In this document: piece by piece, positions 1 to 64,000 of the stretch | How the letters are laid out: every line of letters starts with the position of its first letter | Numbering within the stretch: the first letter of the stretch is position 1 | Virus record (IMG/VR): IMGVR_UViG_3300017565_000002 | Location: 151,804-215,803 of that record | Length of the DNA: 64,000 nt | Origin: a virus | Lineage: Duplodnaviria; Caudoviricetes | Direction: 5' to 3' (one strand) | Program-made: the position numbers and the translations under genes | The notes under the pieces: generated by a model | Seen by the model: the letters and a program-made list of their open reading frames with translations, nothing else | Database searches by the model: none | What the model was told of the DNA's origin: nothing

Positions 1-507
1 TACAGTCTGCAAAGGGTCGGTCTCAAAATTCACGAAACCAAAAACCTTACACTTGCAGAGTTTGTGGGCTATCTCTTTATGACTGTATTTACGCCATCCA
101 TTAAGACAAAAATAGTGGATGTCGCATCAAATTTGTCAGCAGAGGAACGGGATTTAAAGATTGCAGCTACTGCAATCAGGTTGGTTATTCCAGTTATGTC
201 CGAATATGTTTCAGTAAACGAGTTGAGAATGAAAAGTACAATGTTTAAAATCATTGAACCAGTGTTCGAGTTATTCGAAGAGACTAAGAGAATTCCTAGC
301 ATCATCCGGAAACTCGTAAACGCTAGACTGAAGGATAGTCACACGAAAAATATTAAGATGTACGAAGTTCAAGGCTTAAATCTGGAAGAAACGAGAGATC
401 ATATCTATCGGATGGTCTTAACGGATGCTATTTTCAAGACTACCGATTATACATCTATAAGCACTATCATTGACTCGCAAATCGTTTTCAATCTCAATTC
501 CCAATAG
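1..507 (+). CDS. Hypothetical protein, 5'-truncated by window edge
   Basis: Frame 1 is open from base 1 (YSLQRVGLKIHE...) through the tracked GTG at 64 to the stop at 507; no family recognised. Confidence 0.6.
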   Translation, partial: YSLQRVGLKIHETKNLTLAEFVGYLFMTVFTPSIKTKIVDVASNLSAEERDLKIAATAIRLVIPVMSEYVSVNELRMKSTMFKIIEPVFELFEETKRIPSIIRKLVNARLKDSHTKNIKMYEVQGLNLEETRDHIYRMVLTDAIFKTTDYTSISTIIDSQIVFNLNSQ

Positions 508-541
508 TAAAAAGGTCATATCGAATTAGGAGGAAACGAAA

Positions 542-1048
542 ATGAAACTATATGTATCTTTCCACTGTGTCTTTACTTATTTGGGCGGTCATCTCGAATT
601 CAATAGTTTACCCGGAGAGAATACACCGGTGTTGCTACAGGTTAATACCGAAGAAGGAGTGACTTTTCGTGCGGAATTCCGCGAGTTTGATCGTGTATCG
701 AACCTCATGGAAATGGCATACCCCGATACGGATATATTCCAGGATATCAGATCAAGACTCAAGCATTCGGATATTCAGTTTTCAGATATAACCGATAGCA
801 TATATGCTATCGACTATAGCGAAACGAACCCGAATGTGTACTCGTTTGATATAAAGGCAATGTCACACACCGTCGTATTCGAACTGGATAAATGGATGGA
901 AAGGCTGGCCCAAGTGTGCAATATGAAAGATAAAGACCAGTTCGAGCTTGTTGGCTCCAACTCGTCGATCCAGAGCTTTATTGCGCTTGTATCAGCATCC
1001 TCTAATTTCAGACGGGGCATCAAATGTAGGTTCGTATACATCGCGTAA
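542..1048 (+). CDS. Hypothetical protein (168 aa)
   Basis: AGGAGG RBS upstream of ATG; no recognised motif. Confidence 0.7.
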   Translation: MKLYVSFHCVFTYLGGHLEFNSLPGENTPVLLQVNTEEGVTFRAEFREFDRVSNLMEMAYPDTDIFQDIRSRLKHSDIQFSDITDSIYAIDYSETNPNVYSFDIKAMSHTVVFELDKWMERLAQVCNMKDKDQFELVGSNSSIQSFIALVSASSNFRRGIKCRFVYIA

Positions 1049-1097
1049 TATGCAGAGAAGACTGATATATAACTATCAGTCTTCTTTTTTTATCAAA

Positions 1098-1109
1098 AAC
1101 ACATTATTA
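1098..1109 (+). promoter_or_regulatory. Putative late promoter AACA-N6-TA
   Basis: AACAcattatTA just upstream of the RBS of the 1127 gene; matches the AR9 non-virion RNAP consensus. Confidence 0.55.
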
Positions 1110-1126
1110 AAGGAGCGTGAAATAAA

Positions 1127-2359
1127 ATGAGGGTATTGAACGTTGAAAATCTAATTGAGAATCAGAGTCAGAAGCATCGTGAACGACTCGTCTCTCAATT
1201 TAGCCGTTTAACAGATTCTAATCCATCATTCGTCAGATATTATTCCATCGATGGGGTTAACTCTACGGCAGAACTGGGTACACGGGATATCATGCAATAT
1301 GTCGGAGATGATTCCCCGGTTCAGTTTAAACGCGTTGAAGGTGTTCCACTATTTGCCCGCAATCCCATTACGAGTGAAGTTGTATATGATGAAAGTCTAG
1401 GTAGTTATACGTCATTTAGTGATGAGGCTTTGATAAACGTATCGGTTATACGTCCACTACCCGGAGACCACTTTGTCGACCCAGACTTTAATCCTGAGGT
1501 TATCTTTATTATTACGGAGACGAAGATACGAGCAATCCGGGGTGAGGATCACTATCAAATTTCGTTTAGTGTTGTTCCGACATCAAGACTCCTGAATATT
1601 GAACGGCAGGTAACTGAACGCTATAAGACAATCTTTAGAAACATCGGCACAGAGGATACCGTCCTTATCAAAGAGCAAGATTACAATCTTCTCAATGAAT
1701 GTGTGGCGGCATATTCAACTATCCAAGAACGATACCTGAATGAAAATCTTGATACCGATATCGCCTACCTTAAGACACCAGATTATTTGGATCTCGACGG
1801 GTGTGTCGGCTACGGGACTTGCAAATACCTGATTCGGTTCTTAATGGAGAATCGTGTAATTTACTTTGACGAGATCTTGGAATCGATTTTTGCATTTGAG
1901 ACGGTACTGCCATTCCAAGCGAAGCATAATATCAACTACTCAAGATCGTTCCCTCTTCATAAATTCCTTAAACGGAAGATAGTCAAGGGTACGCAGTATG
2001 TAACATTCCGGGCATTACCCATGTCTTTATTCCGTGAAGTGTCCAACGAACTCATGGAGCAATCTATCGAGTTCAAGTTCTCACCGGGTGGATCTACACA
2101 CACACCCGATATAAAGGAATTTGTTTTATACACAGAAGAATTTACGGATATTATTATTGATAAGGATTATGACAATGCTACACCGATGGAGAAAGTCATT
2201 GCAAAATTCGTCAATGACGAAGATATTACGATAGAAGAATTTATGGATATTATTGACGATTATGACGTAACAGATCTGTTTAGATTCTACTTTATACCGC
2301 TGATCCTTGTCATCCTAAAGGTAAAAATTAAAGCGCTACAGAAAATAGGCAACAATTAA
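1127..2359 (+). CDS. Virion structural protein, possibly neck/head-closure protein (T4 gp14-like N-terminal domain)
   Basis: Pattern VRYYSID...IRPLPGDHFVDP...IFIITE resembles gp14 (CYYVPRE...PKEGDLIYFP...LFEI); late-type promoter upstream. Confidence 0.45.
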   Translation: MRVLNVENLIENQSQKHRERLVSQFSRLTDSNPSFVRYYSIDGVNSTAELGTRDIMQYVGDDSPVQFKRVEGVPLFARNPITSEVVYDESLGSYTSFSDEALINVSVIRPLPGDHFVDPDFNPEVIFIITETKIRAIRGEDHYQISFSVVPTSRLLNIERQVTERYKTIFRNIGTEDTVLIKEQDYNLLNECVAAYSTIQERYLNENLDTDIAYLKTPDYLDLDGCVGYGTCKYLIRFLMENRVIYFDEILESIFAFETVLPFQAKHNINYSRSFPLHKFLKRKIVKGTQYVTFRALPMSLFREVSNELMEQSIEFKFSPGGSTHTPDIKEFVLYTEEFTDIIIDKDYDNATPMEKVIAKFVNDEDITIEEFMDIIDDYDVTDLFRFYFIPLILVILKVKIKALQKIGNN

Positions 2360-2362
2360 GTA
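2351..2362 (+). promoter_or_regulatory. Putative late promoter AACA-N6-TA
   Basis: AACAattaagTA upstream of AAAGGAGG and the 2398 ATG. Confidence 0.5.
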
Positions 2363-2397
2363 ATGACAGAGTTTATTCTAAAAGGAGGATATGCACT

Positions 2398-2700
2398 ATG
2401 TTTACAATGCTTGCACAAGAAAGACATAAAAAGTTGGTAGAGGCTGACCAAGCCCGTCTGATCAAGGAAGCTGCGGACGATGTCATCCCGGATGATTACG
2501 AATCCGAACCGGTAAGCGGCGAAGATTTGGACTCTGTAACCGGGGCCGACGAAGACTCCGTAACTGAAGAAGAGATGAGCGAATTGGAAGATCTTTTCGA
2601 CACTTGGATCGAGGGAACCGCTGATGAAGAACAAGTTGAACAGCTGTCTGACGACGAGTTAGAGCAGCTTGTAGCAGATCAAAGCGCCGACATGGCTTAA
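2398..2700 (+). CDS. Small highly acidic protein (100 aa)
   Basis: Strong RBS; very D/E-rich sequence. Confidence 0.75.
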   Translation: MFTMLAQERHKKLVEADQARLIKEAADDVIPDDYESEPVSGEDLDSVTGADEDSVTEEEMSELEDLFDTWIEGTADEEQVEQLSDDELEQLVADQSADMA

Positions 2701-2723
2701 TTCAACAAAGGAGGACAAGTGAA

Positions 2724-3449
2724 ATGAATAACACCGCTAACGGGAAATGGGTCGTAATCAATGATATTGGGAGGGAACTTACGCCCGTTGGGTTCGGGCT
2801 AAGGAGTCCAATCAATAGACCTTACTTTTTTCCATTTGAAACGATTTTTCTCCTTTTGACAAGATCCGGTGTCACGAATATGTGGGAAGTTTTCCTGAAA
2901 GACCCGGAACTCCGGGTAAAACTCGATGCCACCAACTTCCGGCGATCATTCTCGGAACTGTGGGATGAGCAATATCCTGAAACACCATTCCCATGGACCG
3001 AGGCTGGTAACATGGAAACTGATCCGTCGTTTGCAATACCACCGGGCGAAAATCAAGAACCCTCGTGGGAGATTACCTCTCCCGTAGAAGAACAACCTCC
3101 GTTCGAGGGAGGAAATCCCGACGAAGGCGGCGACGAAATTCCACCGGCTGGCGAAAACCAAGCATCTACAGGAGAGAACACTCCTCCGGCAGATGAACAA
3201 CCTCCAGTTGTGGGTGGGGAGAGTGACGAAACTCCACCTGCCGGTGAAAATACTGAGGAAACTCCGACTGAAAATGAAGAGAATACCGAGACACCACCGG
3301 AGCAAGAAACCAACCCTGAAACTGAACCTCCGGTTGAGACACCTCCGACGGAAGAAGAACCAGAAGAGGTTGCTGATGAAGTTATCACCGAGGAAGAACC
3401 TGAGCCGAAGGTTGTCGAGAGGCAGCAAAAGAAGCAAAAGAACCGCTAA
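2724..3449 (+). CDS. Protein with globular N-terminus and long Pro/Glu-rich disordered tail
   Basis: AAAGGAGG RBS; repeated E(E/N)TPP-type motifs; basic C-terminus RQQKKQKNR. Confidence 0.75.
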   Translation: MNNTANGKWVVINDIGRELTPVGFGLRSPINRPYFFPFETIFLLLTRSGVTNMWEVFLKDPELRVKLDATNFRRSFSELWDEQYPETPFPWTEAGNMETDPSFAIPPGENQEPSWEITSPVEEQPPFEGGNPDEGGDEIPPAGENQASTGENTPPADEQPPVVGGESDETPPAGENTEETPTENEENTETPPEQETNPETEPPVETPPTEEEPEEVADEVITEEEPEPKVVERQQKKQKNR

Positions 3450-3473
3450 TCCGAACTTATTCGAATAAGATAA

Positions 3474-3497
3474 GAGGATGGGATAATTCCCATCCTC
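3474..3497. terminator. Bidirectional intrinsic terminator
   Basis: GAGGATGGGA-taat-TCCCATCCTC between convergent genes. Confidence 0.7.
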
Positions 3498-3505
3498 CAC
3501 TTCTA

Positions 3506-5095
3506 TTAAAATTTTGCAACCCGTGACAGGTTCTTGAATTCTGGTACGTCTGGATGCTGAGAAGGTCTTTTAGTTAATGCGTATAGCGTCTGGACAAAAT
3601 CCCGTTGAACTATCCGAATATTTTCGTTTGTCAGTGTGAGAATATTCTTTTTATCCTTGGTCTGACGCTCAGCATCCGCATTTGCTTCGTTTGTGAATAC
3701 ACCCAATACGGACATCATATCTCCATCAAAATCTGCGCCATATCCCGTGATATAGGATAGAGGTGGAGTCAATGTATCTATAAATAATCGATCGCTTGAA
3801 GTGTCAGGCTTTACCACTGGATAAAACTTGTATACTTTATCTCCAATGATTGCCGGTGTAGTTTCTTTCGTTGTGAGAATTGCGGTTTTAAATGGTGAGA
3901 TACCGAAATTATCTTCAATCGGATACCGTGTCGAGTATACATGTTTGGAGTCCTGTATGATATCCGTACATACGATATACAAGATATCGGTCCATGTCAT
4001 GTCCCGTTGAATACTCGTATTCTCTTTTCCAAACCGACCCGAGATCTTCAGCTTAAGTTTCAGATTATCAGCATTCTTCGGAATATCTATCGACTCAAAC
4101 CGTGTAGATGTACCGAAGATGAATTTTTTAACCATTTTAATAATATACTCATCCGAGAATTCAGATTCTGGATCAATTAATGTCGTGTATTTCATTTCTC
4201 CGGTCTTGTCGTCTATATACCCATACTTCCCGCTATAGACGAACTCATTATGGAAGAATTCTCGTACACCGTATATAACCAGCGGGAAGAAATTCGAGCA
4301 TATTGTGGCCAATGGCACACCCAGATGATTGAACTTTACATGCATGTCTTTAAACGTTTCTCCCTCAATCTTAGGAGCGGAGATAACTAATCGTGCACCA
4401 AAGTCTACACTCTTACTTAAGATGGCTTTCTTATAAGTACCATGTTTAGATTTGAGATGTTTATCTACAATCTCGTCATGGATCTTATTGAGAAGTAGCT
4501 GGATTCTGCCCTTGGTTAGATCAGACACAAATCCATATTGCTCCTGCTGGGACACACTTGTTACCATCCGGATGATGTTGAGATAATCATCATTGATTGC
4601 ATCGGATGATGGTCTCCCTAATTCGTTAATATTCAAATCACGATAGAAGGCTGGGAGAACGATAAATTTATTGATCCATGTCTTGGGTGTGTCTTGCAAA
4701 CTTTTCTGTCTCTCAGTACCAAAGATTGATTTTGTTTCTTTGAATTTAATCTTGCTCCAATTCTTATACAGGAAATCTAACCCTGTCTCACCCTGTGGAT
4801 CTTCTTCAATTCGACCATCATCTGTAATACGGTAGCGTTTGGTACCCAGAATCAACGATTCAAATTTCCGATTCAAGGTTTTCAAGTTGTAATAAGAGAG
4901 AGGGTGTAGGTAATGGCCTTTTAGGTCAATGTATGCCGGTATTGATTTTCTTTCATACGCGGAGAACCCGAAGATGGAGTTACTAAATAGGCCATTTTCC
5001 GTTGGAACACCTCGATCGAGTAGGCTTAGGTCGTATACCCTTTTCAAACCATTTATTCGCACCACTCTTCCTATATCTGCACGATGTAATTTCAT
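3506..5095 (-). CDS. rpoC: Phage multisubunit RNA polymerase beta-prime subunit, N-terminal/catalytic fragment (probably virion RNAP)
   Basis: GLFSNSIFG; KHGTYKKAILSKSVDFGARLVIS (equivalent to [20 protein letters not shown]); catalytic GADFDGD. Only 529 aa, a split subunit as in phiKZ/AR9-like phages. Confidence 0.92.
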   Translation of the reverse strand: MKLHRADIGRVVRINGLKRVYDLSLLDRGVPTENGLFSNSIFGFSAYERKSIPAYIDLKGHYLHPLSYYNLKTLNRKFESLILGTKRYRITDDGRIEEDPQGETGLDFLYKNWSKIKFKETKSIFGTERQKSLQDTPKTWINKFIVLPAFYRDLNINELGRPSSDAINDDYLNIIRMVTSVSQQEQYGFVSDLTKGRIQLLLNKIHDEIVDKHLKSKHGTYKKAILSKSVDFGARLVISAPKIEGETFKDMHVKFNHLGVPLATICSNFFPLVIYGVREFFHNEFVYSGKYGYIDDKTGEMKYTTLIDPESEFSDEYIIKMVKKFIFGTSTRFESIDIPKNADNLKLKLKISGRFGKENTSIQRDMTWTDILYIVCTDIIQDSKHVYSTRYPIEDNFGISPFKTAILTTKETTPAIIGDKVYKFYPVVKPDTSSDRLFIDTLTPPLSYITGYGADFDGDMMSVLGVFTNEANADAERQTKDKKNILTLTNENIRIVQRDFVQTLYALTKRPSQHPDVPEFKNLSRVAKF

Positions 5096-5140
5096 TTCCT
5101 CACCTCACGAGATCATTTATTGGCTGTTTTACATATTAAA

Positions 5141-5170
5141 AGCCTCTGTCCCTATAAAGAGACAGAGGCT
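5141..5170 (-). terminator. Intrinsic terminator
   Basis: AGCCTCTGTC/GACAGAGGCT stem followed by TTT on the minus strand. Confidence 0.6.
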
Positions 5171-5176
5171 AAATGG

Positions 5177-5536
5177 TTACCCATCTTCATTACGATTGAA
5201 ACTTATACTCATCCCTTTGGTAATCTGCGTGACTGAAACGATGAATCGATCCTTTTTCAGATAGGAGACGGTGTGGTCTCTTTCCTTCAAGTATTCCATA
5301 CATCGTTTCCTCATACTAGGGGGGAGTTGAATGAAGATCGTCAGCTGTTCATTTTCTGCAAACTGGGGAGGTTCTACAAAATCACAGTGGTCGAGAACTT
5401 CCGACTCATCCAGTATTGAGTAGAGAGAATAGAGTTCCCCGTAGCAGTTTGGAACCAATCTATCGAATAGGTCGGCATTTGGGTTTCCGTTTTCTCGAAT
5501 AAGATCTACGAGTAGGTCAGCTCTATTCTTAGCCAT
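5177..5536 (-). CDS. Hypothetical protein (119 aa)
   Basis: ORF in a co-oriented operon; no recognised motif. Confidence 0.65.
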   Translation of the reverse strand: MAKNRADLLVDLIRENGNPNADLFDRLVPNCYGELYSLYSILDESEVLDHCDFVEPPQFAENEQLTIFIQLPPSMRKRCMEYLKERDHTVSYLKKDRFIVSVTQITKGMSISFNRNEDG

Positions 5537-5572
5537 GATTCAATCCATACACCGCCCCTCATCCACCGCGAG

Positions 5573-5758
5573 TCATCTATTTTGCGATTTTTTATTCCCA
5601 GTGAGTTGCTTTTCTAATTCCTTGGATTCCATCTGTGATTTATTCTTTTCCAGAAATAGTCGCCTACGTTCAAGTGCGTAAATCACTTCCCGATATGGCA
5701 TGGTTATGATCTCTTCATGAGACATGATTTGACCGAGTATTTCGTCTGCACTATCCAA
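5573..5758 (-). CDS. Small tail/baseplate assembly chaperone partner (gp51-C/GT-like); may be the -1 frameshift extension of the upstream gene
   Basis: MSHEEIITMPYREVIYAL resembles the helical motif of tail assembly chaperone extensions; the frame is open back to 5884. Confidence 0.55.
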   Translation of the reverse strand: MDSADEILGQIMSHEEIITMPYREVIYALERRRLFLEKNKSQMESKELEKQLTGNKKSQNR

Positions 5759-5775
5759 GAGCGAACGGTAGTCCT

Positions 5776-7395
5776 CTATTCGTCGTTCAGCGATCTTCCG
5801 CTGCTCAAGGATACTTCCTCTTTCTTCTTCAGTTTGCTGATCTCCCTCATCGCTAGATAGGACTGGGATAAAATAAAAAGGAAGTTAGCCATGTCAATCT
5901 CTTTTTCTTTATGCTGCTTACCGCATTTCGGACATTTGTAAGCCCGGAGGCCGTAGCGCACTGTATCCTTGTTTGCATACTCGTCGATCTGCTCATCGAT
6001 AACATCCAAGGAGTCTTCATCCATTGACAGCAGTTCCAACATTTCTTCAATGCTGTCGTATTTCACGTACAAGCCATCTTCATCCGGGATGGCAATGTAG
6101 TTGATATACAGCAAGTATCCAACCGAGGAACTGTATTTCGTGAGATCTGTTTTAGCGGCCATTTCTTCCAAAGTGTCATTCAACACGATGAAATCCCAGA
6201 TCGTTGGGTTTCGGAATCCAACGACAAGACCGTTTGGAAGTAAAACGCGCTTTTCTTTGCTGACTGCGGATTGTGCTAACACTTGACTGATGTCCGTGTT
6301 TTTATACAGGATATAGTCTGACTGATCTCTAAACTGATCCGCGTTAAGAACCATATCCGCCGCATGGATATTCAGCTTGAGATCCTGACCACACTTCGTA
6401 TCTTCACAGGTCACCGGGAACTCGTTATTCTCCGGGAAAGACCCAATGAAGAGGTTGAAGTACAACGTTTGTATGTCTTTGTAATATACGAGCTGTGCAA
6501 ACTGAGACAGACTCATATGACGTCCCAGCGATGTATCAACCAGATGCTTCTTGATGAAGCCAAGTTTCTTCATCTCTGCTTCTGAGCGTTTCTTGGCAGT
6601 CATGTTATTCATCTGGATGATTTCCGGGATTGGTGCCCCAGATAGCGTAACATGGAAGCCGGAGTTGATCAACGGCATTGTGACATGAGGGTGCCGTTGG
6701 ATGAAACTTCTCATGAGACCTTTTTTAAGGCCGCCCTTTTTCTTCGTATTGAATTTGATCCCGTTAGCATCCAATACAGACTTAACGGTTTCGACATATT
6801 CAGTACGATGATCAATCGTGAATTGTGTGGGGGCAGTTTTCGACTGGTTTACTCCGGGCTCGTCGAAGAAGATTGGGATAGAGTTCTCAAGCTGGCGTTC
6901 GAACTTTTTCAGCCGCTTGATTCGTTCCTCTTCCGTAACCTCTTGATCTTCTTCATCGGTGGTAGGAGCTTCGTCTTCATCGGTTTCATCCCCGCCGATC
7001 CGATCCATCTGTCGGCGGAAAGAAACTACATCTTCATCATCGTCTGCTTCATCCCGGAGCTGCTCGCTGGCCTCCGTAAGAGTTTTTACGGTGCCCAATC
7101 CCCGAGATTCACGAAGACTGTTTATTTCCTCCAATGCGCTCATTTGTGTATTCTGGAGCGCACTGTCAAACTCATCAGCGTCGGGGTCAACCCGACCACT
7201 CAGCAATCGTTCTTTTTGTTCGTTTGTCAATGAACGATACACCGCATTGTCCTCAAGTCCAGAGCTAACTGACGGTGGGATGACATGTGGTTCAACCGTT
7301 TGTTCGTATTCTTCCTTATTTTCAGATTGTGAGGTATTGTGTTCCAACTGCTCCATAATTTCGGAGAGTTTTTTCGTACTCTTTTTCTCGGACAT
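5776..7395 (-). CDS. Baseplate hub assembly chaperone (T4 gp26/gp51-like) with acidic N-terminal extension
   Basis: Two Cys pairs (FPVTCEDTKCGQDLKLNI; YKCPKCGKQH); adjacent to the gp25-like gene. Confidence 0.6.
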   Translation of the reverse strand: MSEKKSTKKLSEIMEQLEHNTSQSENKEEYEQTVEPHVIPPSVSSGLEDNAVYRSLTNEQKERLLSGRVDPDADEFDSALQNTQMSALEEINSLRESRGLGTVKTLTEASEQLRDEADDDEDVVSFRRQMDRIGGDETDEDEAPTTDEEDQEVTEEERIKRLKKFERQLENSIPIFFDEPGVNQSKTAPTQFTIDHRTEYVETVKSVLDANGIKFNTKKKGGLKKGLMRSFIQRHPHVTMPLINSGFHVTLSGAPIPEIIQMNNMTAKKRSEAEMKKLGFIKKHLVDTSLGRHMSLSQFAQLVYYKDIQTLYFNLFIGSFPENNEFPVTCEDTKCGQDLKLNIHAADMVLNADQFRDQSDYILYKNTDISQVLAQSAVSKEKRVLLPNGLVVGFRNPTIWDFIVLNDTLEEMAAKTDLTKYSSSVGYLLYINYIAIPDEDGLYVKYDSIEEMLELLSMDEDSLDVIDEQIDEYANKDTVRYGLRAYKCPKCGKQHKEKEIDMANFLFILSQSYLAMREISKLKKKEEVSLSSGRSLNDE

Positions 7396-7448
7396 TTTAA
7401 TCCTCCTACTATAATGATGGGATTTCTTGATTGTTTAAAGGATATTTT

Positions 7449-7811
7449 TTAAGAGTTCATAATAGATACCAATACGTTATCTTGATCGGTTCTAAAAATA
7501 GCGATTTCTGAGAAAGATGGAGATGTAACTCCGACGATGAGTTCTGAATTGCGATACATAACTTCCACGTCAGACGTATCAAAGTCGCAGTATTTGGATA
7601 CCTGAGACTCGATAGCCGTCTTTAATTTATATGCATTATCGTCTGCATCTCCGATTCGGTACTGGAGCATGTTTATACCTTTCTCTGGATCATCAGGTGT
7701 ATCACCAGGAACCATGGTCAATAGAATATATAACTGCTGGGCCATTGCCATAGCACCTGATATAATTCGATTACGGGAGAAATCGTCTAACTCCAGTGTG
7801 ACGTCTTTCAT
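7449..7811 (-). CDS. Baseplate wedge protein, GPW/gp25 family
   Basis: 120 aa; LLTMVPGDTPDDPEKGINMLQY matches the gp25 LLxT.PGExPxxPxxG motif. Confidence 0.7.
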   Translation of the reverse strand: MKDVTLELDDFSRNRIISGAMAMAQQLYILLTMVPGDTPDDPEKGINMLQYRIGDADDNAYKLKTAIESQVSKYCDFDTSDVEVMYRNSELIVGVTSPSFSEIAIFRTDQDNVLVSIMNS

Positions 7812-7837
7812 TTTATCCTCTCCTACCCTTGGATTAT

Positions 7838-7884
7838 TAATGGATTGTTTTTTAGGGTTTATTTAACCCTAGGACATTACATTA
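7838..7884. promoter_or_regulatory. Divergent pair of late promoters
   Basis: Minus strand AACAatccatTA (7849-7838) and plus strand GACAttacatTA (7873-7884), separated by a small AGGGTT/AACCCT hairpin. Confidence 0.55.
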
Positions 7885-7913
7885 ACGCACCCATGTTCGA
7901 AAGGGGAATCAAT

Positions 7914-9305
7914 ATGAAATGTCCGATATGTCGTAAGTATATGCCATCCAAAAGAGATGTTCTTCATCATATGGATGCGCGCCATTTTGATCAAATCCCA
8001 AAAGAAATGTCTGCTTCAAAATACTACTATGCATTGAATCACGCAGGTGAAACTACAGGTAAATGCCGTATCTGCAACTCGCCTACAGAATTTGATGAAC
8101 CCACTGGAAGAGTAAGGGTCTTATGTGGGAGTGAAAAATGTAAGACAGCATTTTCCGTTATGGCATCGGAGAGAAACATGAAGAAATTCGGTGTCCCTCA
8201 TCTATTGAATTCTCAGACACATCAAATGTATATGCTGTCCAAACGGAAAATATCAGGAGAATATCTGTGGAGTGATGGTCATACCAAAATTCCTTATGTG
8301 GGATCTTATGAGAAGCGGTTTTTGGAGTTTCTGGATAATTTCCTTTCGTTTTCTCCGTCAACGATTCACTCCCCCTGTCCAATTACAATCTATTATGAGT
8401 ACAATGGGGAAATGTTATCTCACACACCCGATTTCTATAATGATATCTTAGATCTCATCGTAGAGATCAAACATGGTGGAGATAACCCGAATACACATCC
8501 AAAGATCCAAGCAGTGGATGTTGCAAAGGATAAGGCAAAAGAAATGGCGATCAGGACCACAACGACACACAACTATATCAAGATCACAGATAATAACTTT
8601 GCTCCGTTTATAAAACTTCTATTTAAACTTACAGAGAATGAACAAAACGGACGGAAAGAACGTTATGTGGTTATTAACGAAAATGTTTTAGCAGGGTTGG
8701 TTATCGGATATGGGCGTGTTCGAGATATTCAGGGTCAAGAACTCATGGATCTCGAACCTATCCTATACGATGAAACTCCACTACTTGAAGCTATTGATCC
8801 GATGGATGTGTGGATGCATGACATGACCAGATATGCGAATAAGATGTTTGGGAATGATGACTCTAAGGGTCTATTCTTCCACTTCTTTGCCCATATCCTA
8901 CCCACTGGAGTCGGGCACGTTACGATAACGATCACACTTCAAGACAGTTTTACGAATATGATTCACTATGACGGGGAAAGATTCTTTTACATCTCAAAAG
9001 ATAAAGTAAATGAACTAAAGAAAACATTCCTCTCTACGTTTAGGTATAATGGAGACTTAGACGTCACGAAGGAAATCAATACATTGAAAGATATGATTAA
9101 GAATAAGACGGTACTAAAAGAGCCGGATGACGTAAATGCAATTGCCCATGTATTCAAAATCCTATTTGACAAAAAGGCTCATTATACCCCAATGGATATT
9201 GCCTTGAGTCCGGATTTTGTGAAATACAGAGAGCTTAGAAGAAATAAGGGCATGGATGGTCGTAACGATGATGTTGATCTCTTATCCTTTGTAGACGTAC
9301 ATTAA
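7914..9305 (+). CDS. C2H2 zinc finger plus TnsA/T4 gp4-like PD-(D/E)xK nuclease protein
   Basis: Start refined to the ATG behind AAGGGG; CPIC..H...H, CRIC..C..C, YVGSYEKRF, HTPDF...LIVEIKH. Confidence 0.7.
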   Translation: MKCPICRKYMPSKRDVLHHMDARHFDQIPKEMSASKYYYALNHAGETTGKCRICNSPTEFDEPTGRVRVLCGSEKCKTAFSVMASERNMKKFGVPHLLNSQTHQMYMLSKRKISGEYLWSDGHTKIPYVGSYEKRFLEFLDNFLSFSPSTIHSPCPITIYYEYNGEMLSHTPDFYNDILDLIVEIKHGGDNPNTHPKIQAVDVAKDKAKEMAIRTTTTHNYIKITDNNFAPFIKLLFKLTENEQNGRKERYVVINENVLAGLVIGYGRVRDIQGQELMDLEPILYDETPLLEAIDPMDVWMHDMTRYANKMFGNDDSKGLFFHFFAHILPTGVGHVTITITLQDSFTNMIHYDGERFFYISKDKVNELKKTFLSTFRYNGDLDVTKEINTLKDMIKNKTVLKEPDDVNAIAHVFKILFDKKAHYTPMDIALSPDFVKYRELRRNKGMDGRNDDVDLLSFVDVH

Positions 9306-9318
9306 GGAGGTAATTACC

Positions 9319-10326
9319 ATGAAAAAAGCAGAGTTAATGAAAATCCCGGCCAAGCATTTTGGTCTACCCAGTGCTCGCAAGTTCCCCATGCAAGATGAAA
9401 GACATCTTCGATCAGCAATTGCCTATTTCTATACGGCTAAGTCAAAAGATCGTAGAGAGCTTGCAAACAACATCGTTCGTCGGCATAAGCAACTGAAATC
9501 CGGTGTACGTATCTCTAAAAAGAATCCACTGTTCAAGTATGTCCCTCCGAATATGAGGAAAGAACAGGAATCCTCCAAGTTAATGAGTGAAGCGACTGTA
9601 AATCTGCTGAAAGGTATTTTGAACGAAGAGAGTAGGCAGATCTTGGAGGCATTACTAAAACAAGACGGTATCACGACCGTGGATGATCTGGATTCGGCTG
9701 TTCCGGAGACTTATGCATCCCGTGAAAAATTCCTCGGTACACTGAAGAGTGTGATCATCAATGAAGATGAGGAAGAGGATTGTGACTATGTATTGATGTA
9801 CCGTGACTATAATGCCAATACTAACCTCATGAATGCAAATAATGGCGGGATAACCGAATCCTCGGCTCCTATCCTGCTTGTCTATGACGGTTCATTGAAC
9901 GAAACAGCCGCTCTGAACCCTGTTGTAGACCGTGATCATATCCAATTCTCTGCAATCCTCAGGGAATGGAATGAGTTGTATGTAAATGGACACCGAGATC
10001 TGTATTACGATCGCTTGATGATTGAAAGCTGGACTGAATATGCACAAACCCTGATGGATAACCATTCAAATATACCATCCAGCGAACTTGAGCAGAAACT
10101 TGCAGATATCGGTTACGTTAAAACTCGCCATGGATTCCAGTTCAGTATCAATGATAAAGCAATTGAACTTGGATACCCATCTGATCTGCCCGACATGGAT
10201 TTTGATGAAGAACAGATGTCGGATATCTATTCGAAGGCTATTACGTTGAATATGGTAATGAAGGGGGATAGAAATGCAGATACAAGCTACTACGACCACT
10301 CGGTCAGAAGATCAGCAATCGACTAA
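9319..10326 (+). CDS. Virion protein with N-terminal DUF6582-like domain
   Basis: HFGLPSARKFPMQDERHLRSAIAYF matches the FGLPxxRKYPLxDxxHVRSAI pattern; several IxE/LxE motifs. Confidence 0.65.
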   Translation: MKKAELMKIPAKHFGLPSARKFPMQDERHLRSAIAYFYTAKSKDRRELANNIVRRHKQLKSGVRISKKNPLFKYVPPNMRKEQESSKLMSEATVNLLKGILNEESRQILEALLKQDGITTVDDLDSAVPETYASREKFLGTLKSVIINEDEEEDCDYVLMYRDYNANTNLMNANNGGITESSAPILLVYDGSLNETAALNPVVDRDHIQFSAILREWNELYVNGHRDLYYDRLMIESWTEYAQTLMDNHSNIPSSELEQKLADIGYVKTRHGFQFSINDKAIELGYPSDLPDMDFDEEQMSDIYSKAITLNMVMKGDRNADTSYYDHSVRRSAID

Positions 10327-11380
10327 CCCCAAATTCTATCCTTGCTATCTCAACGTAAATCGTGTTCGGTCTACAACTGCGTTCGGGTGGAACGGCCTCT
10401 ATGGTGTTCGAGCCAAGGTTGAGGCTGAAGATGAACTTGTTACTCATCTTCGGTCTTTATCATGGATAACGGACAAGTTCGACGATTATAAGATACAGGA
10501 ACTTGCAAGATTCTACTTGAATCATGCAATGGTAATTCGAGAACTCCAACGGTTTGCATATGCCTATATTCTAAACTTTATGTCTATTAGTAAGACGATC
10601 GAGCAAGAGAGAAATCCGTATGATAACGATGAATTGATCGACACTTGGGAGCGTAAGTTGTTAGAGTGGTATGAACGCTATCGGACGGCCGAATCTTTAA
10701 TCGAGAAAATATGCTACGAGCAAATGCTCTCTGATATTCTCTGGAATCCGGCGTTCGACCCGAGAGACCCTCGGATTGTAGATTTCAACCTAAAACAGTT
10801 GGAGAAATTCAAGCTAAAGGTCACAAACATGGTCCAAGAGTGGGATGACGACGTAATCACAGAATCATTCCAGCAGGTAGACATTCCTGATTTTCCGATT
10901 GAGCTTTCGGAATCTATCAAAGAAGGTATTAAACGGATTAAAGCGAAACTGAGTCCGAAACGTTATACCTTCGATGTGGATGAAGAAGGTACGATCTTAA
11001 TCAAGAAAAACTATCAAGCAGATCTAATTAGATATTATAAAGGTGCAAACAGACTCATGAAGCTTTATAAACGGCAGATGAAACTTGATGAGTTGAAAGC
11101 GGAATTGGCGAAGATTTACTTCATCAACGAACTGATCGAAACGAAGTACATCTTCAACCAACACATGACAGAGGAGGAAAGATCCAAGTATAAACAATAT
11201 GCGGACCTAAGGGCGAATGTACTGAGTACGTTCAAGATGAACTTGGAGTTTGTCCTCCAAAACGAGGATAACTTCAACTTCATGCATTACTATGAAAACT
11301 CACCATATGCGAGTGTCTTAAAGGTATCACGGACACAGGTTAGTGGTGTTAAGAAGGTACTTAAGGCATTAATTATCTGA
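10274..11380 (+). CDS. Conserved jumbo-phage virion protein (368 aa)
   Basis: Own RBS AAGGGGG; overlaps the previous gene by 53 nt; helical C-terminal domain. Confidence 0.6.
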   Translation: MQIQATTTTRSEDQQSTNPKFYPCYLNVNRVRSTTAFGWNGLYGVRAKVEAEDELVTHLRSLSWITDKFDDYKIQELARFYLNHAMVIRELQRFAYAYILNFMSISKTIEQERNPYDNDELIDTWERKLLEWYERYRTAESLIEKICYEQMLSDILWNPAFDPRDPRIVDFNLKQLEKFKLKVTNMVQEWDDDVITESFQQVDIPDFPIELSESIKEGIKRIKAKLSPKRYTFDVDEEGTILIKKNYQADLIRYYKGANRLMKLYKRQMKLDELKAELAKIYFINELIETKYIFNQHMTEEERSKYKQYADLRANVLSTFKMNLEFVLQNEDNFNFMHYYENSPYASVLKVSRTQVSGVKKVLKALII

Positions 11381-11384
11381 CGAT

Positions 11385-11414
11385 AACCAATATGGGGATA
11401 TCCCCATATTGGTT
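11385..11414 (+). terminator. 30-bp perfect palindrome / terminator
   Basis: AACCAATATGGGGAT|ATCCCCATATTGGTT followed by TATTT. Confidence 0.7.
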
Positions 11415-11435
11415 TATTTATAAAGGAGGTCGGAT

Positions 11436-12014
11436 ATGTATAAGCTACGAAGAAAGACTAGAACAGTTATTACCTTTACGGGTCATCGGCCTAATAAATT
11501 ATATGGATACCAATGGGATACACCGGGTAATAAAATTATTATGAACCGTCTTACAGTTGCTATCCTTAACTGTATGAGAGACAGTGGGCATACGGAATTT
11601 TTATTTATCTGTGGCGGTGCATTGGGCATCGACCAAATGGCATTTCATATTCTGACGGAACTGAGGACGAAACTTTCATCTAAATATAAGATAAAAATCC
11701 AATTGGCTATACCGTTTAAAGATCAACCAATCAAATGGAATGATCAACAAGATCGAAATCGATATCGGAAACATCTGCTACTCGCTGACGAGATTGTGTA
11801 TGTAGATACGTTGGAAAAATATGATCGATGTAAGGATGTTCCACATGGCGCATATCATAAAGATAAGCTTTTAATACGTAACGAGTACATGGTAGACCAT
11901 GCAGATCATATCATTGCTACGTGGAACGGGGACAAACAAGGTGGGACAGCACATTGCGTGAGATATGCTGATAAAAAAGGTTGTTTACGCACAACGGTAA
12001 GTCCACTTATTTAG
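11436..12014 (+). CDS. YpsA/DUF1273 SLOG-family protein
   Basis: ITFTGHRP, GGALGIDQ, IPFKDQ, RNEYMVDHAD, GGTAHCVRYA. Confidence 0.88.
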   Translation: MYKLRRKTRTVITFTGHRPNKLYGYQWDTPGNKIIMNRLTVAILNCMRDSGHTEFLFICGGALGIDQMAFHILTELRTKLSSKYKIKIQLAIPFKDQPIKWNDQQDRNRYRKHLLLADEIVYVDTLEKYDRCKDVPHGAYHKDKLLIRNEYMVDHADHIIATWNGDKQGGTAHCVRYADKKGCLRTTVSPLI

Positions 12015-12026
12015 GGGGTTATTTAG

Positions 12027-12554
12027 ATGAATTTCGAAATGTATGGATATGTCGTTAAACAGATAGATCGTCTATATAGAATGAAAGAAGATATCATCCA
12101 AGTTTACCGCAAGAAAAATGTTGAGGGATTATACGACTACGAAATAAAAATCTTAAACACTGATACTTGGGAACTTCCGGTCCACCTAAACAACTACAAT
12201 GTCGATTACGTCATAAACTTCTTGGACAACCCCGGCTATCTCGTAAACTTCTGCAATACCCTTAAGCAGACGATTCTGAGACATTGGCCAGCGGATGATA
12301 TGCACGCAAAGTATAGTGTCGAGTTACTTGACTACGTAGCCGCTCGTGTACAGACACTGGGATACTTCTTATTGAAGACCGAAGGCAATATCAGTGTTAT
12401 CGCACAAGAGGATGATGATAATTTCCTTGAGGTGATGGATGACATCACTGTTGACTTATTGCAAGACCTTAAGAAATCGGATAAGGAATCACGGAAGGAA
12501 CTTAGATATGGAATCAATCGTGCAATGCGATATTCACTCGCATACGTCAACTAG
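12027..12554 (+). CDS. Hypothetical protein (175 aa)
   Basis: ORF with RBS; no recognised motif. Confidence 0.65.
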   Translation: MNFEMYGYVVKQIDRLYRMKEDIIQVYRKKNVEGLYDYEIKILNTDTWELPVHLNNYNVDYVINFLDNPGYLVNFCNTLKQTILRHWPADDMHAKYSVELLDYVAARVQTLGYFLLKTEGNISVIAQEDDDNFLEVMDDITVDLLQDLKKSDKESRKELRYGINRAMRYSLAYVN

Positions 12555-12571
12555 TATCATTTATATTTTTG

Positions 12572-12586
12572 GCTATATATTATAGC
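12572..12586 (+). promoter_or_regulatory. Putative early promoter TATATATTAT in a GCTATA-tat-TATAGC inverted repeat
   Basis: Lies in an AT-rich intergenic region; the same motif recurs upstream of five other non-structural genes. Confidence 0.55.
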
Positions 12587-12711
12587 TGTGAACATGTCGG
12601 ACTATATAGTATTATATTATACGTCCTACATGTAATTAATGGATTATACATTATTTAGTCATCTGAATAATGTGTGATTGATAACCATATCCTGAAAGGA
12701 GATTTTTATCA

Positions 12712-13374
12712 ATGGGAGACGTGTTAGATCAACTGAAAGGTTCGGTTTCGCAACCGGATATCGAAATCTTCAAAATCGGTCCGGAGGCGGTAGATGAGTT
12801 CATCTCCAGACTTCTGGTTGTCATGGGTGCGATGCCGAATGATATTCGCCACATCATGGTAACGCACGAGCGCAAGAAATTGCGTATTGCAGCTGTGATT
12901 GACAAAGACTCGGAAATCTTCAGCCGTGAAGAAGAGTTCCACAGCAATCTGTCCTTGCTCGGGTTCAATCAGTCGAAAGAACTGACGATGAACCGGAAGG
13001 CCAAAATGGCACTTCGCGAGTTCGGTTATTACTATCAACCGGATGAAGACGAAGACGATGGTGACCGGGGTATATACCTCGTGACGCTTGCGAAAAGCAA
13101 GAAAAGCGTCGAAATCGAGTTTGACACGGAAGTCACCATGGCCATCATCACCAACAGCGATTTTACCGATCAGTATTTCTCGATTGACGCCTCCGAAGAG
13201 GTTGTATACAAAAAGAAATACGAAAGAAAGAAATTCAAAGGCAAAAAGAAAACAGCGGTCTTCGCCCGGGTATACCGGAGCTATCAAGCCGACGGCTTCT
13301 ATGATCCGGAGCAGGTTCAACGGTTCCACACTGGAGAACCACTGGATGACGAAGACGACGATGATGAAGATTGA
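12712..13374 (+). CDS. Hypothetical early protein with acidic and basic patches
   Basis: AAAGGAG RBS; visibly GC-richer codon use than its neighbours. Confidence 0.75.
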   Translation: MGDVLDQLKGSVSQPDIEIFKIGPEAVDEFISRLLVVMGAMPNDIRHIMVTHERKKLRIAAVIDKDSEIFSREEEFHSNLSLLGFNQSKELTMNRKAKMALREFGYYYQPDEDEDDGDRGIYLVTLAKSKKSVEIEFDTEVTMAIITNSDFTDQYFSIDASEEVVYKKKYERKKFKGKKKTAVFARVYRSYQADGFYDPEQVQRFHTGEPLDDEDDDDED

Positions 13375-13390
13375 TCTGTTTCGAATCAGG

Positions 13391-13417
13391 GGAATAGTGG
13401 CGTGATGCCACTATTCC
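13391..13417 (+). terminator. Intrinsic terminator
   Basis: GGAATAGTGGC-gtgat-GCCACTATTCC-TTT. Confidence 0.75.
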
Positions 13418-13464
13418 TTTCGTTTGTAAGATATTCATTTTTTAAAAATTGAGGAGAGTTTACA

Positions 13465-14367
13465 ATGAGCGAAAAAGATATGGGTATTAGAAGATATCGT
13501 AACTGGTATCCAACGGTAGAAACGTACGAATACTTACTCAGCTCCAAATATTCAAAACACATACTAAGCGAAATGATGCCTAATTCGAAAAATCCCCCAC
13601 CAGCTAGAATGATACAGTATAACCACCTGCTATACTTCATGCAATTCTACGATACGGATGGGATATTTGCACAGTCGTATTCCAATCTCATCCGCGACTT
13701 GGATGAAAATCCTGGCGTGTGGGATAACGCTCATTTCATGACGAGGTTGCTCGATGTATTTGCCACTGAACGTTTCAGGAATGCAGTTAAACAGTTGGTT
13801 GATCTCAATTTCTTCACAACATCCTCGGATACTCAAATGATGGCTTCAAGTATGCGGAAAATAAAGCAAAAACTACATCCTGAATGGAGCTATTCAGCCG
13901 ACCAACTATTGTATCTGAGTTTTACATTAAGGATGTTACAGGATGTGTATGCACGCTATAGATATTATGAAACACGATTTGGTTCGAAAGCATTCGGTGA
14001 AGGAGAGTATGGTCAACATCTCTATCAGTTTAATTTGGCTCTATTGAAAATGATTTTACCGGTGCGTCCAGACATGGATTATGCCACATTACTCGATCAC
14101 TGCAAAGTGTGTATTAGGGGTCATGTGGTTGGCAACTATTTCATGAGAACACAGCCTGTGCCTAAAATTGCCGATGCGCTTGCTGTGATAATGATAATGG
14201 AACTTCCGGAGTATCTTAGCCTTGACAAACCGGGCATTTATGGTGCCATGATGGCATGGTTAAAAGGTGCTCTACCATTTAGACTTACAGCACAACTAAG
14301 AGACAAGGATTCGACACTCGGGGCACCTGACGAAGTGTTGAGGGATAAAAAAGATGGCCAAAATTAA
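13465..14367 (+). CDS. Hypothetical protein (300 aa)
   Basis: GAGGAG RBS; no recognised motif. Confidence 0.7.
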   Translation: MSEKDMGIRRYRNWYPTVETYEYLLSSKYSKHILSEMMPNSKNPPPARMIQYNHLLYFMQFYDTDGIFAQSYSNLIRDLDENPGVWDNAHFMTRLLDVFATERFRNAVKQLVDLNFFTTSSDTQMMASSMRKIKQKLHPEWSYSADQLLYLSFTLRMLQDVYARYRYYETRFGSKAFGEGEYGQHLYQFNLALLKMILPVRPDMDYATLLDHCKVCIRGHVVGNYFMRTQPVPKIADALAVIMIMELPEYLSLDKPGIYGAMMAWLKGALPFRLTAQLRDKDSTLGAPDEVLRDKKDGQN

Positions 14368-14770
14368 ATGTGATATTCGTAAAATGATTGGCACGCTCGG
14401 CGAGCCAGATAATAGCAATAAACAGCCGGTGGTCGCCATTGTCTCATGGAACGATGGGGATGAAAAGGTAAATATTCGTCACCAGAATATTGTAGATGGG
14501 ATGCTTCTTAAGGGTATCTCCCTAAGCTTCGAGGAGACAACACAGTTGATCTACAGGCTTTTGGGGAGCGAAGACATCGAATATGACCCAGATATGGCAA
14601 TTCAATTGATTCAAAATCATATTTCACAGAGACAAAAGAATTCTAAAGATGATGTCCCATCCGATGAAGATGAGGTGGATATCAGCCAACTCATGATGTC
14701 ATTGGATCTAGAGGATAAGCCTTACGCGCGAACAGAGAGTGGTCATATCAAATTGGTAAGACGGAGGTAA
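14354..14770 (+). CDS. PC4/YdbC-like single-stranded DNA-binding protein
   Basis: IGTL..., VAIVSWND, NIRH, KGISLSFEE match the PC4/YdbC pattern (ISWN...DIR...KGITL..EE). Confidence 0.7.
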   Translation: MAKIKCDIRKMIGTLGEPDNSNKQPVVAIVSWNDGDEKVNIRHQNIVDGMLLKGISLSFEETTQLIYRLLGSEDIEYDPDMAIQLIQNHISQRQKNSKDDVPSDEDEVDISQLMMSLDLEDKPYARTESGHIKLVRRR

Positions 14771-14785
14771 TTCTCCCGTCTTACC
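14755..14785 (+). terminator. Intrinsic terminator
   Basis: GGTAAGACGG...CCGTCTTACC followed by a T-rich tract. Confidence 0.7.
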
Positions 14786-14812
14786 TTTATTTTTTATAAA
14801 GGAGAATCAGAG

Positions 14813-15886
14813 ATGCTTCATAAAATTATCAACATGCATCGAATCAAGTTCGATGTATTGAATGAAATCTTGACACCATTGCAGCACCATCGGATGGTTA
14901 ATATTCATATCGATTTACACAGCATTTTGGCTGATCTATATAGGGCTGATAATTACGAAGAGAGTAATTGGCTAGATACAAATAATACAGTGGCTATATC
15001 ATCTTGTATTATTAACCTCGTAGCCCACTACCGTCTCTTCTTTCATAAACACTACAGGGCATCTGTGCGTGTATTCTTCTATTTTGCAGATGAAATTCCT
15101 CGAAATAATGCAGAATATCTGCCCGACTATGGCAGTCTATTCTTTGACAAGTATCGGAAAGACAACGAGAAGTTTAAACCTGTCAACCATGAAGTGTTTG
15201 GGAATCTGAAATTGTGTAAAGCAATAATGCCTTACATACCGGGCGCATACTACATCGATTGTCAGAATATTGAGCCGATTGTGGCGGCAACTCATTTCAT
15301 GATGAAATACAACGAACCTAACGTTGTTATCACAAAAGATCCATACTGGTTCCAGTGTGTTAATGTTTTATCACCTACGGTAATCTTACGACTAAAACGA
15401 GATGATTCCTATCTTGTGACAGTCAGAAATCTCTATCAAGTATTATTCCCCAAAGGAACTGCATATGAGGTCAAGTATATCCTCCCCGATATGCTATCGA
15501 TTGTCTTCTCTTTTAGCGGGATCTCATCCAGAGATATAAAGGGAGTTCCGGGATACGGCTATGTCAAGATCTGCAAAATGTTAGACATGGCTATTGATCG
15601 ACACCGAATAACACCGGGCTATACCCATATCAAAAATATATTAGATGAAATCTACTCTGGACCAGATCAAGAGACACTTATCAACACCTTCAAGGCTATC
15701 GATCTGAGGTTTCAGATGAATGAATTAACCTCTGCTCAGAAAGAGAAGCTTAATAGTTGTATTGTGTATCGATACAACCGGAAAGATCTTCTCGGGCTGA
15801 ACCAGAAATACTATACGGGGGAGAATTCATTAATGCTTCAAGAACTTTTCATAAATGTAGGGAAGTTCGATACATTATCATGGTAG
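14813..15886 (+). CDS. 5'-3' exonuclease / T4 RNase H-like (FEN family), possibly degenerate
   Basis: N-terminal IHIDLHS, VVITKDP, and H3TH-like SGISSRDIKGVPGYGYVKICKML. Confidence 0.6.
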   Translation: MLHKIINMHRIKFDVLNEILTPLQHHRMVNIHIDLHSILADLYRADNYEESNWLDTNNTVAISSCIINLVAHYRLFFHKHYRASVRVFFYFADEIPRNNAEYLPDYGSLFFDKYRKDNEKFKPVNHEVFGNLKLCKAIMPYIPGAYYIDCQNIEPIVAATHFMMKYNEPNVVITKDPYWFQCVNVLSPTVILRLKRDDSYLVTVRNLYQVLFPKGTAYEVKYILPDMLSIVFSFSGISSRDIKGVPGYGYVKICKMLDMAIDRHRITPGYTHIKNILDEIYSGPDQETLINTFKAIDLRFQMNELTSAQKEKLNSCIVYRYNRKDLLGLNQKYYTGENSLMLQELFINVGKFDTLSW

Positions 15887-15897
15887 GAGGAGAATAA

Positions 15898-17118
15898 ATG
15901 CTACGACCGGTTGGTGAGTTGTATAGCTATCGTTATACAATCTCAGATATCAAGGTTACTGTCAAAGGATCGAATGAGAATCCGGTTATTCTATCCCAGA
16001 ATGTACGATCAATCTTGATATCCCATCAGTATAAAAACAATATTATTCCTACAATACAGGTGACGGCAGCAGTTGAGAAGAATTTGTATACGCTCCTATC
16101 CTCATCGGATAAAGAGATATCCATGCTTATTATTATCCATAAGTATGCAAAAGATTCAACCTCAAAGGCAAAGGAGCTTGTACTCTCTAAGACTTTCTCT
16201 GTATTCAACGAGAGTGATTTCCAACCGGACGAGATGAAGACCTTGTACGGGGATGAGGAACAATCCGATGGGTCGATAGATGGATCAACCACTCAGCAAC
16301 TAATGAGTTCTTCTTTCTATCTGGTTGATACTGACGTATTGACACGCTATCGAGTTGTCCGATCTCTCTCGGCCAAGTCATCTACCATTACAGATACCAT
16401 TGGTGCGTTATTTGCATCAAGAGGATTTAAGTCGTTACTGATGAATAAAGTTCCTGAGGATAAGCAGCAGCCGATATTTATTCCATCATATAATCTATAT
16501 GGCTCTCTGGAATATCTGAATAATATGTATGGCATCTTCAATACAGAGTACATCTTCTACATGGATATGACTGAAAATTATCTGCTGGATAAAACCTCTT
16601 TAGGAAAAGCAGTTCGGGAAGGGAAACCTTCAACTGTGAATATGTATCTAGAGGAGTTTTCATCTGTGGAGTCAGCAGATTCCGGATCGACAATCCATAA
16701 TGGAGCATTTGTTATTAACTTGGAGCAACCACCCGTTATCAATAAGATTGACACTCACAGTGAATATGTCGAAGGTACAAATATCATCGGGGTAAATACA
16801 GAGGGTGATATCACACGATTAGAGGGACAAGAGAATGGGTTAGACCGGATGGTAATGGGGTATAATAAAAAAATCTTCCGGCAGTTACAGTACAATACCA
16901 AAGAGAAACTGCACATCATTGCTGTAAACCTTAACGATATTGATATCACAGCAATTGCCCCTAATCTTCTATATACGATCACTGCTCACTCGAAGTTTCA
17001 GTCTGCAAATCCCATTAGTGGGAAGTACAGATTGAATGAAGCTACGATCATAATGAATAAAGAGACAGATAGTGATTTCGTGCTTCAGTGTAGCGCGATG
17101 TTTATGAAACTACAGTAA
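15898..17118 (+). CDS. Probable baseplate hub protein (gp27/Mu gp44-like)
   Basis: Size ~400 aa, beta-rich ends, IFIPSYN..SLEYLN..YG and C-terminal GKYRL pattern; inferred from fold pattern only. Confidence 0.4.
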   Translation: MLRPVGELYSYRYTISDIKVTVKGSNENPVILSQNVRSILISHQYKNNIIPTIQVTAAVEKNLYTLLSSSDKEISMLIIIHKYAKDSTSKAKELVLSKTFSVFNESDFQPDEMKTLYGDEEQSDGSIDGSTTQQLMSSSFYLVDTDVLTRYRVVRSLSAKSSTITDTIGALFASRGFKSLLMNKVPEDKQQPIFIPSYNLYGSLEYLNNMYGIFNTEYIFYMDMTENYLLDKTSLGKAVREGKPSTVNMYLEEFSSVESADSGSTIHNGAFVINLEQPPVINKIDTHSEYVEGTNIIGVNTEGDITRLEGQENGLDRMVMGYNKKIFRQLQYNTKEKLHIIAVNLNDIDITAIAPNLLYTITAHSKFQSANPISGKYRLNEATIIMNKETDSDFVLQCSAMFMKLQ

Positions 17119-17119
17119 A

Positions 17120-17145
17120 GCTGAGAGGGAATCTCCCCTCTCAGC
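17120..17145. terminator. Bidirectional terminator
   Basis: GCTGAGAGGG...CCCTCTCAGC between convergent genes, T-tract on the plus strand. Confidence 0.7.
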
Positions 17146-18145
17146 CTTTCTTTTTTTGTGATCTTAACGCTGCTGACAGACATCTAACATAATCGTTATA
17201 TGCTGTCTCCATGGTTAACATTCGTGCACCGTTAACCTCATAGCATGCTCGGGCATACACCTGACGACTATTGGCCAAATTCTTGACACCCGTAGCTGTC
17301 TTTTCTCCTTCATTACCACCTGATTTAGCTGGATCATCCGATTTGTTTTCTTCTTTCTCCACATCACCTGACGTGGCAGGTTTGTCCTCAGTATCCTCCA
17401 GCATAAGCATGATGGATTCCATAATGAAGCTCGTTTCATTGATGGGTGCAGTCTTCACCTTACCGGCAGCCCTACCAATGATTTCAATTAGCTTTTTATT
17501 CTGAGCAATTACCTTATTTGCATTCTGTTCGTAGTTTTCCACATACTGAATCATACCAGCCATATGACTCAATAATGTCTTTTTGTCTACGATGATTTTA
17601 CTGGATTTCCCCCGGAAATAGGTCTTAGGATCATAGACTGTTTTGCCGTCTACCTGAATATAGAACTCTTTGAAGTATTTTTCCTGAAAGGTGGATTCGG
17701 ATGAAAGAGAGTTCATAAACTCCTCATTCGATTCTTGAAATTCCGGGATTTGGTACGAGACAAGTTTAGATAGGTTCGTCCAGTATGGATACATTTCGTA
17801 TTTGAAGTTATCGGCTACATTCGCATCTGCTAACTGAGACTTAACCCTTGTAACCCATTTCTTATTTCTCCCTGTTAATGATGCGACCAAGTGTTCAAAC
17901 TTCCGTGTCAGCTTCTCAATGATCTCAACAATCCGTTTGAGTGCATTTGACAGGTTAGTTCTGATCTTAGCCGCGTCTTCAGTCAGGAGTTGAGTTTCCA
18001 TTATGATATTTACACATGACAATGCAGAACCTTTGATTTCTAACATATAAGCTTCCCGTATGACATCCATGTAAGCAAATTCAAGCTCAAAGGAGGAGTA
18101 AGACTCCTCCAATGAGGTAGCTGGGAAGTCGAGTACCATATGCAT
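17141..18145 (-). CDS. Internal head protein paralog (processed, amphipathic helix)
   Basis: LLTE|D followed by KRIVEIIEKLTRKF amphipathic helix, as in phiKZ-type inner-head protein families. Confidence 0.6.
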   Translation of the reverse strand: MHMVLDFPATSLEESYSSFELEFAYMDVIREAYMLEIKGSALSCVNIIMETQLLTEDAAKIRTNLSNALKRIVEIIEKLTRKFEHLVASLTGRNKKWVTRVKSQLADANVADNFKYEMYPYWTNLSKLVSYQIPEFQESNEEFMNSLSSESTFQEKYFKEFYIQVDGKTVYDPKTYFRGKSSKIIVDKKTLLSHMAGMIQYVENYEQNANKVIAQNKKLIEIIGRAAGKVKTAPINETSFIMESIMLMLEDTEDKPATSGDVEKEENKSDDPAKSGGNEGEKTATGVKNLANSRQVYARACYEVNGARMLTMETAYNDYVRCLSAALRSQKKKG

Positions 18146-18163
18146 ATCAATCTCTCCCTACGC

Positions 18164-18913
18164 TTAAGATGTGCTGGAAATAAATTTGACTGTAGATACA
18201 GGTATAGCAGTAGGTGAGTCAAATTCTTTGGAGCCAGCACGATGAGTATAGCAGAAGTATTTTCCGGTCTCAGCATTCTTACCGAAGGAACACTCCGTTT
18301 CGCCATACTTTGCTTTAACTGCTTCTCTTTCATCTGGTGTCAGAGGTACAATTTCGCGCTTACGCTTCTTACGGCGGGTGGCCTCTTGGATTAACTCTAC
18401 CCGTTCGGAACCAATGATACTTTCCAAAACGGATAAATCGTTAAACTCTTTCTCGGCGGCTCCTGTGTATACACCCTTGTAAACTTTAGTCTTCTTCGAC
18501 CCGATGAAAGAGAGTGCTTCTTTACGATGATGACCATCGATCAGAATAGCTTTCCCATCAGATTGAGGTGTAATGCCGTGGAGTTTATCAACGACTACCA
18601 ATGGGTAATTATTGTCTCCACCTTCTTGTTTTATCGTAGAAGCAATTTCGAATACCTTGGTGTTATTGACCGGTTTATCAATACCCTCGATATTTTCAAC
18701 ATCCATCGTTGCTTCCGACCATTTATAATTCTTGGCAAAACTCAGTGCAGCTTCTACGTTGGGCTCATCGTATTCGTGACTTGTCGCAACGCCGTAAGCA
18801 ACTGCTTTTCCAATTGGGTCATTCTTAAATGCGTCTTCCAATACAGGAATCTTCCCAGCCTTATTACGTTTAGTAGGAAGTTCTTTTGCTTCACGTAGCA
18901 GATTACTAAACAT
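18164..18913 (-). CDS. ParB/sulfiredoxin-like domain protein with a small C-terminal domain
   Basis: YPLVVV...ILIDGHHRKEAL; start refined to the ATG giving MFSNLLRE|A. Confidence 0.7.
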   Translation of the reverse strand: MFSNLLREAKELPTKRNKAGKIPVLEDAFKNDPIGKAVAYGVATSHEYDEPNVEAALSFAKNYKWSEATMDVENIEGIDKPVNNTKVFEIASTIKQEGGDNNYPLVVVDKLHGITPQSDGKAILIDGHHRKEALSFIGSKKTKVYKGVYTGAAEKEFNDLSVLESIIGSERVELIQEATRRKKRKREIVPLTPDEREAVKAKYGETECSFGKNAETGKYFCYTHRAGSKEFDSPTAIPVSTVKFISSTS

Positions 18914-18926
18914 CCGAAACACCTCT

Positions 18927-19862
18927 TTACTTATTATTTAAGGACTTTTCGTGCTGTATGGCCAAATCTAAGATGTTAAACATCTGGTGATGGCCGTATA
19001 AGATTGCGCCAAGGAATTTATGACACAATTGAATGATGCCGTTATACATATCTTGTAGGAAGCCAAGACGTTTATTGATGTCTCCTGCATCCACCGGCCC
19101 GGATTTTACTGCATTGTGGAATCGGTTAGAGGTGTCATCCATCTTACTGGCAATTTGGTTAGCCAGTGTTTGTATCTGATTAATCTCGGAACCGATGCCC
19201 TTTATATAGTATTCGGTCATATGGTTAAGATCCAGAGAAGCAATGGATACTTTCCGGAGCTGCCCAAAGATTGTCGCTTCAAGACTATGCCCATTTATCA
19301 TGTACGATTTATTACCAAAGATAAAGGTTAAAGCGCCATTGACAATGTGGACAACGTTTTGACCACCCAAGGTAAACTCTTGGTTGAAAGGATAGTTTCC
19401 GGGTCTACCTTCGGCAATTGAATCACAGTATCTGAGGATACGGTCGATTGCTTCGTAGAACCGTTTGAAGTTGATTGCTGGTTTATCGAGAACACTGGGT
19501 GCAGAGATGTAGATAATATGCGGGTCTGTCTTCCCTCGTTCTTGGTAGCTTTGAATCAAGTGTCTATTTTTCATGATATAAGCCATATTATCTTCTTTTC
19601 TACCACGGATTTTCTCGACCAGATTGCGGAAGAATGCCTTGACGATATTGATAATCCGTTTGAAGAATGCTTTGATTTTAGCGGCCAAACCATCTGAGGC
19701 CTCTTCCGCCGCTGATTCAGTGAGCAGCTGTTTAGCCGTCGTACTGATCAGTGAGATCGCTTCGTAAATATCACACACATCGACAGTGCTTTCGAAAAAA
19801 GCCAGCTCAGTTTCGAGCTGGCCTTCCCGTATCAGTTGGATACGTTCTGCCAAGTTATCCAT
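18927..19862 (-). CDS. Internal head protein paralog
   Basis: RIQLIRE|G, LLTE|SA, then KIKAFFKRIINIVKAFFRNL. Confidence 0.65.
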   Translation of the reverse strand: MDNLAERIQLIREGQLETELAFFESTVDVCDIYEAISLISTTAKQLLTESAAEEASDGLAAKIKAFFKRIINIVKAFFRNLVEKIRGRKEDNMAYIMKNRHLIQSYQERGKTDPHIIYISAPSVLDKPAINFKRFYEAIDRILRYCDSIAEGRPGNYPFNQEFTLGGQNVVHIVNGALTFIFGNKSYMINGHSLEATIFGQLRKVSIASLDLNHMTEYYIKGIGSEINQIQTLANQIASKMDDTSNRFHNAVKSGPVDAGDINKRLGFLQDMYNGIIQLCHKFLGAILYGHHQMFNILDLAIQHEKSLNNK

Positions 19863-19885
19863 TAATGTAACTCCCCTTCCAAAGT

Positions 19886-20572
19886 TTAGGTAAGGCCCTC
19901 CAAGTATCCACCGCTATAGAATAACCCTGCATCGATGATTACATTCTGTGGAACTTTTTCTGCTAAGGATTTTATTTTCTCAACCACTTTCCGTTCGTCG
20001 TAGTGTGCGCTGATACCTTTAATAACAAAGTAGAACGTCTTAATCTTTGCAATGTCACTCGGTCTAACCAGTGTAGATTTCTTGCTCGTTCCGGCATTTC
20101 CAACCTTTAAGATTGTATCCACGAATTGAGAGCAGAAATAAGATTCTCCATCTTCGCCTCTCTTGTGAGGAATTTTGAATGCATTATAGAGTAACCCGAT
20201 AAAGTTGTATTTCATTTCTCTAGATGTATTTTCCTCGGTTAAATCCATTAGTCTGTCTAACATCGCATCTCGCTCTTGCTTAGGTATAAACGAAACGTAT
20301 AGCGCATAATTTGTACCCGGAGAGAATAAATCAATGTCTGTGAAATTCTCTTTCGCAAATCCACCAACCAATCGATTAATCTGCGAAAGTTTGCCTGATC
20401 CAAAGCTATACATATTCTTTAGCGATGAATCAAACGAGATCGATACATGTGAATAGGTTTCACCTGTGACTCGTCTTATGATGTTTGAAACTGTGGAGCC
20501 TGAACGGCTCATAACGACGAATACTGGGTGATGTTCTCCGACTGGAGAATTATTCACAATGTCTGCGAACAC
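19886..20572 (-). CDS. Permuted papain-like (NlpC/P60, YiiX/YebB C92-type) amidase/peptidase
   Basis: His in YSHVSIS precedes Cys in YFCSQFV; KYNFIGL motif; GTG start. Confidence 0.8.
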   Translation of the reverse strand: MFADIVNNSPVGEHHPVFVVMSRSGSTVSNIIRRVTGETYSHVSISFDSSLKNMYSFGSGKLSQINRLVGGFAKENFTDIDLFSPGTNYALYVSFIPKQERDAMLDRLMDLTEENTSREMKYNFIGLLYNAFKIPHKRGEDGESYFCSQFVDTILKVGNAGTSKKSTLVRPSDIAKIKTFYFVIKGISAHYDERKVVEKIKSLAEKVPQNVIIDAGLFYSGGYLEGLT

Positions 20573-20589
20573 AGTAAATCAACTTCCTT

Positions 20590-21540
20590 TCATCCTTGAA
20601 TTAGGTAGATAATCTGTCGGATTGTGTCTCGTTGACGCTCGTACTTTTCCTTCAGAGCAGCGATCTTAGCGTCAAATACTGAGGAATATATCTTTACAAT
20701 ATCCATGATGAAATTTGTGAGTACCGATTGATACTCTCGGTACATTCCGCCTTCCACCACGTTTACTGTAAATGGCGCATTGGTCGATGGCTTTACCGTT
20801 ACATCATACGATCCAGAGCTAAACTCTAAAGAGTAGATGCGACCGATTTGTGCTTTATAGTCTATAAGAATACTATTGATCATCCGATGGGAGGATCGAA
20901 CAGCTTTCTTGGCTACCTCATAAGTACGAAGATCTGCAATTTGTGCCATCAAATCTTCTCTGGTCAATTTGGTTTCGTATTCAGCAGATGATGGTTTGAA
21001 TACCTTCTTGAGCACATCATCGAATTGTCCCTCGGCAACGGGACCGTTTACACCCATGATTTGTGCTCGAATGAGTGGGAGGTTATCCTGTATTTGATCC
21101 TTGAGGTCTTTCAATGCCTTAGAATCAACCTTCCCACCCATAACAGCCATGGCTGACGTAATAACATCTAAGCTAATCGTGGCTGGTACGGTATTGGTAA
21201 GATTGTATTCTACCTTACGATATCGGATGGATTCAATCTTTTTGTCATCCATCTTCTGAAGAAGAGGTTCATATTTCTTCAAGAGCGATTCCGTCGTCCG
21301 TACCGTCACATCCAGAAGTGCGGTAATTCTTTCATAGGTAGATTTGATATAGTATATGATAGCGTCAATCATCTGGATAAACTTTTGTTTAATAAAGGAA
21401 GTTTCATGAAGAATTGCGATACGTCCGGTTTCGTTGAAGCATTGGACCCCTAATGTATACTCTTCGTAAGATTCTCTAAGGAGATCTGTCAGATTCAAGG
21501 ATTCATTCAACACCGGTTCACTTGGATGATAACCAAACAT
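20590..21540 (-). CDS. Internal head protein paralog
   Basis: Start refined to MFGYHP (GGAGG RBS); VLNE|S, LLRE|S, ILHE|T, then amphipathic helix. Confidence 0.6.
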   Translation of the reverse strand: MFGYHPSEPVLNESLNLTDLLRESYEEYTLGVQCFNETGRIAILHETSFIKQKFIQMIDAIIYYIKSTYERITALLDVTVRTTESLLKKYEPLLQKMDDKKIESIRYRKVEYNLTNTVPATISLDVITSAMAVMGGKVDSKALKDLKDQIQDNLPLIRAQIMGVNGPVAEGQFDDVLKKVFKPSSAEYETKLTREDLMAQIADLRTYEVAKKAVRSSHRMINSILIDYKAQIGRIYSLEFSSGSYDVTVKPSTNAPFTVNVVEGGMYREYQSVLTNFIMDIVKIYSSVFDAKIAALKEKYERQRDTIRQIIYLIQG

Positions 21541-21564
21541 ATTCAAGCCTCCCAACTTGCATGT

Positions 21565-21576
21565 TAATGCAATGTT
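21565..21576 (-). promoter_or_regulatory. Putative late promoter AACA-N6-TA
   Basis: AACAttgcatTA downstream of the 21594-21620 hairpin. Confidence 0.55.
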
Positions 21577-21593
21577 TTATTTATCGAAATAGA

Positions 21594-21620
21594 ACACACT
21601 ACCTCTGGAAGGTAGTGTGT
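21594..21620 (-). terminator. Intrinsic terminator
   Basis: ACACACTACC/GGTAGTGTGT stem. Confidence 0.6.
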
Positions 21621-21625
21621 ATCCG

Positions 21626-22789
21626 TTAAATAATTCCGATCAACCCTACACCTTTTATTGTATGATCATCCAAGTCCAAGTAGGCGGTGTAAGGTTCAAT
21701 GAATGCATTTTCGGTTACTTCTTCCGCGTTCTCATTCACTGGGTTTGTCAACGCATTATTCTTATATCGATAGGCATAGACGATAAATCGTCTAGCTTCG
21801 GTATATTGCTCAAGAATTGCATTGATCTTTACTTGAGTCAATCGTGTATACACCAGCATGGCGGTGTTTATAATCCTAATCCGTGCTCGGTGATAAGCGA
21901 TTCGCTCAGTTGCCAATATACGAGGATTTCCGTTATAAATATTCTTGGATCGATTATCGATCGATATTGCATTCATGAGATTTGACTGGAGTTCATGGAC
22001 TTGGCGTACAAGCTCACCATGTACCCGATTGATATCCGCTTGAGCCCGTGAGACATTCTCCACGATTGTAAACAGATCCGGCGTGAATAATACCGGCTTA
22101 CGTTTACTATTATTCCGAAGTGCTTTATTTGCACTATCTTGGAGATCGTCAAGCGATTTTGCATTTGTAGCGAAGATGATGTTAGCTGCCTTATTGATCA
22201 GGTAGCCGTCATCAATCTTTTCGACGGTTTTTACATTATCCGATAAATGTTTCTTTTTGTCGTCGGGTAATGTGTCGCTGAATTCTTCCGTCAGGTCATA
22301 CTTGAAATCAGAGTAGAGCGTTCCCCAGCTACCTTCGATCTTTGTTAGATCGATTGCGCGGAAGTTGTACTCATGCATCTCGGCTTTCAATGTCCTAATT
22401 ACACTACGCGGGTTATTGTATAACTCGGTAAGTACAGGACGCATTTCTTGGAAAATCTTTTTGTCAGATAGCAACTTAGTTTGAATCTTTGCTATGATCA
22501 TATTGAAGAATTTGACGATCCAATTTTTGATTGCGTCGAGGATCTTTAAGAGTTTCTTATAGACACCATCGACTGCGCCTTCCATAATCAAATCTGCTTG
22601 CTCGTTAATTATCCCACCCGTCTCATTAAGCACTTCAGTCATCCGTTGACGATAAAAACTGACCGCAGTATTTAAACTGCGGTCAGCCTCTGTCACCAGG
22701 ATTTCGAAGTCGCTTGTATCAAAGTCGAGCCTGCTATCCAGACCAACTACTTTGACGGGATCACCCATTTGCGCTTCAAAATCAAACAT
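21626..22789 (-). CDS. Internal head protein paralog (387 aa, twin A)
   Basis: MFDFE..., LIME|G, AIKNWIVKFFNMII; clear paralog of the next gene. Confidence 0.7.
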   Translation of the reverse strand: MFDFEAQMGDPVKVVGLDSRLDFDTSDFEILVTEADRSLNTAVSFYRQRMTEVLNETGGIINEQADLIMEGAVDGVYKKLLKILDAIKNWIVKFFNMIIAKIQTKLLSDKKIFQEMRPVLTELYNNPRSVIRTLKAEMHEYNFRAIDLTKIEGSWGTLYSDFKYDLTEEFSDTLPDDKKKHLSDNVKTVEKIDDGYLINKAANIIFATNAKSLDDLQDSANKALRNNSKRKPVLFTPDLFTIVENVSRAQADINRVHGELVRQVHELQSNLMNAISIDNRSKNIYNGNPRILATERIAYHRARIRIINTAMLVYTRLTQVKINAILEQYTEARRFIVYAYRYKNNALTNPVNENAEEVTENAFIEPYTAYLDLDDHTIKGVGLIGII

Positions 22790-22833
22790 GGTGGAAACCC
22801 TCCTATTATGTGATAGGCCGGCCAGTGTTTAAC

Positions 22834-23997
22834 TTACCACGCGTCGTTAGCGGATTCGTTAAACGGATACGGAGTATCGGCAACTTCGTCCGAATCCACA
22901 TCGAGGTATGGTTCGTATAGATCTTCTGCCGCTTCGTTGATGTTCTTCGGTGCCTTGTAGTGATACGCTTTGACAACGAACTGCTTTGCTTCGCGGGCTT
23001 GTTCAACCGCTGCTTGCAGCTTGATGTTGTTCAGCAGGATAGCCGTATCCAAAGCAACGCTCAGAATTTTGCGCTTTGCGTTGAAGTATGCAACTTGACC
23101 GGAGTGGAACGACTTAGCAGCCGTCACATGGTCTTTGTTTTTCGGATCGGTTTTGATGGAGCTGCTGGTGGAAGTTTTGGATTCCTTGACCTTGGATTTG
23201 ATCTCTTTGATCATGTCATCCACTTCCTTGACCATACCCTTGAACGCCTTGTCGATTGGCTCCTTAACCTTTTGGAAGTTCTCGACAACGGCAGCATAGT
23301 CCATGCTGAATTCCTTCGCTTTGCGTTCGCCGCCTTTGCGGAGCAACTTGCGTGCTTCCACGCCGACGTCTTTCATCGATTTTGCATTGCCAGTATACAT
23401 ACTGCGAACCGCACGGAGTGCGATGTCTTCGCGGGAAGTCGACTCGACCGCTTTAACGGACTCGTCGAGCTTTTCGCGGCTGGAATCTGTATAGTCCGGA
23501 GTCAAATCATACGCCGAAGCTTTGTACTGATCGTTCCATTTGCCGACGATATTTTCGATTTTGATTACACCAAGATCGTATTCATGAACCTCGGCTTTCA
23601 AACCTTTCAGTTCGCCGTTGTTAAGTTTCTTGGCCACTTCCGGTTTGATTTTGTCAATGACCTTTTTGTTGGTAACCATGAACGTTTGAACTTTCAGGAT
23701 GATCGTTTGCGCCGTTTTGATCAGCCAGTTTTTGATGGCTGTCAAGAGTTTGACGATGCGTTGGCCGATGGTTTCATTTGCGTTTTCCATGACCAGCTCA
23801 GCATCTTCGTTCAACACACCGGCACTTTCCGTCAAGACTTCGCTCATAAGCGAGCGGAAGCCGCTCATGCGCTTAGTGATAGCGTCGTCTGCCTCGGTGA
23901 TCATACTGGTGAAATCGCTGCTGTCGAAATTGAACGTCGTAGCCTCAAGAGCTAAAACGTTCGGTTGGGATTCTTTTGTGCTGGTGAAATCAAACAT
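22834..23997 (-). CDS. Internal head protein paralog (387 aa, twin B; probably abundant)
   Basis: MFDFT..., LVME|N, AIKNWLIKTAQTII; visibly biased, GC-richer codon use. Confidence 0.7.
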   Translation of the reverse strand: MFDFTSTKESQPNVLALEATTFNFDSSDFTSMITEADDAITKRMSGFRSLMSEVLTESAGVLNEDAELVMENANETIGQRIVKLLTAIKNWLIKTAQTIILKVQTFMVTNKKVIDKIKPEVAKKLNNGELKGLKAEVHEYDLGVIKIENIVGKWNDQYKASAYDLTPDYTDSSREKLDESVKAVESTSREDIALRAVRSMYTGNAKSMKDVGVEARKLLRKGGERKAKEFSMDYAAVVENFQKVKEPIDKAFKGMVKEVDDMIKEIKSKVKESKTSTSSSIKTDPKNKDHVTAAKSFHSGQVAYFNAKRKILSVALDTAILLNNIKLQAAVEQAREAKQFVVKAYHYKAPKNINEAAEDLYEPYLDVDSDEVADTPYPFNESANDAW

Positions 23998-24059
23998 GTT
24001 TCTACCTCCTAAAGGATGGATTATAAGATTTATCCTATGTTTGTACTACTTACATATAT

Positions 24060-24071
24060 CAATGAAATGTT
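24060..24071 (-). promoter_or_regulatory. Putative late promoter AACA-N6-TG
   Basis: AACAtttcatTG upstream of the 23997 start. Confidence 0.45.
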
Positions 24072-25176
24072 ACTTGGGATAAACACTATTTGTCTTGAAT
24101 AATTGGTCAGGAATTGCACATTCGGTATACAAGATGCCGATTTCGGAATCTGCATGAGGCAGATAGCTCTCATTGAGTTTATTGAACGGATCAGCCCTGT
24201 TCTGAACTGTGTCGTAGGTGTTGATAACAATCCTACGATAGTTGACGCTCAATTCTTCCAAAATTTCAGATTTTATCCGGATGACTTCGACAATCAGGGA
24301 GAGTGTGTAACACATAGCCATCTTCCGATTGACGAAAAATTTGGTGATGATCGACCCGGCATATTCATTTCCTTCATCGAGGAAAATCTTTTTGCTTTCT
24401 TGGCAGTTGATGATTTCATTCTCCAACTCCAAGATGATGGCATTGATTTCGTCGATATTAATATAGCTATCTACACTCAGTAACGTTGCAAAAACTTCAT
24501 CTGTGAAATAGCGAGTTTCGGTTGCCGTTGGATCAACCAAGCTGTCACGAACTCTTGTATACATACTATCTCCAACGGTTATCGTCGAGGGAACGCCCAA
24601 GAGCGCTTTTTTCAACGTCTCGGTGATATTACCCATCCCACATTTATAGTAGGCATCGTTGATGCGTTCGATTTCATCAATCGGCTTGGTGACATTTTTG
24701 GTGTCTAACTCCAATACATCCTCAATAACCGCTTTTGCTCTGGATAGAAGCTCGCTGGTTGAAAGTGTATCCAAATTATACCGAGGTACGGTATAAGATA
24801 CCTTGCTTACATCCACCTGCTTCAGAAGTGGTTGATAGCGATGAGTGACATCGGAGTTTGCTTTCTTCAATGTATCCAATGTCATCTTAACGCTACTGCG
24901 AATTTTTTCAAATCCGCTGATTGTTTCGTTTGCATCATTGATGACATCCTCGATAATATCCTTGGACGCTTCTGTCAGGATGGTAGTTACAGATTCATCA
25001 TATACACCGTCATTCTTACTCAGTGCTTCAGACAGAAGTCCGCCATATAGCTTAACTTTCATCGATGTAATATGGTTGGATTCAATCATTGCATGGTTTA
25101 ATTGATCCACCGCTTCTTGGATAGACGTTCTTGGATTGTGGTCACGATGAATTTTACCTTTGATATCATTAAACAT
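24070..25176 (-). CDS. Internal head protein paralog
   Basis: Start refined to MFNDIK behind AAGGAGG; SIQE|A, ILTE|A, KLNE|S. Confidence 0.6.
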   Translation of the reverse strand: MFNDIKGKIHRDHNPRTSIQEAVDQLNHAMIESNHITSMKVKLYGGLLSEALSKNDGVYDESVTTILTEASKDIIEDVINDANETISGFEKIRSSVKMTLDTLKKANSDVTHRYQPLLKQVDVSKVSYTVPRYNLDTLSTSELLSRAKAVIEDVLELDTKNVTKPIDEIERINDAYYKCGMGNITETLKKALLGVPSTITVGDSMYTRVRDSLVDPTATETRYFTDEVFATLLSVDSYINIDEINAIILELENEIINCQESKKIFLDEGNEYAGSIITKFFVNRKMAMCYTLSLIVEVIRIKSEILEELSVNYRRIVINTYDTVQNRADPFNKLNESYLPHADSEIGILYTECAIPDQLFKTNSVYPK

Positions 25177-25192
25177 ATTTAAACCTCCTTGG

Positions 25193-26047
25193 TTAATTTG
25201 GATGTGCCATGAAAGAAGCAACTTTAAACATCCGGTCATACCCATACAAAATTACCGAATGGATAAGTGTTACACCCCTGAGTATCCCCTCGAATAATGC
25301 AGAGATGATTTTAAGGGTCAGAGGAATATCATTGTCACTCATAGTCATTTCGGCTAATCCGTATTTCTTAGCGACTCGTCCCATTCGATCGTTAATACCC
25401 TTTAACACCTTGTCGATGACGGAAAGGAACCTATCGAATTCGATCAGACGCTTGATAACGGTTGCCGTTGGTAAAGTGTTCAATTGTACATAATCAAATG
25501 ACCCATATACCATGGTATACAAGGATATCCGCCCATCAGTTCCTCGGAAGGGAACACCGAATGAATCCTTGATAATGGTTGTTTGGATCTTATTTGTAAG
25601 ATCTGGAAGATTGTTTCGATAAGTTAATAGCTGAGGGAAGCGCTGAAGGACTTTATCATCATTCGCGCCTCTCTCCAACTCATCGATATCCTCCAACCAG
25701 CTATTAACCGCTTTTTCGATATCATCAAAATCAATATCCGCTTTAAATAGCCGAACCGGCATTTCCATCTTATGCGCTCCGTCATAGGAAAGAATACGGT
25801 TCCTCATTGCCAGTAGAGATTGGACATTTTTTGCTTTGACCATCCCTAGTCGTCTCCGAATCCACTGAATGAAAGCCACGATCTTTTCTTGAAGATAGCG
25901 AATGAATGCTTTAATTCTTGACTGATCTTGGGCTTCGACCAGAACTAAAGACCTATGCTCCGCCAATAAGTTCATGTCCTTCAATGATTCATAGAAGGTA
26001 ACAATTTCACATTCTTGCAATTGAAAGTGTCGTATAGGTGGGAACAA
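25193..26047 (-). CDS. Internal head protein paralog
   Basis: TTG start with GAGGTG RBS; VLVE|A then RIKAFIRYLQEKIVAFIQWI. Confidence 0.6.
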   Translation of the reverse strand: MFPPIRHFQLQECEIVTFYESLKDMNLLAEHRSLVLVEAQDQSRIKAFIRYLQEKIVAFIQWIRRRLGMVKAKNVQSLLAMRNRILSYDGAHKMEMPVRLFKADIDFDDIEKAVNSWLEDIDELERGANDDKVLQRFPQLLTYRNNLPDLTNKIQTTIIKDSFGVPFRGTDGRISLYTMVYGSFDYVQLNTLPTATVIKRLIEFDRFLSVIDKVLKGINDRMGRVAKKYGLAEMTMSDNDIPLTLKIISALFEGILRGVTLIHSVILYGYDRMFKVASFMAHPN

Positions 26048-26069
26048 ATTGACTCACCTCGCAATCCTC

Positions 26070-26939
26070 TTAAGCGCCTTCAACGCGCGCCATTGTATTC
26101 GCAACCCGAATAAGTGTTGAATAAGCAGACAGAACCAATGCATATACTTTGGTCAATCCCGCTATGATTCCATCAAGAACGACGATGATAAGATTGGCCA
26201 ACTTATTTGCAGACCTTAGATCCTGTTCTTTCAATCGTCTAGTCTGCATAAAGTTATTTAAGCCAGTATTCACATACGTTCTTAATGTGGAAACCGTTTC
26301 AACCACCAAACTATAATGGTCAAGTTTCTGATTGACTGTGCGACCTCCGACTGTACCGAGATTCACATCTATCGATTGACCATATACTTCGGAAACCAAA
26401 TCTTCACTGTCTAAGTTTTTCTCATCAATATCATACATGGATGTGACAATATCGGCAGCTATCTTATTTTTCAAGCCTTCCAAATCATCCATATACATGG
26501 CGATACCCACATACTTATTCATACCTTCAGGGTTAAGTCCATCTCTGGCAAACATACCAATTTCGGTCATATACTCACCGATCCGACGGTCAAGTGCTTT
26601 ATTGTCCGGGGTGAGCAGGAATAATTTCTCAGGAATTCTAACGATGTCATTACCATTGTAGTTAGCAATGGCGTTTGTCATCGTCCGACTCCTCTTACCT
26701 CTGGTAAGACTGAGTTTGTTCAATAACCAATTGAAGAAGTCGATAACTTTCTTTCGCATGAACTCAATCGCTTTTTTGATAATATCTATTGCTGAGGTTT
26801 CAGTTAGTAAATCCGTTTCGATAAGGTATTGGCTACATTCTTTCATGAGCATGTGATAGACATGTGATTCTTCTATCCGCCCATCCAGTTCCACCATACC
26901 CTCTCGAATAAACTGAATGCGAGTGTTCAAATCAAACAT
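26070..26939 (-). CDS. Internal head protein paralog
   Basis: MFDLNTRIQFIRE|G; LLTE|T then IKKAIEFMRKKVIDFFNWLL. Confidence 0.65.
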   Translation of the reverse strand: MFDLNTRIQFIREGMVELDGRIEESHVYHMLMKECSQYLIETDLLTETSAIDIIKKAIEFMRKKVIDFFNWLLNKLSLTRGKRSRTMTNAIANYNGNDIVRIPEKLFLLTPDNKALDRRIGEYMTEIGMFARDGLNPEGMNKYVGIAMYMDDLEGLKNKIAADIVTSMYDIDEKNLDSEDLVSEVYGQSIDVNLGTVGGRTVNQKLDHYSLVVETVSTLRTYVNTGLNNFMQTRRLKEQDLRSANKLANLIIVVLDGIIAGLTKVYALVLSAYSTLIRVANTMARVEGA

Positions 26940-27838
26940 TAAAGAGCCTCCTTTAGCCCTTTATTAGCTTTGATCATATAGGATAGTACACCGAATAGCA
27001 TATAGTATACTTTCGAATAAACGGATAGGAAGGTTGTGGAGACATCCAGAATTGCCATAATGGAGTTTGCGATGTAACTGATGGCTGTATTCGATTCCGG
27101 TGCTTCCTTCATCTTCTTCTCATAATCCGTTAACAATCCTGTCAAGCTTACATTCATATCTGATTTGAACCGTTCGATGTAATCAATCGAGTCAGATAAC
27201 TCAGTAAATTTAGAGAAGAGTTTCTGCTTATCAATTGATGACAAAGGAATCGGCTTCACTTCACCGTAGATATACGCAAGAATTGCATCAACCCTTTCGG
27301 CATCACCCAGTGCGACACTTGCATTTGCCAATATCGTTCGCATCAACGTTTCGGACAATTCGGCGGAAGTTGGAACACCATTAGGAGTTTTCTTACTGGT
27401 AGATGCAGAGCCAGATATAATATTCATCGATACTTCATCTTGGAATTTATGGATGTAAGCTATGACACTGGTCAGACTAATATCACTTGTAGGAGATAGA
27501 ATCTTCTCCGGAAGATTTACTTGTGTTGTATTATCGATTGGGAAACGGATGATAGCCGCTCTATTCTTTATGACCCAGTTCGTCTTCTGCTTCTTGTCAC
27601 CCTTTATCCAAGCAATCCATTTTTTCAATACAGCGATGACCTTTTCAATGATCATGCGGATAAATTTCTTACCTCTTTCCAACCAATTGCCACCATCTTC
27701 ATTTGCAGCTTCCATGATATAAACATAGGAAGCCTCTCGAATACTCATAACAGCCTCGTGGAAGGTAATCGGTTTAACACTTTCTCTGCTAGGTACAATT
27801 AGACCGTTTTCATATATCAGATGATCATACATTGTCAA
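26939..27838 (-). CDS. Internal head protein paralog
   Basis: YIME|A then KFIRMIIEKVIAVLKKWIAWI. Confidence 0.6.
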   Translation of the reverse strand: MTMYDHLIYENGLIVPSRESVKPITFHEAVMSIREASYVYIMEAANEDGGNWLERGKKFIRMIIEKVIAVLKKWIAWIKGDKKQKTNWVIKNRAAIIRFPIDNTTQVNLPEKILSPTSDISLTSVIAYIHKFQDEVSMNIISGSASTSKKTPNGVPTSAELSETLMRTILANASVALGDAERVDAILAYIYGEVKPIPLSSIDKQKLFSKFTELSDSIDYIERFKSDMNVSLTGLLTDYEKKMKEAPESNTAISYIANSIMAILDVSTTFLSVYSKVYYMLFGVLSYMIKANKGLKEAL

Positions 27839-28755
27839 CCTACTCCCTTCCTGACCTTAGCATGGATAACCATTGCAGATGCGGTGGATACAATAGAAGA
27901 CATAATTTGAAGTGCTGTATTTGCAATCAGGTGTACATTTCGGTTGAAGAATGACGTAAAGTAATGAACGACAGTATTGAACATGTGTTGAGGGTTTGGT
28001 CCAAGCATATTCAACTTGTCCGTTACCTTCGTCGCTGTGTTCAACGTATTGAGAATCTTGGTATATTCCTTCGAGAACTCGTCGAATTCAGTTTTGAACT
28101 CACCCGTCTTGAGGAATACATCATAGAACTTGTCAACATGTACACCTTTCATCACTTTCTTTTCTCCAATCAATTCAGCCCGAATTTCATCAGCCGAACG
28201 ATGGTTGAATTGAGATAGGGATGGGACATAGCCTTCGAATCTCTTTGCAAGGGATTTCCCTTTGGTTGCGATAGCTTTGGTTACCTCGACGCCTTTTTGG
28301 AGAGTGCTCATCGAGGAAAGTAATTCGTCTAAACTGTTGATACGGTGGTTCTTAAGTTCTGCACTAGCTTTCTTAAGTCTATCCAATACAGAACCGAACG
28401 AGTTGATATTCGAGTACGTTTCAACCTCGATTTTACTATAATCGACTTTACGGAGTATCTTCTGATACCGGTTAAGCCGAGTTTGCGTGATTTTGAACGT
28501 ACGATCGAAGAAATCTTTGATCTTTGTGATCATCTTCTTGAATACTTCGATCAGTCGGGTGATGATACCCTTCCGCTCTCCTTCGGTGTCAGCTTCGGTT
28601 ATGATCATTCCATGAGAAGGTGTTGTTTCGTACAATGAGACGATGGATGATTCCAGAAAAAAATGGGATTGATTGAATCTTAACTCCCCCACCGACTCTT
28701 GGATCAGTTCCGCAAAGTTCAACCTCTGAGATTCTTGGATAATATCATTAAACAT
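27835..28755 (-). CDS. Internal head protein paralog
   Basis: Start refined to MFNDIIQE|S; IITE|A then RLIEVFKKMITKIKDFFDR. Confidence 0.6.
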   Translation of the reverse strand: MFNDIIQESQRLNFAELIQESVGELRFNQSHFFLESSIVSLYETTPSHGMIITEADTEGERKGIITRLIEVFKKMITKIKDFFDRTFKITQTRLNRYQKILRKVDYSKIEVETYSNINSFGSVLDRLKKASAELKNHRINSLDELLSSMSTLQKGVEVTKAIATKGKSLAKRFEGYVPSLSQFNHRSADEIRAELIGEKKVMKGVHVDKFYDVFLKTGEFKTEFDEFSKEYTKILNTLNTATKVTDKLNMLGPNPQHMFNTVVHYFTSFFNRNVHLIANTALQIMSSIVSTASAMVIHAKVRKGVG

Positions 28756-28836
28756 TCCGGGAATTCCCCTTTCTTGAGCGATTTTCACAATGCTTTTTAA
28801 ATTGTTCTACAATACAGAATTAACTTCACACGTAGA

Positions 28837-28867
28837 AAACCATCCCTCTGCGGTTTAGGGATGGTTT
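28837..28867 (-). terminator. Intrinsic terminator
   Basis: AAACCATCCCT/AGGGATGGTTT stem. Confidence 0.6.
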
Positions 28868-28883
28868 CTTTTATAGACAAGTC

Positions 28884-29351
28884 TCATTCCTTACCAAGCT
28901 TAGCAAACTTAGAAGGAATGTAACGACCAGTGTTAAGGAGAGTTGCTACATCATCTAACGTATCAACCCATTTTGCACCATTCCGAATCACCATTTCACC
29001 AACGGCTTTCATGGATCGAGTTTGACTTTCGTCAAATTTCTTATCCCCGTCAGCAGGTAAGAAACAGAAGATGGTGGATTCCGGGCGTTTATTACTATCA
29101 TCGATAACTTCCGCAATGGAATAGACGCCGGTCATGGTTGGCGAAATCACATACAATACAAACGCAGCATTATCTCGCATTTGTAGCTCCAGCTTCTTAT
29201 GCGCTGGTGTCCAATCTTTAACGACCGGGTTAAAATATTTGATTTTCAATTTGGGGATGAGCTGATCTCTCCAATTATTCTTCTCTGCCCCTGCTGTTGT
29301 ACCACCAAGGAATACAAACATATTACTCTTGATGATAATTTCATTGAACAT
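28884..29351 (-). CDS. Nucleoside 2-deoxyribosyltransferase-like protein (Nuc_deoxyri_tr2 type)
   Basis: VFLGGT...WRDQLI...YFNPVVKDW...LYVISP..TGVYSIAE (catalytic-type Glu). Confidence 0.8.
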   Translation of the reverse strand: MFNEIIIKSNMFVFLGGTTAGAEKNNWRDQLIPKLKIKYFNPVVKDWTPAHKKLELQMRDNAAFVLYVISPTMTGVYSIAEVIDDSNKRPESTIFCFLPADGDKKFDESQTRSMKAVGEMVIRNGAKWVDTLDDVATLLNTGRYIPSKFAKLGKE

Positions 29352-29364
29352 GTGACTTCACCCC

Positions 29365-30327
29365 TCAAAAGAGAACGACGTCGGACTGTTGTACCTTCTC
29401 TTTTGCTTCTCTCTCCGCCTGCTTCTCGCTCTTTTCATATTTGAACGCAAAGACTTGCGAGATTTGACTCAGACGATCTGCAATCCAAGATTGAATACGG
29501 ATTGTCTTGGACGCCGAAGATCCTCTCGTTGCTTGTAACGTTTCAACGTTTGCCTTAATCAGGCTTGCTTGAACTTCAGCAGCATCACTAAGTTTCAGTC
29601 GGCTATAGTAGAACAGGAAGATCAATTCTTTGGTCAATGGGATAATCTTAAAGATACCCATGATTGCACCAATGATAACCAAGACTGGCACAACTGAAGC
29701 TCCGACGCCTTCATGAATCGTACTTGGCCGGTTGGTCGCTTCCAATGTTTTACTGAATGATCCATCGGCAACTTGCTTATTGAAATGATTGAGCGAGTCG
29801 ATCATGAGGTACGAGTTACTCTTGCTATATTTCTTATTCATAATAACTTGGACAGTATCCGTATTCCCAGCATGAACGAAGTCAACTACTGTGGAGATCA
29901 TGAGTGATGCCCCACAGAAGAGAGACATGGTCAGGATATTATACATCATGATAGCCGTCGCATTTTTCTTGATAAATCCGGTGTAGAATTTCGGGCCGAG
30001 CATTTCGATATTGGCAAGTGCTCGACTCAGAATTTCAACTTCCGGGATAGTTTGATTCGAACTCGAAGCAATATCCTTCAGCATCTCGATTGATGCCTTC
30101 AGGTTTTTATACTCGTCCATATTAATGATATAGCCCTTGGAATCTGGTATGGAGGAGAAATCAATCATATTGTATTTCTCCGCGATTGCCACATAGATAC
30201 GGTCAATCAAGTTTCGACTAACCGAAATCTTTTCGGCCTCCGTTAATTGCATGAACCTTGTGCGGCTCGGTGTTTCATAGTGCTCCTTGATGCATTCAAA
30301 AAGTAAAAGTTGATCATTAGAGTTCAT
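29365..30327 (-). CDS. Conserved jumbo-phage virion/head protein
   Basis: IDFSSIPDSKG, ELIFLFYYSRLKLSD; hydrophobic segment after TIHE|G. Confidence 0.55.
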   Translation of the reverse strand: MNSNDQLLLFECIKEHYETPSRTRFMQLTEAEKISVSRNLIDRIYVAIAEKYNMIDFSSIPDSKGYIINMDEYKNLKASIEMLKDIASSSNQTIPEVEILSRALANIEMLGPKFYTGFIKKNATAIMMYNILTMSLFCGASLMISTVVDFVHAGNTDTVQVIMNKKYSKSNSYLMIDSLNHFNKQVADGSFSKTLEATNRPSTIHEGVGASVVPVLVIIGAIMGIFKIIPLTKELIFLFYYSRLKLSDAAEVQASLIKANVETLQATRGSSASKTIRIQSWIADRLSQISQVFAFKYEKSEKQAEREAKEKVQQSDVVLF

Positions 30328-30356
30328 CGATATTTCCTCCTATTCGGTTGAGATGG

Positions 30357-31526
30357 TTAACGGCCGACACCCATTGCCTTGATCATATCTTTCAATACAC
30401 GATCCTGATTTGCAGCCTCTCTCTCCAGTGTTTTGTAGGGGTATTCTTGGAAGCCAGGTTGAGAGTCGAATTGTGTATATACAATCTCATTCACCTGATC
30501 CACAATGACCAGACCCAGAAGATAATAAGCTTTCATAATCTTCTCAGCCTGTTTAAACACGTCGATACCATACTTGGTCTTCAGTAAGTTAACCTCGTTC
30601 ACCGTCAAGCAGATTGTAGCGATCGGCTTAAAGCTATTAACCAGTGTTCCCTTAGCCAGATCCGCCAACCGTTGACGACGTTTGAATGCCTCAATCCATG
30701 GATTTGCCTTTTGGTTCAGCAGGTCGAATTTCATCTGGGAGATGCCGAATAGGAAATCAGCGGCTGATTTTTCTTCCCGAGAAATAAACTTGACGAACCC
30801 AAGAAACCCTTTCTTGGCATTAACCGTATTTGCAATATCACGAACCAATTCATTGGAAGATGTCTTGTGCATAGTCGCCTTGATATTGACCATAATCTCC
30901 ACGGTGTTCGTAGCCACGATGGCATCCTGTGCATTCCGTGTTACGAACCGTACAGGAATTTGCAATGTCGTTGGCAAAAGCTCGTTAGCTTTCTTCCAGT
31001 CCAAATCTGAAAATAACGACTTCGAAGTAGACTTAAACTGCGAAACATCATTGGATACCGTAGAAAATTCCGCACCCGTTTTGTTCAGCGAATCCAATGG
31101 TTCGGTTTTCGGCATATACGGTTTATCCGCTTCATTCAGTGGTAGCATATTGAAATCCTTATCGCTACCTGCCGACTCAAACGTTAGGGTCACCCCCGCA
31201 TTAGGTCGGATACCGATATTGGTGTGGAATTGACTCAGATAATCCCGTACAGTAGACGACGAGAATGAATCTACCTCAACTGCCGGAATTAGTGCGAAAG
31301 CAGTTCTTGCAAAAACGGCATACGCCCTTTCCAATGCGCGTATGACCATAACTAACTCTTCAGATGCCATATATTCTGAAGCCACGACTGGAAAAAAATA
31401 AGTGCTATCATTGGCAATGGACGATAAGGACTTTGCACGCCCGCCACCAACAGTGAGCCTTTTTCCGAGAAATTTCCGTTCCTTTTTGATCATTTTTCCT
31501 AATGTGACGATTTCCTCAATAATCAT
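30357..31526 (-). CDS. Conserved jumbo-phage virion/head protein
   Basis: Start refined to MIIEEIV behind GGGAGG; FFPVVASE...IRALERAY; LTFE|SA, PLNE|A. Confidence 0.55.
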   Translation of the reverse strand: MIIEEIVTLGKMIKKERKFLGKRLTVGGGRAKSLSSIANDSTYFFPVVASEYMASEELVMVIRALERAYAVFARTAFALIPAVEVDSFSSSTVRDYLSQFHTNIGIRPNAGVTLTFESAGSDKDFNMLPLNEADKPYMPKTEPLDSLNKTGAEFSTVSNDVSQFKSTSKSLFSDLDWKKANELLPTTLQIPVRFVTRNAQDAIVATNTVEIMVNIKATMHKTSSNELVRDIANTVNAKKGFLGFVKFISREEKSAADFLFGISQMKFDLLNQKANPWIEAFKRRQRLADLAKGTLVNSFKPIATICLTVNEVNLLKTKYGIDVFKQAEKIMKAYYLLGLVIVDQVNEIVYTQFDSQPGFQEYPYKTLEREAANQDRVLKDMIKAMGVGR

Positions 31527-31556
31527 ATATTCCGGCCTCCCATTGACGATTAAGTA

Positions 31557-31568
31557 TATTACACTGTT
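31557..31568 (-). promoter_or_regulatory. Putative late promoter AACA-N6-TA heading the head-protein array
   Basis: AACAgtgtaaTA 30 nt upstream of the 31526 ATG. Confidence 0.6.
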
Positions 31569-31614
31569 TAAGGGGTGAAAATACAAGCCTAAATTCTTCG
31601 TTTACAGGAAAAAA

Positions 31615-31644
31615 ATAGGTCAAGGGGATTGTCCCTTGACCTAT
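31615..31644 (-). terminator. Intrinsic terminator
   Basis: ATAGGTCAAGGG/CCCTTGACCTAT stem plus T-tract on the minus strand. Confidence 0.75.
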
Positions 31645-31652
31645 CCCTACCA

Positions 31653-31727
31653 TTAGACATGGTAGTAAATCTTCTTCAGTTTCTTCTTTCCTCGAATCAT
31701 ATTGAAGAATACGAAAATTGCGCCCAT
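31653..31727 (-). CDS. 24-aa peptide MGAIFVFFNMIRGKKKLKKIYYHV (not in ORF track)
   Basis: GGAGG RBS 7 nt before ATG; stop sits just before the terminator. Confidence 0.5.
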   Translation of the reverse strand: MGAIFVFFNMIRGKKKLKKIYYHV

Positions 31728-31894
31728 AGTAAGCCCTCCACCATGTTATTTACACAGTCGAGGGAGTAATGACGTATGGATTCACACATATAGTGTATAA
31801 TCGTATACGAAGCTATATTAGTTCTCCCCCGAGCAGCGTAGTTTATTTGCTGTCGTCAGCACGTTTAAAGGTGGGCTGGGCAGAGAATAATAAG

Positions 31895-32083
31895 TCAACG
31901 TTTGGAGAATATCTGTAAGATTTCGCGAAGAAGTTTAGCGGCTTTCCCACCTTTACCAGGAGCAAGGATTTCTGCTGTTTCCAGCACTTTATCCGTGGTC
32001 TTGATTACAGTGGATTTAATCCGTCTTTTTCGCCTATCTCTCAGAAACTCTTTTTTAAATACGAGTTTAACTATACGACTCAA
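31895..32083 (-). CDS. Small highly basic protein (~60 aa)
   Basis: AAGGAGG directly abuts the tracked TTG; an in-frame ATA at 32074 has normal spacing; early motif upstream. Confidence 0.5.
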   Translation of the reverse strand: MSRIVKLVFKKEFLRDRRKRRIKSTVIKTTDKVLETAEILAPGKGGKAAKLLREILQIFSKR

Positions 32084-32112
32084 CCTCCTTATAGTAAGTG
32101 AGATTCACGAAA

Positions 32113-32125
32113 ATAATATATATTT
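32113..32125 (-). promoter_or_regulatory. Putative early promoter AAATATATATTAT
   Basis: Same core as the sites at 12574, 48058, 49487, 49898 and 62343. Confidence 0.55.
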
Positions 32126-32202
32126 GATTATAAAATCGATACTTCTTACACTAAAAGACATACCATAAACGGTATCCTAACGAGAGAGGTGAGTAAACCC
32201 CT

Positions 32203-33252
32203 ATGCCAATGTCAGAAAAGAATCCGACGAAGTTCACAGGTTCTCTTTCTAACTTCTCCGACAATGAAGATGGCTTTGCTATGCTACATCCGGGCAAACA
32301 GCTATCTTCTACGGACTCTTCAAATACAGAAGGGAACATGTATCATCTGACGAAATTCAACCGGTTTAATCTACCGGAAGGTTTCCTATTCATGGGTGGG
32401 TTACGAGGATATATCTTCATGACCAGACCAGATTTAAATATTTATAATCAAGATAATCTATTAAGTCTTAAACTGGGGGAACAAAGTGCCTCCAAGCTTG
32501 CATTACGGGAATTGATCACCAATGGTACAGTGATTGATAAGGAAACAATGTCCATGCTACAAAAGGATACCGGGTTTCCGTCCGCTTATATGCCCGTATT
32601 CACAAATCTTTGTTCTGGATTCTCACCCGAGGATCAAACGCTTGATGTATTGGAAAAAGGAGAAACCCACCATGGCGCTAAGGTGAAATACGGGAAACAT
32701 GCGATCCATTCAAGATCGGCGGGTTCGTTTACCCTAAATTTCTCCGATAGCAAGTTTCTACCTATATATAAGGCATTAGCTGTATGGACAGATTATATCG
32801 AAATGGTATTCATGGGAGATATGGCCCCGAAGGAATACTATCTCAAACAGGGCATATTGGATTATGCAGTGTCTATGTATTATATCGTCACAAAGGCGGA
32901 TGCAGCGGAAATTGTCTATTGGGACAAGAAGGTTGGCGTCTTTCCCAAGACACGCCCAGATAGTGCATTTGCCACAACTAAAGATGCACTCACCCATCCT
33001 GAATACAGTGTCACATTCGAATACTCGATTCAGTCTAAGGGTGGTGTGTTAGATCCAATGATTTTATCCGAGATGAATACCTTGGCCGGATATACGAAGC
33101 TTGACCGAAATACATCGGCAGGTACAATCCTAAAAGATCAAAACACCTATTTCCCAACGTATGATCATGTCAATAATCGTATTGGTTCCCCATTGGTAAA
33201 CGGCCCTAAAATCGAATATGTAAAAGGCCGCTTCTATCTCAGATGGATTTAA
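32203..33252 (+). CDS. Baseplate tail-tube initiator-like protein (gp19/gp54 tube fold)
   Basis: GSFTLNFSD...VWTDYI...DYAVSMYYIV...GVFP tube-fold pattern; adjacent to the wedge gene. Confidence 0.55.
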   Translation: MPMSEKNPTKFTGSLSNFSDNEDGFAMLHPGKQLSSTDSSNTEGNMYHLTKFNRFNLPEGFLFMGGLRGYIFMTRPDLNIYNQDNLLSLKLGEQSASKLALRELITNGTVIDKETMSMLQKDTGFPSAYMPVFTNLCSGFSPEDQTLDVLEKGETHHGAKVKYGKHAIHSRSAGSFTLNFSDSKFLPIYKALAVWTDYIEMVFMGDMAPKEYYLKQGILDYAVSMYYIVTKADAAEIVYWDKKVGVFPKTRPDSAFATTKDALTHPEYSVTFEYSIQSKGGVLDPMILSEMNTLAGYTKLDRNTSAGTILKDQNTYFPTYDHVNNRIGSPLVNGPKIEYVKGRFYLRWI

Positions 33253-33271
33253 AGAAGGAGGAGTAAGGTAT

Positions 33272-35926
33272 ATGATTATCAAAACAGACTTGGTTGAAAA
33301 GGTTATCAACGAGATTGCACCGAAGTTTTTTGACGCGGACGAATACTCGGAGATTACAAAATCTCGTACAGGTCTTTTCGGAGTAATATCCGAGACGATG
33401 GGTACGATATTTGAGAATTCCACCATTAATAATGCAATAAAGTCCAGAGAACGTTTAACGATAACAGCATCTCGTGAAACACTGATCCAAGAAGCTGCGT
33501 CTTATCCGGAATTGACGATTCCTCATGCGATGCCTTCTAAGATTAATTTGTTTATCGGTATACCAACCAACTACCTGAAGTCTAATTTCATGGTGAACCT
33601 GTCTGCAATTGAGTTTATACTAGAATCTGATACGGTGATCTCAATCTCGGATGTAAAGTTCCTGTTGGATTACGACATAAAGGTGATTGGTCGGTTGATC
33701 AATGGTAAGTTTAGTTATAGTGCACAGTATATTCTGACCAAAGAGAACCCACTTAATCCAAACGTGAATCCGTACCTTATCACTTCTCCTCGGTTGATCA
33801 ATAACGAGGAGTATATCATGATAAATGTAGCGGTAACACAACTCGAAAAGAGTTATCAATACTACAATATCATCGAGACAGATTCAGTAATGTTGGATGG
33901 CATTGATTTCAAGTATACCGGACAGTTGGCCTACTTCAACGTTTTCTATAAAGAGACGGGTACTTCCCAGTATATACTGATTGATAAAGTCGATTACTTC
34001 TCCAAGCTTGATCCGGGTGGAAGATATGTCCGATTCAACGATGCAACAGACGGGGTACTCAGACTTCATATTCCGAATACCTTTGGATTTACCTTTAACT
34101 CCGAACTTCGGTTGGATATCTATACGACAAATGGAGCAAAAGGAAATTTCACTTATCGGACAGGTGATGTGTTAATCCTCCCTGTATCTTACGAGGACCA
34201 GCATGATTATACCGGTTCATATTTCTACCCGATTGTGGTGTCCGATGCAACCGGAGGTTCTGATCTTCTGACGACGGATCAGATTCGGAATATGGTTATC
34301 AACTATAAGTCTACACTTCGAAGTGTAGATACCGAACAGGACTTGAATAACTTCTTTACCGAGACAGATAAAATCGATAACATGGTGTTCATCAAGAAAC
34401 GAATCGACGTCTTCGAGAAGCAATATACAGCATTCATGATCATGCGGGATGAGAATTCCAATATCATTCCGACCAACTCGCTCAATATGCATTTGACCGA
34501 AGATGATATCGACGTCTATTATGTACAGACGAAACGACGGGTGATCAAACCTAATGCCGCATACTCACTAAAGGCCGGGGAGGAATTCTTAGTTGTAAAG
34601 AACACAACAACGCTGAACCCTGCGGTGATTCAGACATTAGAAAATGATACATCCAAGTTCCTATTCAGCTGTCCGTATCTAATTGTAATCAATGAAGATC
34701 CGCCATCGACCTCTTTCTATTTAAATAGTGTCAATAACTCGAACATTGCACTTCTTGATTATGCGAACGAAGATGCACCTCTTCAGTTCATCATAAACAA
34801 GATGTCGCTAACGAGAAATGCAATCATCGGCGAAGACGCATATAAAGTGGTCGTGAATTTGACGCCTGCAAGTGAACTCCCGGATGGTATCGTTGATGCT
34901 AATGGAAATATTATTGACAACACCGCCATCAAGGTTTACGGATATGTATATTCTGACGAGACCGAAGAAACAGTTTTCGGATACTTTGACACGACAATCA
35001 CTTCCTATAATAAGACGGATAACTATTTTGTCGTTGAAGCATTGCTGGAGACGGATGATTATATCACGCTTGAAGATAAGCTGAGAATTATCAACTCGGT
35101 ATATCTGAGTGGTGAATCTGTAACGTATAACCACATCACGAGTATCACAGATGTTCGGTTAGGATTCGGCGTCTATTTCAAAAGTCCAACTTTCACGGAT
35201 AAGGGAGATTATGAAAATATTGTACCGGGTATGGATGACTATGGCTTAGTTAACGTCTACTCCAACCGGTTGGATCGGTCTATCCTATTAATGGATATGA
35301 GTAAGATGGTTAACTGTGTAGTCTCGTTCATAGACGAGGGTGGCGGAGATATTTCGTTCGATCTTAAACAAATCCCACTCGTTCGCTACAGCGATCTCCG
35401 GTCCCAAATTGCTCGGATCTCGGATATTATTTACAATACAAATACCACGATAACGTCAATGCTGAAACTGATTAAGAATAACTCGTCAATTGACTACAAG
35501 TTTTATGCAACCTACGGAAGATCCAGATACTTTACCATGGAAAATACCGCAACTCGTCTGGATCGGCTGAATATTAGTCTTAACTTTAAAGTACGTATCC
35601 TGGCTTCTAGAAGTGATCCGACAATCGTCAATGATATCCGGGCATTGATCAAGCCACTCGTGGAAGAAATCAATACACTGGAATCAAACAAGAGTATCTA
35701 TTTCTCGAATATCATCACACAAGTTGAGAATGAGTTCAAATATGCACAAGGTCGGATACTATCTTTCGAACTTGCGAAGATTAACGATTACAGTACGTTG
35801 TATCAGTCAATCGTTAATACAACAAAACCGCTTACCTTGATGACCAAAACCGAACTTCTCGAATATGTGGCGGAATTTGTTAAGCTGGATATCGATAAGA
35901 TCAATATTCAGATTATCCCAGTTTAA
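33272..35926 (+). CDS. Baseplate wedge subunit (T4 gp6/baseplate J-like)
   Basis: 884 aa; YTTNGAKGNF, ATGGSD, TEQDLNNFF patterns typical of gp6-like wedges. Confidence 0.7.
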   Translation: MIIKTDLVEKVINEIAPKFFDADEYSEITKSRTGLFGVISETMGTIFENSTINNAIKSRERLTITASRETLIQEAASYPELTIPHAMPSKINLFIGIPTNYLKSNFMVNLSAIEFILESDTVISISDVKFLLDYDIKVIGRLINGKFSYSAQYILTKENPLNPNVNPYLITSPRLINNEEYIMINVAVTQLEKSYQYYNIIETDSVMLDGIDFKYTGQLAYFNVFYKETGTSQYILIDKVDYFSKLDPGGRYVRFNDATDGVLRLHIPNTFGFTFNSELRLDIYTTNGAKGNFTYRTGDVLILPVSYEDQHDYTGSYFYPIVVSDATGGSDLLTTDQIRNMVINYKSTLRSVDTEQDLNNFFTETDKIDNMVFIKKRIDVFEKQYTAFMIMRDENSNIIPTNSLNMHLTEDDIDVYYVQTKRRVIKPNAAYSLKAGEEFLVVKNTTTLNPAVIQTLENDTSKFLFSCPYLIVINEDPPSTSFYLNSVNNSNIALLDYANEDAPLQFIINKMSLTRNAIIGEDAYKVVVNLTPASELPDGIVDANGNIIDNTAIKVYGYVYSDETEETVFGYFDTTITSYNKTDNYFVVEALLETDDYITLEDKLRIINSVYLSGESVTYNHITSITDVRLGFGVYFKSPTFTDKGDYENIVPGMDDYGLVNVYSNRLDRSILLMDMSKMVNCVVSFIDEGGGDISFDLKQIPLVRYSDLRSQIARISDIIYNTNTTITSMLKLIKNNSSIDYKFYATYGRSRYFTMENTATRLDRLNISLNFKVRILASRSDPTIVNDIRALIKPLVEEINTLESNKSIYFSNIITQVENEFKYAQGRILSFELAKINDYSTLYQSIVNTTKPLTLMTKTELLEYVAEFVKLDIDKINIQIIPV

Positions 35927-35938
35927 TTCAGTCTTCGA

Positions 35939-35950
35939 AACATCCAATTA
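35939..35950 (+). promoter_or_regulatory. Putative late promoter AACA-N6-TA
   Basis: AACAtccaatTA upstream of AAAGGAG and the 35982 ATG. Confidence 0.55.
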
Positions 35951-35981
35951 AAAACGACTCATTCGAAAGGAGTAACACGAC

Positions 35982-38174
35982 ATGTTCGATACAGATACGT
36001 TAAAACTGAATGAATCATTGCGTAAAGCCCATAACGCTAGGCTATTGGAGGCTCAAAGACAAAAAGAAGAGGATGACAGGAAAGTTATTAAACTCTTCGT
36101 TGAAACTTTGACCCAACAATATCAAGCGATGAGAAACCCGGCGATTGAAAGTGTCATTGACCGGTTTCAAATTATCGAGTCGGCAACCATCCATGGCGTT
36201 CGCGATACTCTTTATAGGATCTTCGAATCTGCATTGCTCATAGACGAATCCCATAAAGGATTGTATCAAGGCGTTTTCAAAAACTTATTCAACGAAAAGT
36301 TTAATGCGGTGCTCAAGGAGAATGGTGTAAACACTCTGAAAGATTTTCAGGCTCACCTGAAAAATGGTCATCCTATTCTCCAGACAATCACAGAGTCGGT
36401 AAAGTCTTTCGTTACAAATAGTGCGAATATCTATTCGGAGCTTTTGAAGACGCAATATAACCATACAACGGCGAATAGAGCGATCTTGGAAGCTTATAAA
36501 ACAATATCTGCTGATGATTCGGCAGACGACAAGAAGGAAGCACTGAATAAGTTGGGTACGACAATTATGCAAGAACTCAACACCTATGATTCCAGTACCG
36601 AGTTGAAAATCGGCGAGCATGTAAAACAACTTCTCATCCTGTGTAATAAAGCAAACCAAGTAGGGATCACTCAAATCCTACACGTGAATAGTTACTTGGC
36701 ATGTGTAGAAGGCGTGATCGGCGACCCACGTCACACGAAATATCTGCCTACGTATAAGAAACATCTCATCGCCATTCGCTCTGAAATATTGGCAATGGTG
36801 AAGGCGAAATATGCGGAATCGGTACACGATACACGGTTACAATCGATCATTAGTCGTATCAATACCATCTTGGCGACGATTGAAAAACCTGTTCAACTGG
36901 CAGAGACATCCTTCATGGAACTGATCACCGAAGTTCATGCTGCTACCGCAGAAAACGATGATCAAAAAATCAAATTTGCCTTTGCCAAGATCAAACAGAA
37001 ACTCCGGGAAGTTATTGAACTCTTCAACCCATATACCGGTCTTGAAGGATTGAGAATGGTTAACGAAATCATGATCGATAACTTCAACGCTGCGACATAC
37101 GGCGCGATTCCGTTAGTTGGGCCGTTTATCTATGTAGCAATGAGCATTACAAATTCTTCTAAAGTTTCACCAGCGATGGCAACTCAAGCTGTAAAAGAAG
37201 CCGAGACATTCTTGGCTACATTGGAGCAGCAAATCAGAAGATTGCATAAGCTTAATGATCATGCAAATGCTCGTAAACTTGAACGTCAATACAAACGGCT
37301 AGATTCCTTTATCTGCGAATATCGAGATGACACCCGGAAGAAAAGAATCAAGTTTATGAGAGAGAATGATATGCCATTGGAGGATTTGGTTGAATCTGCT
37401 ATGGAGATGGCCCAGTATCTTCTGGTGTATGAAGTTACAGTTGAAGATCTGACCACCATGTTCGAAGCAGTGATTGAATCCGCTGATGATTCGGTAGAGG
37501 ATCGTGAACTTCTCCTTAAGACTGTACGTTGCGAAACCTGTGGACAAGAAACAGTACAGGAATCGGATCTCGTAACGCAGTGTAATTGCATAGAAGCTGC
37601 GCTATATGAATCCATCCACTTCGGTTCACCCGAAGGATTAACCGAATCTGCTCACAAGCGTCTATTGGAAGGTCAACTTCCCTCGGAAGATGATTATCTG
37701 GATGACGAAGAAAAAGATTTGGTTGACTCCATTGCGAATGTAAATGGTAAAGGGCGAGCTGTAGATATCATCAAGACAAAGGTTATTGCCGTTATCGAAT
37801 CCGAGGAAGAACGGGCTCGTAAACGCGAACAAGAGGAGCAAGACATCCTCAACCGAATGAGTCCTGATGATATTGAAAACCTGAAGAACACTATGAACGA
37901 AAATGCGGGTTCTCCGATCAGCATTGGTAAACAGGGGTTGAACGCACCGGAATCTCTGTTCGAGGCTATCGTGATGAACCGGTCTAAGAAATACATCCAA
38001 GAATCTACGCAGAACGGTGATAAGTTTGATATCCTGGGACGTAAAGAAACCATCCAAGCAGAATCCTTGGTTCTCTTTACGATCCATGAAACTTTCAACG
38101 TACTTGGCTTTGAGAAATATACAATGGGTAAACAAAATAAATTGATGAACGATTACTATTACGGTAAATTGTAA
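35982..38174 (+). CDS. Large helical head/core protein with many candidate protease sites
   Basis: MFDTD start; repeated [LIV]xE|S/A motifs (KLNES, IIESA, LVESA, LYES, LTESA, IQES). Confidence 0.6.
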   Translation: MFDTDTLKLNESLRKAHNARLLEAQRQKEEDDRKVIKLFVETLTQQYQAMRNPAIESVIDRFQIIESATIHGVRDTLYRIFESALLIDESHKGLYQGVFKNLFNEKFNAVLKENGVNTLKDFQAHLKNGHPILQTITESVKSFVTNSANIYSELLKTQYNHTTANRAILEAYKTISADDSADDKKEALNKLGTTIMQELNTYDSSTELKIGEHVKQLLILCNKANQVGITQILHVNSYLACVEGVIGDPRHTKYLPTYKKHLIAIRSEILAMVKAKYAESVHDTRLQSIISRINTILATIEKPVQLAETSFMELITEVHAATAENDDQKIKFAFAKIKQKLREVIELFNPYTGLEGLRMVNEIMIDNFNAATYGAIPLVGPFIYVAMSITNSSKVSPAMATQAVKEAETFLATLEQQIRRLHKLNDHANARKLERQYKRLDSFICEYRDDTRKKRIKFMRENDMPLEDLVESAMEMAQYLLVYEVTVEDLTTMFEAVIESADDSVEDRELLLKTVRCETCGQETVQESDLVTQCNCIEAALYESIHFGSPEGLTESAHKRLLEGQLPSEDDYLDDEEKDLVDSIANVNGKGRAVDIIKTKVIAVIESEEERARKREQEEQDILNRMSPDDIENLKNTMNENAGSPISIGKQGLNAPESLFEAIVMNRSKKYIQESTQNGDKFDILGRKETIQAESLVLFTIHETFNVLGFEKYTMGKQNKLMNDYYYGKL

Positions 38175-38183
38175 CAAAAAGAT

Positions 38184-38205
38184 CCGGTAGCCGTTTGGCT
38201 ACCGG
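38184..38205. terminator. Bidirectional terminator
   Basis: CCGGTAGCC-gttt-GGCTACCGG between convergent genes. Confidence 0.7.
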
Positions 38206-38221
38206 GTTTACTGTATTTTTT

Positions 38222-38794
38222 CTAGGAGACGGCATAGGCATCATGCATACCATCCAATATATTAACAACTTCGAAATATGTTTTTGCAGCAGTGATCGTG
38301 TCATGGATGGGATTATGTTTCACCAAGTTATTGCAGTTGGTGAACTTAAACCTATCGAGATCAGGGTCAAAGTCTGCACACGCAAGCACTGTGCCGAGAT
38401 CTATGATAGGGTATGGACCCAACCATTCTCTCTCTTTCAGATTATCCAATACGCACTTAGTGAAGAATCCACTTTCACATGGGTATTGAAAATCAGCGAG
38501 AATAATAGATGATTCCCGATACTGCATATAAAGCGTCCAGAACGCATCGCGCATCTCTTTTCGCGTATTAAATTTTACAAAATCACCACGAAATTGTTCG
38601 GAGATAGGAGGGACGATGTTTGCATTACACCACGGGGATACGACTCGATCAAGCTCGGCAAATCCTCCGACGGTTCTAACGATTTCCTTTGTTCCCATGT
38701 CCCAGACGGAAACTCCCCATGCAAATGTATCACCATATAAGTCGTCAGTTTCTACGTCTATTGAAAATAAGTGAGTTTTGTTTTTTGAAAACAT
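38222..38794 (-). CDS. DEDDh 3'-5' exonuclease
   Basis: FSIDVET (ExoI) and KHNPIHD (ExoIII). Confidence 0.8.
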   Translation of the reverse strand: MFSKNKTHLFSIDVETDDLYGDTFAWGVSVWDMGTKEIVRTVGGFAELDRVVSPWCNANIVPPISEQFRGDFVKFNTRKEMRDAFWTLYMQYRESSIILADFQYPCESGFFTKCVLDNLKEREWLGPYPIIDLGTVLACADFDPDLDRFKFTNCNNLVKHNPIHDTITAAKTYFEVVNILDGMHDAYAVS

Positions 38795-38810
38795 CCTATT
38801 TCCACCTTTC

Positions 38811-39197
38811 TTATATTCTCCATCGTTCTACATAATAGAATGCGTACGGCGTCTCTACCGCCTTCAACGACCGTTCCAAATGGAAGAATAACTCCGAGTC
38901 AGCATTTCCAATGATGCGCATAGCTTGGTCGCGATCGATACGCAGGTCTTCTTTAAGCATATCCTCATCTAGCGTTGCTGCATAGGTTGAGAAGCTACGT
39001 AGTATAATAGATTTGAGTTCATCTGCATCAACCGAGGAGTCCGTGAGTTGAATATAGATGTGGGAGTCACAATCTGGCGATTCTTCAATTTGCATACGGT
39101 GTGGTTCTTGGCCCACCGCATCTTTGATAATATCGTTGAGTGATACATTATACAGGATAAGCTCCCTCAATGCGATTTGCGTTTCAATTGTTGTCAT
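38811..39197 (-). CDS. Hypothetical protein (128 aa)
   Basis: ORF translationally coupled to tmk. Confidence 0.65.
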   Translation of the reverse strand: MTTIETQIALRELILYNVSLNDIIKDAVGQEPHRMQIEESPDCDSHIYIQLTDSSVDADELKSIILRSFSTYAATLDEDMLKEDLRIDRDQAMRIIGNADSELFFHLERSLKAVETPYAFYYVERWRI

Positions 39198-40009
39198 GTA
39201 TGATTATCCTCCCTTTTTTTCTCTTCCTCGTAGATTCGATCTACGATATATTTTGCGATTTCTTGTGGGGTTCTAAGATCTCCATTTTCATCTTCTGTAT
39301 CTACAGACATCCAGCCGAACTTCTCCGTGAAATGTGCCATGGAAGCACTGACCTCTGACAAGAAGTACTCGGTTTCGTGGATGTCTAACTTATCTCTGGA
39401 CTTTTGCATATTAGATATGCATCTAGCCACAGATGTATTCAAGACGATGACATAATCAGGTCTAGGTATACGAAAGATTGTATATTCAATAAAAGTAATG
39501 AACTTTGAAATCCGATTTTTCTTACTATAAGTATCTGCCTTCACTGCTTGATAGTAGATACTACTCGTCGTATAGCGGTCAAATATCATGTAATCGTATT
39601 TATGATAGTCAATCTTCAATTTGAACCACGCAAACAACCTGTCGATTGAATAGGTTAAAGATGAAAGGTAAGGACTGACTTTCATCGGATCTTTGCCAAA
39701 TTTCCCATTTAAATACCATTTAACCAATAAAGAATGCCACTTGTCATACATGGGAAATGACCAGAAAGCAATATGGACTGGATTTTGACTCTCTTCTTGT
39801 CGAGTCAATAACTCTTGCCATAGTTTATTTGTGATGGTTTGCTTTCCACTACCATCTAGACCTTCGATTGCAATGATGATAGGTTTCTTACGTTTATTAT
39901 ACGAAGCGGTACTTGCAGTAAACCATATAATCATTGGAATAAATAAAAGGATGATACATAACGCCAACCAAGTCTGCTCGTTATTAGTTAGCTGAAGCTG
40001 GATTTCCAT
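39194..40009 (-). CDS. tmk: Thymidylate kinase with an N-terminal transmembrane helix
   Basis: IAIEGLDGSGKQT P-loop, FDRYTTS, PRPDYVIVL; N-terminal WLALCIILLFIPMIIWF. Confidence 0.88.
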   Translation of the reverse strand: MEIQLQLTNNEQTWLALCIILLFIPMIIWFTASTASYNKRKKPIIIAIEGLDGSGKQTITNKLWQELLTRQEESQNPVHIAFWSFPMYDKWHSLLVKWYLNGKFGKDPMKVSPYLSSLTYSIDRLFAWFKLKIDYHKYDYMIFDRYTTSSIYYQAVKADTYSKKNRISKFITFIEYTIFRIPRPDYVIVLNTSVARCISNMQKSRDKLDIHETEYFLSEVSASMAHFTEKFGWMSVDTEDENGDLRTPQEIAKYIVDRIYEEEKKREDNHT

Positions 40010-40020
40010 CCTATTCCCTC

Positions 40021-40731
40021 CTATATGATCGTCGACATATCCATATGTCGTACTAAACGCTTAAAGCTTTCCCGCTTTCGAATTCGGTTGTATACGTACT
40101 TAGAAGTAAACTGATCCTGATAATATACGCAGAGTTCTACGCGGGGTAAAAACGAATATCCCTTTTCGATCTTTGCTTTATATACCAAATCGTCATCCAA
40201 GATAATCTGCTCAAGCATCATATCTGTATATGCCTTAACCATATTATCATAATCCGGTGTGACAACCGGTGGTAAAAGTCCTGCTTCAAACAGGATTTTT
40301 TCTTCCACGGATGCATCTTCCGGCATTTGATGATAAGCATGGCAAGTTATATATATGGGTGTATGGATAACTTTAATATCTTCCTTGATATCCTCGATTA
40401 ATCCTTCGAGGTATTTCCGATTGTCTTTTGCATTGGGTACATAGTTTGTAACGAACCCTTTAGCCAACCGAGACCTCGGCCGCTCAGAACCAACCGGGTA
40501 TTCATAATACGTAATCTTAAAATATGAGTACGTTATCTCACTTAAAATCTTCTCCTTTCTCGTTATGGCAGATTGGACTTTCTCTAACGTTAGTTTATCC
40601 CCTAAGCAGTACATCAAACGTTCAACTGGATCATGTCTAGGAATTCCTTTAGTTTTCTCTTTATATAGGGATAGTCTATCTTTCCTTGATTTAATCTTTC
40701 TTTTCTTCCCCATTGTGGAATTACGACCCAC
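40021..40731 (-). CDS. rusA: RusA-like Holliday junction resolvase
   Basis: RPRSR, PDYDNMVKAYTD, DDDLV, PRVEL. The start could be the ATG at 40713. Confidence 0.8.
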   Translation of the reverse strand: MGRNSTMGKKRKIKSRKDRLSLYKEKTKGIPRHDPVERLMYCLGDKLTLEKVQSAITRKEKILSEITYSYFKITYYEYPVGSERPRSRLAKGFVTNYVPNAKDNRKYLEGLIEDIKEDIKVIHTPIYITCHAYHQMPEDASVEEKILFEAGLLPPVVTPDYDNMVKAYTDMMLEQIILDDDLVYKAKIEKGYSFLPRVELCVYYQDQFTSKYVYNRIRKRESFKRLVRHMDMSTII

Positions 40732-40765
40732 CTTTCTTATTCTTGGTTTGGAAAAAGATTAAAAA

Positions 40766-40777
40766 TAACTCGATGTC
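40766..40777 (-). promoter_or_regulatory. Putative late-type promoter GACA-N6-TA
   Basis: GACAtcgagtTA right after the upstream terminator. Confidence 0.4.
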
Positions 40778-40780
40778 AAT

Positions 40781-40818
40781 CAAAAAAAAAAGAACCAAGA
40801 GGATAGTTCCCCCTTGGT
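40781..40818 (-). terminator. Intrinsic terminator
   Basis: ACCAAGGGGG-aacta-TCCTCTTGGT followed by a long T tract. Confidence 0.75.
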
Positions 40819-40830
40819 CCCAGTGGAGAC

Positions 40831-41229
40831 TTATAGACTCAATAACTTCCGCAGTTCCAATCCAATCTTATATCCATCAACCCAGTTAGGATTTCGCTTG
40901 GATATAATCTTGGGTGTGAGTTGAAGCGATGGAGATTTCTGTTCGAGCGCATCTTTCAGCCCGAATAGAAAGATAGTGTCGTACTCCCGATGAAGATAAA
41001 ACCACACTTTGGACCGGATGAGCTGAATTTCCAGTCCAACCAAGACGTCCAATGATGTGTTACTCTCCATTGCATATAGGAGAGTTATGGGATGGACGAA
41101 AAGATCGCCATCTGCATCCCGATAGATATAACTTTGCGTAGTCGGGTTAACCTTCAATTCAGTATATTTCTCTACAATTGTCTGCGGATCGACATGTGCT
41201 TTCCCATTCATCAAAGTTAGCCCTCCCAT
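40831..41229 (-). CDS. Hypothetical protein (132 aa)
   Basis: ORF in operon; the start may be the second Met behind GGAGG. Confidence 0.6.
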   Translation of the reverse strand: MGGLTLMNGKAHVDPQTIVEKYTELKVNPTTQSYIYRDADGDLFVHPITLLYAMESNTSLDVLVGLEIQLIRSKVWFYLHREYDTIFLFGLKDALEQKSPSLQLTPKIISKRNPNWVDGYKIGLELRKLLSL

Positions 41230-41234
41230 GATTA

Positions 41235-41750
41235 TTAGTAGATTTCTTCATACCCATATACAGAATGGAGTGGAATAAAGTGTCGGCGAATCTTTGTTAC
41301 CATTATCGGTAGAACAAACACAAATTGAATTACTACCGATTCATCTTCTTCTGTAACTGCATGGAGTTGCCCGATTTGAACAACCGGTTTTCTATTATCC
41401 CTATTCTTCCAATAGAGTTTGACCGTTCTATTAACCATTTTCCGAGCATCTACAATAGACATACCCGGATTAAATTTAACCATCCGTTCAAGCATATTAG
41501 CTTCCTTTGCCAGAAAATCTCCATGACATTCCCTTGGTGCACAATGACACCCTAAGCGTTTCCCGATCAACTCATGAAGTTTAAAGGGAAGCTGTGTATG
41601 CCAAAAATAATTGTCTCGATACAATGTACAAACCCGATGCTTCTCTGCTGGGGATACATCTTCCTTTCGAAATGGGTTTCCCCATTCAGTCTTCCGATCG
41701 ATCCTTATGTCGTACTCTGAGTTGCGCATATTGACAGCAATTGCAGGCAT
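41235..41750 (-). CDS. DUF4326 domain protein
   Basis: IDRKTEWGNPF and LIGKRLGCHCAPRECHGDFL. Confidence 0.85.
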   Translation of the reverse strand: MPAIAVNMRNSEYDIRIDRKTEWGNPFRKEDVSPAEKHRVCTLYRDNYFWHTQLPFKLHELIGKRLGCHCAPRECHGDFLAKEANMLERMVKFNPGMSIVDARKMVNRTVKLYWKNRDNRKPVVQIGQLHAVTEEDESVVIQFVFVLPIMVTKIRRHFIPLHSVYGYEEIY

Positions 41751-41803
41751 GTATTAACTCCTCACTTATCTAAATATTGTAAACTATATTATTTTTAATT
41801 AGA

Positions 41804-41831
41804 AGAGGAGAGACCTCGGCGTCTCTCCTCT
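41804..41831 (-). terminator. Intrinsic terminator
   Basis: AGAGGAGAGAC/GTCTCTCCTCT stem. Confidence 0.65.
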
Positions 41832-41837
41832 ATGAAG

Positions 41838-42398
41838 CTATACTGAAATGTGTATCGAACCTTCATCTCCGTCACCAGTTGTAATGTGGGTCACACCCAG
41901 ACCAATTGGTTCCGCATATTTGAGGTCGATAACTTTTTTGATGTCCCTAAGAACCCACCTGAGCAACCCCATAACCTCTTGGTCGCCTTCGATGATTTGG
42001 ACATGGTCTCCATTATCCTTGAAGATCAATTTGTAATGGTCACTGTCGGCATTTTTCAGATCCTTTTCGATCTCTTTCTTGATCTTGGGATCAGCTTTCA
42101 ATTTGGCGACCATTTTCTTGATGTCTGTCTTTATATTCTGGACAAGTTTCTCTTTGGAGTTTTTACCTATCCATTCATCGTGCTTCCTTCGCTTTTCGGC
42201 GCGATCGGCATCCTTTTTCTTCTCCGATTCATTAGCTTCTTTTTTCTTCTTCGCATCCGAGATATTGAACCCTATTGTGGTAGCAAGTGCTGCGAGTATT
42301 CCAACACCCGCAAGCACTGCCCCAACCTCATTCAGGTTTTCATATTCGACACCTTCTCGAATAAGTTGTATCTTAGTTCGGAGATCCAACTCTGCCAC
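41838..42398 (-). CDS. Probable virion-packaged membrane protein sharing the KIQLIRE|G leader
   Basis: LRTKIQLIREG; NLNE|V followed by a ~20-aa hydrophobic helix and a charged domain. Confidence 0.6.
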   Translation of the reverse strand: MAELDLRTKIQLIREGVEYENLNEVGAVLAGVGILAALATTIGFNISDAKKKKEANESEKKKDADRAEKRRKHDEWIGKNSKEKLVQNIKTDIKKMVAKLKADPKIKKEIEKDLKNADSDHYKLIFKDNGDHVQIIEGDQEVMGLLRWVLRDIKKVIDLKYAEPIGLGVTHITTGDGDEGSIHISV

Positions 42399-42418
42399 TT
42401 TAGCACACCTCCCTTTAT

Positions 42419-42784
42419 TTATTCTGGTTGGTTGGCTGCTTTAGTAGCAGCAACATCGGCATCTATTCCTAAAACCTGAGCAAGGTACAAAAACGTTTGG
42501 TCATTCGCCGAGCTGTTTGTGAACTTCACGCGAAAATAACGTTGCTTTCCAGCCGAAAACCACTCGGATATGAATAATTCATTGGCCGTTACTGACAGTG
42601 TTTTTTCATCCGTCCACGTTTCAGCATCATTGCTGGTTTGGAAAATTATTGTGCCGTCTTGATCTGCGAACGCGGCTAGTTTTACCCATTCTGCCATCAG
42701 CTGACGAAGACGACTTTGTTTCCCCCCTGTAAATGATTCACTAGCAGGAAGGGGAGTCGTAGCCAATATTGATGTATTTAGCAT
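42419..42784 (-). CDS. Small beta-sandwich virion protein
   Basis: TTPL...FTG, FADQDGTIIFQTSND..W, YFRVKFTN pattern recalled from phage structural proteins; late promoter upstream. Confidence 0.5.
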   Translation of the reverse strand: MLNTSILATTPLPASESFTGGKQSRLRQLMAEWVKLAAFADQDGTIIFQTSNDAETWTDEKTLSVTANELFISEWFSAGKQRYFRVKFTNSSANDQTFLYLAQVLGIDADVAATKAANQPE

Positions 42785-42815
42785 CCTCCTATATACACTC
42801 CTAACATCATTAGAT

Positions 42816-42827
42816 TATTGGTTTGTT
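42816..42827 (-). promoter_or_regulatory. Putative late promoter AACA-N6-TA
   Basis: AACAaaccaaTA. Confidence 0.55.
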
Positions 42828-43837
42828 TATCCCGAGAAATGCATTTGAATGGGTCGGCTGGCAGAGAGTTGTTCGGGTGTAAAGTAACCTTTCTTCTCTT
42901 TCTTTTTCACGGGTCTAAATACTAATGCAAGTGGTAGTTTGTCACTGTAATGGAATGGACCATTAGCTACAAACATGACCGGCGTAACTTGATTATCGAC
43001 AATATCAAATATTGGAGCCAGTGTGTTTACGGGTAATTCCGAGAGTTCGGATGGTGGGTTATCATATGCTGGTGTGGCATAATTGCTGTCAAGAATTCTA
43101 ACCCAATGAGATCGGTCCGGAACTCGAACGGAACGATCATTATCATTATTGGTACGAAGTGATACAAATTCTGCAAGTTGATCTGTATTACTGCAAACAT
43201 CACTCAACTCAACTTCTACACCATAGAAAAAGCGGATGAACGCGCTGATCCAGCTGGATAAGAATGCGGTAGTAAGATTACCCGACATACTCGCAGCGTC
43301 GATGATATGACTAATCTCAGCAGGTGTAAATATGAAATTAGCTTCAGTGTGGATATATAACGCATTCGGGTATTGATGACTACTATTATCCATACCCATA
43401 CGCATTGCGTAGTTCAAAGTCTCTTGGGATGTGGCCGCGGTATCATGAACCATTTTTTCAGAATTCAACCACATCATTGAAGATAGTTTAGATATTATAG
43501 CTCGTCGAATCACAGGAATAAATTCCTGAATATTAATATACTTGAATCTTACTGGAATTGAGTTTCCAGAATTTAAAAGTTTAGTTGTTCTGACCTCTTC
43601 GTATAATCTTGTAATCTCCTTATGCTCTAATGCAATTAACGCTTGTGCAGATTCAGAGAATTGCAACTTTAAGGATATGTCTATTCTCTCGTCTGTTAGA
43701 TTGTATAGGCTAATAGTCATTATGTCGCAAAGAGGAGCTAACGTATTATCAGGTAATTGATCCACATGAAACCCAAAAGCAACACTTACGCTCGGATAAT
43801 TCATTTTCGTCTCAACTGTATCTAACATTTTGAACAC
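42827..43837 (-). CDS. Hypothetical protein, possibly a degenerate ThyX fold
   Basis: QYPNALYIHTEANF loosely resembles ThyX LPNA..T; the RHRxxS motif is absent. Confidence 0.55.
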   Translation of the reverse strand: MFKMLDTVETKMNYPSVSVAFGFHVDQLPDNTLAPLCDIMTISLYNLTDERIDISLKLQFSESAQALIALEHKEITRLYEEVRTTKLLNSGNSIPVRFKYINIQEFIPVIRRAIISKLSSMMWLNSEKMVHDTAATSQETLNYAMRMGMDNSSHQYPNALYIHTEANFIFTPAEISHIIDAASMSGNLTTAFLSSWISAFIRFFYGVEVELSDVCSNTDQLAEFVSLRTNNDNDRSVRVPDRSHWVRILDSNYATPAYDNPPSELSELPVNTLAPIFDIVDNQVTPVMFVANGPFHYSDKLPLALVFRPVKKKEKKGYFTPEQLSASRPIQMHFSG

Positions 43838-43875
43838 CTTCTCTTCCTTTTGGTTTTTAGATAGTTGCGTACAAA

Positions 43876-44307
43876 CTACTTATTTACCTGTCTCTTTAAA
43901 TATAATACAAATGGAACACATTCCTTTGACGCCTCATCTAGCCCGATTCTCACAATACGTCTTATTGTGTTTTCCTGATTAATTTTTGACTTACCTTTAA
44001 ATCTATCATGGAAATCATCAAACTGACGCGCGTATTCATACAAATCGGGATTTTGCCTAAAATACATCACCCATAACGTCTGGTAAAAAAGAAGCGCGTA
44101 GGATGCATCAAATGTGATCCCTCTGACACAGAAATGGGTAGGTTTCTTACCCTTCCCTTCCATAATTGTAGAGGGCGCAAAAGACTCTATGCGCTTGGAG
44201 AGTTGATAAAATTTCTCTATGGTGTCTCTCATCCCAAGGAAATCAACGTAGGCATAGAATGCACTAAATCTCTTATCTCCTTGGGAATGACAGTGTAACA
44301 CGCTCAT
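43876..44307 (-). CDS. NADAR-like (ADP-ribosylhydrolase-type) protein
   Basis: RFSAFYA...TIEKFYQLSK...YFRQNPDL parallels NADAR FSNFY...TxEHYYQAxK...KFxQNPxL. Confidence 0.55.
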   Translation of the reverse strand: MSVLHCHSQGDKRFSAFYAYVDFLGMRDTIEKFYQLSKRIESFAPSTIMEGKGKKPTHFCVRGITFDASYALLFYQTLWVMYFRQNPDLYEYARQFDDFHDRFKGKSKINQENTIRRIVRIGLDEASKECVPFVLYLKRQVNK

Positions 44308-44663
44308 TTCATTTTCATCCTTAAGTCACTTGTATGGTCTATATCATCAATCTCTGCAACTTCAATATGACCACTTTGAATCAAAGACTTCAATCGAGAC
44401 CTTAAGATCATTCGATCAAACTCAGTCATCACACTCCAATTATGAGGAATGATGGTACTGAGCATAACTGGTCGATTGAACTGGCGAAGTTGATAGATGC
44501 GTTGTTCAATCGTTGTCATACAAAGTTCTATATAGGTATTGGAGTTAAACAATTTTATTACGGTCAGTTCGTTAGGTCCAACCCCGATTTCCATTGCTGC
44601 CATTTCAATTCTGGAGTTCTCTACATATAGTTGGTCGATTTCGATGTCTTTAACAGCAGACAT
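44304..44663 (-). CDS. Hypothetical protein (119 aa)
   Basis: Coupled ORF. Confidence 0.6.
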   Translation of the reverse strand: MSAVKDIEIDQLYVENSRIEMAAMEIGVGPNELTVIKLFNSNTYIELCMTTIEQRIYQLRQFNRPVMLSTIIPHNWSVMTEFDRMILRSRLKSLIQSGHIEVAEIDDIDHTSDLRMKMK

Positions 44664-44706
44664 TGTGAATACACCTCTTTATCGGTTATAATACACAAAT
44701 TTGTTA

Positions 44707-45477
44707 TTACTTGCTTTTCATTGCAACCACGTTCACAAGGGTATGTGATAGATGTTGACGAAATGCAGCACTCTGAAATGAATCGCCTTTACAAATTGCA
44801 TGCCAACGATCTGCTTCGAGCGGCTTTACTTTTTTTCGCATGCATCTTTCCACATATTGCTCGTACGTTTCATCCGGAGAAGATGGCCTTGTCAATTTTC
44901 TTCTCTCTGGTGCAGGTGTTGGTTGACTCACATCTACTCGTGTATCCGTAAATGTGGCAGCCGGAATTTCTGGCGGATGTTCCATAGGTGATATTGGAGT
45001 TTTTGTTGGTTGCTCGACAACTTCAATACCACCTTTAGGTATAACCGGCTCGTCGATTAAGATGGATAACAGTTCATCTTCATCTATCACTATACTCTCT
45101 CCGTGGAGTCTCGATTCGTCAATCAAATATTGTAAATTTGATTGAATTAATGATGGAATAACGCTGAGACGTATGAGATGTGCCAAATCAATCTCCCATT
45201 CGGTATTGGTGTAATACGAGTGAGCAAGGTATACACAAGGTTTTTTGGATGACCTTACTGAGAAGTAATCATTCATCTTATACATACTCTTGGCCACTGC
45301 CTCATATGCAACCCGAATGTCTTTAGTTGCCAAACCAGCTTTAATCCATTTCGACATAATTGTAAATGTAATAGAAGGGGAAAGACCCGAATTTTCAGGT
45401 CTTTCCGCCGCCATTCTGATGATATCTACGAAGATGTGCAAATAAGCCCTATTCCTTGAGTTTGATTTCATCGTCAT
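44707..45477 (-). CDS. Hypothetical protein (256 aa) with Pro-rich linker
   Basis: Overlaps the 3' end of the queC-like gene. Confidence 0.6.
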   Translation of the reverse strand: MTMKSNSRNRAYLHIFVDIIRMAAERPENSGLSPSITFTIMSKWIKAGLATKDIRVAYEAVAKSMYKMNDYFSVRSSKKPCVYLAHSYYTNTEWEIDLAHLIRLSVIPSLIQSNLQYLIDESRLHGESIVIDEDELLSILIDEPVIPKGGIEVVEQPTKTPISPMEHPPEIPAATFTDTRVDVSQPTPAPERRKLTRPSSPDETYEQYVERCMRKKVKPLEADRWHAICKGDSFQSAAFRQHLSHTLVNVVAMKSK

Positions 45478-46228
45478 CTCTCCATTCGACTGATAGGTTA
45501 AATTTCTTTAATTGCTCATTATACCAGTTCACTTTATTACCACGAGATGATACATTAAACCCTGCCAGACCTAAAAGTGCGTCAATGTGTATCCGACATG
45601 GTCTACAATGTCCACAAGGAGTAAATACATCTACCGCAAATGTGGGTACACTAGCCACCTTCTCACAATACCAAAGTTTCTCATATACTTCGCGGTTATG
45701 TGACTCTTCATACCATTCAAATATATATCTCTTGTCAAGATTCCTCAGAGGGAATACGACATCTACTGCATAGCCCAAGAATTTATTGGACGCATCAACG
45801 AATTCCTTAATAAGTTCTACCGTTTTATCTGACACATCGTCATCTCTAACAGCGGCGATGTAAATAACGGCATCCTTTGTTACATAAGGTAGGAGATTGG
45901 ATGCCCACATCATTAATTGTGGTTGCCCGCATTTTTGTTGTCTATGATAGATGTGGTCAGATGCCGAAACCTTGATAAAGTTATCTCTGATATGCAAACC
46001 GCGGCTAGTCAGTATAGGCAAGATCTCATCTCTTGCTTGTATTTCTTTTACTGGTTTTCTACCCAGTTGGAAGTGGTTAATATAGACCGCATTAACGGGT
46101 TTAGTCTCAAGCCCATGCTTTTGAGCAATTTGTGCCAATAAAAATGTGGAGTCTAACCCTCCAGACCAAAGCACATAATGATCACGATCTTTTTCAAATT
46201 CACCATAATTTAAGTTATATATAGACAC
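45449..46228 (-). CDS. queC: QueC-like PP-loop ATPase with Zn site (divergent)
   Basis: VLWSGGLDST PP-loop, FPLRNLDK, WYC...PCGHCRPC. Confidence 0.8.
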   Translation of the reverse strand: MSIYNLNYGEFEKDRDHYVLWSGGLDSTFLLAQIAQKHGLETKPVNAVYINHFQLGRKPVKEIQARDEILPILTSRGLHIRDNFIKVSASDHIYHRQQKCGQPQLMMWASNLLPYVTKDAVIYIAAVRDDDVSDKTVELIKEFVDASNKFLGYAVDVVFPLRNLDKRYIFEWYEESHNREVYEKLWYCEKVASVPTFAVDVFTPCGHCRPCRIHIDALLGLAGFNVSSRGNKVNWYNEQLKKFNLSVEWRDDDEIKLKE

Positions 46229-46242
46229 CCTACAATTCTCCC

Positions 46243-47181
46243 TTACAAGTTTCTGGAATAAAGCTCTATGATTACATAAACTTCTTTGAGTGCATCAATG
46301 AACATGGGTTTTAAAGAGTCATCATTCATCATATGCCATGTAGATTTCTCAAACCCTTCAACGAACTCTTTATCATTGAGTTCAATAGCGAGTTTTTTCA
46401 TGTCAACACCAAACATCATTAAACCGCATACAGCGGCTGCTCGTTTAATTGGATCGTTTGTATCCCTGAAGTAGCGCACCAATCTCTCTTTAACTAAATC
46501 GCGCGTGATATCCAGATCGCCGGTCTGTCCAATCTCTTTTTCAACGATCTCATCTTCCATCGGGCCTTCTTCAGGATCTACAAGATCCAGAATTCCGTCC
46601 CATTCTTCAAATTTTTTAAAATCCCAGATTTGATAAATCACTCTATCCATTATGGATTTAAGTATGTTAGGAAAATTAGGAAGATAGGACGATTCGACTA
46701 TTGTAGTTCCCGCGTGAAGAAGATGTTCCTCAGCCTCGTCCGCATGTATTGCCAATATATGCTTATATTTGGATTCTGCTTCCTGTACTGTATAAGTTAC
46801 AAATACGTTATAGCCTCTATATGAGACCATTTTCTTTACGCTTTGTACATTAGGTATGAAAGCATTTTCTTTCGCTGATTTGTCTTGATTCCCATCAATG
46901 ATGAGTAGTATCTTAGCGCGTTCTCCTTCATGTATATATTTATCTGTAACATACTTTTGCATGGTGGGTGTAACGGTTCTTATGAGTGATTTAATCCATA
47001 AATATAGTGAAACCGATTTGATTTTGTCATACATCCACATTGCATGAAGTTCTCCTAACGCGAATGTGGTAGCTTCTTGGGCGTCCTCGGCCACAGCCTT
47101 CACTATTACCTTTTGAACTTCCCCATCGCCACTGTTCTTGCCGCGCGCAATAGATGCAGTCCATTGATATAATTGTACCAT
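46243..47181 (-). CDS. Hypothetical protein (312 aa)
   Basis: Coupled ORF with RBS. Confidence 0.65.
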   Translation of the reverse strand: MVQLYQWTASIARGKNSGDGEVQKVIVKAVAEDAQEATTFALGELHAMWMYDKIKSVSLYLWIKSLIRTVTPTMQKYVTDKYIHEGERAKILLIIDGNQDKSAKENAFIPNVQSVKKMVSYRGYNVFVTYTVQEAESKYKHILAIHADEAEEHLLHAGTTIVESSYLPNFPNILKSIMDRVIYQIWDFKKFEEWDGILDLVDPEEGPMEDEIVEKEIGQTGDLDITRDLVKERLVRYFRDTNDPIKRAAAVCGLMMFGVDMKKLAIELNDKEFVEGFEKSTWHMMNDDSLKPMFIDALKEVYVIIELYSRNL

Positions 47182-47182
47182 A

Positions 47183-48007
47183 TTACATACTCTCCTCTTC
47201 TTCTTGGTTCTTCCTTATCCCGTACTTCTGTTTCAATAGATGTATAGTTTCATTTGTGTAGGATTTAATGAATTTATCATTACTCCACACTTCAATATAA
47301 AGATCAATTTCTTTATTCCGGGATATGATATGGGAAGCTTTTCGTATATCATTCCCATTATACAGGATCATCGGGATTCCTGTGGTTGAAGAATTGGTGG
47401 TTATTAGAAATATGGGTGCTGACCGATTGGCGAATAAGTAATCGCCGGATAAGGGCTTAAATGTATTGATATCAGATGATTTTACCCGAAATACACGCTC
47501 CCGAGCATCCACAACCTCGATCTTACCCGGATAGTTTTTCGGGATTGGATATCGTCGTTTCAACCATACAAGATTCTCATGGACAAGTTCTTCCGATGTA
47601 CGGAATGCAATACCGAAGTAGTCAATTGTAAATAAGCATTTCTTACCGGGTGTTCGTGTGGCTTCGATTGCACTGGGTGGTAATCCAAGTGCATCTGCTA
47701 ATAGCGGGAAGGGGTCAAAATATTTACTATTCCCTCTTCCACGTCGCACGGCTTTCTCAAATTCCTCCATAGCTTCTTTCGTCTGAAAGAATATCATATT
47801 ACTTTGAATAGCCTTGGTGTAAGGGTATTCCAATTTCCTTAGATATCGTATACCTTCCTCTTGAGTCTTCACATCGAATGCCAGTGCGGGTTTATATCCA
47901 TCTAAGAAGAATTTAATTGCACTAGGCTTCAGTTCCGATGTATCATGTTTAATAGTCAAAACACATACACCTCCGGGGGTCATCGTATTAATCTCATGTA
48001 GATCCAA
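47183..48007 (-). CDS. Hypothetical protein (274 aa)
   Basis: TTG start; preceded in frame by ATG GAT AGG TAA. Confidence 0.6.
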   Translation of the reverse strand: MDLHEINTMTPGGVCVLTIKHDTSELKPSAIKFFLDGYKPALAFDVKTQEEGIRYLRKLEYPYTKAIQSNMIFFQTKEAMEEFEKAVRRGRGNSKYFDPFPLLADALGLPPSAIEATRTPGKKCLFTIDYFGIAFRTSEELVHENLVWLKRRYPIPKNYPGKIEVVDARERVFRVKSSDINTFKPLSGDYLFANRSAPIFLITTNSSTTGIPMILYNGNDIRKASHIISRNKEIDLYIEVWSNDKFIKSYTNETIHLLKQKYGIRKNQEEEESM

Positions 48008-48057
48008 AAATAATTACCTATCCATTATGTACCACTTCTCCTCTCTCCTTCAATAGG

Positions 48058-48067
48058 ATGATATATA
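48058..48067 (-). promoter_or_regulatory. Putative early promoter TATATATCAT
   Basis: Flanked by ATAGG/CCTAT; lies between a terminator and a strong RBS. Confidence 0.5.
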
Positions 48068-48093
48068 CCTATAATCGATTTCAAAAAAGAAAA

Positions 48094-48115
48094 GCATCCG
48101 GGATATCCCGGATGC
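48094..48115 (-). terminator. 22-bp perfect palindrome terminator
   Basis: GCATCCGGGAT|ATCCCGGATGC followed by TTTTCTTTTTT on the minus strand. Confidence 0.75.
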
Positions 48116-48125
48116 CTTCTTTATT

Positions 48126-49004
48126 TTACTCTTCTTCCAGTGGACACATTTCCAGAAACGTCTCCGTTGTAAATTGATCACCTCTAGCGTTGGTTATGGT
48201 GGAAACCACCCTGATGTGAGACAACCACGCGATAACAGCACGAACCAATGACTGTCCACTCTCGTTCTTCGCTGGGTGGATAACAAGTAACCCCGGCAAA
48301 TCATTATCTTCATCAAGAATCGTGATTTTACAACCGGTAATCAATGCAAAAGTTAGAATACCGCCATCTTCATCTATCTCAACCTGTAAACCATCTTCAA
48401 ATGGTGCATGAATATTGTACCAATTCAGAAAACTCTCTTTCTCCCTAATCATTTCGTAAGACAGTGGTAGAGAGTTATAAACGGATGCAACGCTCATCCA
48501 AGTCGAACGTAGCATATTTGTCCATACAGCTGAAATTTCCGTCTTTCGACTGTCAAGCTCCTCTTTCGTTAGCGTATAATTGCTATGGGCTGTATACTTG
48601 GGAAGTCCAGCTGCTGTTCTGTATACGCCTGCCCGTTTCAATGCCGTTACACCAACCGGAAACCTAAGTGCAACCAGATCGTTTTCCGGAATGAAGAATA
48701 CGCCGGTTTGACGTATGGAATCTTCGAACTGGTAGATTGCATCAACTCGCATACCTTCAACATTTCGAAGCGTTACGGAAACATGTTCGAAGTTAGAATG
48801 TCCTTCAACCCACTTGTATTTTATCGACGGGTTATTATCACCATCTAACCATATGATCCACGTAGAATGGATGACTGAATTCATCTCGATCAATTGCTCT
48901 CTAACACGAGAGATAATCATAGGTGCCCGACGTTCCAATTTCTTTTCGAATATGTCCCTCAATTGAATCACTGCATTGTCCGAAGTGTTCTTTAAATTTT
49001 CCAT
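48126..49004 (-). CDS. Hypothetical protein (292 aa)
   Basis: AGGAGG RBS. Confidence 0.7.
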   Translation of the reverse strand: MENLKNTSDNAVIQLRDIFEKKLERRAPMIISRVREQLIEMNSVIHSTWIIWLDGDNNPSIKYKWVEGHSNFEHVSVTLRNVEGMRVDAIYQFEDSIRQTGVFFIPENDLVALRFPVGVTALKRAGVYRTAAGLPKYTAHSNYTLTKEELDSRKTEISAVWTNMLRSTWMSVASVYNSLPLSYEMIREKESFLNWYNIHAPFEDGLQVEIDEDGGILTFALITGCKITILDEDNDLPGLLVIHPAKNESGQSLVRAVIAWLSHIRVVSTITNARGDQFTTETFLEMCPLEEE

Positions 49005-49016
49005 TGTAAATTCCTC

Positions 49017-49454
49017 CTATAGTGGTTTATTGGGAATGCAAATTGTATTTATTAAAATATGAAGATCATCTTGATTGGCAACACTCATCAGACCCACTTG
49101 AGTTATTACATAAATAGGTATATGAATATTCAATAATGAAACTTCAAGCAGGACTTGATTCAAAGTAAATTCATTGGCTTGAAATTTCATCTCACCCTTT
49201 GCCAGGTCAATATGTATCATTTCGTTGTCGGGTGTTGTGACATCATAGGTACTCCGTCCAAGATCTTTCTTTATAACCAGTGGTTCGTTACCCCACTGTA
49301 AGGTTTCTGTCTCTTTCGAAAGTCTGGAGAGTTCTGCGTCATTTTGAGAAATGAATAAATCAAAACTTGGCAGATCAACGACGTCTCCTATAACGTTATA
49401 CAGTTTTGCAACTCCATCTCCCTGTGCCTTTATGGCACTTACCTTCAACTGCAT
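49017..49454 (-). CDS. Hypothetical early protein (145 aa)
   Basis: AAGGAGG RBS; early motif at 49487-49496. Confidence 0.7.
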   Translation of the reverse strand: MQLKVSAIKAQGDGVAKLYNVIGDVVDLPSFDLFISQNDAELSRLSKETETLQWGNEPLVIKKDLGRSTYDVTTPDNEMIHIDLAKGEMKFQANEFTLNQVLLEVSLLNIHIPIYVITQVGLMSVANQDDLHILINTICIPNKPL

Positions 49455-49486
49455 GCTAATTCCTCCTTCTTCTCTTATTCTAATTT

Positions 49487-49496
49487 ATGATATATA
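49487..49496 (-). promoter_or_regulatory. Putative early promoter TATATATCAT
   Basis: Lies between the terminator at 49524-49548 and the RBS. Confidence 0.5.
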
Positions 49497-49523
49497 AGTA
49501 CAATCAGTTAAAAGTACGGAAAA

Positions 49524-49548
49524 AAAGAAGCTCTTATTGAGCTTCTTT
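49524..49548 (-). terminator. Intrinsic terminator
   Basis: AAAGAAGCTC/GAGCTTCTTT stem plus T tract. Confidence 0.65.
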
Positions 49549-49869
49549 CCTTTGAGATCTCTTAAGATATAATGGCAAACGACTTATGTTTATTCCAAGG
49601 TCAACTAATTTACTAGCCATTTCATCCCGATCTCTTTTCGAAATTGTGAAATCGTGGAAAGATGAATGAAGCGTGTAATAGTCGATCTCATATCTCATTG
49701 GATATAGCTCACCCTGTTTATCTTTGAAATAGAGATTGCCGGTAGTAGGTCGATCAACCGAGTATAGGACGCTGGCGTTAATCTCAAATGCGAGTAGTTT
49801 GTAGAGACCCGGTTCACCCATGTCTACATAGACTTCGAAGTCTACGCCTTTAATAATCCTCATATCCAC
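49534..49869 (-). CDS. Hypothetical early protein (111 aa)
   Basis: AAAGGAG RBS; early motif at 49898-49907. Confidence 0.65.
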   Translation of the reverse strand: MDMRIIKGVDFEVYVDMGEPGLYKLLAFEINASVLYSVDRPTTGNLYFKDKQGELYPMRYEIDYYTLHSSFHDFTISKRDRDEMASKLVDLGINISRLPLYLKRSQRKEAQ

Positions 49870-49897
49870 AGCTCCTTTTATATTAACGTCTACGTTG

Positions 49898-49907
49898 ATA
49901 ATATATA
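49898..49907 (-). promoter_or_regulatory. Putative early promoter TATATATTAT
   Basis: Exact core motif 30 nt upstream of the start codon. Confidence 0.5.
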
Positions 49908-49924
49908 AGTCTAATGGATACTAA

Positions 49925-50139
49925 ACACGTACTCTCCCTCTACACGGGGGTCTCGCCTTCGCTCGTCCTCTGCCCTACCCCTTCTTAAGATCCCCGTTCC
50001 CGAATTGTTTCTCCTCTTTCACTTTCAGGCTAGTTCTGGTTCCCCCTATCGGGGCTATCTAGGGATTTCTAGTTTTCTTCTTCCTTGCACTTCACAGATC
50101 CCGCCCGTCCGCCCCTCTATGTCCGGTTATGGACATGTC
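49925..50139 (-). other. ORF-free purine/G-run-rich segment headed by a GACA-N6-TA motif; candidate ncRNA, origin or terminus signal
   Basis: Strong strand skew and G-runs; no ORF with a start and RBS on the minus strand. Confidence 0.35.
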
Positions 50140-50156
50140 AAATACCCGGTGAAAAA

Positions 50157-50184
50157 AGATAGTTCCCAATTAAAGGAACTATCT
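50157..50184 (-). terminator. Intrinsic terminator
   Basis: AGATAGTTCC/GGAACTATCT stem plus TTTTT. Confidence 0.7.
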
Positions 50185-50191
50185 CTTGGTA

Positions 50192-51895
50192 TTAATATTT
50201 GATTGTACGCATAAGCTCATTGCGTATGGAATCAAAGATAATATTCTTAAAGTTTCCGGGAATATTCATGATCTTATCAATTTTACCCGTTAAGAATACT
50301 TGAAGTTTGCGTGTCAGATCCGGCTGGTTAAGGTTCAATGCTGTTAGGTTTGCAATGAAATCTAGCAATGCTGTATTATTCATCAGATTCGTATAGCTAT
50401 CCGATTTTGATAATGCCATTGCACCATATAGATCTTTGAACGTAATAGATACCTTAATCTCCAGTGGAAGTCCAATCCGGCTAATGGAATCACCAGAGCC
50501 AAACCGTGTGATACTGATTTGGTCAACCATTCCAAGGCTACAGTTGAATATGCCGTTTGAAAATGCTTGTATTAAGAATGGTGCATAAAATGCATTTGCC
50601 CCAAATTGGCGGGGGAGTGATAATGCCAGTAGGAAATTCAATGGAACTGCTACATCCAAGAAGAACGCTTCCGGAATGCCATATGGTGTTGCTAAATGAA
50701 CATCCAAGGAATATGAACGAGAAAAGTTTGAATCCCGCCATATCTCCGGGAGGAGCATATTTGCACCGGCAAAGGTGGTAGTTACTCCACTCTTGAGATT
50801 ATTCCACAATGTATTCATTATGCCTTTACTACCTGCAATGCTATTGGTAAGGGTATCAATCCTTTGCTCAGCTAACTGCTCATTCATTGAATCCATAACT
50901 CGACCAGCACCAACCCCGAATAGGAATTCGGCTTCCTTTGCCATATTAGATGCATTATTCATTGCACCTTCCAGCATGGATTTATCGGTACTGTTTGAAG
51001 ATGACTCACTCATGGATGAACCGCCTTTGTCGAAATAAAAGGTCAATGCACCGTGAGCGCCTATCAGGTTGAAGATATTCTGTGCGTTTACTTCTATTGC
51101 TTCAGCATCCCATGTCATATTCTCATAAGTCTTCATCCCCTTACGCAGGGTAGACTTCCGAATGCCCAGATAGAGAGAAGTGATCCGGTTGAGAGTGTTG
51201 ACGTATTTCATATATTCGGCAAACTGTGTCTCAAAGCTATAGTATCTGGCATTCTTACCACCAAGGACATCTTCTAACAGATTACCCATGGTTTCCGCTG
51301 GTGCACTGGCTGCATTGGCTAATACTTGAGCCAGAGATGACCGGTCTTTATCATTGATACCTTTACCTGCTAAAAACCTCGGACCACCTGGGATCACTGT
51401 ACAAATCGGCATATCCATCAGAATATTCTCGGTGAATAGTCTGCCAAATTTCGAACCCGGTATACGCTCGTCCGCAGTTTCTAGAAATTGGTGCGGCATA
51501 CCCATAATTGATCTGGCAGTTTGGAGTTTAAACTGAACGTCAGATATTACTTTATACGTTTCGGTAATTGTGTTTCTAATCTGAGCAACTTCTTCTTTGG
51601 TATAAATACTGCCATCATTGATTGTCTTTGAGTCCGTTGTATTAGTGGCTGGGGCACTCGTTGTGGATACTTGCTCCAAGTAAATATTTTTCCCGTAGCT
51701 GATTGCAGACCAACCAGTGGAATGTTTACCCCATGTATTCCCTTGTGTATCTTTTTGGGTTTCCGTAACCCTGACATTTGTACCGTTTGGAATCGAGGCC
51801 CCGGCAAGTTTCGCCGAAGCATCCGGTGATACCCGGACGTTTAATGCCGATGCCACCACTTTATACGTGATATCTACAATTGCCATTAATTTCAC
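50192..51895 (-). CDS. SH3b-domain baseplate/tube-cap-like virion protein
   Basis: N-terminal ASALNVRVSP...NG...WGK..GWS (SH3b); C-terminal FSRSYSLDVHLATP...LEIKVSITFKDL (gp48/CIS tube-like). The start is probably the ATG at 51883. Confidence 0.65.
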   Translation of the reverse strand: MKLMAIVDITYKVVASALNVRVSPDASAKLAGASIPNGTNVRVTETQKDTQGNTWGKHSTGWSAISYGKNIYLEQVSTTSAPATNTTDSKTINDGSIYTKEEVAQIRNTITETYKVISDVQFKLQTARSIMGMPHQFLETADERIPGSKFGRLFTENILMDMPICTVIPGGPRFLAGKGINDKDRSSLAQVLANAASAPAETMGNLLEDVLGGKNARYYSFETQFAEYMKYVNTLNRITSLYLGIRKSTLRKGMKTYENMTWDAEAIEVNAQNIFNLIGAHGALTFYFDKGGSSMSESSSNSTDKSMLEGAMNNASNMAKEAEFLFGVGAGRVMDSMNEQLAEQRIDTLTNSIAGSKGIMNTLWNNLKSGVTTTFAGANMLLPEIWRDSNFSRSYSLDVHLATPYGIPEAFFLDVAVPLNFLLALSLPRQFGANAFYAPFLIQAFSNGIFNCSLGMVDQISITRFGSGDSISRIGLPLEIKVSITFKDLYGAMALSKSDSYTNLMNNTALLDFIANLTALNLNQPDLTRKLQVFLTGKIDKIMNIPGNFKNIIFDSIRNELMRTIKY

Positions 51896-51912
51896 CTCTA
51901 CTTTGTGACAAA

Positions 51913-51940
51913 CTTACGGAGGGAATTAACCCTCCGTAAG
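51913..51940 (-). terminator. Intrinsic terminator
   Basis: CTTACGGAGGG-ttaatt-CCCTCCGTAAG-TTTGT. Confidence 0.7.
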
Positions 51941-51949
51941 ATGTCTCTA

Positions 51950-54900
51950 TTAATACATTGTCCCAGCGGCTATTTCTGCAATCGTTCTACTCTTATCAAC
52001 CTTCTTTGCTCGATTATTGTTACCACCAGTAAAAGGATTTGGGGATCGGTCCGAGTTAGGAGAGCTGATTATTGCAACAGACGACGGACTCGATGCTTCT
52101 GATGATGTTGTACGCTTAGAAAGATATGCGCGCATAAGTTCATTGAACTCATCGGAATTATCGACCATCTTACCAATGCCTGATGCAATAATTTTCAGCA
52201 ATGTAACCATATCGGAATCTTCAGCTGTTGCTTTGGAATTAAGACTCTTGATCATTGTGTCAACACGTTCAACGAATGTAGTCGGACTTGGTGCACCCGT
52301 TACGCCACCCGGATAAGCTTCCGTGTCAGATTCACCTATACCATTCCCGACTGTTGGAGCCTGTGCGGCAGCCGGTATCATGGAGTTTGTGGTATAATAG
52401 CTACTACCACTTCCATAACCCGGTTTGATATATCCTGCAAACCCAGCTGCTGGATTGTGCGGGAGTCCAAACATGGATCTTAATCGGCTAACATCCCGAC
52501 CGTATACCTTAGTTTCGATCGGTTCTACGTGCCAGTTTTCATGCGCTAACGGTTTCCACAATCCATAGCTTTGCAACTGTGCATTTGACAAATTCCGTAC
52601 CCAATCCTGAACGTCAGCGGCCATACCAATGCTGTGATTACCCTTACCAACATCAGCTACCCATTTCCTACGTTCAGTTTCGGATGCACCCGGATGTTTT
52701 GCTCGCCATTCATTAATCAGTCGTTGCTGTTCCGAGTCACTTCTCCAACCACTACTTATACCAACAGTTTTCTTGTAAGCCGCGGCTAAACGATTCAACC
52801 GGTCGGCAAAGAAGTCGTGGACGTTTGTCTTCCCAGATAGACCAGAATACTTCTGCTTCAGCGAGCCTGAATAGGCATCAAGTGTACCTTGATTTGCAAA
52901 TTGAGTATAGTACGCATCAGTAGCAGTTGTATTGTAGACTGTACCTTCGAAAGTACCTTGACCCAAAATCTTATTCAAGGCATCGTTGTTATTAACCTCT
53001 CCAGTGTAGAACGGATCAGCAAATGAGAACGCTGAACTTGCACCTGTCAACATGGAGGTTATATCCGTTCCACCATACCGCTCATTGATATTTTCCGTAT
53101 ATGCTTTACCCACAATGCTTAAGAATTCCGACATGCTCTTTGGTCCGGTATCGGTTCCGTATAGGATGGAACTGGTTAAAATTCCATCATCGATATACGT
53201 ATTCACACCGGTTCCGTTCAATGCCACAACCTGAGACAGCATCCGCCCAGTATTCTTGAACAGATTCCGCTCAACGCGGTTAGCATATTCTTCCCCAAGC
53301 TCACTTCCGTTATAGCGGATAAGTGCCTTTCGGATATTACCCCCATAAGTTCTTATGTGGCTTGCAAGATAGTAAATCGACATCCGTGCATTGATGTGCT
53401 TATCCGTTCCCATAAGATCATGGTCATAGACACCAAGCTTAAGTTTCTCTTCGAACAACCATTTTCCGGTGGCCTTAAGGACTTGACCCCATCCGCTGGC
53501 AGTCGACTTCTTACTTCTGGCTTTCGAGTTATATCCACTCTCAACTTCTACCAATGCTAACCATAAGTGTGGGTCTAACCCATATTGCACGCAGAGCTGT
53601 TTGATCATTCGGATATCATCAACCGTCATATCCGACTGTGGTGCTCTAAGTGCATACCCGAATTCTCTTATGATTGCTTCATCACTATCATCTTTATGAA
53701 GCATACTGTAGCTTAACGTTCCACCTTTTGTCCACATGGAAGAAACGTTCTTTTGTCTTTGGAGCGATTCCAGAATTGGATTAGTTCCAATTGGTGCATC
53801 TGCAAACTTTTTCTGATATGGTGTCAATCTCAATAGATCTTCAACTTTGGTTTGTGTTAACCCCGTAGTTGGATTTGCCAACCTAACGACTGTATCTACA
53901 GGTTCCGAACTTTGAGTCGACGTTGTAGTAGGTTTGGAACTAGTTGTAGCCTTAGCGGTGGTTGTTACGTTATTTTGCAAACGAACTACAGTATCAACCT
54001 GTGGAGCAGCCGGTATGCTATTAACCAATTGATTTGATGCATTTACTGGACCTGTTGCATTTGATGGTTGAACTGGAGGTAACCCGGAAATGATACGCAA
54101 GAAGTTTGCCTGATCAGCCGGGATAACCATCTCACCCCTGTGGAGGAATGCCGGATAGTTATCATATGGCACAGCATCCAAACCTGATGCGTGACTTGTC
54201 CGTGTATCACCTCGTATAAAGCCCGAAATACGATTACCTAAACTTTTGATATCGTCTGAAGCATTGCTAGAATCGGCCTCCATTTTAGCTCTGGTTCCTC
54301 TACCTCTTCCACCCCAGAGTCTATCCCAACCATCAGCAATACTATTTCCGATATCCTTGGTTTTTTCCGTCGTTTTATTCCATGCATCATTGATGGATTT
54401 GCCAAGATCAAAGTCGAATAGATTTGTGATACCCTTTTTCATATCGCTTATGAGATCGCCCATAGGTTTCGCGACATGTGTTTTCCAAGCACCTTTAAAC
54501 TCGTCTCCGAGGAATTTGAAACCATCGCCGACTAGTTCTATGAAACCACCGAACGATGTTCCTACCCAATCGGACCATTTATCCCCGAAAAGAAGACCGA
54601 GTTCATCAAATGATTTACCAACAGAAGTGAATAGTTTGCGTACAGGTGAGACTATTAAGTCTGCAATACCGCTCATCGTTTCTTTTCTTCGGTGGTTGAT
54701 AGCTGCGCCAATATCGTACATCGCGCCACCAACAGCCGAACCCATTGATACGGTGGCATTGAATAAACCTGCGGTAATGTTTCGAACCGTTTCAACAGGT
54801 GCACTATTCAATATATCACTCGGTAGATCACGAATACCTTTCGATAACCATTTAGAATCAATAAGACCAAATGACATATTACCGACAAGACTTCCACCGA

Positions 54901-57900
54901 GCACAGATGCACGATCCCAGATATTAACCCGTTGACCATCATGCATACCAAGTGCGTCACGCACCCTATCGGTGCTTGTTGCAGATCTGACAGCTTTGAA
55001 TGTACCAACCGGCGTAAGTGCATCTAAAGCTTTGGAAGCAGGACCGGAAATATCATTCCATAATGCTTTAGTTTTTCTCCACAGCTTTTCTTCAAATCTA
55101 GCATTCTTTTCATGGTTCCAATCAGACTTACTCTTACCGGCCGCAGCAGCATCGGCTTCAAACTGCATTTGTGCGTTTCTAAGATCATCATATGCATCTT
55201 TGTCAGATATCGACTCATAGATAGCATTGGCGATCATGAGAAGAACGTTATATCTTCCACCCGTTAATTCGACCAAAACGGCGTTCAATAATTCAAGGAT
55301 AAAAACATAGCTTACGCCTAAGAGTGTCTTCATAATTGAAGATACAAGACGCATCTTAGGTGTTACATTTCCTTCATAGACGTTAAAGAGAAATGCTGCA
55401 TCACCTTTATGGATAAGTGCTGTTGTTGAGTTCCAGATTGCAAACCCAATTTCGGCTAATCCAAGGGTTGCAAGCGATGCCGATACTTTAATACTACCCT
55501 TCGTCATACCGTTTAACATTTTGGCAATGAATGACGGGTTCTTTGCAAACTTCCCGATGTTCGTTAAGATTTTATCTACAGCATTTCTAACGCCGGGCCC
55601 ACCAAGCTTTTGGATCGGTGCACTACTAAATACTTTCTGAAAGAAGTTTCGTAGTGCAGTCATAACCTTAGATCCATCATTCTTTACTACATCAATCGCT
55701 TTGGCTTCTCCGTCTTTTAGTACGTCGACGCCTATTTTGGTGGCTGCTTCCTTAGCAGCTTTCCGCTCGGCAAGACTAACGACATTGGATGCTGAGCCTT
55801 TAACTAGATTATCGCTCACCTCTCTAGCCGCCGCTGTGCCGCTCTCTTCTAACACCTCTACTCCAAGTTTAGCCGCCGCTTCTTTTGCTGCTCTCCGTTC
55901 GGCAATATCGACCACACCAGATGCCGACGACTTGACAGCATTTTTAGCGCCTTTTTCCAACGCCTCTTCGGCAACTTCACCGACAACTTTTGCACCTGTG
56001 ATTTTAGCTATTGCTTTAGCGATACGACCGCCTAGACCGAAAATAGTCCTAAGTCCTAATCGAGAGGCAAGTCTGGACAGCAACTTTTTGGGATTTGTAA
56101 ATAATGAGGCGAGCCCTGCCAATAATGGAAGGAGACCACCTAATAACTTATCCCAAATGCTACTTTGTTTGCCCATTGCAGAAATACCATCCGCAATTAG
56201 CGTTGTATTGACCGCTGTTTGATGTGCCATTCCCAATGTAGCTTCATCATAGGCGTGCGAACTATCCACTCTCTGTACCGTTTTGCCGATCAAATCAACC
56301 CGAGCAAGGACACCATGCTTGACGCTTCGAATGAGCGATCTCATTCCACGTCCTATCGTCCTCCAGAAACCTTTGACCTTTCGTTCACTGGTAACTCCCG
56401 GTTCATTAGTTTCGGTTTCCGTTGCAACTTGTGCACCATTCTTTCTGCCCGAAGCTTTAACTTCATCCTCAGATGGTACACCCTTAACCAACCGCAAAGC
56501 TCTCCTACGGGCATTGAATCTTGAACCTTTCGCCCCTTCGGAAAGTGGTCCTTCACTACATCCTACAAACCCGACACAATCAACAATCTTAACGACCTTT
56601 TCAACTGTTTCTACTTTTTCCAGTGTCCCACCGACAACTTCAACACGGTGGATACCTCCGGCAGCGGACGCAAATCCTTCAGCTTCTTTTACTTTTCCAA
56701 TTCCAACAAATCTACCTGCCATTTTCAACCCGCCGAATACTAGGTTTTTGGCGAAATTGGCAAGTTTTAATACGGTGCTACCCAATATAGATGAGAGATC
56801 AATTAATCCTTTTACAACCTTTGGAATTGCATGGGTCGTCATAGAAACCAGTGAGGTTCCTAAGTCAACTGCACTTCGCACTGCACCCGTTATTGCAATA
56901 CCAAATCCCTTTACAAGTGTTCCAAACGCTTGTCCTGTTGCATGTATTACCGTATTAAGAACTTTGAAGGGTGCAAGAAGGAGTTGACCAATTGCCGGGC
57001 CAACCATTTTGACCCCTTGTAATAAACCATCTGCTGCGATTCTAACGGTTTGGAAAATACCCCGTGCAATTTTTAACGGAAGCTTTACAACGTTGATCAT
57101 CACATCTCCAACAGTTTTAACCACTGAAGATGCAACATCCCCAACTTTCTTCAAGGGTTCTACCACAAGCATGTGGGCCAACTTACCCAATCCTCTGATA
57201 GGACTGGTGATTACATTCATGATTGTACCGATAAGTCCTCTGCGTCTGAAGTTCCCTCTTTTCGCAATCTCGGTCGGCATCATTGTTGGCTTTCCGAACT
57301 GATCGGTCAAGATGTTCGCAATGTATTCAAGGTTCCAACCTACGCCATTCAATTGACCTTTAATTTCGTCACGAATGACTCTCAGATGATCTTCTATCTT
57401 ATTCACATGCGACATCAATTTCGTTAGATTAATATGACCTGTAGCTCCACCAGTATTAGCCGAAGACGAGCTAGACGTTGTATGAGTGGTCGCATCCGGC
57501 TCTTTCTTATCGGATTCCGGCTTATGGACGACCTCATTGATTGCGTCCATACCACTCTTAGGTGCACTAGGTGTTTGTATAATCGGTTCGTCGGGTTTCT
57601 TTGGTGCTTTTGGTGTATCGACAGGTTTTTCATCTTTCGGCTTAGACGACAATTCACCATCATCTTTGACGTCTGCCGTTATGATATCGCTAAACAGATT
57701 TCTAAACCATTGGCGGAAATTCTTTCTATTCCGTTTAGCTTCATCACTATTGGAGGATGCGTCCACCTTAACATTGGCGTTAATCATATTATTGAATAGA
57801 TCCGTAAACCACGACTTAACGGTGTTCTTTTTCTCCGGTTTACCCGTGGGTTCCACCGGGGTTTCTTTAGGTTTATTCGAAGAAAAGACATTCTTCAGTG

Positions 57901-60900
57901 CATCAGATAAAGTCTCTCTTAGCGAATTCCTCTCCTCTTTGGCTTTCTTCTTTTCTTCTTCTTGTAGAACTGAATTAGCAAAAGTAGTCATGAACTTAAT
58001 GGGGGACGTCAGGATATACGACAACCCACGACCAATAGCATTAAACAAACGATTCAAAATGTTCTTCAATGGGTCGGTGATATGCTTCTTGACTAACTCG
58101 CCGAGTGGTGCACCAACACTCTTCTCAAATACCCGGTTGAATGCATTCTTGAAACTTTCTTTCAAGTCTGCAAATGAATCTTTGAATTTCTTACCCACAA
58201 GGCTCATTGCTTCTCTGAACGGCCCGAGAGCAGCCTCGAATGGTTTGCGTATAGATTCTTGGAACCAATCGGCGATTTGAACCTTCTTCTTCTGCCGCCA
58301 TGCTTTAAACGGTTCGAAGATTTCTGTGTTCATGAAATCTCTTACTTTTCCGAAGAGACCACCTTTACGTTTCTCTTCATCCGGGTCCATTTTACCGAAT
58401 AGGATATCTTTGAATTTCTCACTGGTTCCTGCAACTGCCAGTGTGGCACCAATCATTGCGCCCACAAGCGGACCACCAGGTGTTAAGAAACCAATAGAGC
58501 CGGATAAAGCGCCTGCTAGGGCACCTGTCATCCCCTTGGGCAAATTCTTCTTAATTTTCTCTCTGATTTCCGGGGGGATTAAACCCTTCTTGATTTCATT
58601 CCCATGCTCATCCGTTTTACCAAAGAGCATTTCTTGTGCACGTTCAGATTTTGTAGCAAATCCAATTGCCGAACCTATTGTCAACCCAAGCAATGGCCCA
58701 CCGGGAAGTATAATACTTCCGGCCATACCCAATAATCCACCAGCTGCCATATTGGGGAATATCTTTTTAAATTTATCTTTAAACTCCCGACCCAGCAAAC
58801 CTTCCTTGGTATTTCCATCCTTATCCACGCCACCGAATAGGAATTCTTGTGCACGTTCAGACTTGGCGGCATACCCAATTGCGGAACCAACGGTGAGTCC
58901 TAATAGTGGTCCACCCGGAAGTATGATACTTCCAAGCATACCAAGTAGGCCACCACCTGCCATAGACGGGAAATATTTCTTAAATCCATCCACATATTGC
59001 TTAGGGATAACACCCTTTTTACCTAACTCTTCATTACCGAAGATGTAATCCCGGAATTCCTTAGAGTGTGAAGCAAAAGCTAGAGTTGATCCAAGCATTG
59101 CACCGAGGATAGGACCACCCGGTAATACCAAACTCGCTGCCATACCTGCCACGCCACCCGCGACACCTTTAGGGAGAAAACCTTTCAACTCGGTTTTCCA
59201 CTTATTGATTGTATCCCTTGCGGCATCTGGAGACTCGCCTTCCTTGGATTGGAAAAGGCTAGACATTGAACTAGTCATTCTTTTCAGTGAATCAACTACG
59301 CTGGTTAGAAGACCTTTTCGATCTCGTTCAATTACAACGGTTCCATCTTCTTTTACAATCTCTTTCTTCTCACCAAATAGGCCAGTTTTAATATTCTCAA
59401 ATAAAGCTTTGGAGTAGGTCTTGATATAAGAGAAAACGTTATTCTCGTTTTTCTCTACTTTTGTACCATCAGATTTGGTGTAGGCACCACCAGTCAACAG
59501 GTTCCGAGTAGAGTTACCGAAATCCACAAACATATTTCCGATGTCAGAGAGTGCGCCTCCGGTGTAAAATCCTTCTGCGGTCTTTTCACCCATGAAGAAT
59601 TTCTTTACCCGACCAAATCCTCGTCCGGCGGCTTCTTTCATCTTATCAAGGAAAGGCTCAAATTGTTTCGCGAATTTTGTAAACAGCCCATCTTCGCCGA
59701 AGAAACGACTATGCATAGGGGACAGGATTGATTTATCTAACCACGTGATGGATCTATCCATTCCATCCCGCATGAAGTTGGTTATCCGTCCAAGTAGCCC
59801 CTTGAATTTAAATCCCTTCGGCTTGGATGGATCTCCATCTGAGCCTTCGCCATCGCCCTTATCTTCCTTACCGTAGATAATCCGATAGATCAGATTATCC
59901 ATACGACCAATTAGCCCAGCAAGGAGCTGACCCGGAGAGGTAATCTTCCCTTTTATCATCTTAAGTCTCTTGACCATACTCTTCTCAGAGAGCAAAGATT
60001 TCAAGAAACCTGATGATATTGTTTTTTCTTGAACTTCCCACGGTTGTTCATAGGTTGCCATAGCAGTACGTACAGCTTCAAATGGCATGGATATTAGTTC
60101 GTCCATTTTTTCATTGCTACCACCACCAAAGCCCTCTGCTATGGACTCACTCGCTTTACCCACAGCACTTGTAGTGGACGCACGAATTTGACTATCCTTA
60201 AACGATGATCTCCGTTTTAAGACATCTTTTGTTCCACTAGATTTTGAACCTTGCGTATAAACCAGAATACCATCTATAAGAATCTTCTTGATATCCTTTA
60301 GGATGGATACTGATTCATTCATGCCTCCAGCATCTTTCGCGTCCGGACCATAAAACGAGCCCAATCCACTATATGCGGCAGATAGTCCACTTTCTTGAAG
60401 CTCTCTTTCAATACTTCTAGCCGAACGGTCGCCACTGGTTCTAGCAGAGAGAATCTTCCTGGACACAGAAGTTTGGAGATGCTTCGGCATATTCATGAAA
60501 GCAGCTCTTAGTGCATTATAAACCCTAGGATCACTGAGTTTTAAACCTTTACGCGCCATTTCTTCAGGGTCAATATCAGTTAAAGGATTGAAGAACCCAT
60601 CATGATCAATAAGGAAATCGATAAAGCTTTGAAGATCCTTATTCATCTGCTTGGAGTTTCCACCCTTTACTCGCCCGAGGGATTGTCGCATTTCATACTC
60701 GACATCAAACATATCAGATCTTTGGTTATTGCGAATTCTCGTTTTATGATCATCCACCACGTTTGAACTCTTCGTAAATCTACCTGTGGAATAATCGTAT
60801 AACGCAACCTTATTAGATCCGTTTATAGCGGCCAAGATATGGGACAAGATTGTCGGGATAACCTCTGTTAATGCCTTATCGGCTCGACCGTTGTATGACA

Positions 60901-62053
60901 TTGCACCACGGTGGAAGTTGGATATATCAACTTCAGGTTTTTGATTTATATCCAAACCCAAGATAGAAGCCAATAGAGAGAACCGAGGTTTTGTTATATC
61001 ATTCTTCATACTATTCAACTTTAGAACTAAAGAAGAAAGTAGACCAGAGAATGATACATCAAATTTACCCATTGCGTCTTTCACGGATCTTGGCATTAAC
61101 CCGGTCATCATCAAACTAGCCACAAATGACAATGGGCTTTCTTTCAACTGAGCCATCGGTCCGCCACCAATGGATGACATCGTTTTCATCATACCAAGCA
61201 TAGGGAACATGTTTTCGAAGTTTTGCTTGATCTGCTTCCCGTACGCTTTTAGATCAATCGATCCATCAATACCGAATACTTCTTCGACAGCTGTCTTACG
61301 AGTAGGACGTTCTTCAATCGTACGTTTGCTGATTTCTTTAAGCTCGCGCAATTCGAGCAATACATTATCGTAAAAACTCAGTTGCTTATTCATGTGATCT
61401 ACGATTTGACTATTTTGAAACTCGACAACCGATGTTAAAAGTGTATTGGTATTATTGAGCATTGCAACTGTCTCTGTATGCATTTGTGCATACATATTAA
61501 GACTTATCGATTGCAGTTTGGTTTGTGTCTTTGCCAAGTAATCAGCGGACGCTTCGGCTGAATCTGTAATGGTTTCCATCAATGCTCGATTTCTTGCATT
61601 CGAACCCATCTCACTGACTTTAGTAGATGATTTGATTGCATTCACCGAAGCAAATGGATCTGGTTCTGTGGACGGATCTGCGAATGGATCATCATTCGAT
61701 CCATCCCCCCAATCAATTGCAAAATCATCACCCAACCCGAATCCATCCATCATAAAATCAGATTGTCGGTCGAAGTTGACGAATTTACCAGTCCTCAAAT
61801 CCTTTATTGCATTGGTCTTGATCTCCTTGACGTCTTTTAGGAATTTGTCAATCTGCTGATTGACGCCTCCACTCTTACGCCCATTTTTAGTCATAAAGTT
61901 TTTGGTATAGCTCAACCCGCTTTGTACAATTTCTCTATTCTGAGAAATTGTATTATCTAACGACGGCATTGCATCCGCAACAGCAAGTTTAGCTGTGAAT
62001 GATAAGGACTTCCCAAGATTTGAAATATAAGATCTAACATTCGATTTAGCCAT
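51950..62053 (-). CDS. Tape measure / tail-tip protein (3367 aa) with lytic transglycosylase (SLT) and peptidase M15 domains
   Basis: Long helical G/A-rich body; HASG...LHRGEMV motif; ALVEVESGYN...GWGQV...YNG (SLT); SGWRS...NHSIGMAAD...ENWHVE (M15). Confidence 0.88.
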   Translation of the reverse strand: MAKSNVRSYISNLGKSLSFTAKLAVADAMPSLDNTISQNREIVQSGLSYTKNFMTKNGRKSGGVNQQIDKFLKDVKEIKTNAIKDLRTGKFVNFDRQSDFMMDGFGLGDDFAIDWGDGSNDDPFADPSTEPDPFASVNAIKSSTKVSEMGSNARNRALMETITDSAEASADYLAKTQTKLQSISLNMYAQMHTETVAMLNNTNTLLTSVVEFQNSQIVDHMNKQLSFYDNVLLELRELKEISKRTIEERPTRKTAVEEVFGIDGSIDLKAYGKQIKQNFENMFPMLGMMKTMSSIGGGPMAQLKESPLSFVASLMMTGLMPRSVKDAMGKFDVSFSGLLSSLVLKLNSMKNDITKPRFSLLASILGLDINQKPEVDISNFHRGAMSYNGRADKALTEVIPTILSHILAAINGSNKVALYDYSTGRFTKSSNVVDDHKTRIRNNQRSDMFDVEYEMRQSLGRVKGGNSKQMNKDLQSFIDFLIDHDGFFNPLTDIDPEEMARKGLKLSDPRVYNALRAAFMNMPKHLQTSVSRKILSARTSGDRSARSIERELQESGLSAAYSGLGSFYGPDAKDAGGMNESVSILKDIKKILIDGILVYTQGSKSSGTKDVLKRRSSFKDSQIRASTTSAVGKASESIAEGFGGGSNEKMDELISMPFEAVRTAMATYEQPWEVQEKTISSGFLKSLLSEKSMVKRLKMIKGKITSPGQLLAGLIGRMDNLIYRIIYGKEDKGDGEGSDGDPSKPKGFKFKGLLGRITNFMRDGMDRSITWLDKSILSPMHSRFFGEDGLFTKFAKQFEPFLDKMKEAAGRGFGRVKKFFMGEKTAEGFYTGGALSDIGNMFVDFGNSTRNLLTGGAYTKSDGTKVEKNENNVFSYIKTYSKALFENIKTGLFGEKKEIVKEDGTVVIERDRKGLLTSVVDSLKRMTSSMSSLFQSKEGESPDAARDTINKWKTELKGFLPKGVAGGVAGMAASLVLPGGPILGAMLGSTLAFASHSKEFRDYIFGNEELGKKGVIPKQYVDGFKKYFPSMAGGGLLGMLGSIILPGGPLLGLTVGSAIGYAAKSERAQEFLFGGVDKDGNTKEGLLGREFKDKFKKIFPNMAAGGLLGMAGSIILPGGPLLGLTIGSAIGFATKSERAQEMLFGKTDEHGNEIKKGLIPPEIREKIKKNLPKGMTGALAGALSGSIGFLTPGGPLVGAMIGATLAVAGTSEKFKDILFGKMDPDEEKRKGGLFGKVRDFMNTEIFEPFKAWRQKKKVQIADWFQESIRKPFEAALGPFREAMSLVGKKFKDSFADLKESFKNAFNRVFEKSVGAPLGELVKKHITDPLKNILNRLFNAIGRGLSYILTSPIKFMTTFANSVLQEEEKKKAKEERNSLRETLSDALKNVFSSNKPKETPVEPTGKPEKKNTVKSWFTDLFNNMINANVKVDASSNSDEAKRNRKNFRQWFRNLFSDIITADVKDDGELSSKPKDEKPVDTPKAPKKPDEPIIQTPSAPKSGMDAINEVVHKPESDKKEPDATTHTTSSSSSANTGGATGHINLTKLMSHVNKIEDHLRVIRDEIKGQLNGVGWNLEYIANILTDQFGKPTMMPTEIAKRGNFRRRGLIGTIMNVITSPIRGLGKLAHMLVVEPLKKVGDVASSVVKTVGDVMINVVKLPLKIARGIFQTVRIAADGLLQGVKMVGPAIGQLLLAPFKVLNTVIHATGQAFGTLVKGFGIAITGAVRSAVDLGTSLVSMTTHAIPKVVKGLIDLSSILGSTVLKLANFAKNLVFGGLKMAGRFVGIGKVKEAEGFASAAGGIHRVEVVGGTLEKVETVEKVVKIVDCVGFVGCSEGPLSEGAKGSRFNARRRALRLVKGVPSEDEVKASGRKNGAQVATETETNEPGVTSERKVKGFWRTIGRGMRSLIRSVKHGVLARVDLIGKTVQRVDSSHAYDEATLGMAHQTAVNTTLIADGISAMGKQSSIWDKLLGGLLPLLAGLASLFTNPKKLLSRLASRLGLRTIFGLGGRIAKAIAKITGAKVVGEVAEEALEKGAKNAVKSSASGVVDIAERRAAKEAAAKLGVEVLEESGTAAAREVSDNLVKGSASNVVSLAERKAAKEAATKIGVDVLKDGEAKAIDVVKNDGSKVMTALRNFFQKVFSSAPIQKLGGPGVRNAVDKILTNIGKFAKNPSFIAKMLNGMTKGSIKVSASLATLGLAEIGFAIWNSTTALIHKGDAAFLFNVYEGNVTPKMRLVSSIMKTLLGVSYVFILELLNAVLVELTGGRYNVLLMIANAIYESISDKDAYDDLRNAQMQFEADAAAAGKSKSDWNHEKNARFEEKLWRKTKALWNDISGPASKALDALTPVGTFKAVRSATSTDRVRDALGMHDGQRVNIWDRASVLGGSLVGNMSFGLIDSKWLSKGIRDLPSDILNSAPVETVRNITAGLFNATVSMGSAVGGAMYDIGAAINHRRKETMSGIADLIVSPVRKLFTSVGKSFDELGLLFGDKWSDWVGTSFGGFIELVGDGFKFLGDEFKGAWKTHVAKPMGDLISDMKKGITNLFDFDLGKSINDAWNKTTEKTKDIGNSIADGWDRLWGGRGRGTRAKMEADSSNASDDIKSLGNRISGFIRGDTRTSHASGLDAVPYDNYPAFLHRGEMVIPADQANFLRIISGLPPVQPSNATGPVNASNQLVNSIPAAPQVDTVVRLQNNVTTTAKATTSSKPTTTSTQSSEPVDTVVRLANPTTGLTQTKVEDLLRLTPYQKKFADAPIGTNPILESLQRQKNVSSMWTKGGTLSYSMLHKDDSDEAIIREFGYALRAPQSDMTVDDIRMIKQLCVQYGLDPHLWLALVEVESGYNSKARSKKSTASGWGQVLKATGKWLFEEKLKLGVYDHDLMGTDKHINARMSIYYLASHIRTYGGNIRKALIRYNGSELGEEYANRVERNLFKNTGRMLSQVVALNGTGVNTYIDDGILTSSILYGTDTGPKSMSEFLSIVGKAYTENINERYGGTDITSMLTGASSAFSFADPFYTGEVNNNDALNKILGQGTFEGTVYNTTATDAYYTQFANQGTLDAYSGSLKQKYSGLSGKTNVHDFFADRLNRLAAAYKKTVGISSGWRSDSEQQRLINEWRAKHPGASETERRKWVADVGKGNHSIGMAADVQDWVRNLSNAQLQSYGLWKPLAHENWHVEPIETKVYGRDVSRLRSMFGLPHNPAAGFAGYIKPGYGSGSSYYTTNSMIPAAAQAPTVGNGIGESDTEAYPGGVTGAPSPTTFVERVDTMIKSLNSKATAEDSDMVTLLKIIASGIGKMVDNSDEFNELMRAYLSKRTTSSEASSPSSVAIISSPNSDRSPNPFTGGNNNRAKKVDKSRTIAEIAAGTMY
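58345..59170 (-). repeat. Four ~70-aa Gly-rich hydrophobic repeats inside the tape measure
   Basis: GG(L/V)(L/A)GMxxSxxLPGGP(L/I)LGxxxGSxxx(Y/F)Axxs(E/K)...FG repeated four times. Confidence 0.85.
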
Positions 62054-62079
62054 TTCTTCGTATACACCTCCTACGGATA

Positions 62080-62091
62080 TATGAAACTGTT
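62080..62091 (-). promoter_or_regulatory. Putative late promoter AACA-N6-TA
   Basis: AACAgtttcaTA upstream of AGGAGG and the tape measure ATG. Confidence 0.6.
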
Positions 62092-62127
62092 TTCGTGGTT
62101 TGATTAGGCGTTAGTCAAAAAAAAGAA

Positions 62128-62146
62128 GAGTGCGGGATACGCACTC
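62128..62146 (-). terminator. Intrinsic terminator
   Basis: GAGTGCG-tatcc-CGCACTC followed by TTCTTTTTTTT. Confidence 0.7.
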
Positions 62147-62159
62147 CTCCATAACTTTC

Positions 62160-62297
62160 TTATTTCTTATCTGTGGACACGCCTTGCAAAGATTCCTTTT
62201 CGGCCTTCTTCTTGGCGGCCCGACGTCCAATTAATAACCCAATAGCTGCCCCACTCAATAGTTGTGCAGCAATCATAACGTGTTTACCTGATAGCAT
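62160..62297 (-). CDS. 45-aa membrane-anchored peptide (not in ORF track)
   Basis: GAGGGAG RBS; MLSGKHVMIAAQLLSGAAIGLLIGRRAAKKKAEKESLQGVSTDKK; own early motif and terminator. Confidence 0.6.
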   Translation of the reverse strand: MLSGKHVMIAAQLLSGAAIGLLIGRRAAKKKAEKESLQGVSTDKK

Positions 62298-62340
62298 CCA
62301 AATACACTCCCTCAGTAAGTTTAGTGGTCATTCTTCTGAG

Positions 62341-62355
62341 TTATAATATATAACC
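62341..62355 (-). promoter_or_regulatory. Putative early promoter in a GTTATA-tat-TATAAC inverted repeat
   Basis: Same core motif; perfect 6-bp arms. Confidence 0.55.
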
Positions 62356-62383
62356 CGATAGGAGAGAAACGACGCTTTTGATT

Positions 62384-64000
62384 TTAATACCGATCTTTGA
62401 TATACTGAGTTACAACTGGATGAATATTTTTGATATACTTTAGGGAAGTTGGCGATCGTTTAACTGCGGCTAACTGAGCATCCTTATTGGGGTTCTGAAT
62501 GAAACGGATTGCATACCCATTTTCCGTAACTGCGGCTAACTGAGCATCCTTATTGGGGTTCTGAATGAAACGGATTGCATACCCATTTTCCGTAACTGCG
62601 GCTAACTGTATATCCTTATCAGGATTTTCAATGCATTCGATTGCATACCCATCCTCTTCAACTGCGGCTAGTTGAACATTCTTATCGGGATTCTGAATGA
62701 AACGGATTGCATACCCATTTTCCGTAACTGCGGCTAACTGTATATCCTTATCAGGATTCTTGATGTATTGAATTGCACGCCCACGTTGTGTAACAGCAGC
62801 TAACTGTACATCCTTATCAGGATTTTCAATATATTCAATTGCATATCCGTTTTGTGTAACAGCAGCTAACTGTATATCCTTATCGGGGTTCTTGATGTAA
62901 TAAATTGCATACCAACGTTGTCTAACCGCGGCTAGTTGAATCTCCTTATCAGGATTTTCAATATATTCGATTGCATATCCGTTTTGTGTAACAGCAGCTA
63001 ATTGGACCTCTTTACTGGGATTTTCGATATATTTAATTACATATCCATTTTCCGTAACCGCGGCTAATTGTACATCTCTATCAGGATTCTTGATGTATCT
63101 GATTGCAAACCCATCCTCTTTAACGGCAGCTAGTTGAATCTCCTTATCCGGATTATCAATGTATCTGATTGCAAACCCACCCTCTCTAACGGCGGCTAGT
63201 TGAATCTCCTTATCCGGATTTTCAATATATTGAATTGCGTATCCATCTTGTGTAACAGCGGCTAATTGAATATCTTTATCTGGGGTTTGAATGAATTGGA
63301 TTGCACAACCCTCCACCGTCACCGCGGCTAACTGAACATCCTTATCCGGATTCTTGATATAATCAATTGCATATCCATTTTCCGTAACCGCGGCTAGTCG
63401 AATCTCTCTATCAGGGGTTTCAATGAATTGAATTGTACGCCCACAGTATTTAACAGCAGCTAACTGTACATCTTTATCGGGGTTCTTGATGTATTGAATT
63501 GCATATCCATTTTGTTGAACGGCAGCTAACTGTATCTCTTTGTCGGGATTCTGAATGTGTACGACTATATGCCCGTTTTGTTTAACAGCGGCTAATTGTA
63601 CATCCCTATCGGGGGTTTTGATGTATTTAATTGCACGCCCACGTTGTGTAACAGCAGCTAACTGTACATCTTTACTTGGATTTTCGATATATTGAATTGC
63701 ATATCCATCCTCTTCAACAGCAGCTAACTGTACATCTTTATCGGGGTTCTTGATGTATTGAATTGAATGCCCATTTTGTGTAACGGCAGCTAGTTGAATC
63801 TCCTTATCAGGATTCTTGATGTATTTGATTGCAAACCCATCCTCTTTAACGGCGGTTAGTTGAATCTCCTTATCCGCATTTTCAATATATTCAATTGCAC
63901 GCCCATCCTCTTTAACCGCGGCTAACTGTATATCCTTATCAGGGTTCTTGATGTAGCCGATTGCATGTCCAGTCTTCTGAACAGCAGCTAACTGTACATC
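62384..64000 (-). CDS. 22-aa tandem-repeat solenoid protein (DUF4116-like), 5'-truncated, at least 538 aa
   Basis: The frame is open from 64000 to the stop at 62384; unit AIxYIxNPDKxxQLAAVxxxGx. Confidence 0.85.
   Translation of the reverse strand, partial: DVQLAAVQKTGHAIGYIKNPDKDIQLAAVKEDGRAIEYIENADKEIQLTAVKEDGFAIKYIKNPDKEIQLAAVTQNGHSIQYIKNPDKDVQLAAVEEDGYAIQYIENPSKDVQLAAVTQRGRAIKYIKTPDRDVQLAAVKQNGHIVVHIQNPDKEIQLAAVQQNGYAIQYIKNPDKDVQLAAVKYCGRTIQFIETPDREIRLAAVTENGYAIDYIKNPDKDVQLAAVTVEGCAIQFIQTPDKDIQLAAVTQDGYAIQYIENPDKEIQLAAVREGGFAIRYIDNPDKEIQLAAVKEDGFAIRYIKNPDRDVQLAAVTENGYVIKYIENPSKEVQLAAVTQNGYAIEYIENPDKEIQLAAVRQRWYAIYYIKNPDKDIQLAAVTQNGYAIEYIENPDKDVQLAAVTQRGRAIQYIKNPDKDIQLAAVTENGYAIRFIQNPDKNVQLAAVEEDGYAIECIENPDKDIQLAAVTENGYAIRFIQNPNKDAQLAAVTENGYAIRFIQNPNKDAQLAAVKRSPTSLKYIKNIHPVVTQYIKDRY
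62395..64000 (-). repeat. 66-bp coding tandem repeat, about 24 units
   Basis: 62461-62526 is duplicated exactly at 62527-62592; the other units are mosaics. Confidence 0.9.

Follow-up and report, generated by a model that had tools for sequence, protein, structure and literature searches.

Background

In phage T4, the capsid-targeting sequence (CTS) MKTYQEFIAE (PMC8442874) is carried by the internal proteins IPI-III and by Alt, from which the prohead protease gp21 cleaves it off (Mullaney and Black 1996; PMC9026906, PMC8442874, PMC12373910). Targeting needs residues 4 and 7 and processing residues 8 and 10, and replacement of Glu-10 by Asp blocks processing but not targeting (PMC9026906). In the internal proteins of T-even phages this leader is the sole common part, and the proteins are injected and act against restriction (PMC12373910). 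The internal head proteins of phiKZ, 201phi2-1 and SPN3US (family PF12699) carry propeptides that are cut by gp175/gp245 at (S/A/G)-x-Glu (PMC5694885, PMC10052503). An action like that of the T4 sequence has been proposed for giant-phage propeptides, and the abundant internal proteins of SPN3US need a separate protein, gp243, for their incorporation (PMC5694885). No short leader common to enzymes is described in this literature on giant-phage propeptides (PMC5694885, PMC10052503). Polyvalent proteins packaged in the head and MuF fusions, the DdrB-like ParB domain of phage P1 among them, represent a further route into the head (PMC5512222, PMC9503650).

Here, we analyzed a 64,000-nt stretch (the window, to which coordinates refer) of the 216-kb soil genome of an uncultivated, AR9-related jumbo phage, in which an initial annotation had listed eleven putative virion genes starting with Met-Phe (MF) and had likened their leaders to the T4 sequence. 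One of the criteria applied for a T4-type CTS was a short (~10-19 residue) N-terminal sequence common to otherwise unrelated proteins. Relatives of the locus were obtained via exact-protein look-ups; a phage-collection search with the MFDF gene, as DNA and as protein, gave no match, nor did IMG/VR scans for related loci using the single protein 29365-30327 and alignment A1. Pfam and PHROGs left most proteins of the array without a name.

Met-Phe starts in the window and in the genome

All eleven listed MF starts exist, each with a plausible ribosome-binding site. In a genome-wide gene call, MF opens 10 of the 13 genes in 17141-29351 vs. 10 of the 192 genes elsewhere in the genome (Fisher p = 1.6e-9), with Phe making up 4.5% of the whole proteome. 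MF alone is no virion marker, because a tail-sheath-like gene and several unclassified genes start with MF too. A twelfth start seen in the sequence and absent from the earlier list (MFSKN, 38222-38794, +) is probably due to chance.

Phe-2 is encoded by TTT in 25 cases and by TTC in 12; since both codons are used, the constraint acts on the protein, and a nucleotide-level constraint on the MF start was ruled out. Orthologues from four related contigs (L001, L016, L022 and L014) keep Phe-2 at 23-60% identity, positions 3 onward being variable. The upstream DNA and the codons differ among the MF genes, which speaks against recent copying and also rules out that the leader of the nucleoside 2-deoxyribosyltransferase (NDT)-like enzyme is a recent DNA copy of its neighbour's.

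One leader on three enzyme folds

The NDT-like gene (28884..29351, -) follows a virion structural gene at a distance of 13 bp, and its product was assigned as nucleoside 2-deoxyribosyltransferase-like from its Pfam match (PF15891, 37.5 bits, cut-off 30, E 3.2e-9; 1319 homologues). As described initially, a 10-residue leader, MFNEIIIKSN (codons 29322-29351), precedes Met-11, where the VFLGGT domain starts; the family usually begins MK(K)VFLGGT. The leader is translated, because the ribosome-binding site serves the upstream ATG and position 11 is not a Met in relatives; with no such site at Met-11 itself, this residue was ruled out as the true start. Among the best 120 of the 1319 homologues, 85 have at most 8 residues before VFLGGT, seven (the five best-scoring among them) carry an MF leader, and in eight the domain is preceded by a different leader that contains a hydrophobic-x-Glu site. 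On L020, a contig from an unrelated phage, the NDT-like enzyme has the T4-like leader MSFKQFIAE, and many genes of that contig start with MNFKQF(I/L)NE or MKIIxRIDxYLNE. The window's NDT leader has no Glu site, nor do those of three orthologues (MFNDILNPSK and MFTDMLKPQG are among the leaders without it); not every leader can therefore be a cleaved propeptide, and that of the window's NDT-like enzyme may stay uncleaved.

The second enzyme (19886..20572, -; GTG start, MFADIV) has the leader MFADIVNNSPVGE and a domain start at about residue 14; in matches to 1577 homologues, the alignment begins at query residue 13-15. The family profile matches PDB 3kw0 ('Cysteine peptidase', E 1.3e-6), PF05708 reached only E 0.043, in one orthologue, and His42 and Cys147 do not vary among 23 sequences. 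Based on the profile match and the conserved His before Cys, the protein is a predicted permuted papain-like peptidase (C92/YiiX type). Its orthologues start with MFADIIQE|A, MFNDLIKE|A, MFHDIIQE|T and MFNDIITPE, and homologues of the domain also form part of multi-enzyme proteins of 600-2400 aa that contain Metallophos and GNAT domains.

The third protein (18164..18913, -) bears the compact leader MFSNLLRE|A and a DGHHR motif, of which D126, G127, H129 and R130 are invariant in the family. Its structure model points to a ParB/Srx superfamily fold with a conserved Arg-bearing motif: the best PDB fold matches were ParB-N, Noc, sulfiredoxin and SbnI (E from 3e-5), and the top 50 were mostly ParB-N, Noc, Srx, SbnI, KorB and PadC. 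Pfam and PDB sequence searches with the family were negative. Orthologues start with MFFDILRE|A, MFRALIRE|A, MFRELIRE|A and MFGSLIRE|A, and distant homologues with MIKTSEFLDFLLE|K.

The wider NDT, papain-like and ParB-like families lack the MF leader. The modularity that had been proposed is thus seen in its occurrence on three distinct folds (NDT-like, papain-like, ParB/Srx), in the absence of the leader from most homologues, and in the use of their own leaders by other phage lineages. Together with the helical proteins described below, these are the otherwise unrelated proteins on which the 8-14 residue MF leader was found.

The operon and its helical proteins

Two leaderless virion structural genes head the operon (29365..31526, -); they are homologues of AR9 g215 and g214 (BLASTP; phrog_23545 at 1.7e-19, phrog_23804 at 2.2e-24), and a late-type motif, AACAGTGTAATA, lies 42 nt upstream of 31526. 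In AR9, the slot of this operon is taken by g216, a virion protein, and g217. The helical internal-head-protein-like gene at 27835..28755 (-) starts with the compact leader MFNDIIQE|S, after which the alignment of four orthologues suggests a propeptide of ~55 residues, Glu being invariant at positions 8, 20, 24, 35 and 54; the residues invariant within the first 56 positions of this family are mostly Glu. In the predicted structure, residues 1-62 have low confidence, the body is helical and the mean pLDDT is only 63. Given this value, and the ease with which all-helical folds match, the best BFVD matches may be read as suggestive: a 296-aa AR9 protein, uncharacterised and equal in length to g217 (3e-5), a virion protein of AR9 (TM 0.53/0.60) and virion structural proteins of 201phi2-1. 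The PF12699 model of phiKZ-like internal head proteins stayed below threshold (best 18-22 bits vs. a cut-off of 27; 13.7 bits on DNA) and matches five control genomes as well.

A paralogue family accounts for several of the following genes. The member at 26939..27832 (-) starts with MYDHLIYE|N, Tyr replacing the Phe of its orthologues in L001 and L022 (MFNL). At 26070..26939 (-), paralogy and a motif scan indicate that both leader types are combined at the N-terminus of the MFDLN protein (MFDLNTRIQFIRE|G), and the member at 25193..26047 (-), also placed by paralogy, has a TTG start preceded 6 nt upstream by the ribosome-binding site GAGGTGA, with MFPP and MFPPIRHFQLQE|C. They are joined by a 368-aa protein, MFNDIKGK...SIQE|A (24070..25176, -; orthologues start with MFNHDK, MFSFDK and MFTYDK), a 387-aa protein, MFDFTSTKE...LALE|A (22834..23997, -; M1, F2 and F4 invariant in six family members), its 387-aa paralogue MFDFEAQ (21626..22789, -; 31% identity by sequence comparison), and a 316-aa MFGY protein, MFGYHPSEPVLNE|S (20590..21540, -), whose orthologues start with MFYSSVEPEFILE|S and MFAEYSEPTWVWE|S. 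The last gene of the array (17141..18145, -) is likewise internal-head-protein-like, with a weak PF12699 match and three hydrophobic-x-Glu sites in the first 60 residues, and has no MF start (MHMVLDFPATSLE|E). On the plus strand, a 730-aa protein, MFDTDTLKLNE|S (35982..38174, +), has four such sites in its first 60 residues and keeps the MF start in its L014 orthologue (MFDFESLKLHDS).

A second leader motif had been pointed out in three genes. It is present in all of them, as MDNLAERIQLIREG in the gene starting at 19862, as MFDLNTRIQFIREG at 26939 and as MAELDLRTKIQLIREG at 42398 (GTG start), but (E/D)R(I/L)xx(I/L)(R/Q)EG defines a class of at least 11 genes genome-wide rather than three. Paralogy and a motif scan place a further paralogue-family member here (18927..19862, -; MDNLAERIQLIRE|G), and the sequence of a 186-aa protein with a GTG start (41838..42398, -) reads as the class II leader MAELDLRTKIQLIRE|G followed by a hydrophobic helix and a Lys-rich stretch. 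A plus-strand ORF that overlaps the latter gene (41850-42479) looks like an antisense shadow.

Glu sites, register and head protease

Within the first 60 residues, [ILVMFA]xE[SAGT] occurs 4.5 times per 100 residues in the operon proteins vs. 0.78 in other N-termini (~6-fold; p = 3e-14). All of 49 distinct MF leaders share Phe-2; position 5 holds I, L or M in 26 of them, and position 6 holds I, L, F or V in the same number. The pattern MF-x-x-hydrophobic-hydrophobic-x-E is fitted exactly by 13, and most of the remainder contain a site within 25 residues. The MFDF type, about a quarter of the MF leaders, does not fit the T4 spacing. In the compact leaders MFNDIIQE|S and MFSNLLRE|A, the spacing aromatic-x-x-hydrophobic-hydrophobic-x-Glu matches T4 residues 4, 7, 8 and 10, so the suspected resemblance to the T4 CTS holds for the key residues, as a register argument over seven positions and a likeness of pattern, not homology.

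The genome is also predicted from sequence to encode a head protease of the T4 gp21 type, its gene (G000:C1:96953-97819(-); phrog_3014, head maturation protease, at 1.6e-12) adjoining the major capsid gene. Its match to PF03420 (E 1.1e-5) is below the cut-off, and a PDB sequence search with it gave no match.

Proposed mechanism and alternatives

By analogy with T4, we favour with moderate confidence the reading that the MF leaders and the (E/D)R(I/L)xx(I/L)(R/Q)EG class are short T4-type N-terminal capsid-targeting propeptides in an AR9-related jumbo phage; the MF tag looks like a trimmed version of the T4 signal. The MF genes would be expressed late, from a single operon headed by virion structural genes, and their products would begin with a short amphipathic helix of 8-14 residues. 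In this helix Phe-2, together with the hydrophobic residues 5 and 6, would take the place of Tyr-4, Phe-7 and Ile-8 of MKTYQEFIAE and attach the protein to the prohead core during assembly, and the gp21-type protease would cut after hydrophobic-x-Glu and remove the tag. From the internal head proteins, the longer multi-site propeptide would be removed too, leaving the mature protein in the head with the DNA. The cargo, i.e., helical internal head proteins together with the NDT-like, permuted papain-like and ParB/Srx-like enzymes, would accompany the DNA into the next host. Packaging, docking, cleavage and ejection or injection of the leader proteins are inferred, as would be any anti-defence role. 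The initial annotation had read the locus as a modular system of packaged and injected proteins; modularity, the likeness to the T4 spacing and an internal-head-protein operon in a genome with a gp21-type protease gene support this.

It is unlikely that the N-termini are only propeptides removed by the protease, keeping the enzymes inactive or aiding folding or assembly, and that head incorporation is set elsewhere, e.g., by the protein bodies or a chaperone of the gp243 type. The density and conservation of the hydrophobic-x-Glu sites would agree with such a role, as would the dependence of the SPN3US internal proteins on gp243 (PMC5694885), but the leader is the sole common part of three unrelated enzyme folds. 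Moreover, several NDT leaders keep MF and the hydrophobic pair without a cleavage site, which fits cleavage-independent targeting, and the T4 change of Glu-10 to Asp stops processing yet not targeting (PMC9026906).

Another unlikely reading takes Met-Phe and (E/D)R(I/L)xx(I/L)REG as two N-terminal address codes that would sort cargo within the head (e.g., ejected proteins and enzymes vs. core or scaffold), the free Met-Phe end itself being recognised with no need for cleavage, as for the NDT enzymes. If true, this would be a minimal 2-8 residue, cleavage-optional jumbo-phage packaging tag, distinct from the T4 sequence.

Met-Phe could also serve another end, i.e., translation initiation or N-terminal stability of late genes, or an address to the membrane or the replication compartment, which we consider quite unlikely. 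The AT-rich codons after the ATG and the MF starts of the sheath-like gene and a few unclassified genes would suit this idea; against it, TTT and TTC are both used and the downstream codons vary freely, the late genes with the highest expression lack MF (among them the major capsid gene, the tube-like gene and the 884-aa tail gene), and the genes with MF coincide with those whose N-termini are rich in Glu sites and with the internal-head-protein slot. That the MF start is a matter of chance or paralogue descent, without function of its own, is very improbable: some MF genes are paralogous (21626 with 22834, 25193 with 26070), but the enrichment (p = 1.6e-9), the unrelated NDT, papain-like and ParB/Srx folds with leaderless wider families, and the retention of Phe-2 across relatives down to 23% identity all speak against it.

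Significance and comparison with known systems

The principle is already known from T4, and the locus would extend it to a further group of phages. If the capsid-targeting reading is true, packaging by the T4 principle, built on an aromatic-x-x-hydrophobic-hydrophobic-x-Glu core, would operate in AR9/phiKZ-type phages, for which, to our knowledge, only long propeptides have been described and neither a scaffold protein nor a targeting rule is known. Provided that the tag truly loads the head, sequence alone would reveal what an uncultured jumbo-phage lineage carries as cargo, and three enzymes would be in the cell ahead of any phage gene expression. The NDT-like, papain-like and ParB-like families, with differing lineage-specific leaders across phages, would be marked as recurrent packaged cargo, and the 8-residue tag could serve for protein loading, as the T4 sequence has.

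Among the known systems, the polyvalent and MuF proteins are similar in that ParB/Srx domains occur beside virion genes, there predicted or known to be head-packaged; unlike in those systems, each enzyme here is separate and small and has its own short tag, with no fusion to MuF, portal or giant carrier. With the internal head (inner body, ejection) proteins of phiKZ, 201phi2-1 and SPN3US, the locus shares arrays of diverged helical paralogues and N-terminal propeptides with several x-x-Glu sites, and N-termini are kept between diverged paralogues as in SPN3US gp53/gp54. In contrast to these proteins, the PF12699 sequence match is below threshold, and the leaders are short, known giant-phage propeptides being mostly >100 residues. 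From the T4 CTS, the MF tag differs in its length of 8 residues and in beginning at Met-Phe, without Lys-Thr before the aromatic residue; it belongs to an AR9/PBS1-related jumbo phage, is known here from sequence alone, coexists with a second leader class, and includes some leaders without a cleavage site. As in T4, however, a short N-terminal tag is the only common part of otherwise unrelated proteins, the compact form ends in a hydrophobic-x-Glu site, a gp21-type protease gene is present, and enzymes are among the tagged proteins, as Alt is among the cargo of T4.

Met-Phe starts cluster in a putative late operon of head proteins

Across the genome, 205 genes were called with start codons picked by ribosome-binding site, and 20 of the 205 encode proteins that begin with Met-Phe, while Phe makes up 4.5% of all residues. 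Ten of these starts fall among the 13 consecutive minus-strand genes of an array at window positions 17141-29351, as against 10 among the 192 other genes (Fisher p = 1.6e-9), and the eleven Met-Phe (MF) starts of the initial annotation hold up. All eleven proved to be real, each with a plausible ribosome-binding site; two MF genes use a GTG or TTG start, backed by ribosome-binding sites and ATG-starting orthologues. A twelfth in the window, the gene starting at 38222, has no further leader feature and probably begins this way by chance. Outside the array, MF starts were found in the gene at 35982, in genes for a tail-sheath-like and a transglycosylase-like protein, and in some genes without a name. 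The sheath-like protein (G000:C1 108455-110224 in whole-genome coordinates; phrog_19666 at 4.6e-21) begins MFDKVIIVDE↓S (arrows mark a predicted cut after hydrophobic-x-Glu), which resembles an MF leader, though a sheath is not expected within the head; an 884-aa protein at window 33272-35926 adjoins a tube-like gene and carries no sheath annotation. The transglycosylase-like protein (297 aa, G000:C1 82485-83378) is separate from a 3367-aa ORF at window 51950-62053, whose residues 2721-2962 are 40% identical to it.

The array has the features of a single late operon of head proteins. Its intergenic gaps are mostly 0-30 bp, its two leading genes match virion structural families as well as AR9 g214/g215, and a late-type AACA-N6-TA motif, identified by pattern search only, precedes the first gene by 42 nt. 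The corresponding g215-g218 slot of AR9 holds the annotated virion protein g216 and its paralogue g217; here, 13 genes occupy it. Two paralogue groups were recognized within the array by BLASTP, one of them with three further members at genome positions 58818-61875. In the protein model of the gene at 27835-28755, the first 62 residues are unstructured and a helical body follows; its best matches among viral models were two AR9 proteins, one uncharacterised and, at 296 aa, as long as g217, the other a virion protein (TM 0.53/0.60), together with virion structural proteins of 201phi2-1. Because all matches of the array to PF12699, the phiKZ internal head protein family, were below threshold, we term its genes internal-head-protein-like and not PF12699 members.

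The window represents the final 64 kb of a virus record that is complete at 215,803 bp and has terminal repeats. No close match to the phage was found in the phage collection; it is a distant, uncultivated jumbo phage of the AR9/phiKZ type, since the 884-aa tail-region protein shares 27% identity with one from the Bacillus phages AR9 and PBS1 and has more distant matches in phiR1-37 and the Staphylococcus jumbo phages. Soil Firmicutes are the probable hosts of its clade. The operon is common to four related contigs (L001, L016, L022, and L014) at 23-66% identity, and in L001 and L022, the latter derived from a 239-kb contig, nine consecutive genes have an MF start. Phe-2 is retained orthologue by orthologue and the residues after it vary; a single array gene has Tyr instead (MYDHLIYE), and its orthologues read MFNL. 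The leader is thus conserved at the protein level. A nucleotide-level signal is ruled out, as Phe-2 codons are mixed (TTT 25, TTC 12) and codons and upstream DNA vary from gene to gene, and the same variation excludes a recent DNA copy as the source of the leader.

Enzymes with and without the leader

The strongest result came from a check proposed in the initial annotation, the comparison of the NDT-like, papain-like, and ParB-like enzymes with their homologues, and it supports the view that the MF leader is a module separate from the enzyme domains. The NDT-like enzyme (window 28884-29351) scores above the PF15891 cut-off, and its family, with 1319 hits, is large and well conserved. Among the best 120 of these, 85 start at most 8 residues ahead of the first strand (typically MKKVFLGGT), 7 have an MF leader, including the five top-scoring ones, and 8 have long leaders of another kind that contain a hydrophobic-x-Glu site. 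One of these eight, with the N-terminus MSFKQFIAE, is encoded on an unrelated phage contig from a JGI metagenome (L020), within an array of about 20 small consecutive genes (630-15129) that have the leaders MNFKQF(I/L)NE or MKIIxRIDxYLNE and adjoin a papain-family peptidase gene. This region appears to be an independent two-leader cargo array, and since its NDT-like copy is found amid similarly tagged genes, a different phage lineage has put its own leader on the same enzyme.

The family profile of the papain-like protein (window 19886-20572) matches 3kw0, a cysteine peptidase of known structure (E 1.3e-6); His42 and Cys147 are invariant, and the alignment with 1577 homologues begins only at residue 13-15. 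An MF start is present solely in the closest homologues (MFNDLIKE↓A, MFHDIIQE↓T), the remaining ones having other Glu-rich leaders or being embedded in proteins of 600-2400 aa that also contain Metallophos and GNAT domains. In the homologues P0138-P0145, the papain-like domain lies deep within proteins of that size, which start with a calcineurin-like phosphoesterase domain, also contain GNAT acetyltransferase domains, and look like polyvalent multi-enzyme proteins.

The model of the ParB-like protein (window 18164-18913) matches ParB-N, Noc, and sulfiredoxin structures, and the DGHHR motif is kept. Its close orthologues start with MF-x-x-L-I-R-E↓A and the distant ones with MIKTSEFLDFLLE↓K. 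In the homologue P0127 (397 aa), the ParB-like protein is preceded by a fused additional domain of 125 residues that carries a separate MF leader (MFDPILE↓S), and the ParB leader thereby becomes an internal joint (MFTRLLME↓A); in the homologue P0131 (385 aa), a domain of ~140 residues is inserted ahead of the C-terminal Cys/His mini-domain. The window protein has this small separate domain at residues 155-249, with conserved Cys/His (CSF.K...YFC.T.R), joined to the ParB domain by a basic, low-confidence linker; as the linker holds Glu sites, the small domain may be freed as a separate fragment.

Indications of a head protease that cuts after Glu

The motif [ILVMFA]-x-E-[SAGT] occurs 4.5 times per 100 residues within the N-terminal 60 residues of proteins encoded in the operon, compared to 0.78 in other N-termini (p = 3e-14) and 0.96 in the rest of the operon proteins (p = 1e-9). 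Within the first 56 residues of the 27835 family, M1, F2, D4, I18, S21, and D56 are invariant, as is Glu at positions 8, 20, 24, 35, and 54. Among the genes of the head module, adjoining those for the major capsid protein and terminase, is one for a head maturation protease (G000:C1 96953-97819; phrog_3014, 1.6e-12), whose match to the T4 gp21 family PF03420 (E 1e-5) is below the cut-off. Together, the site enrichment and the protease gene point to a head protease specific for Glu. The NDT leader of the window and three of its orthologues have no Glu site, and may thus be targeted without processing, which T4 tolerates upon a Glu-10 to Asp change (PMC9026906), or alternatively not be targeted at all.

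A second leader class

The three window instances of a second motif (genes starting at 19862, 26939, and 42398) are real, but the motif is not confined to them as first described: at least 11 proteins carry (E/D)R(I/L)xx(I/L)(R/Q/K/T)EG close to their N-terminus. Outside the window, these are the three distant paralogues (G000:C1 58818-59816, 59903-60880, and 60958-61875), the products of 62818-63420, 64249-64692, and 78701-80131, and two small, very acidic, scaffold-like proteins (98987-99619 and 115682-116227), the former encoded between the head protease and major capsid genes. Both are candidate scaffold genes, as is the gene at 97930. The motif is present in L016 too, and the second leader class of L020 resembles it. 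One of the window genes (minus strand, 41838-42398), whose product has a class II leader, a single hydrophobic helix, and a tail rich in Lys, is almost wholly overlapped by a longer plus-strand ORF (41850-42479) of odd, Phe/Leu-rich composition, probably an antisense shadow that automatic gene callers could wrongly choose.

Comparison with known systems

The T4 capsid-targeting sequence is MKTYQEFIAE (PMC8442874), in which suppressor analysis assigned targeting to residues 4 and 7 and processing to residues 8 and 10 (PMC9026906). In 49 distinct MF leaders, Asn and Asp predominate at position 3; 26 leaders have Ile, Leu, or Met at position 5, 26 have Ile, Leu, Phe, or Val at position 6, 15 have Glu at position 8, and 17 have Ser or Ala at position 9; the exact form MF-x-x-hydrophobic-hydrophobic-x-E accounts for 13 of the 49 (e.g., MFNDIIQE↓S, MFSNLLRE↓A, MFADIIQE↓A). 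With an offset of two, T4 residues 4, 7, 8, and 10 correspond to Phe-2, position 5, position 6, and Glu-8 of this compact leader, and shifting by one residue brings the L020 leaders (MNFKQFLNE) into the same register. A short helix was predicted with low confidence at residues 2-11 of the 27835 and 18164 models. The MF(D/N)F sub-type, about one quarter of the leaders, is followed by longer propeptides and departs from the aromatic-x-x-hydrophobic-hydrophobic-x-Glu spacing of T4.

Any action of the three enzymes against host defence is speculative. The literature supports only a general pattern, in which enzymes whose genes adjoin virion genes, ParB/Srx among them, tend toward head packaging (PMC5512222, PMC9503650), and the internal proteins of T4 are injected anti-restriction factors (PMC12373910). 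The principle of the MF leader would be that of T4. A T4-like function of propeptides in giant phages was already proposed by Thomas and colleagues, who also described diverged paralogues of internal proteins that share identical N-termini (PMC5694885). The new elements are the very short Met-Phe form of the putative tag, its presence in an AR9-related lineage on three enzymes that stand alone, the two leader classes side by side, and, as far as the homologues indicate, the use of different leaders on the same enzyme families in different phages.
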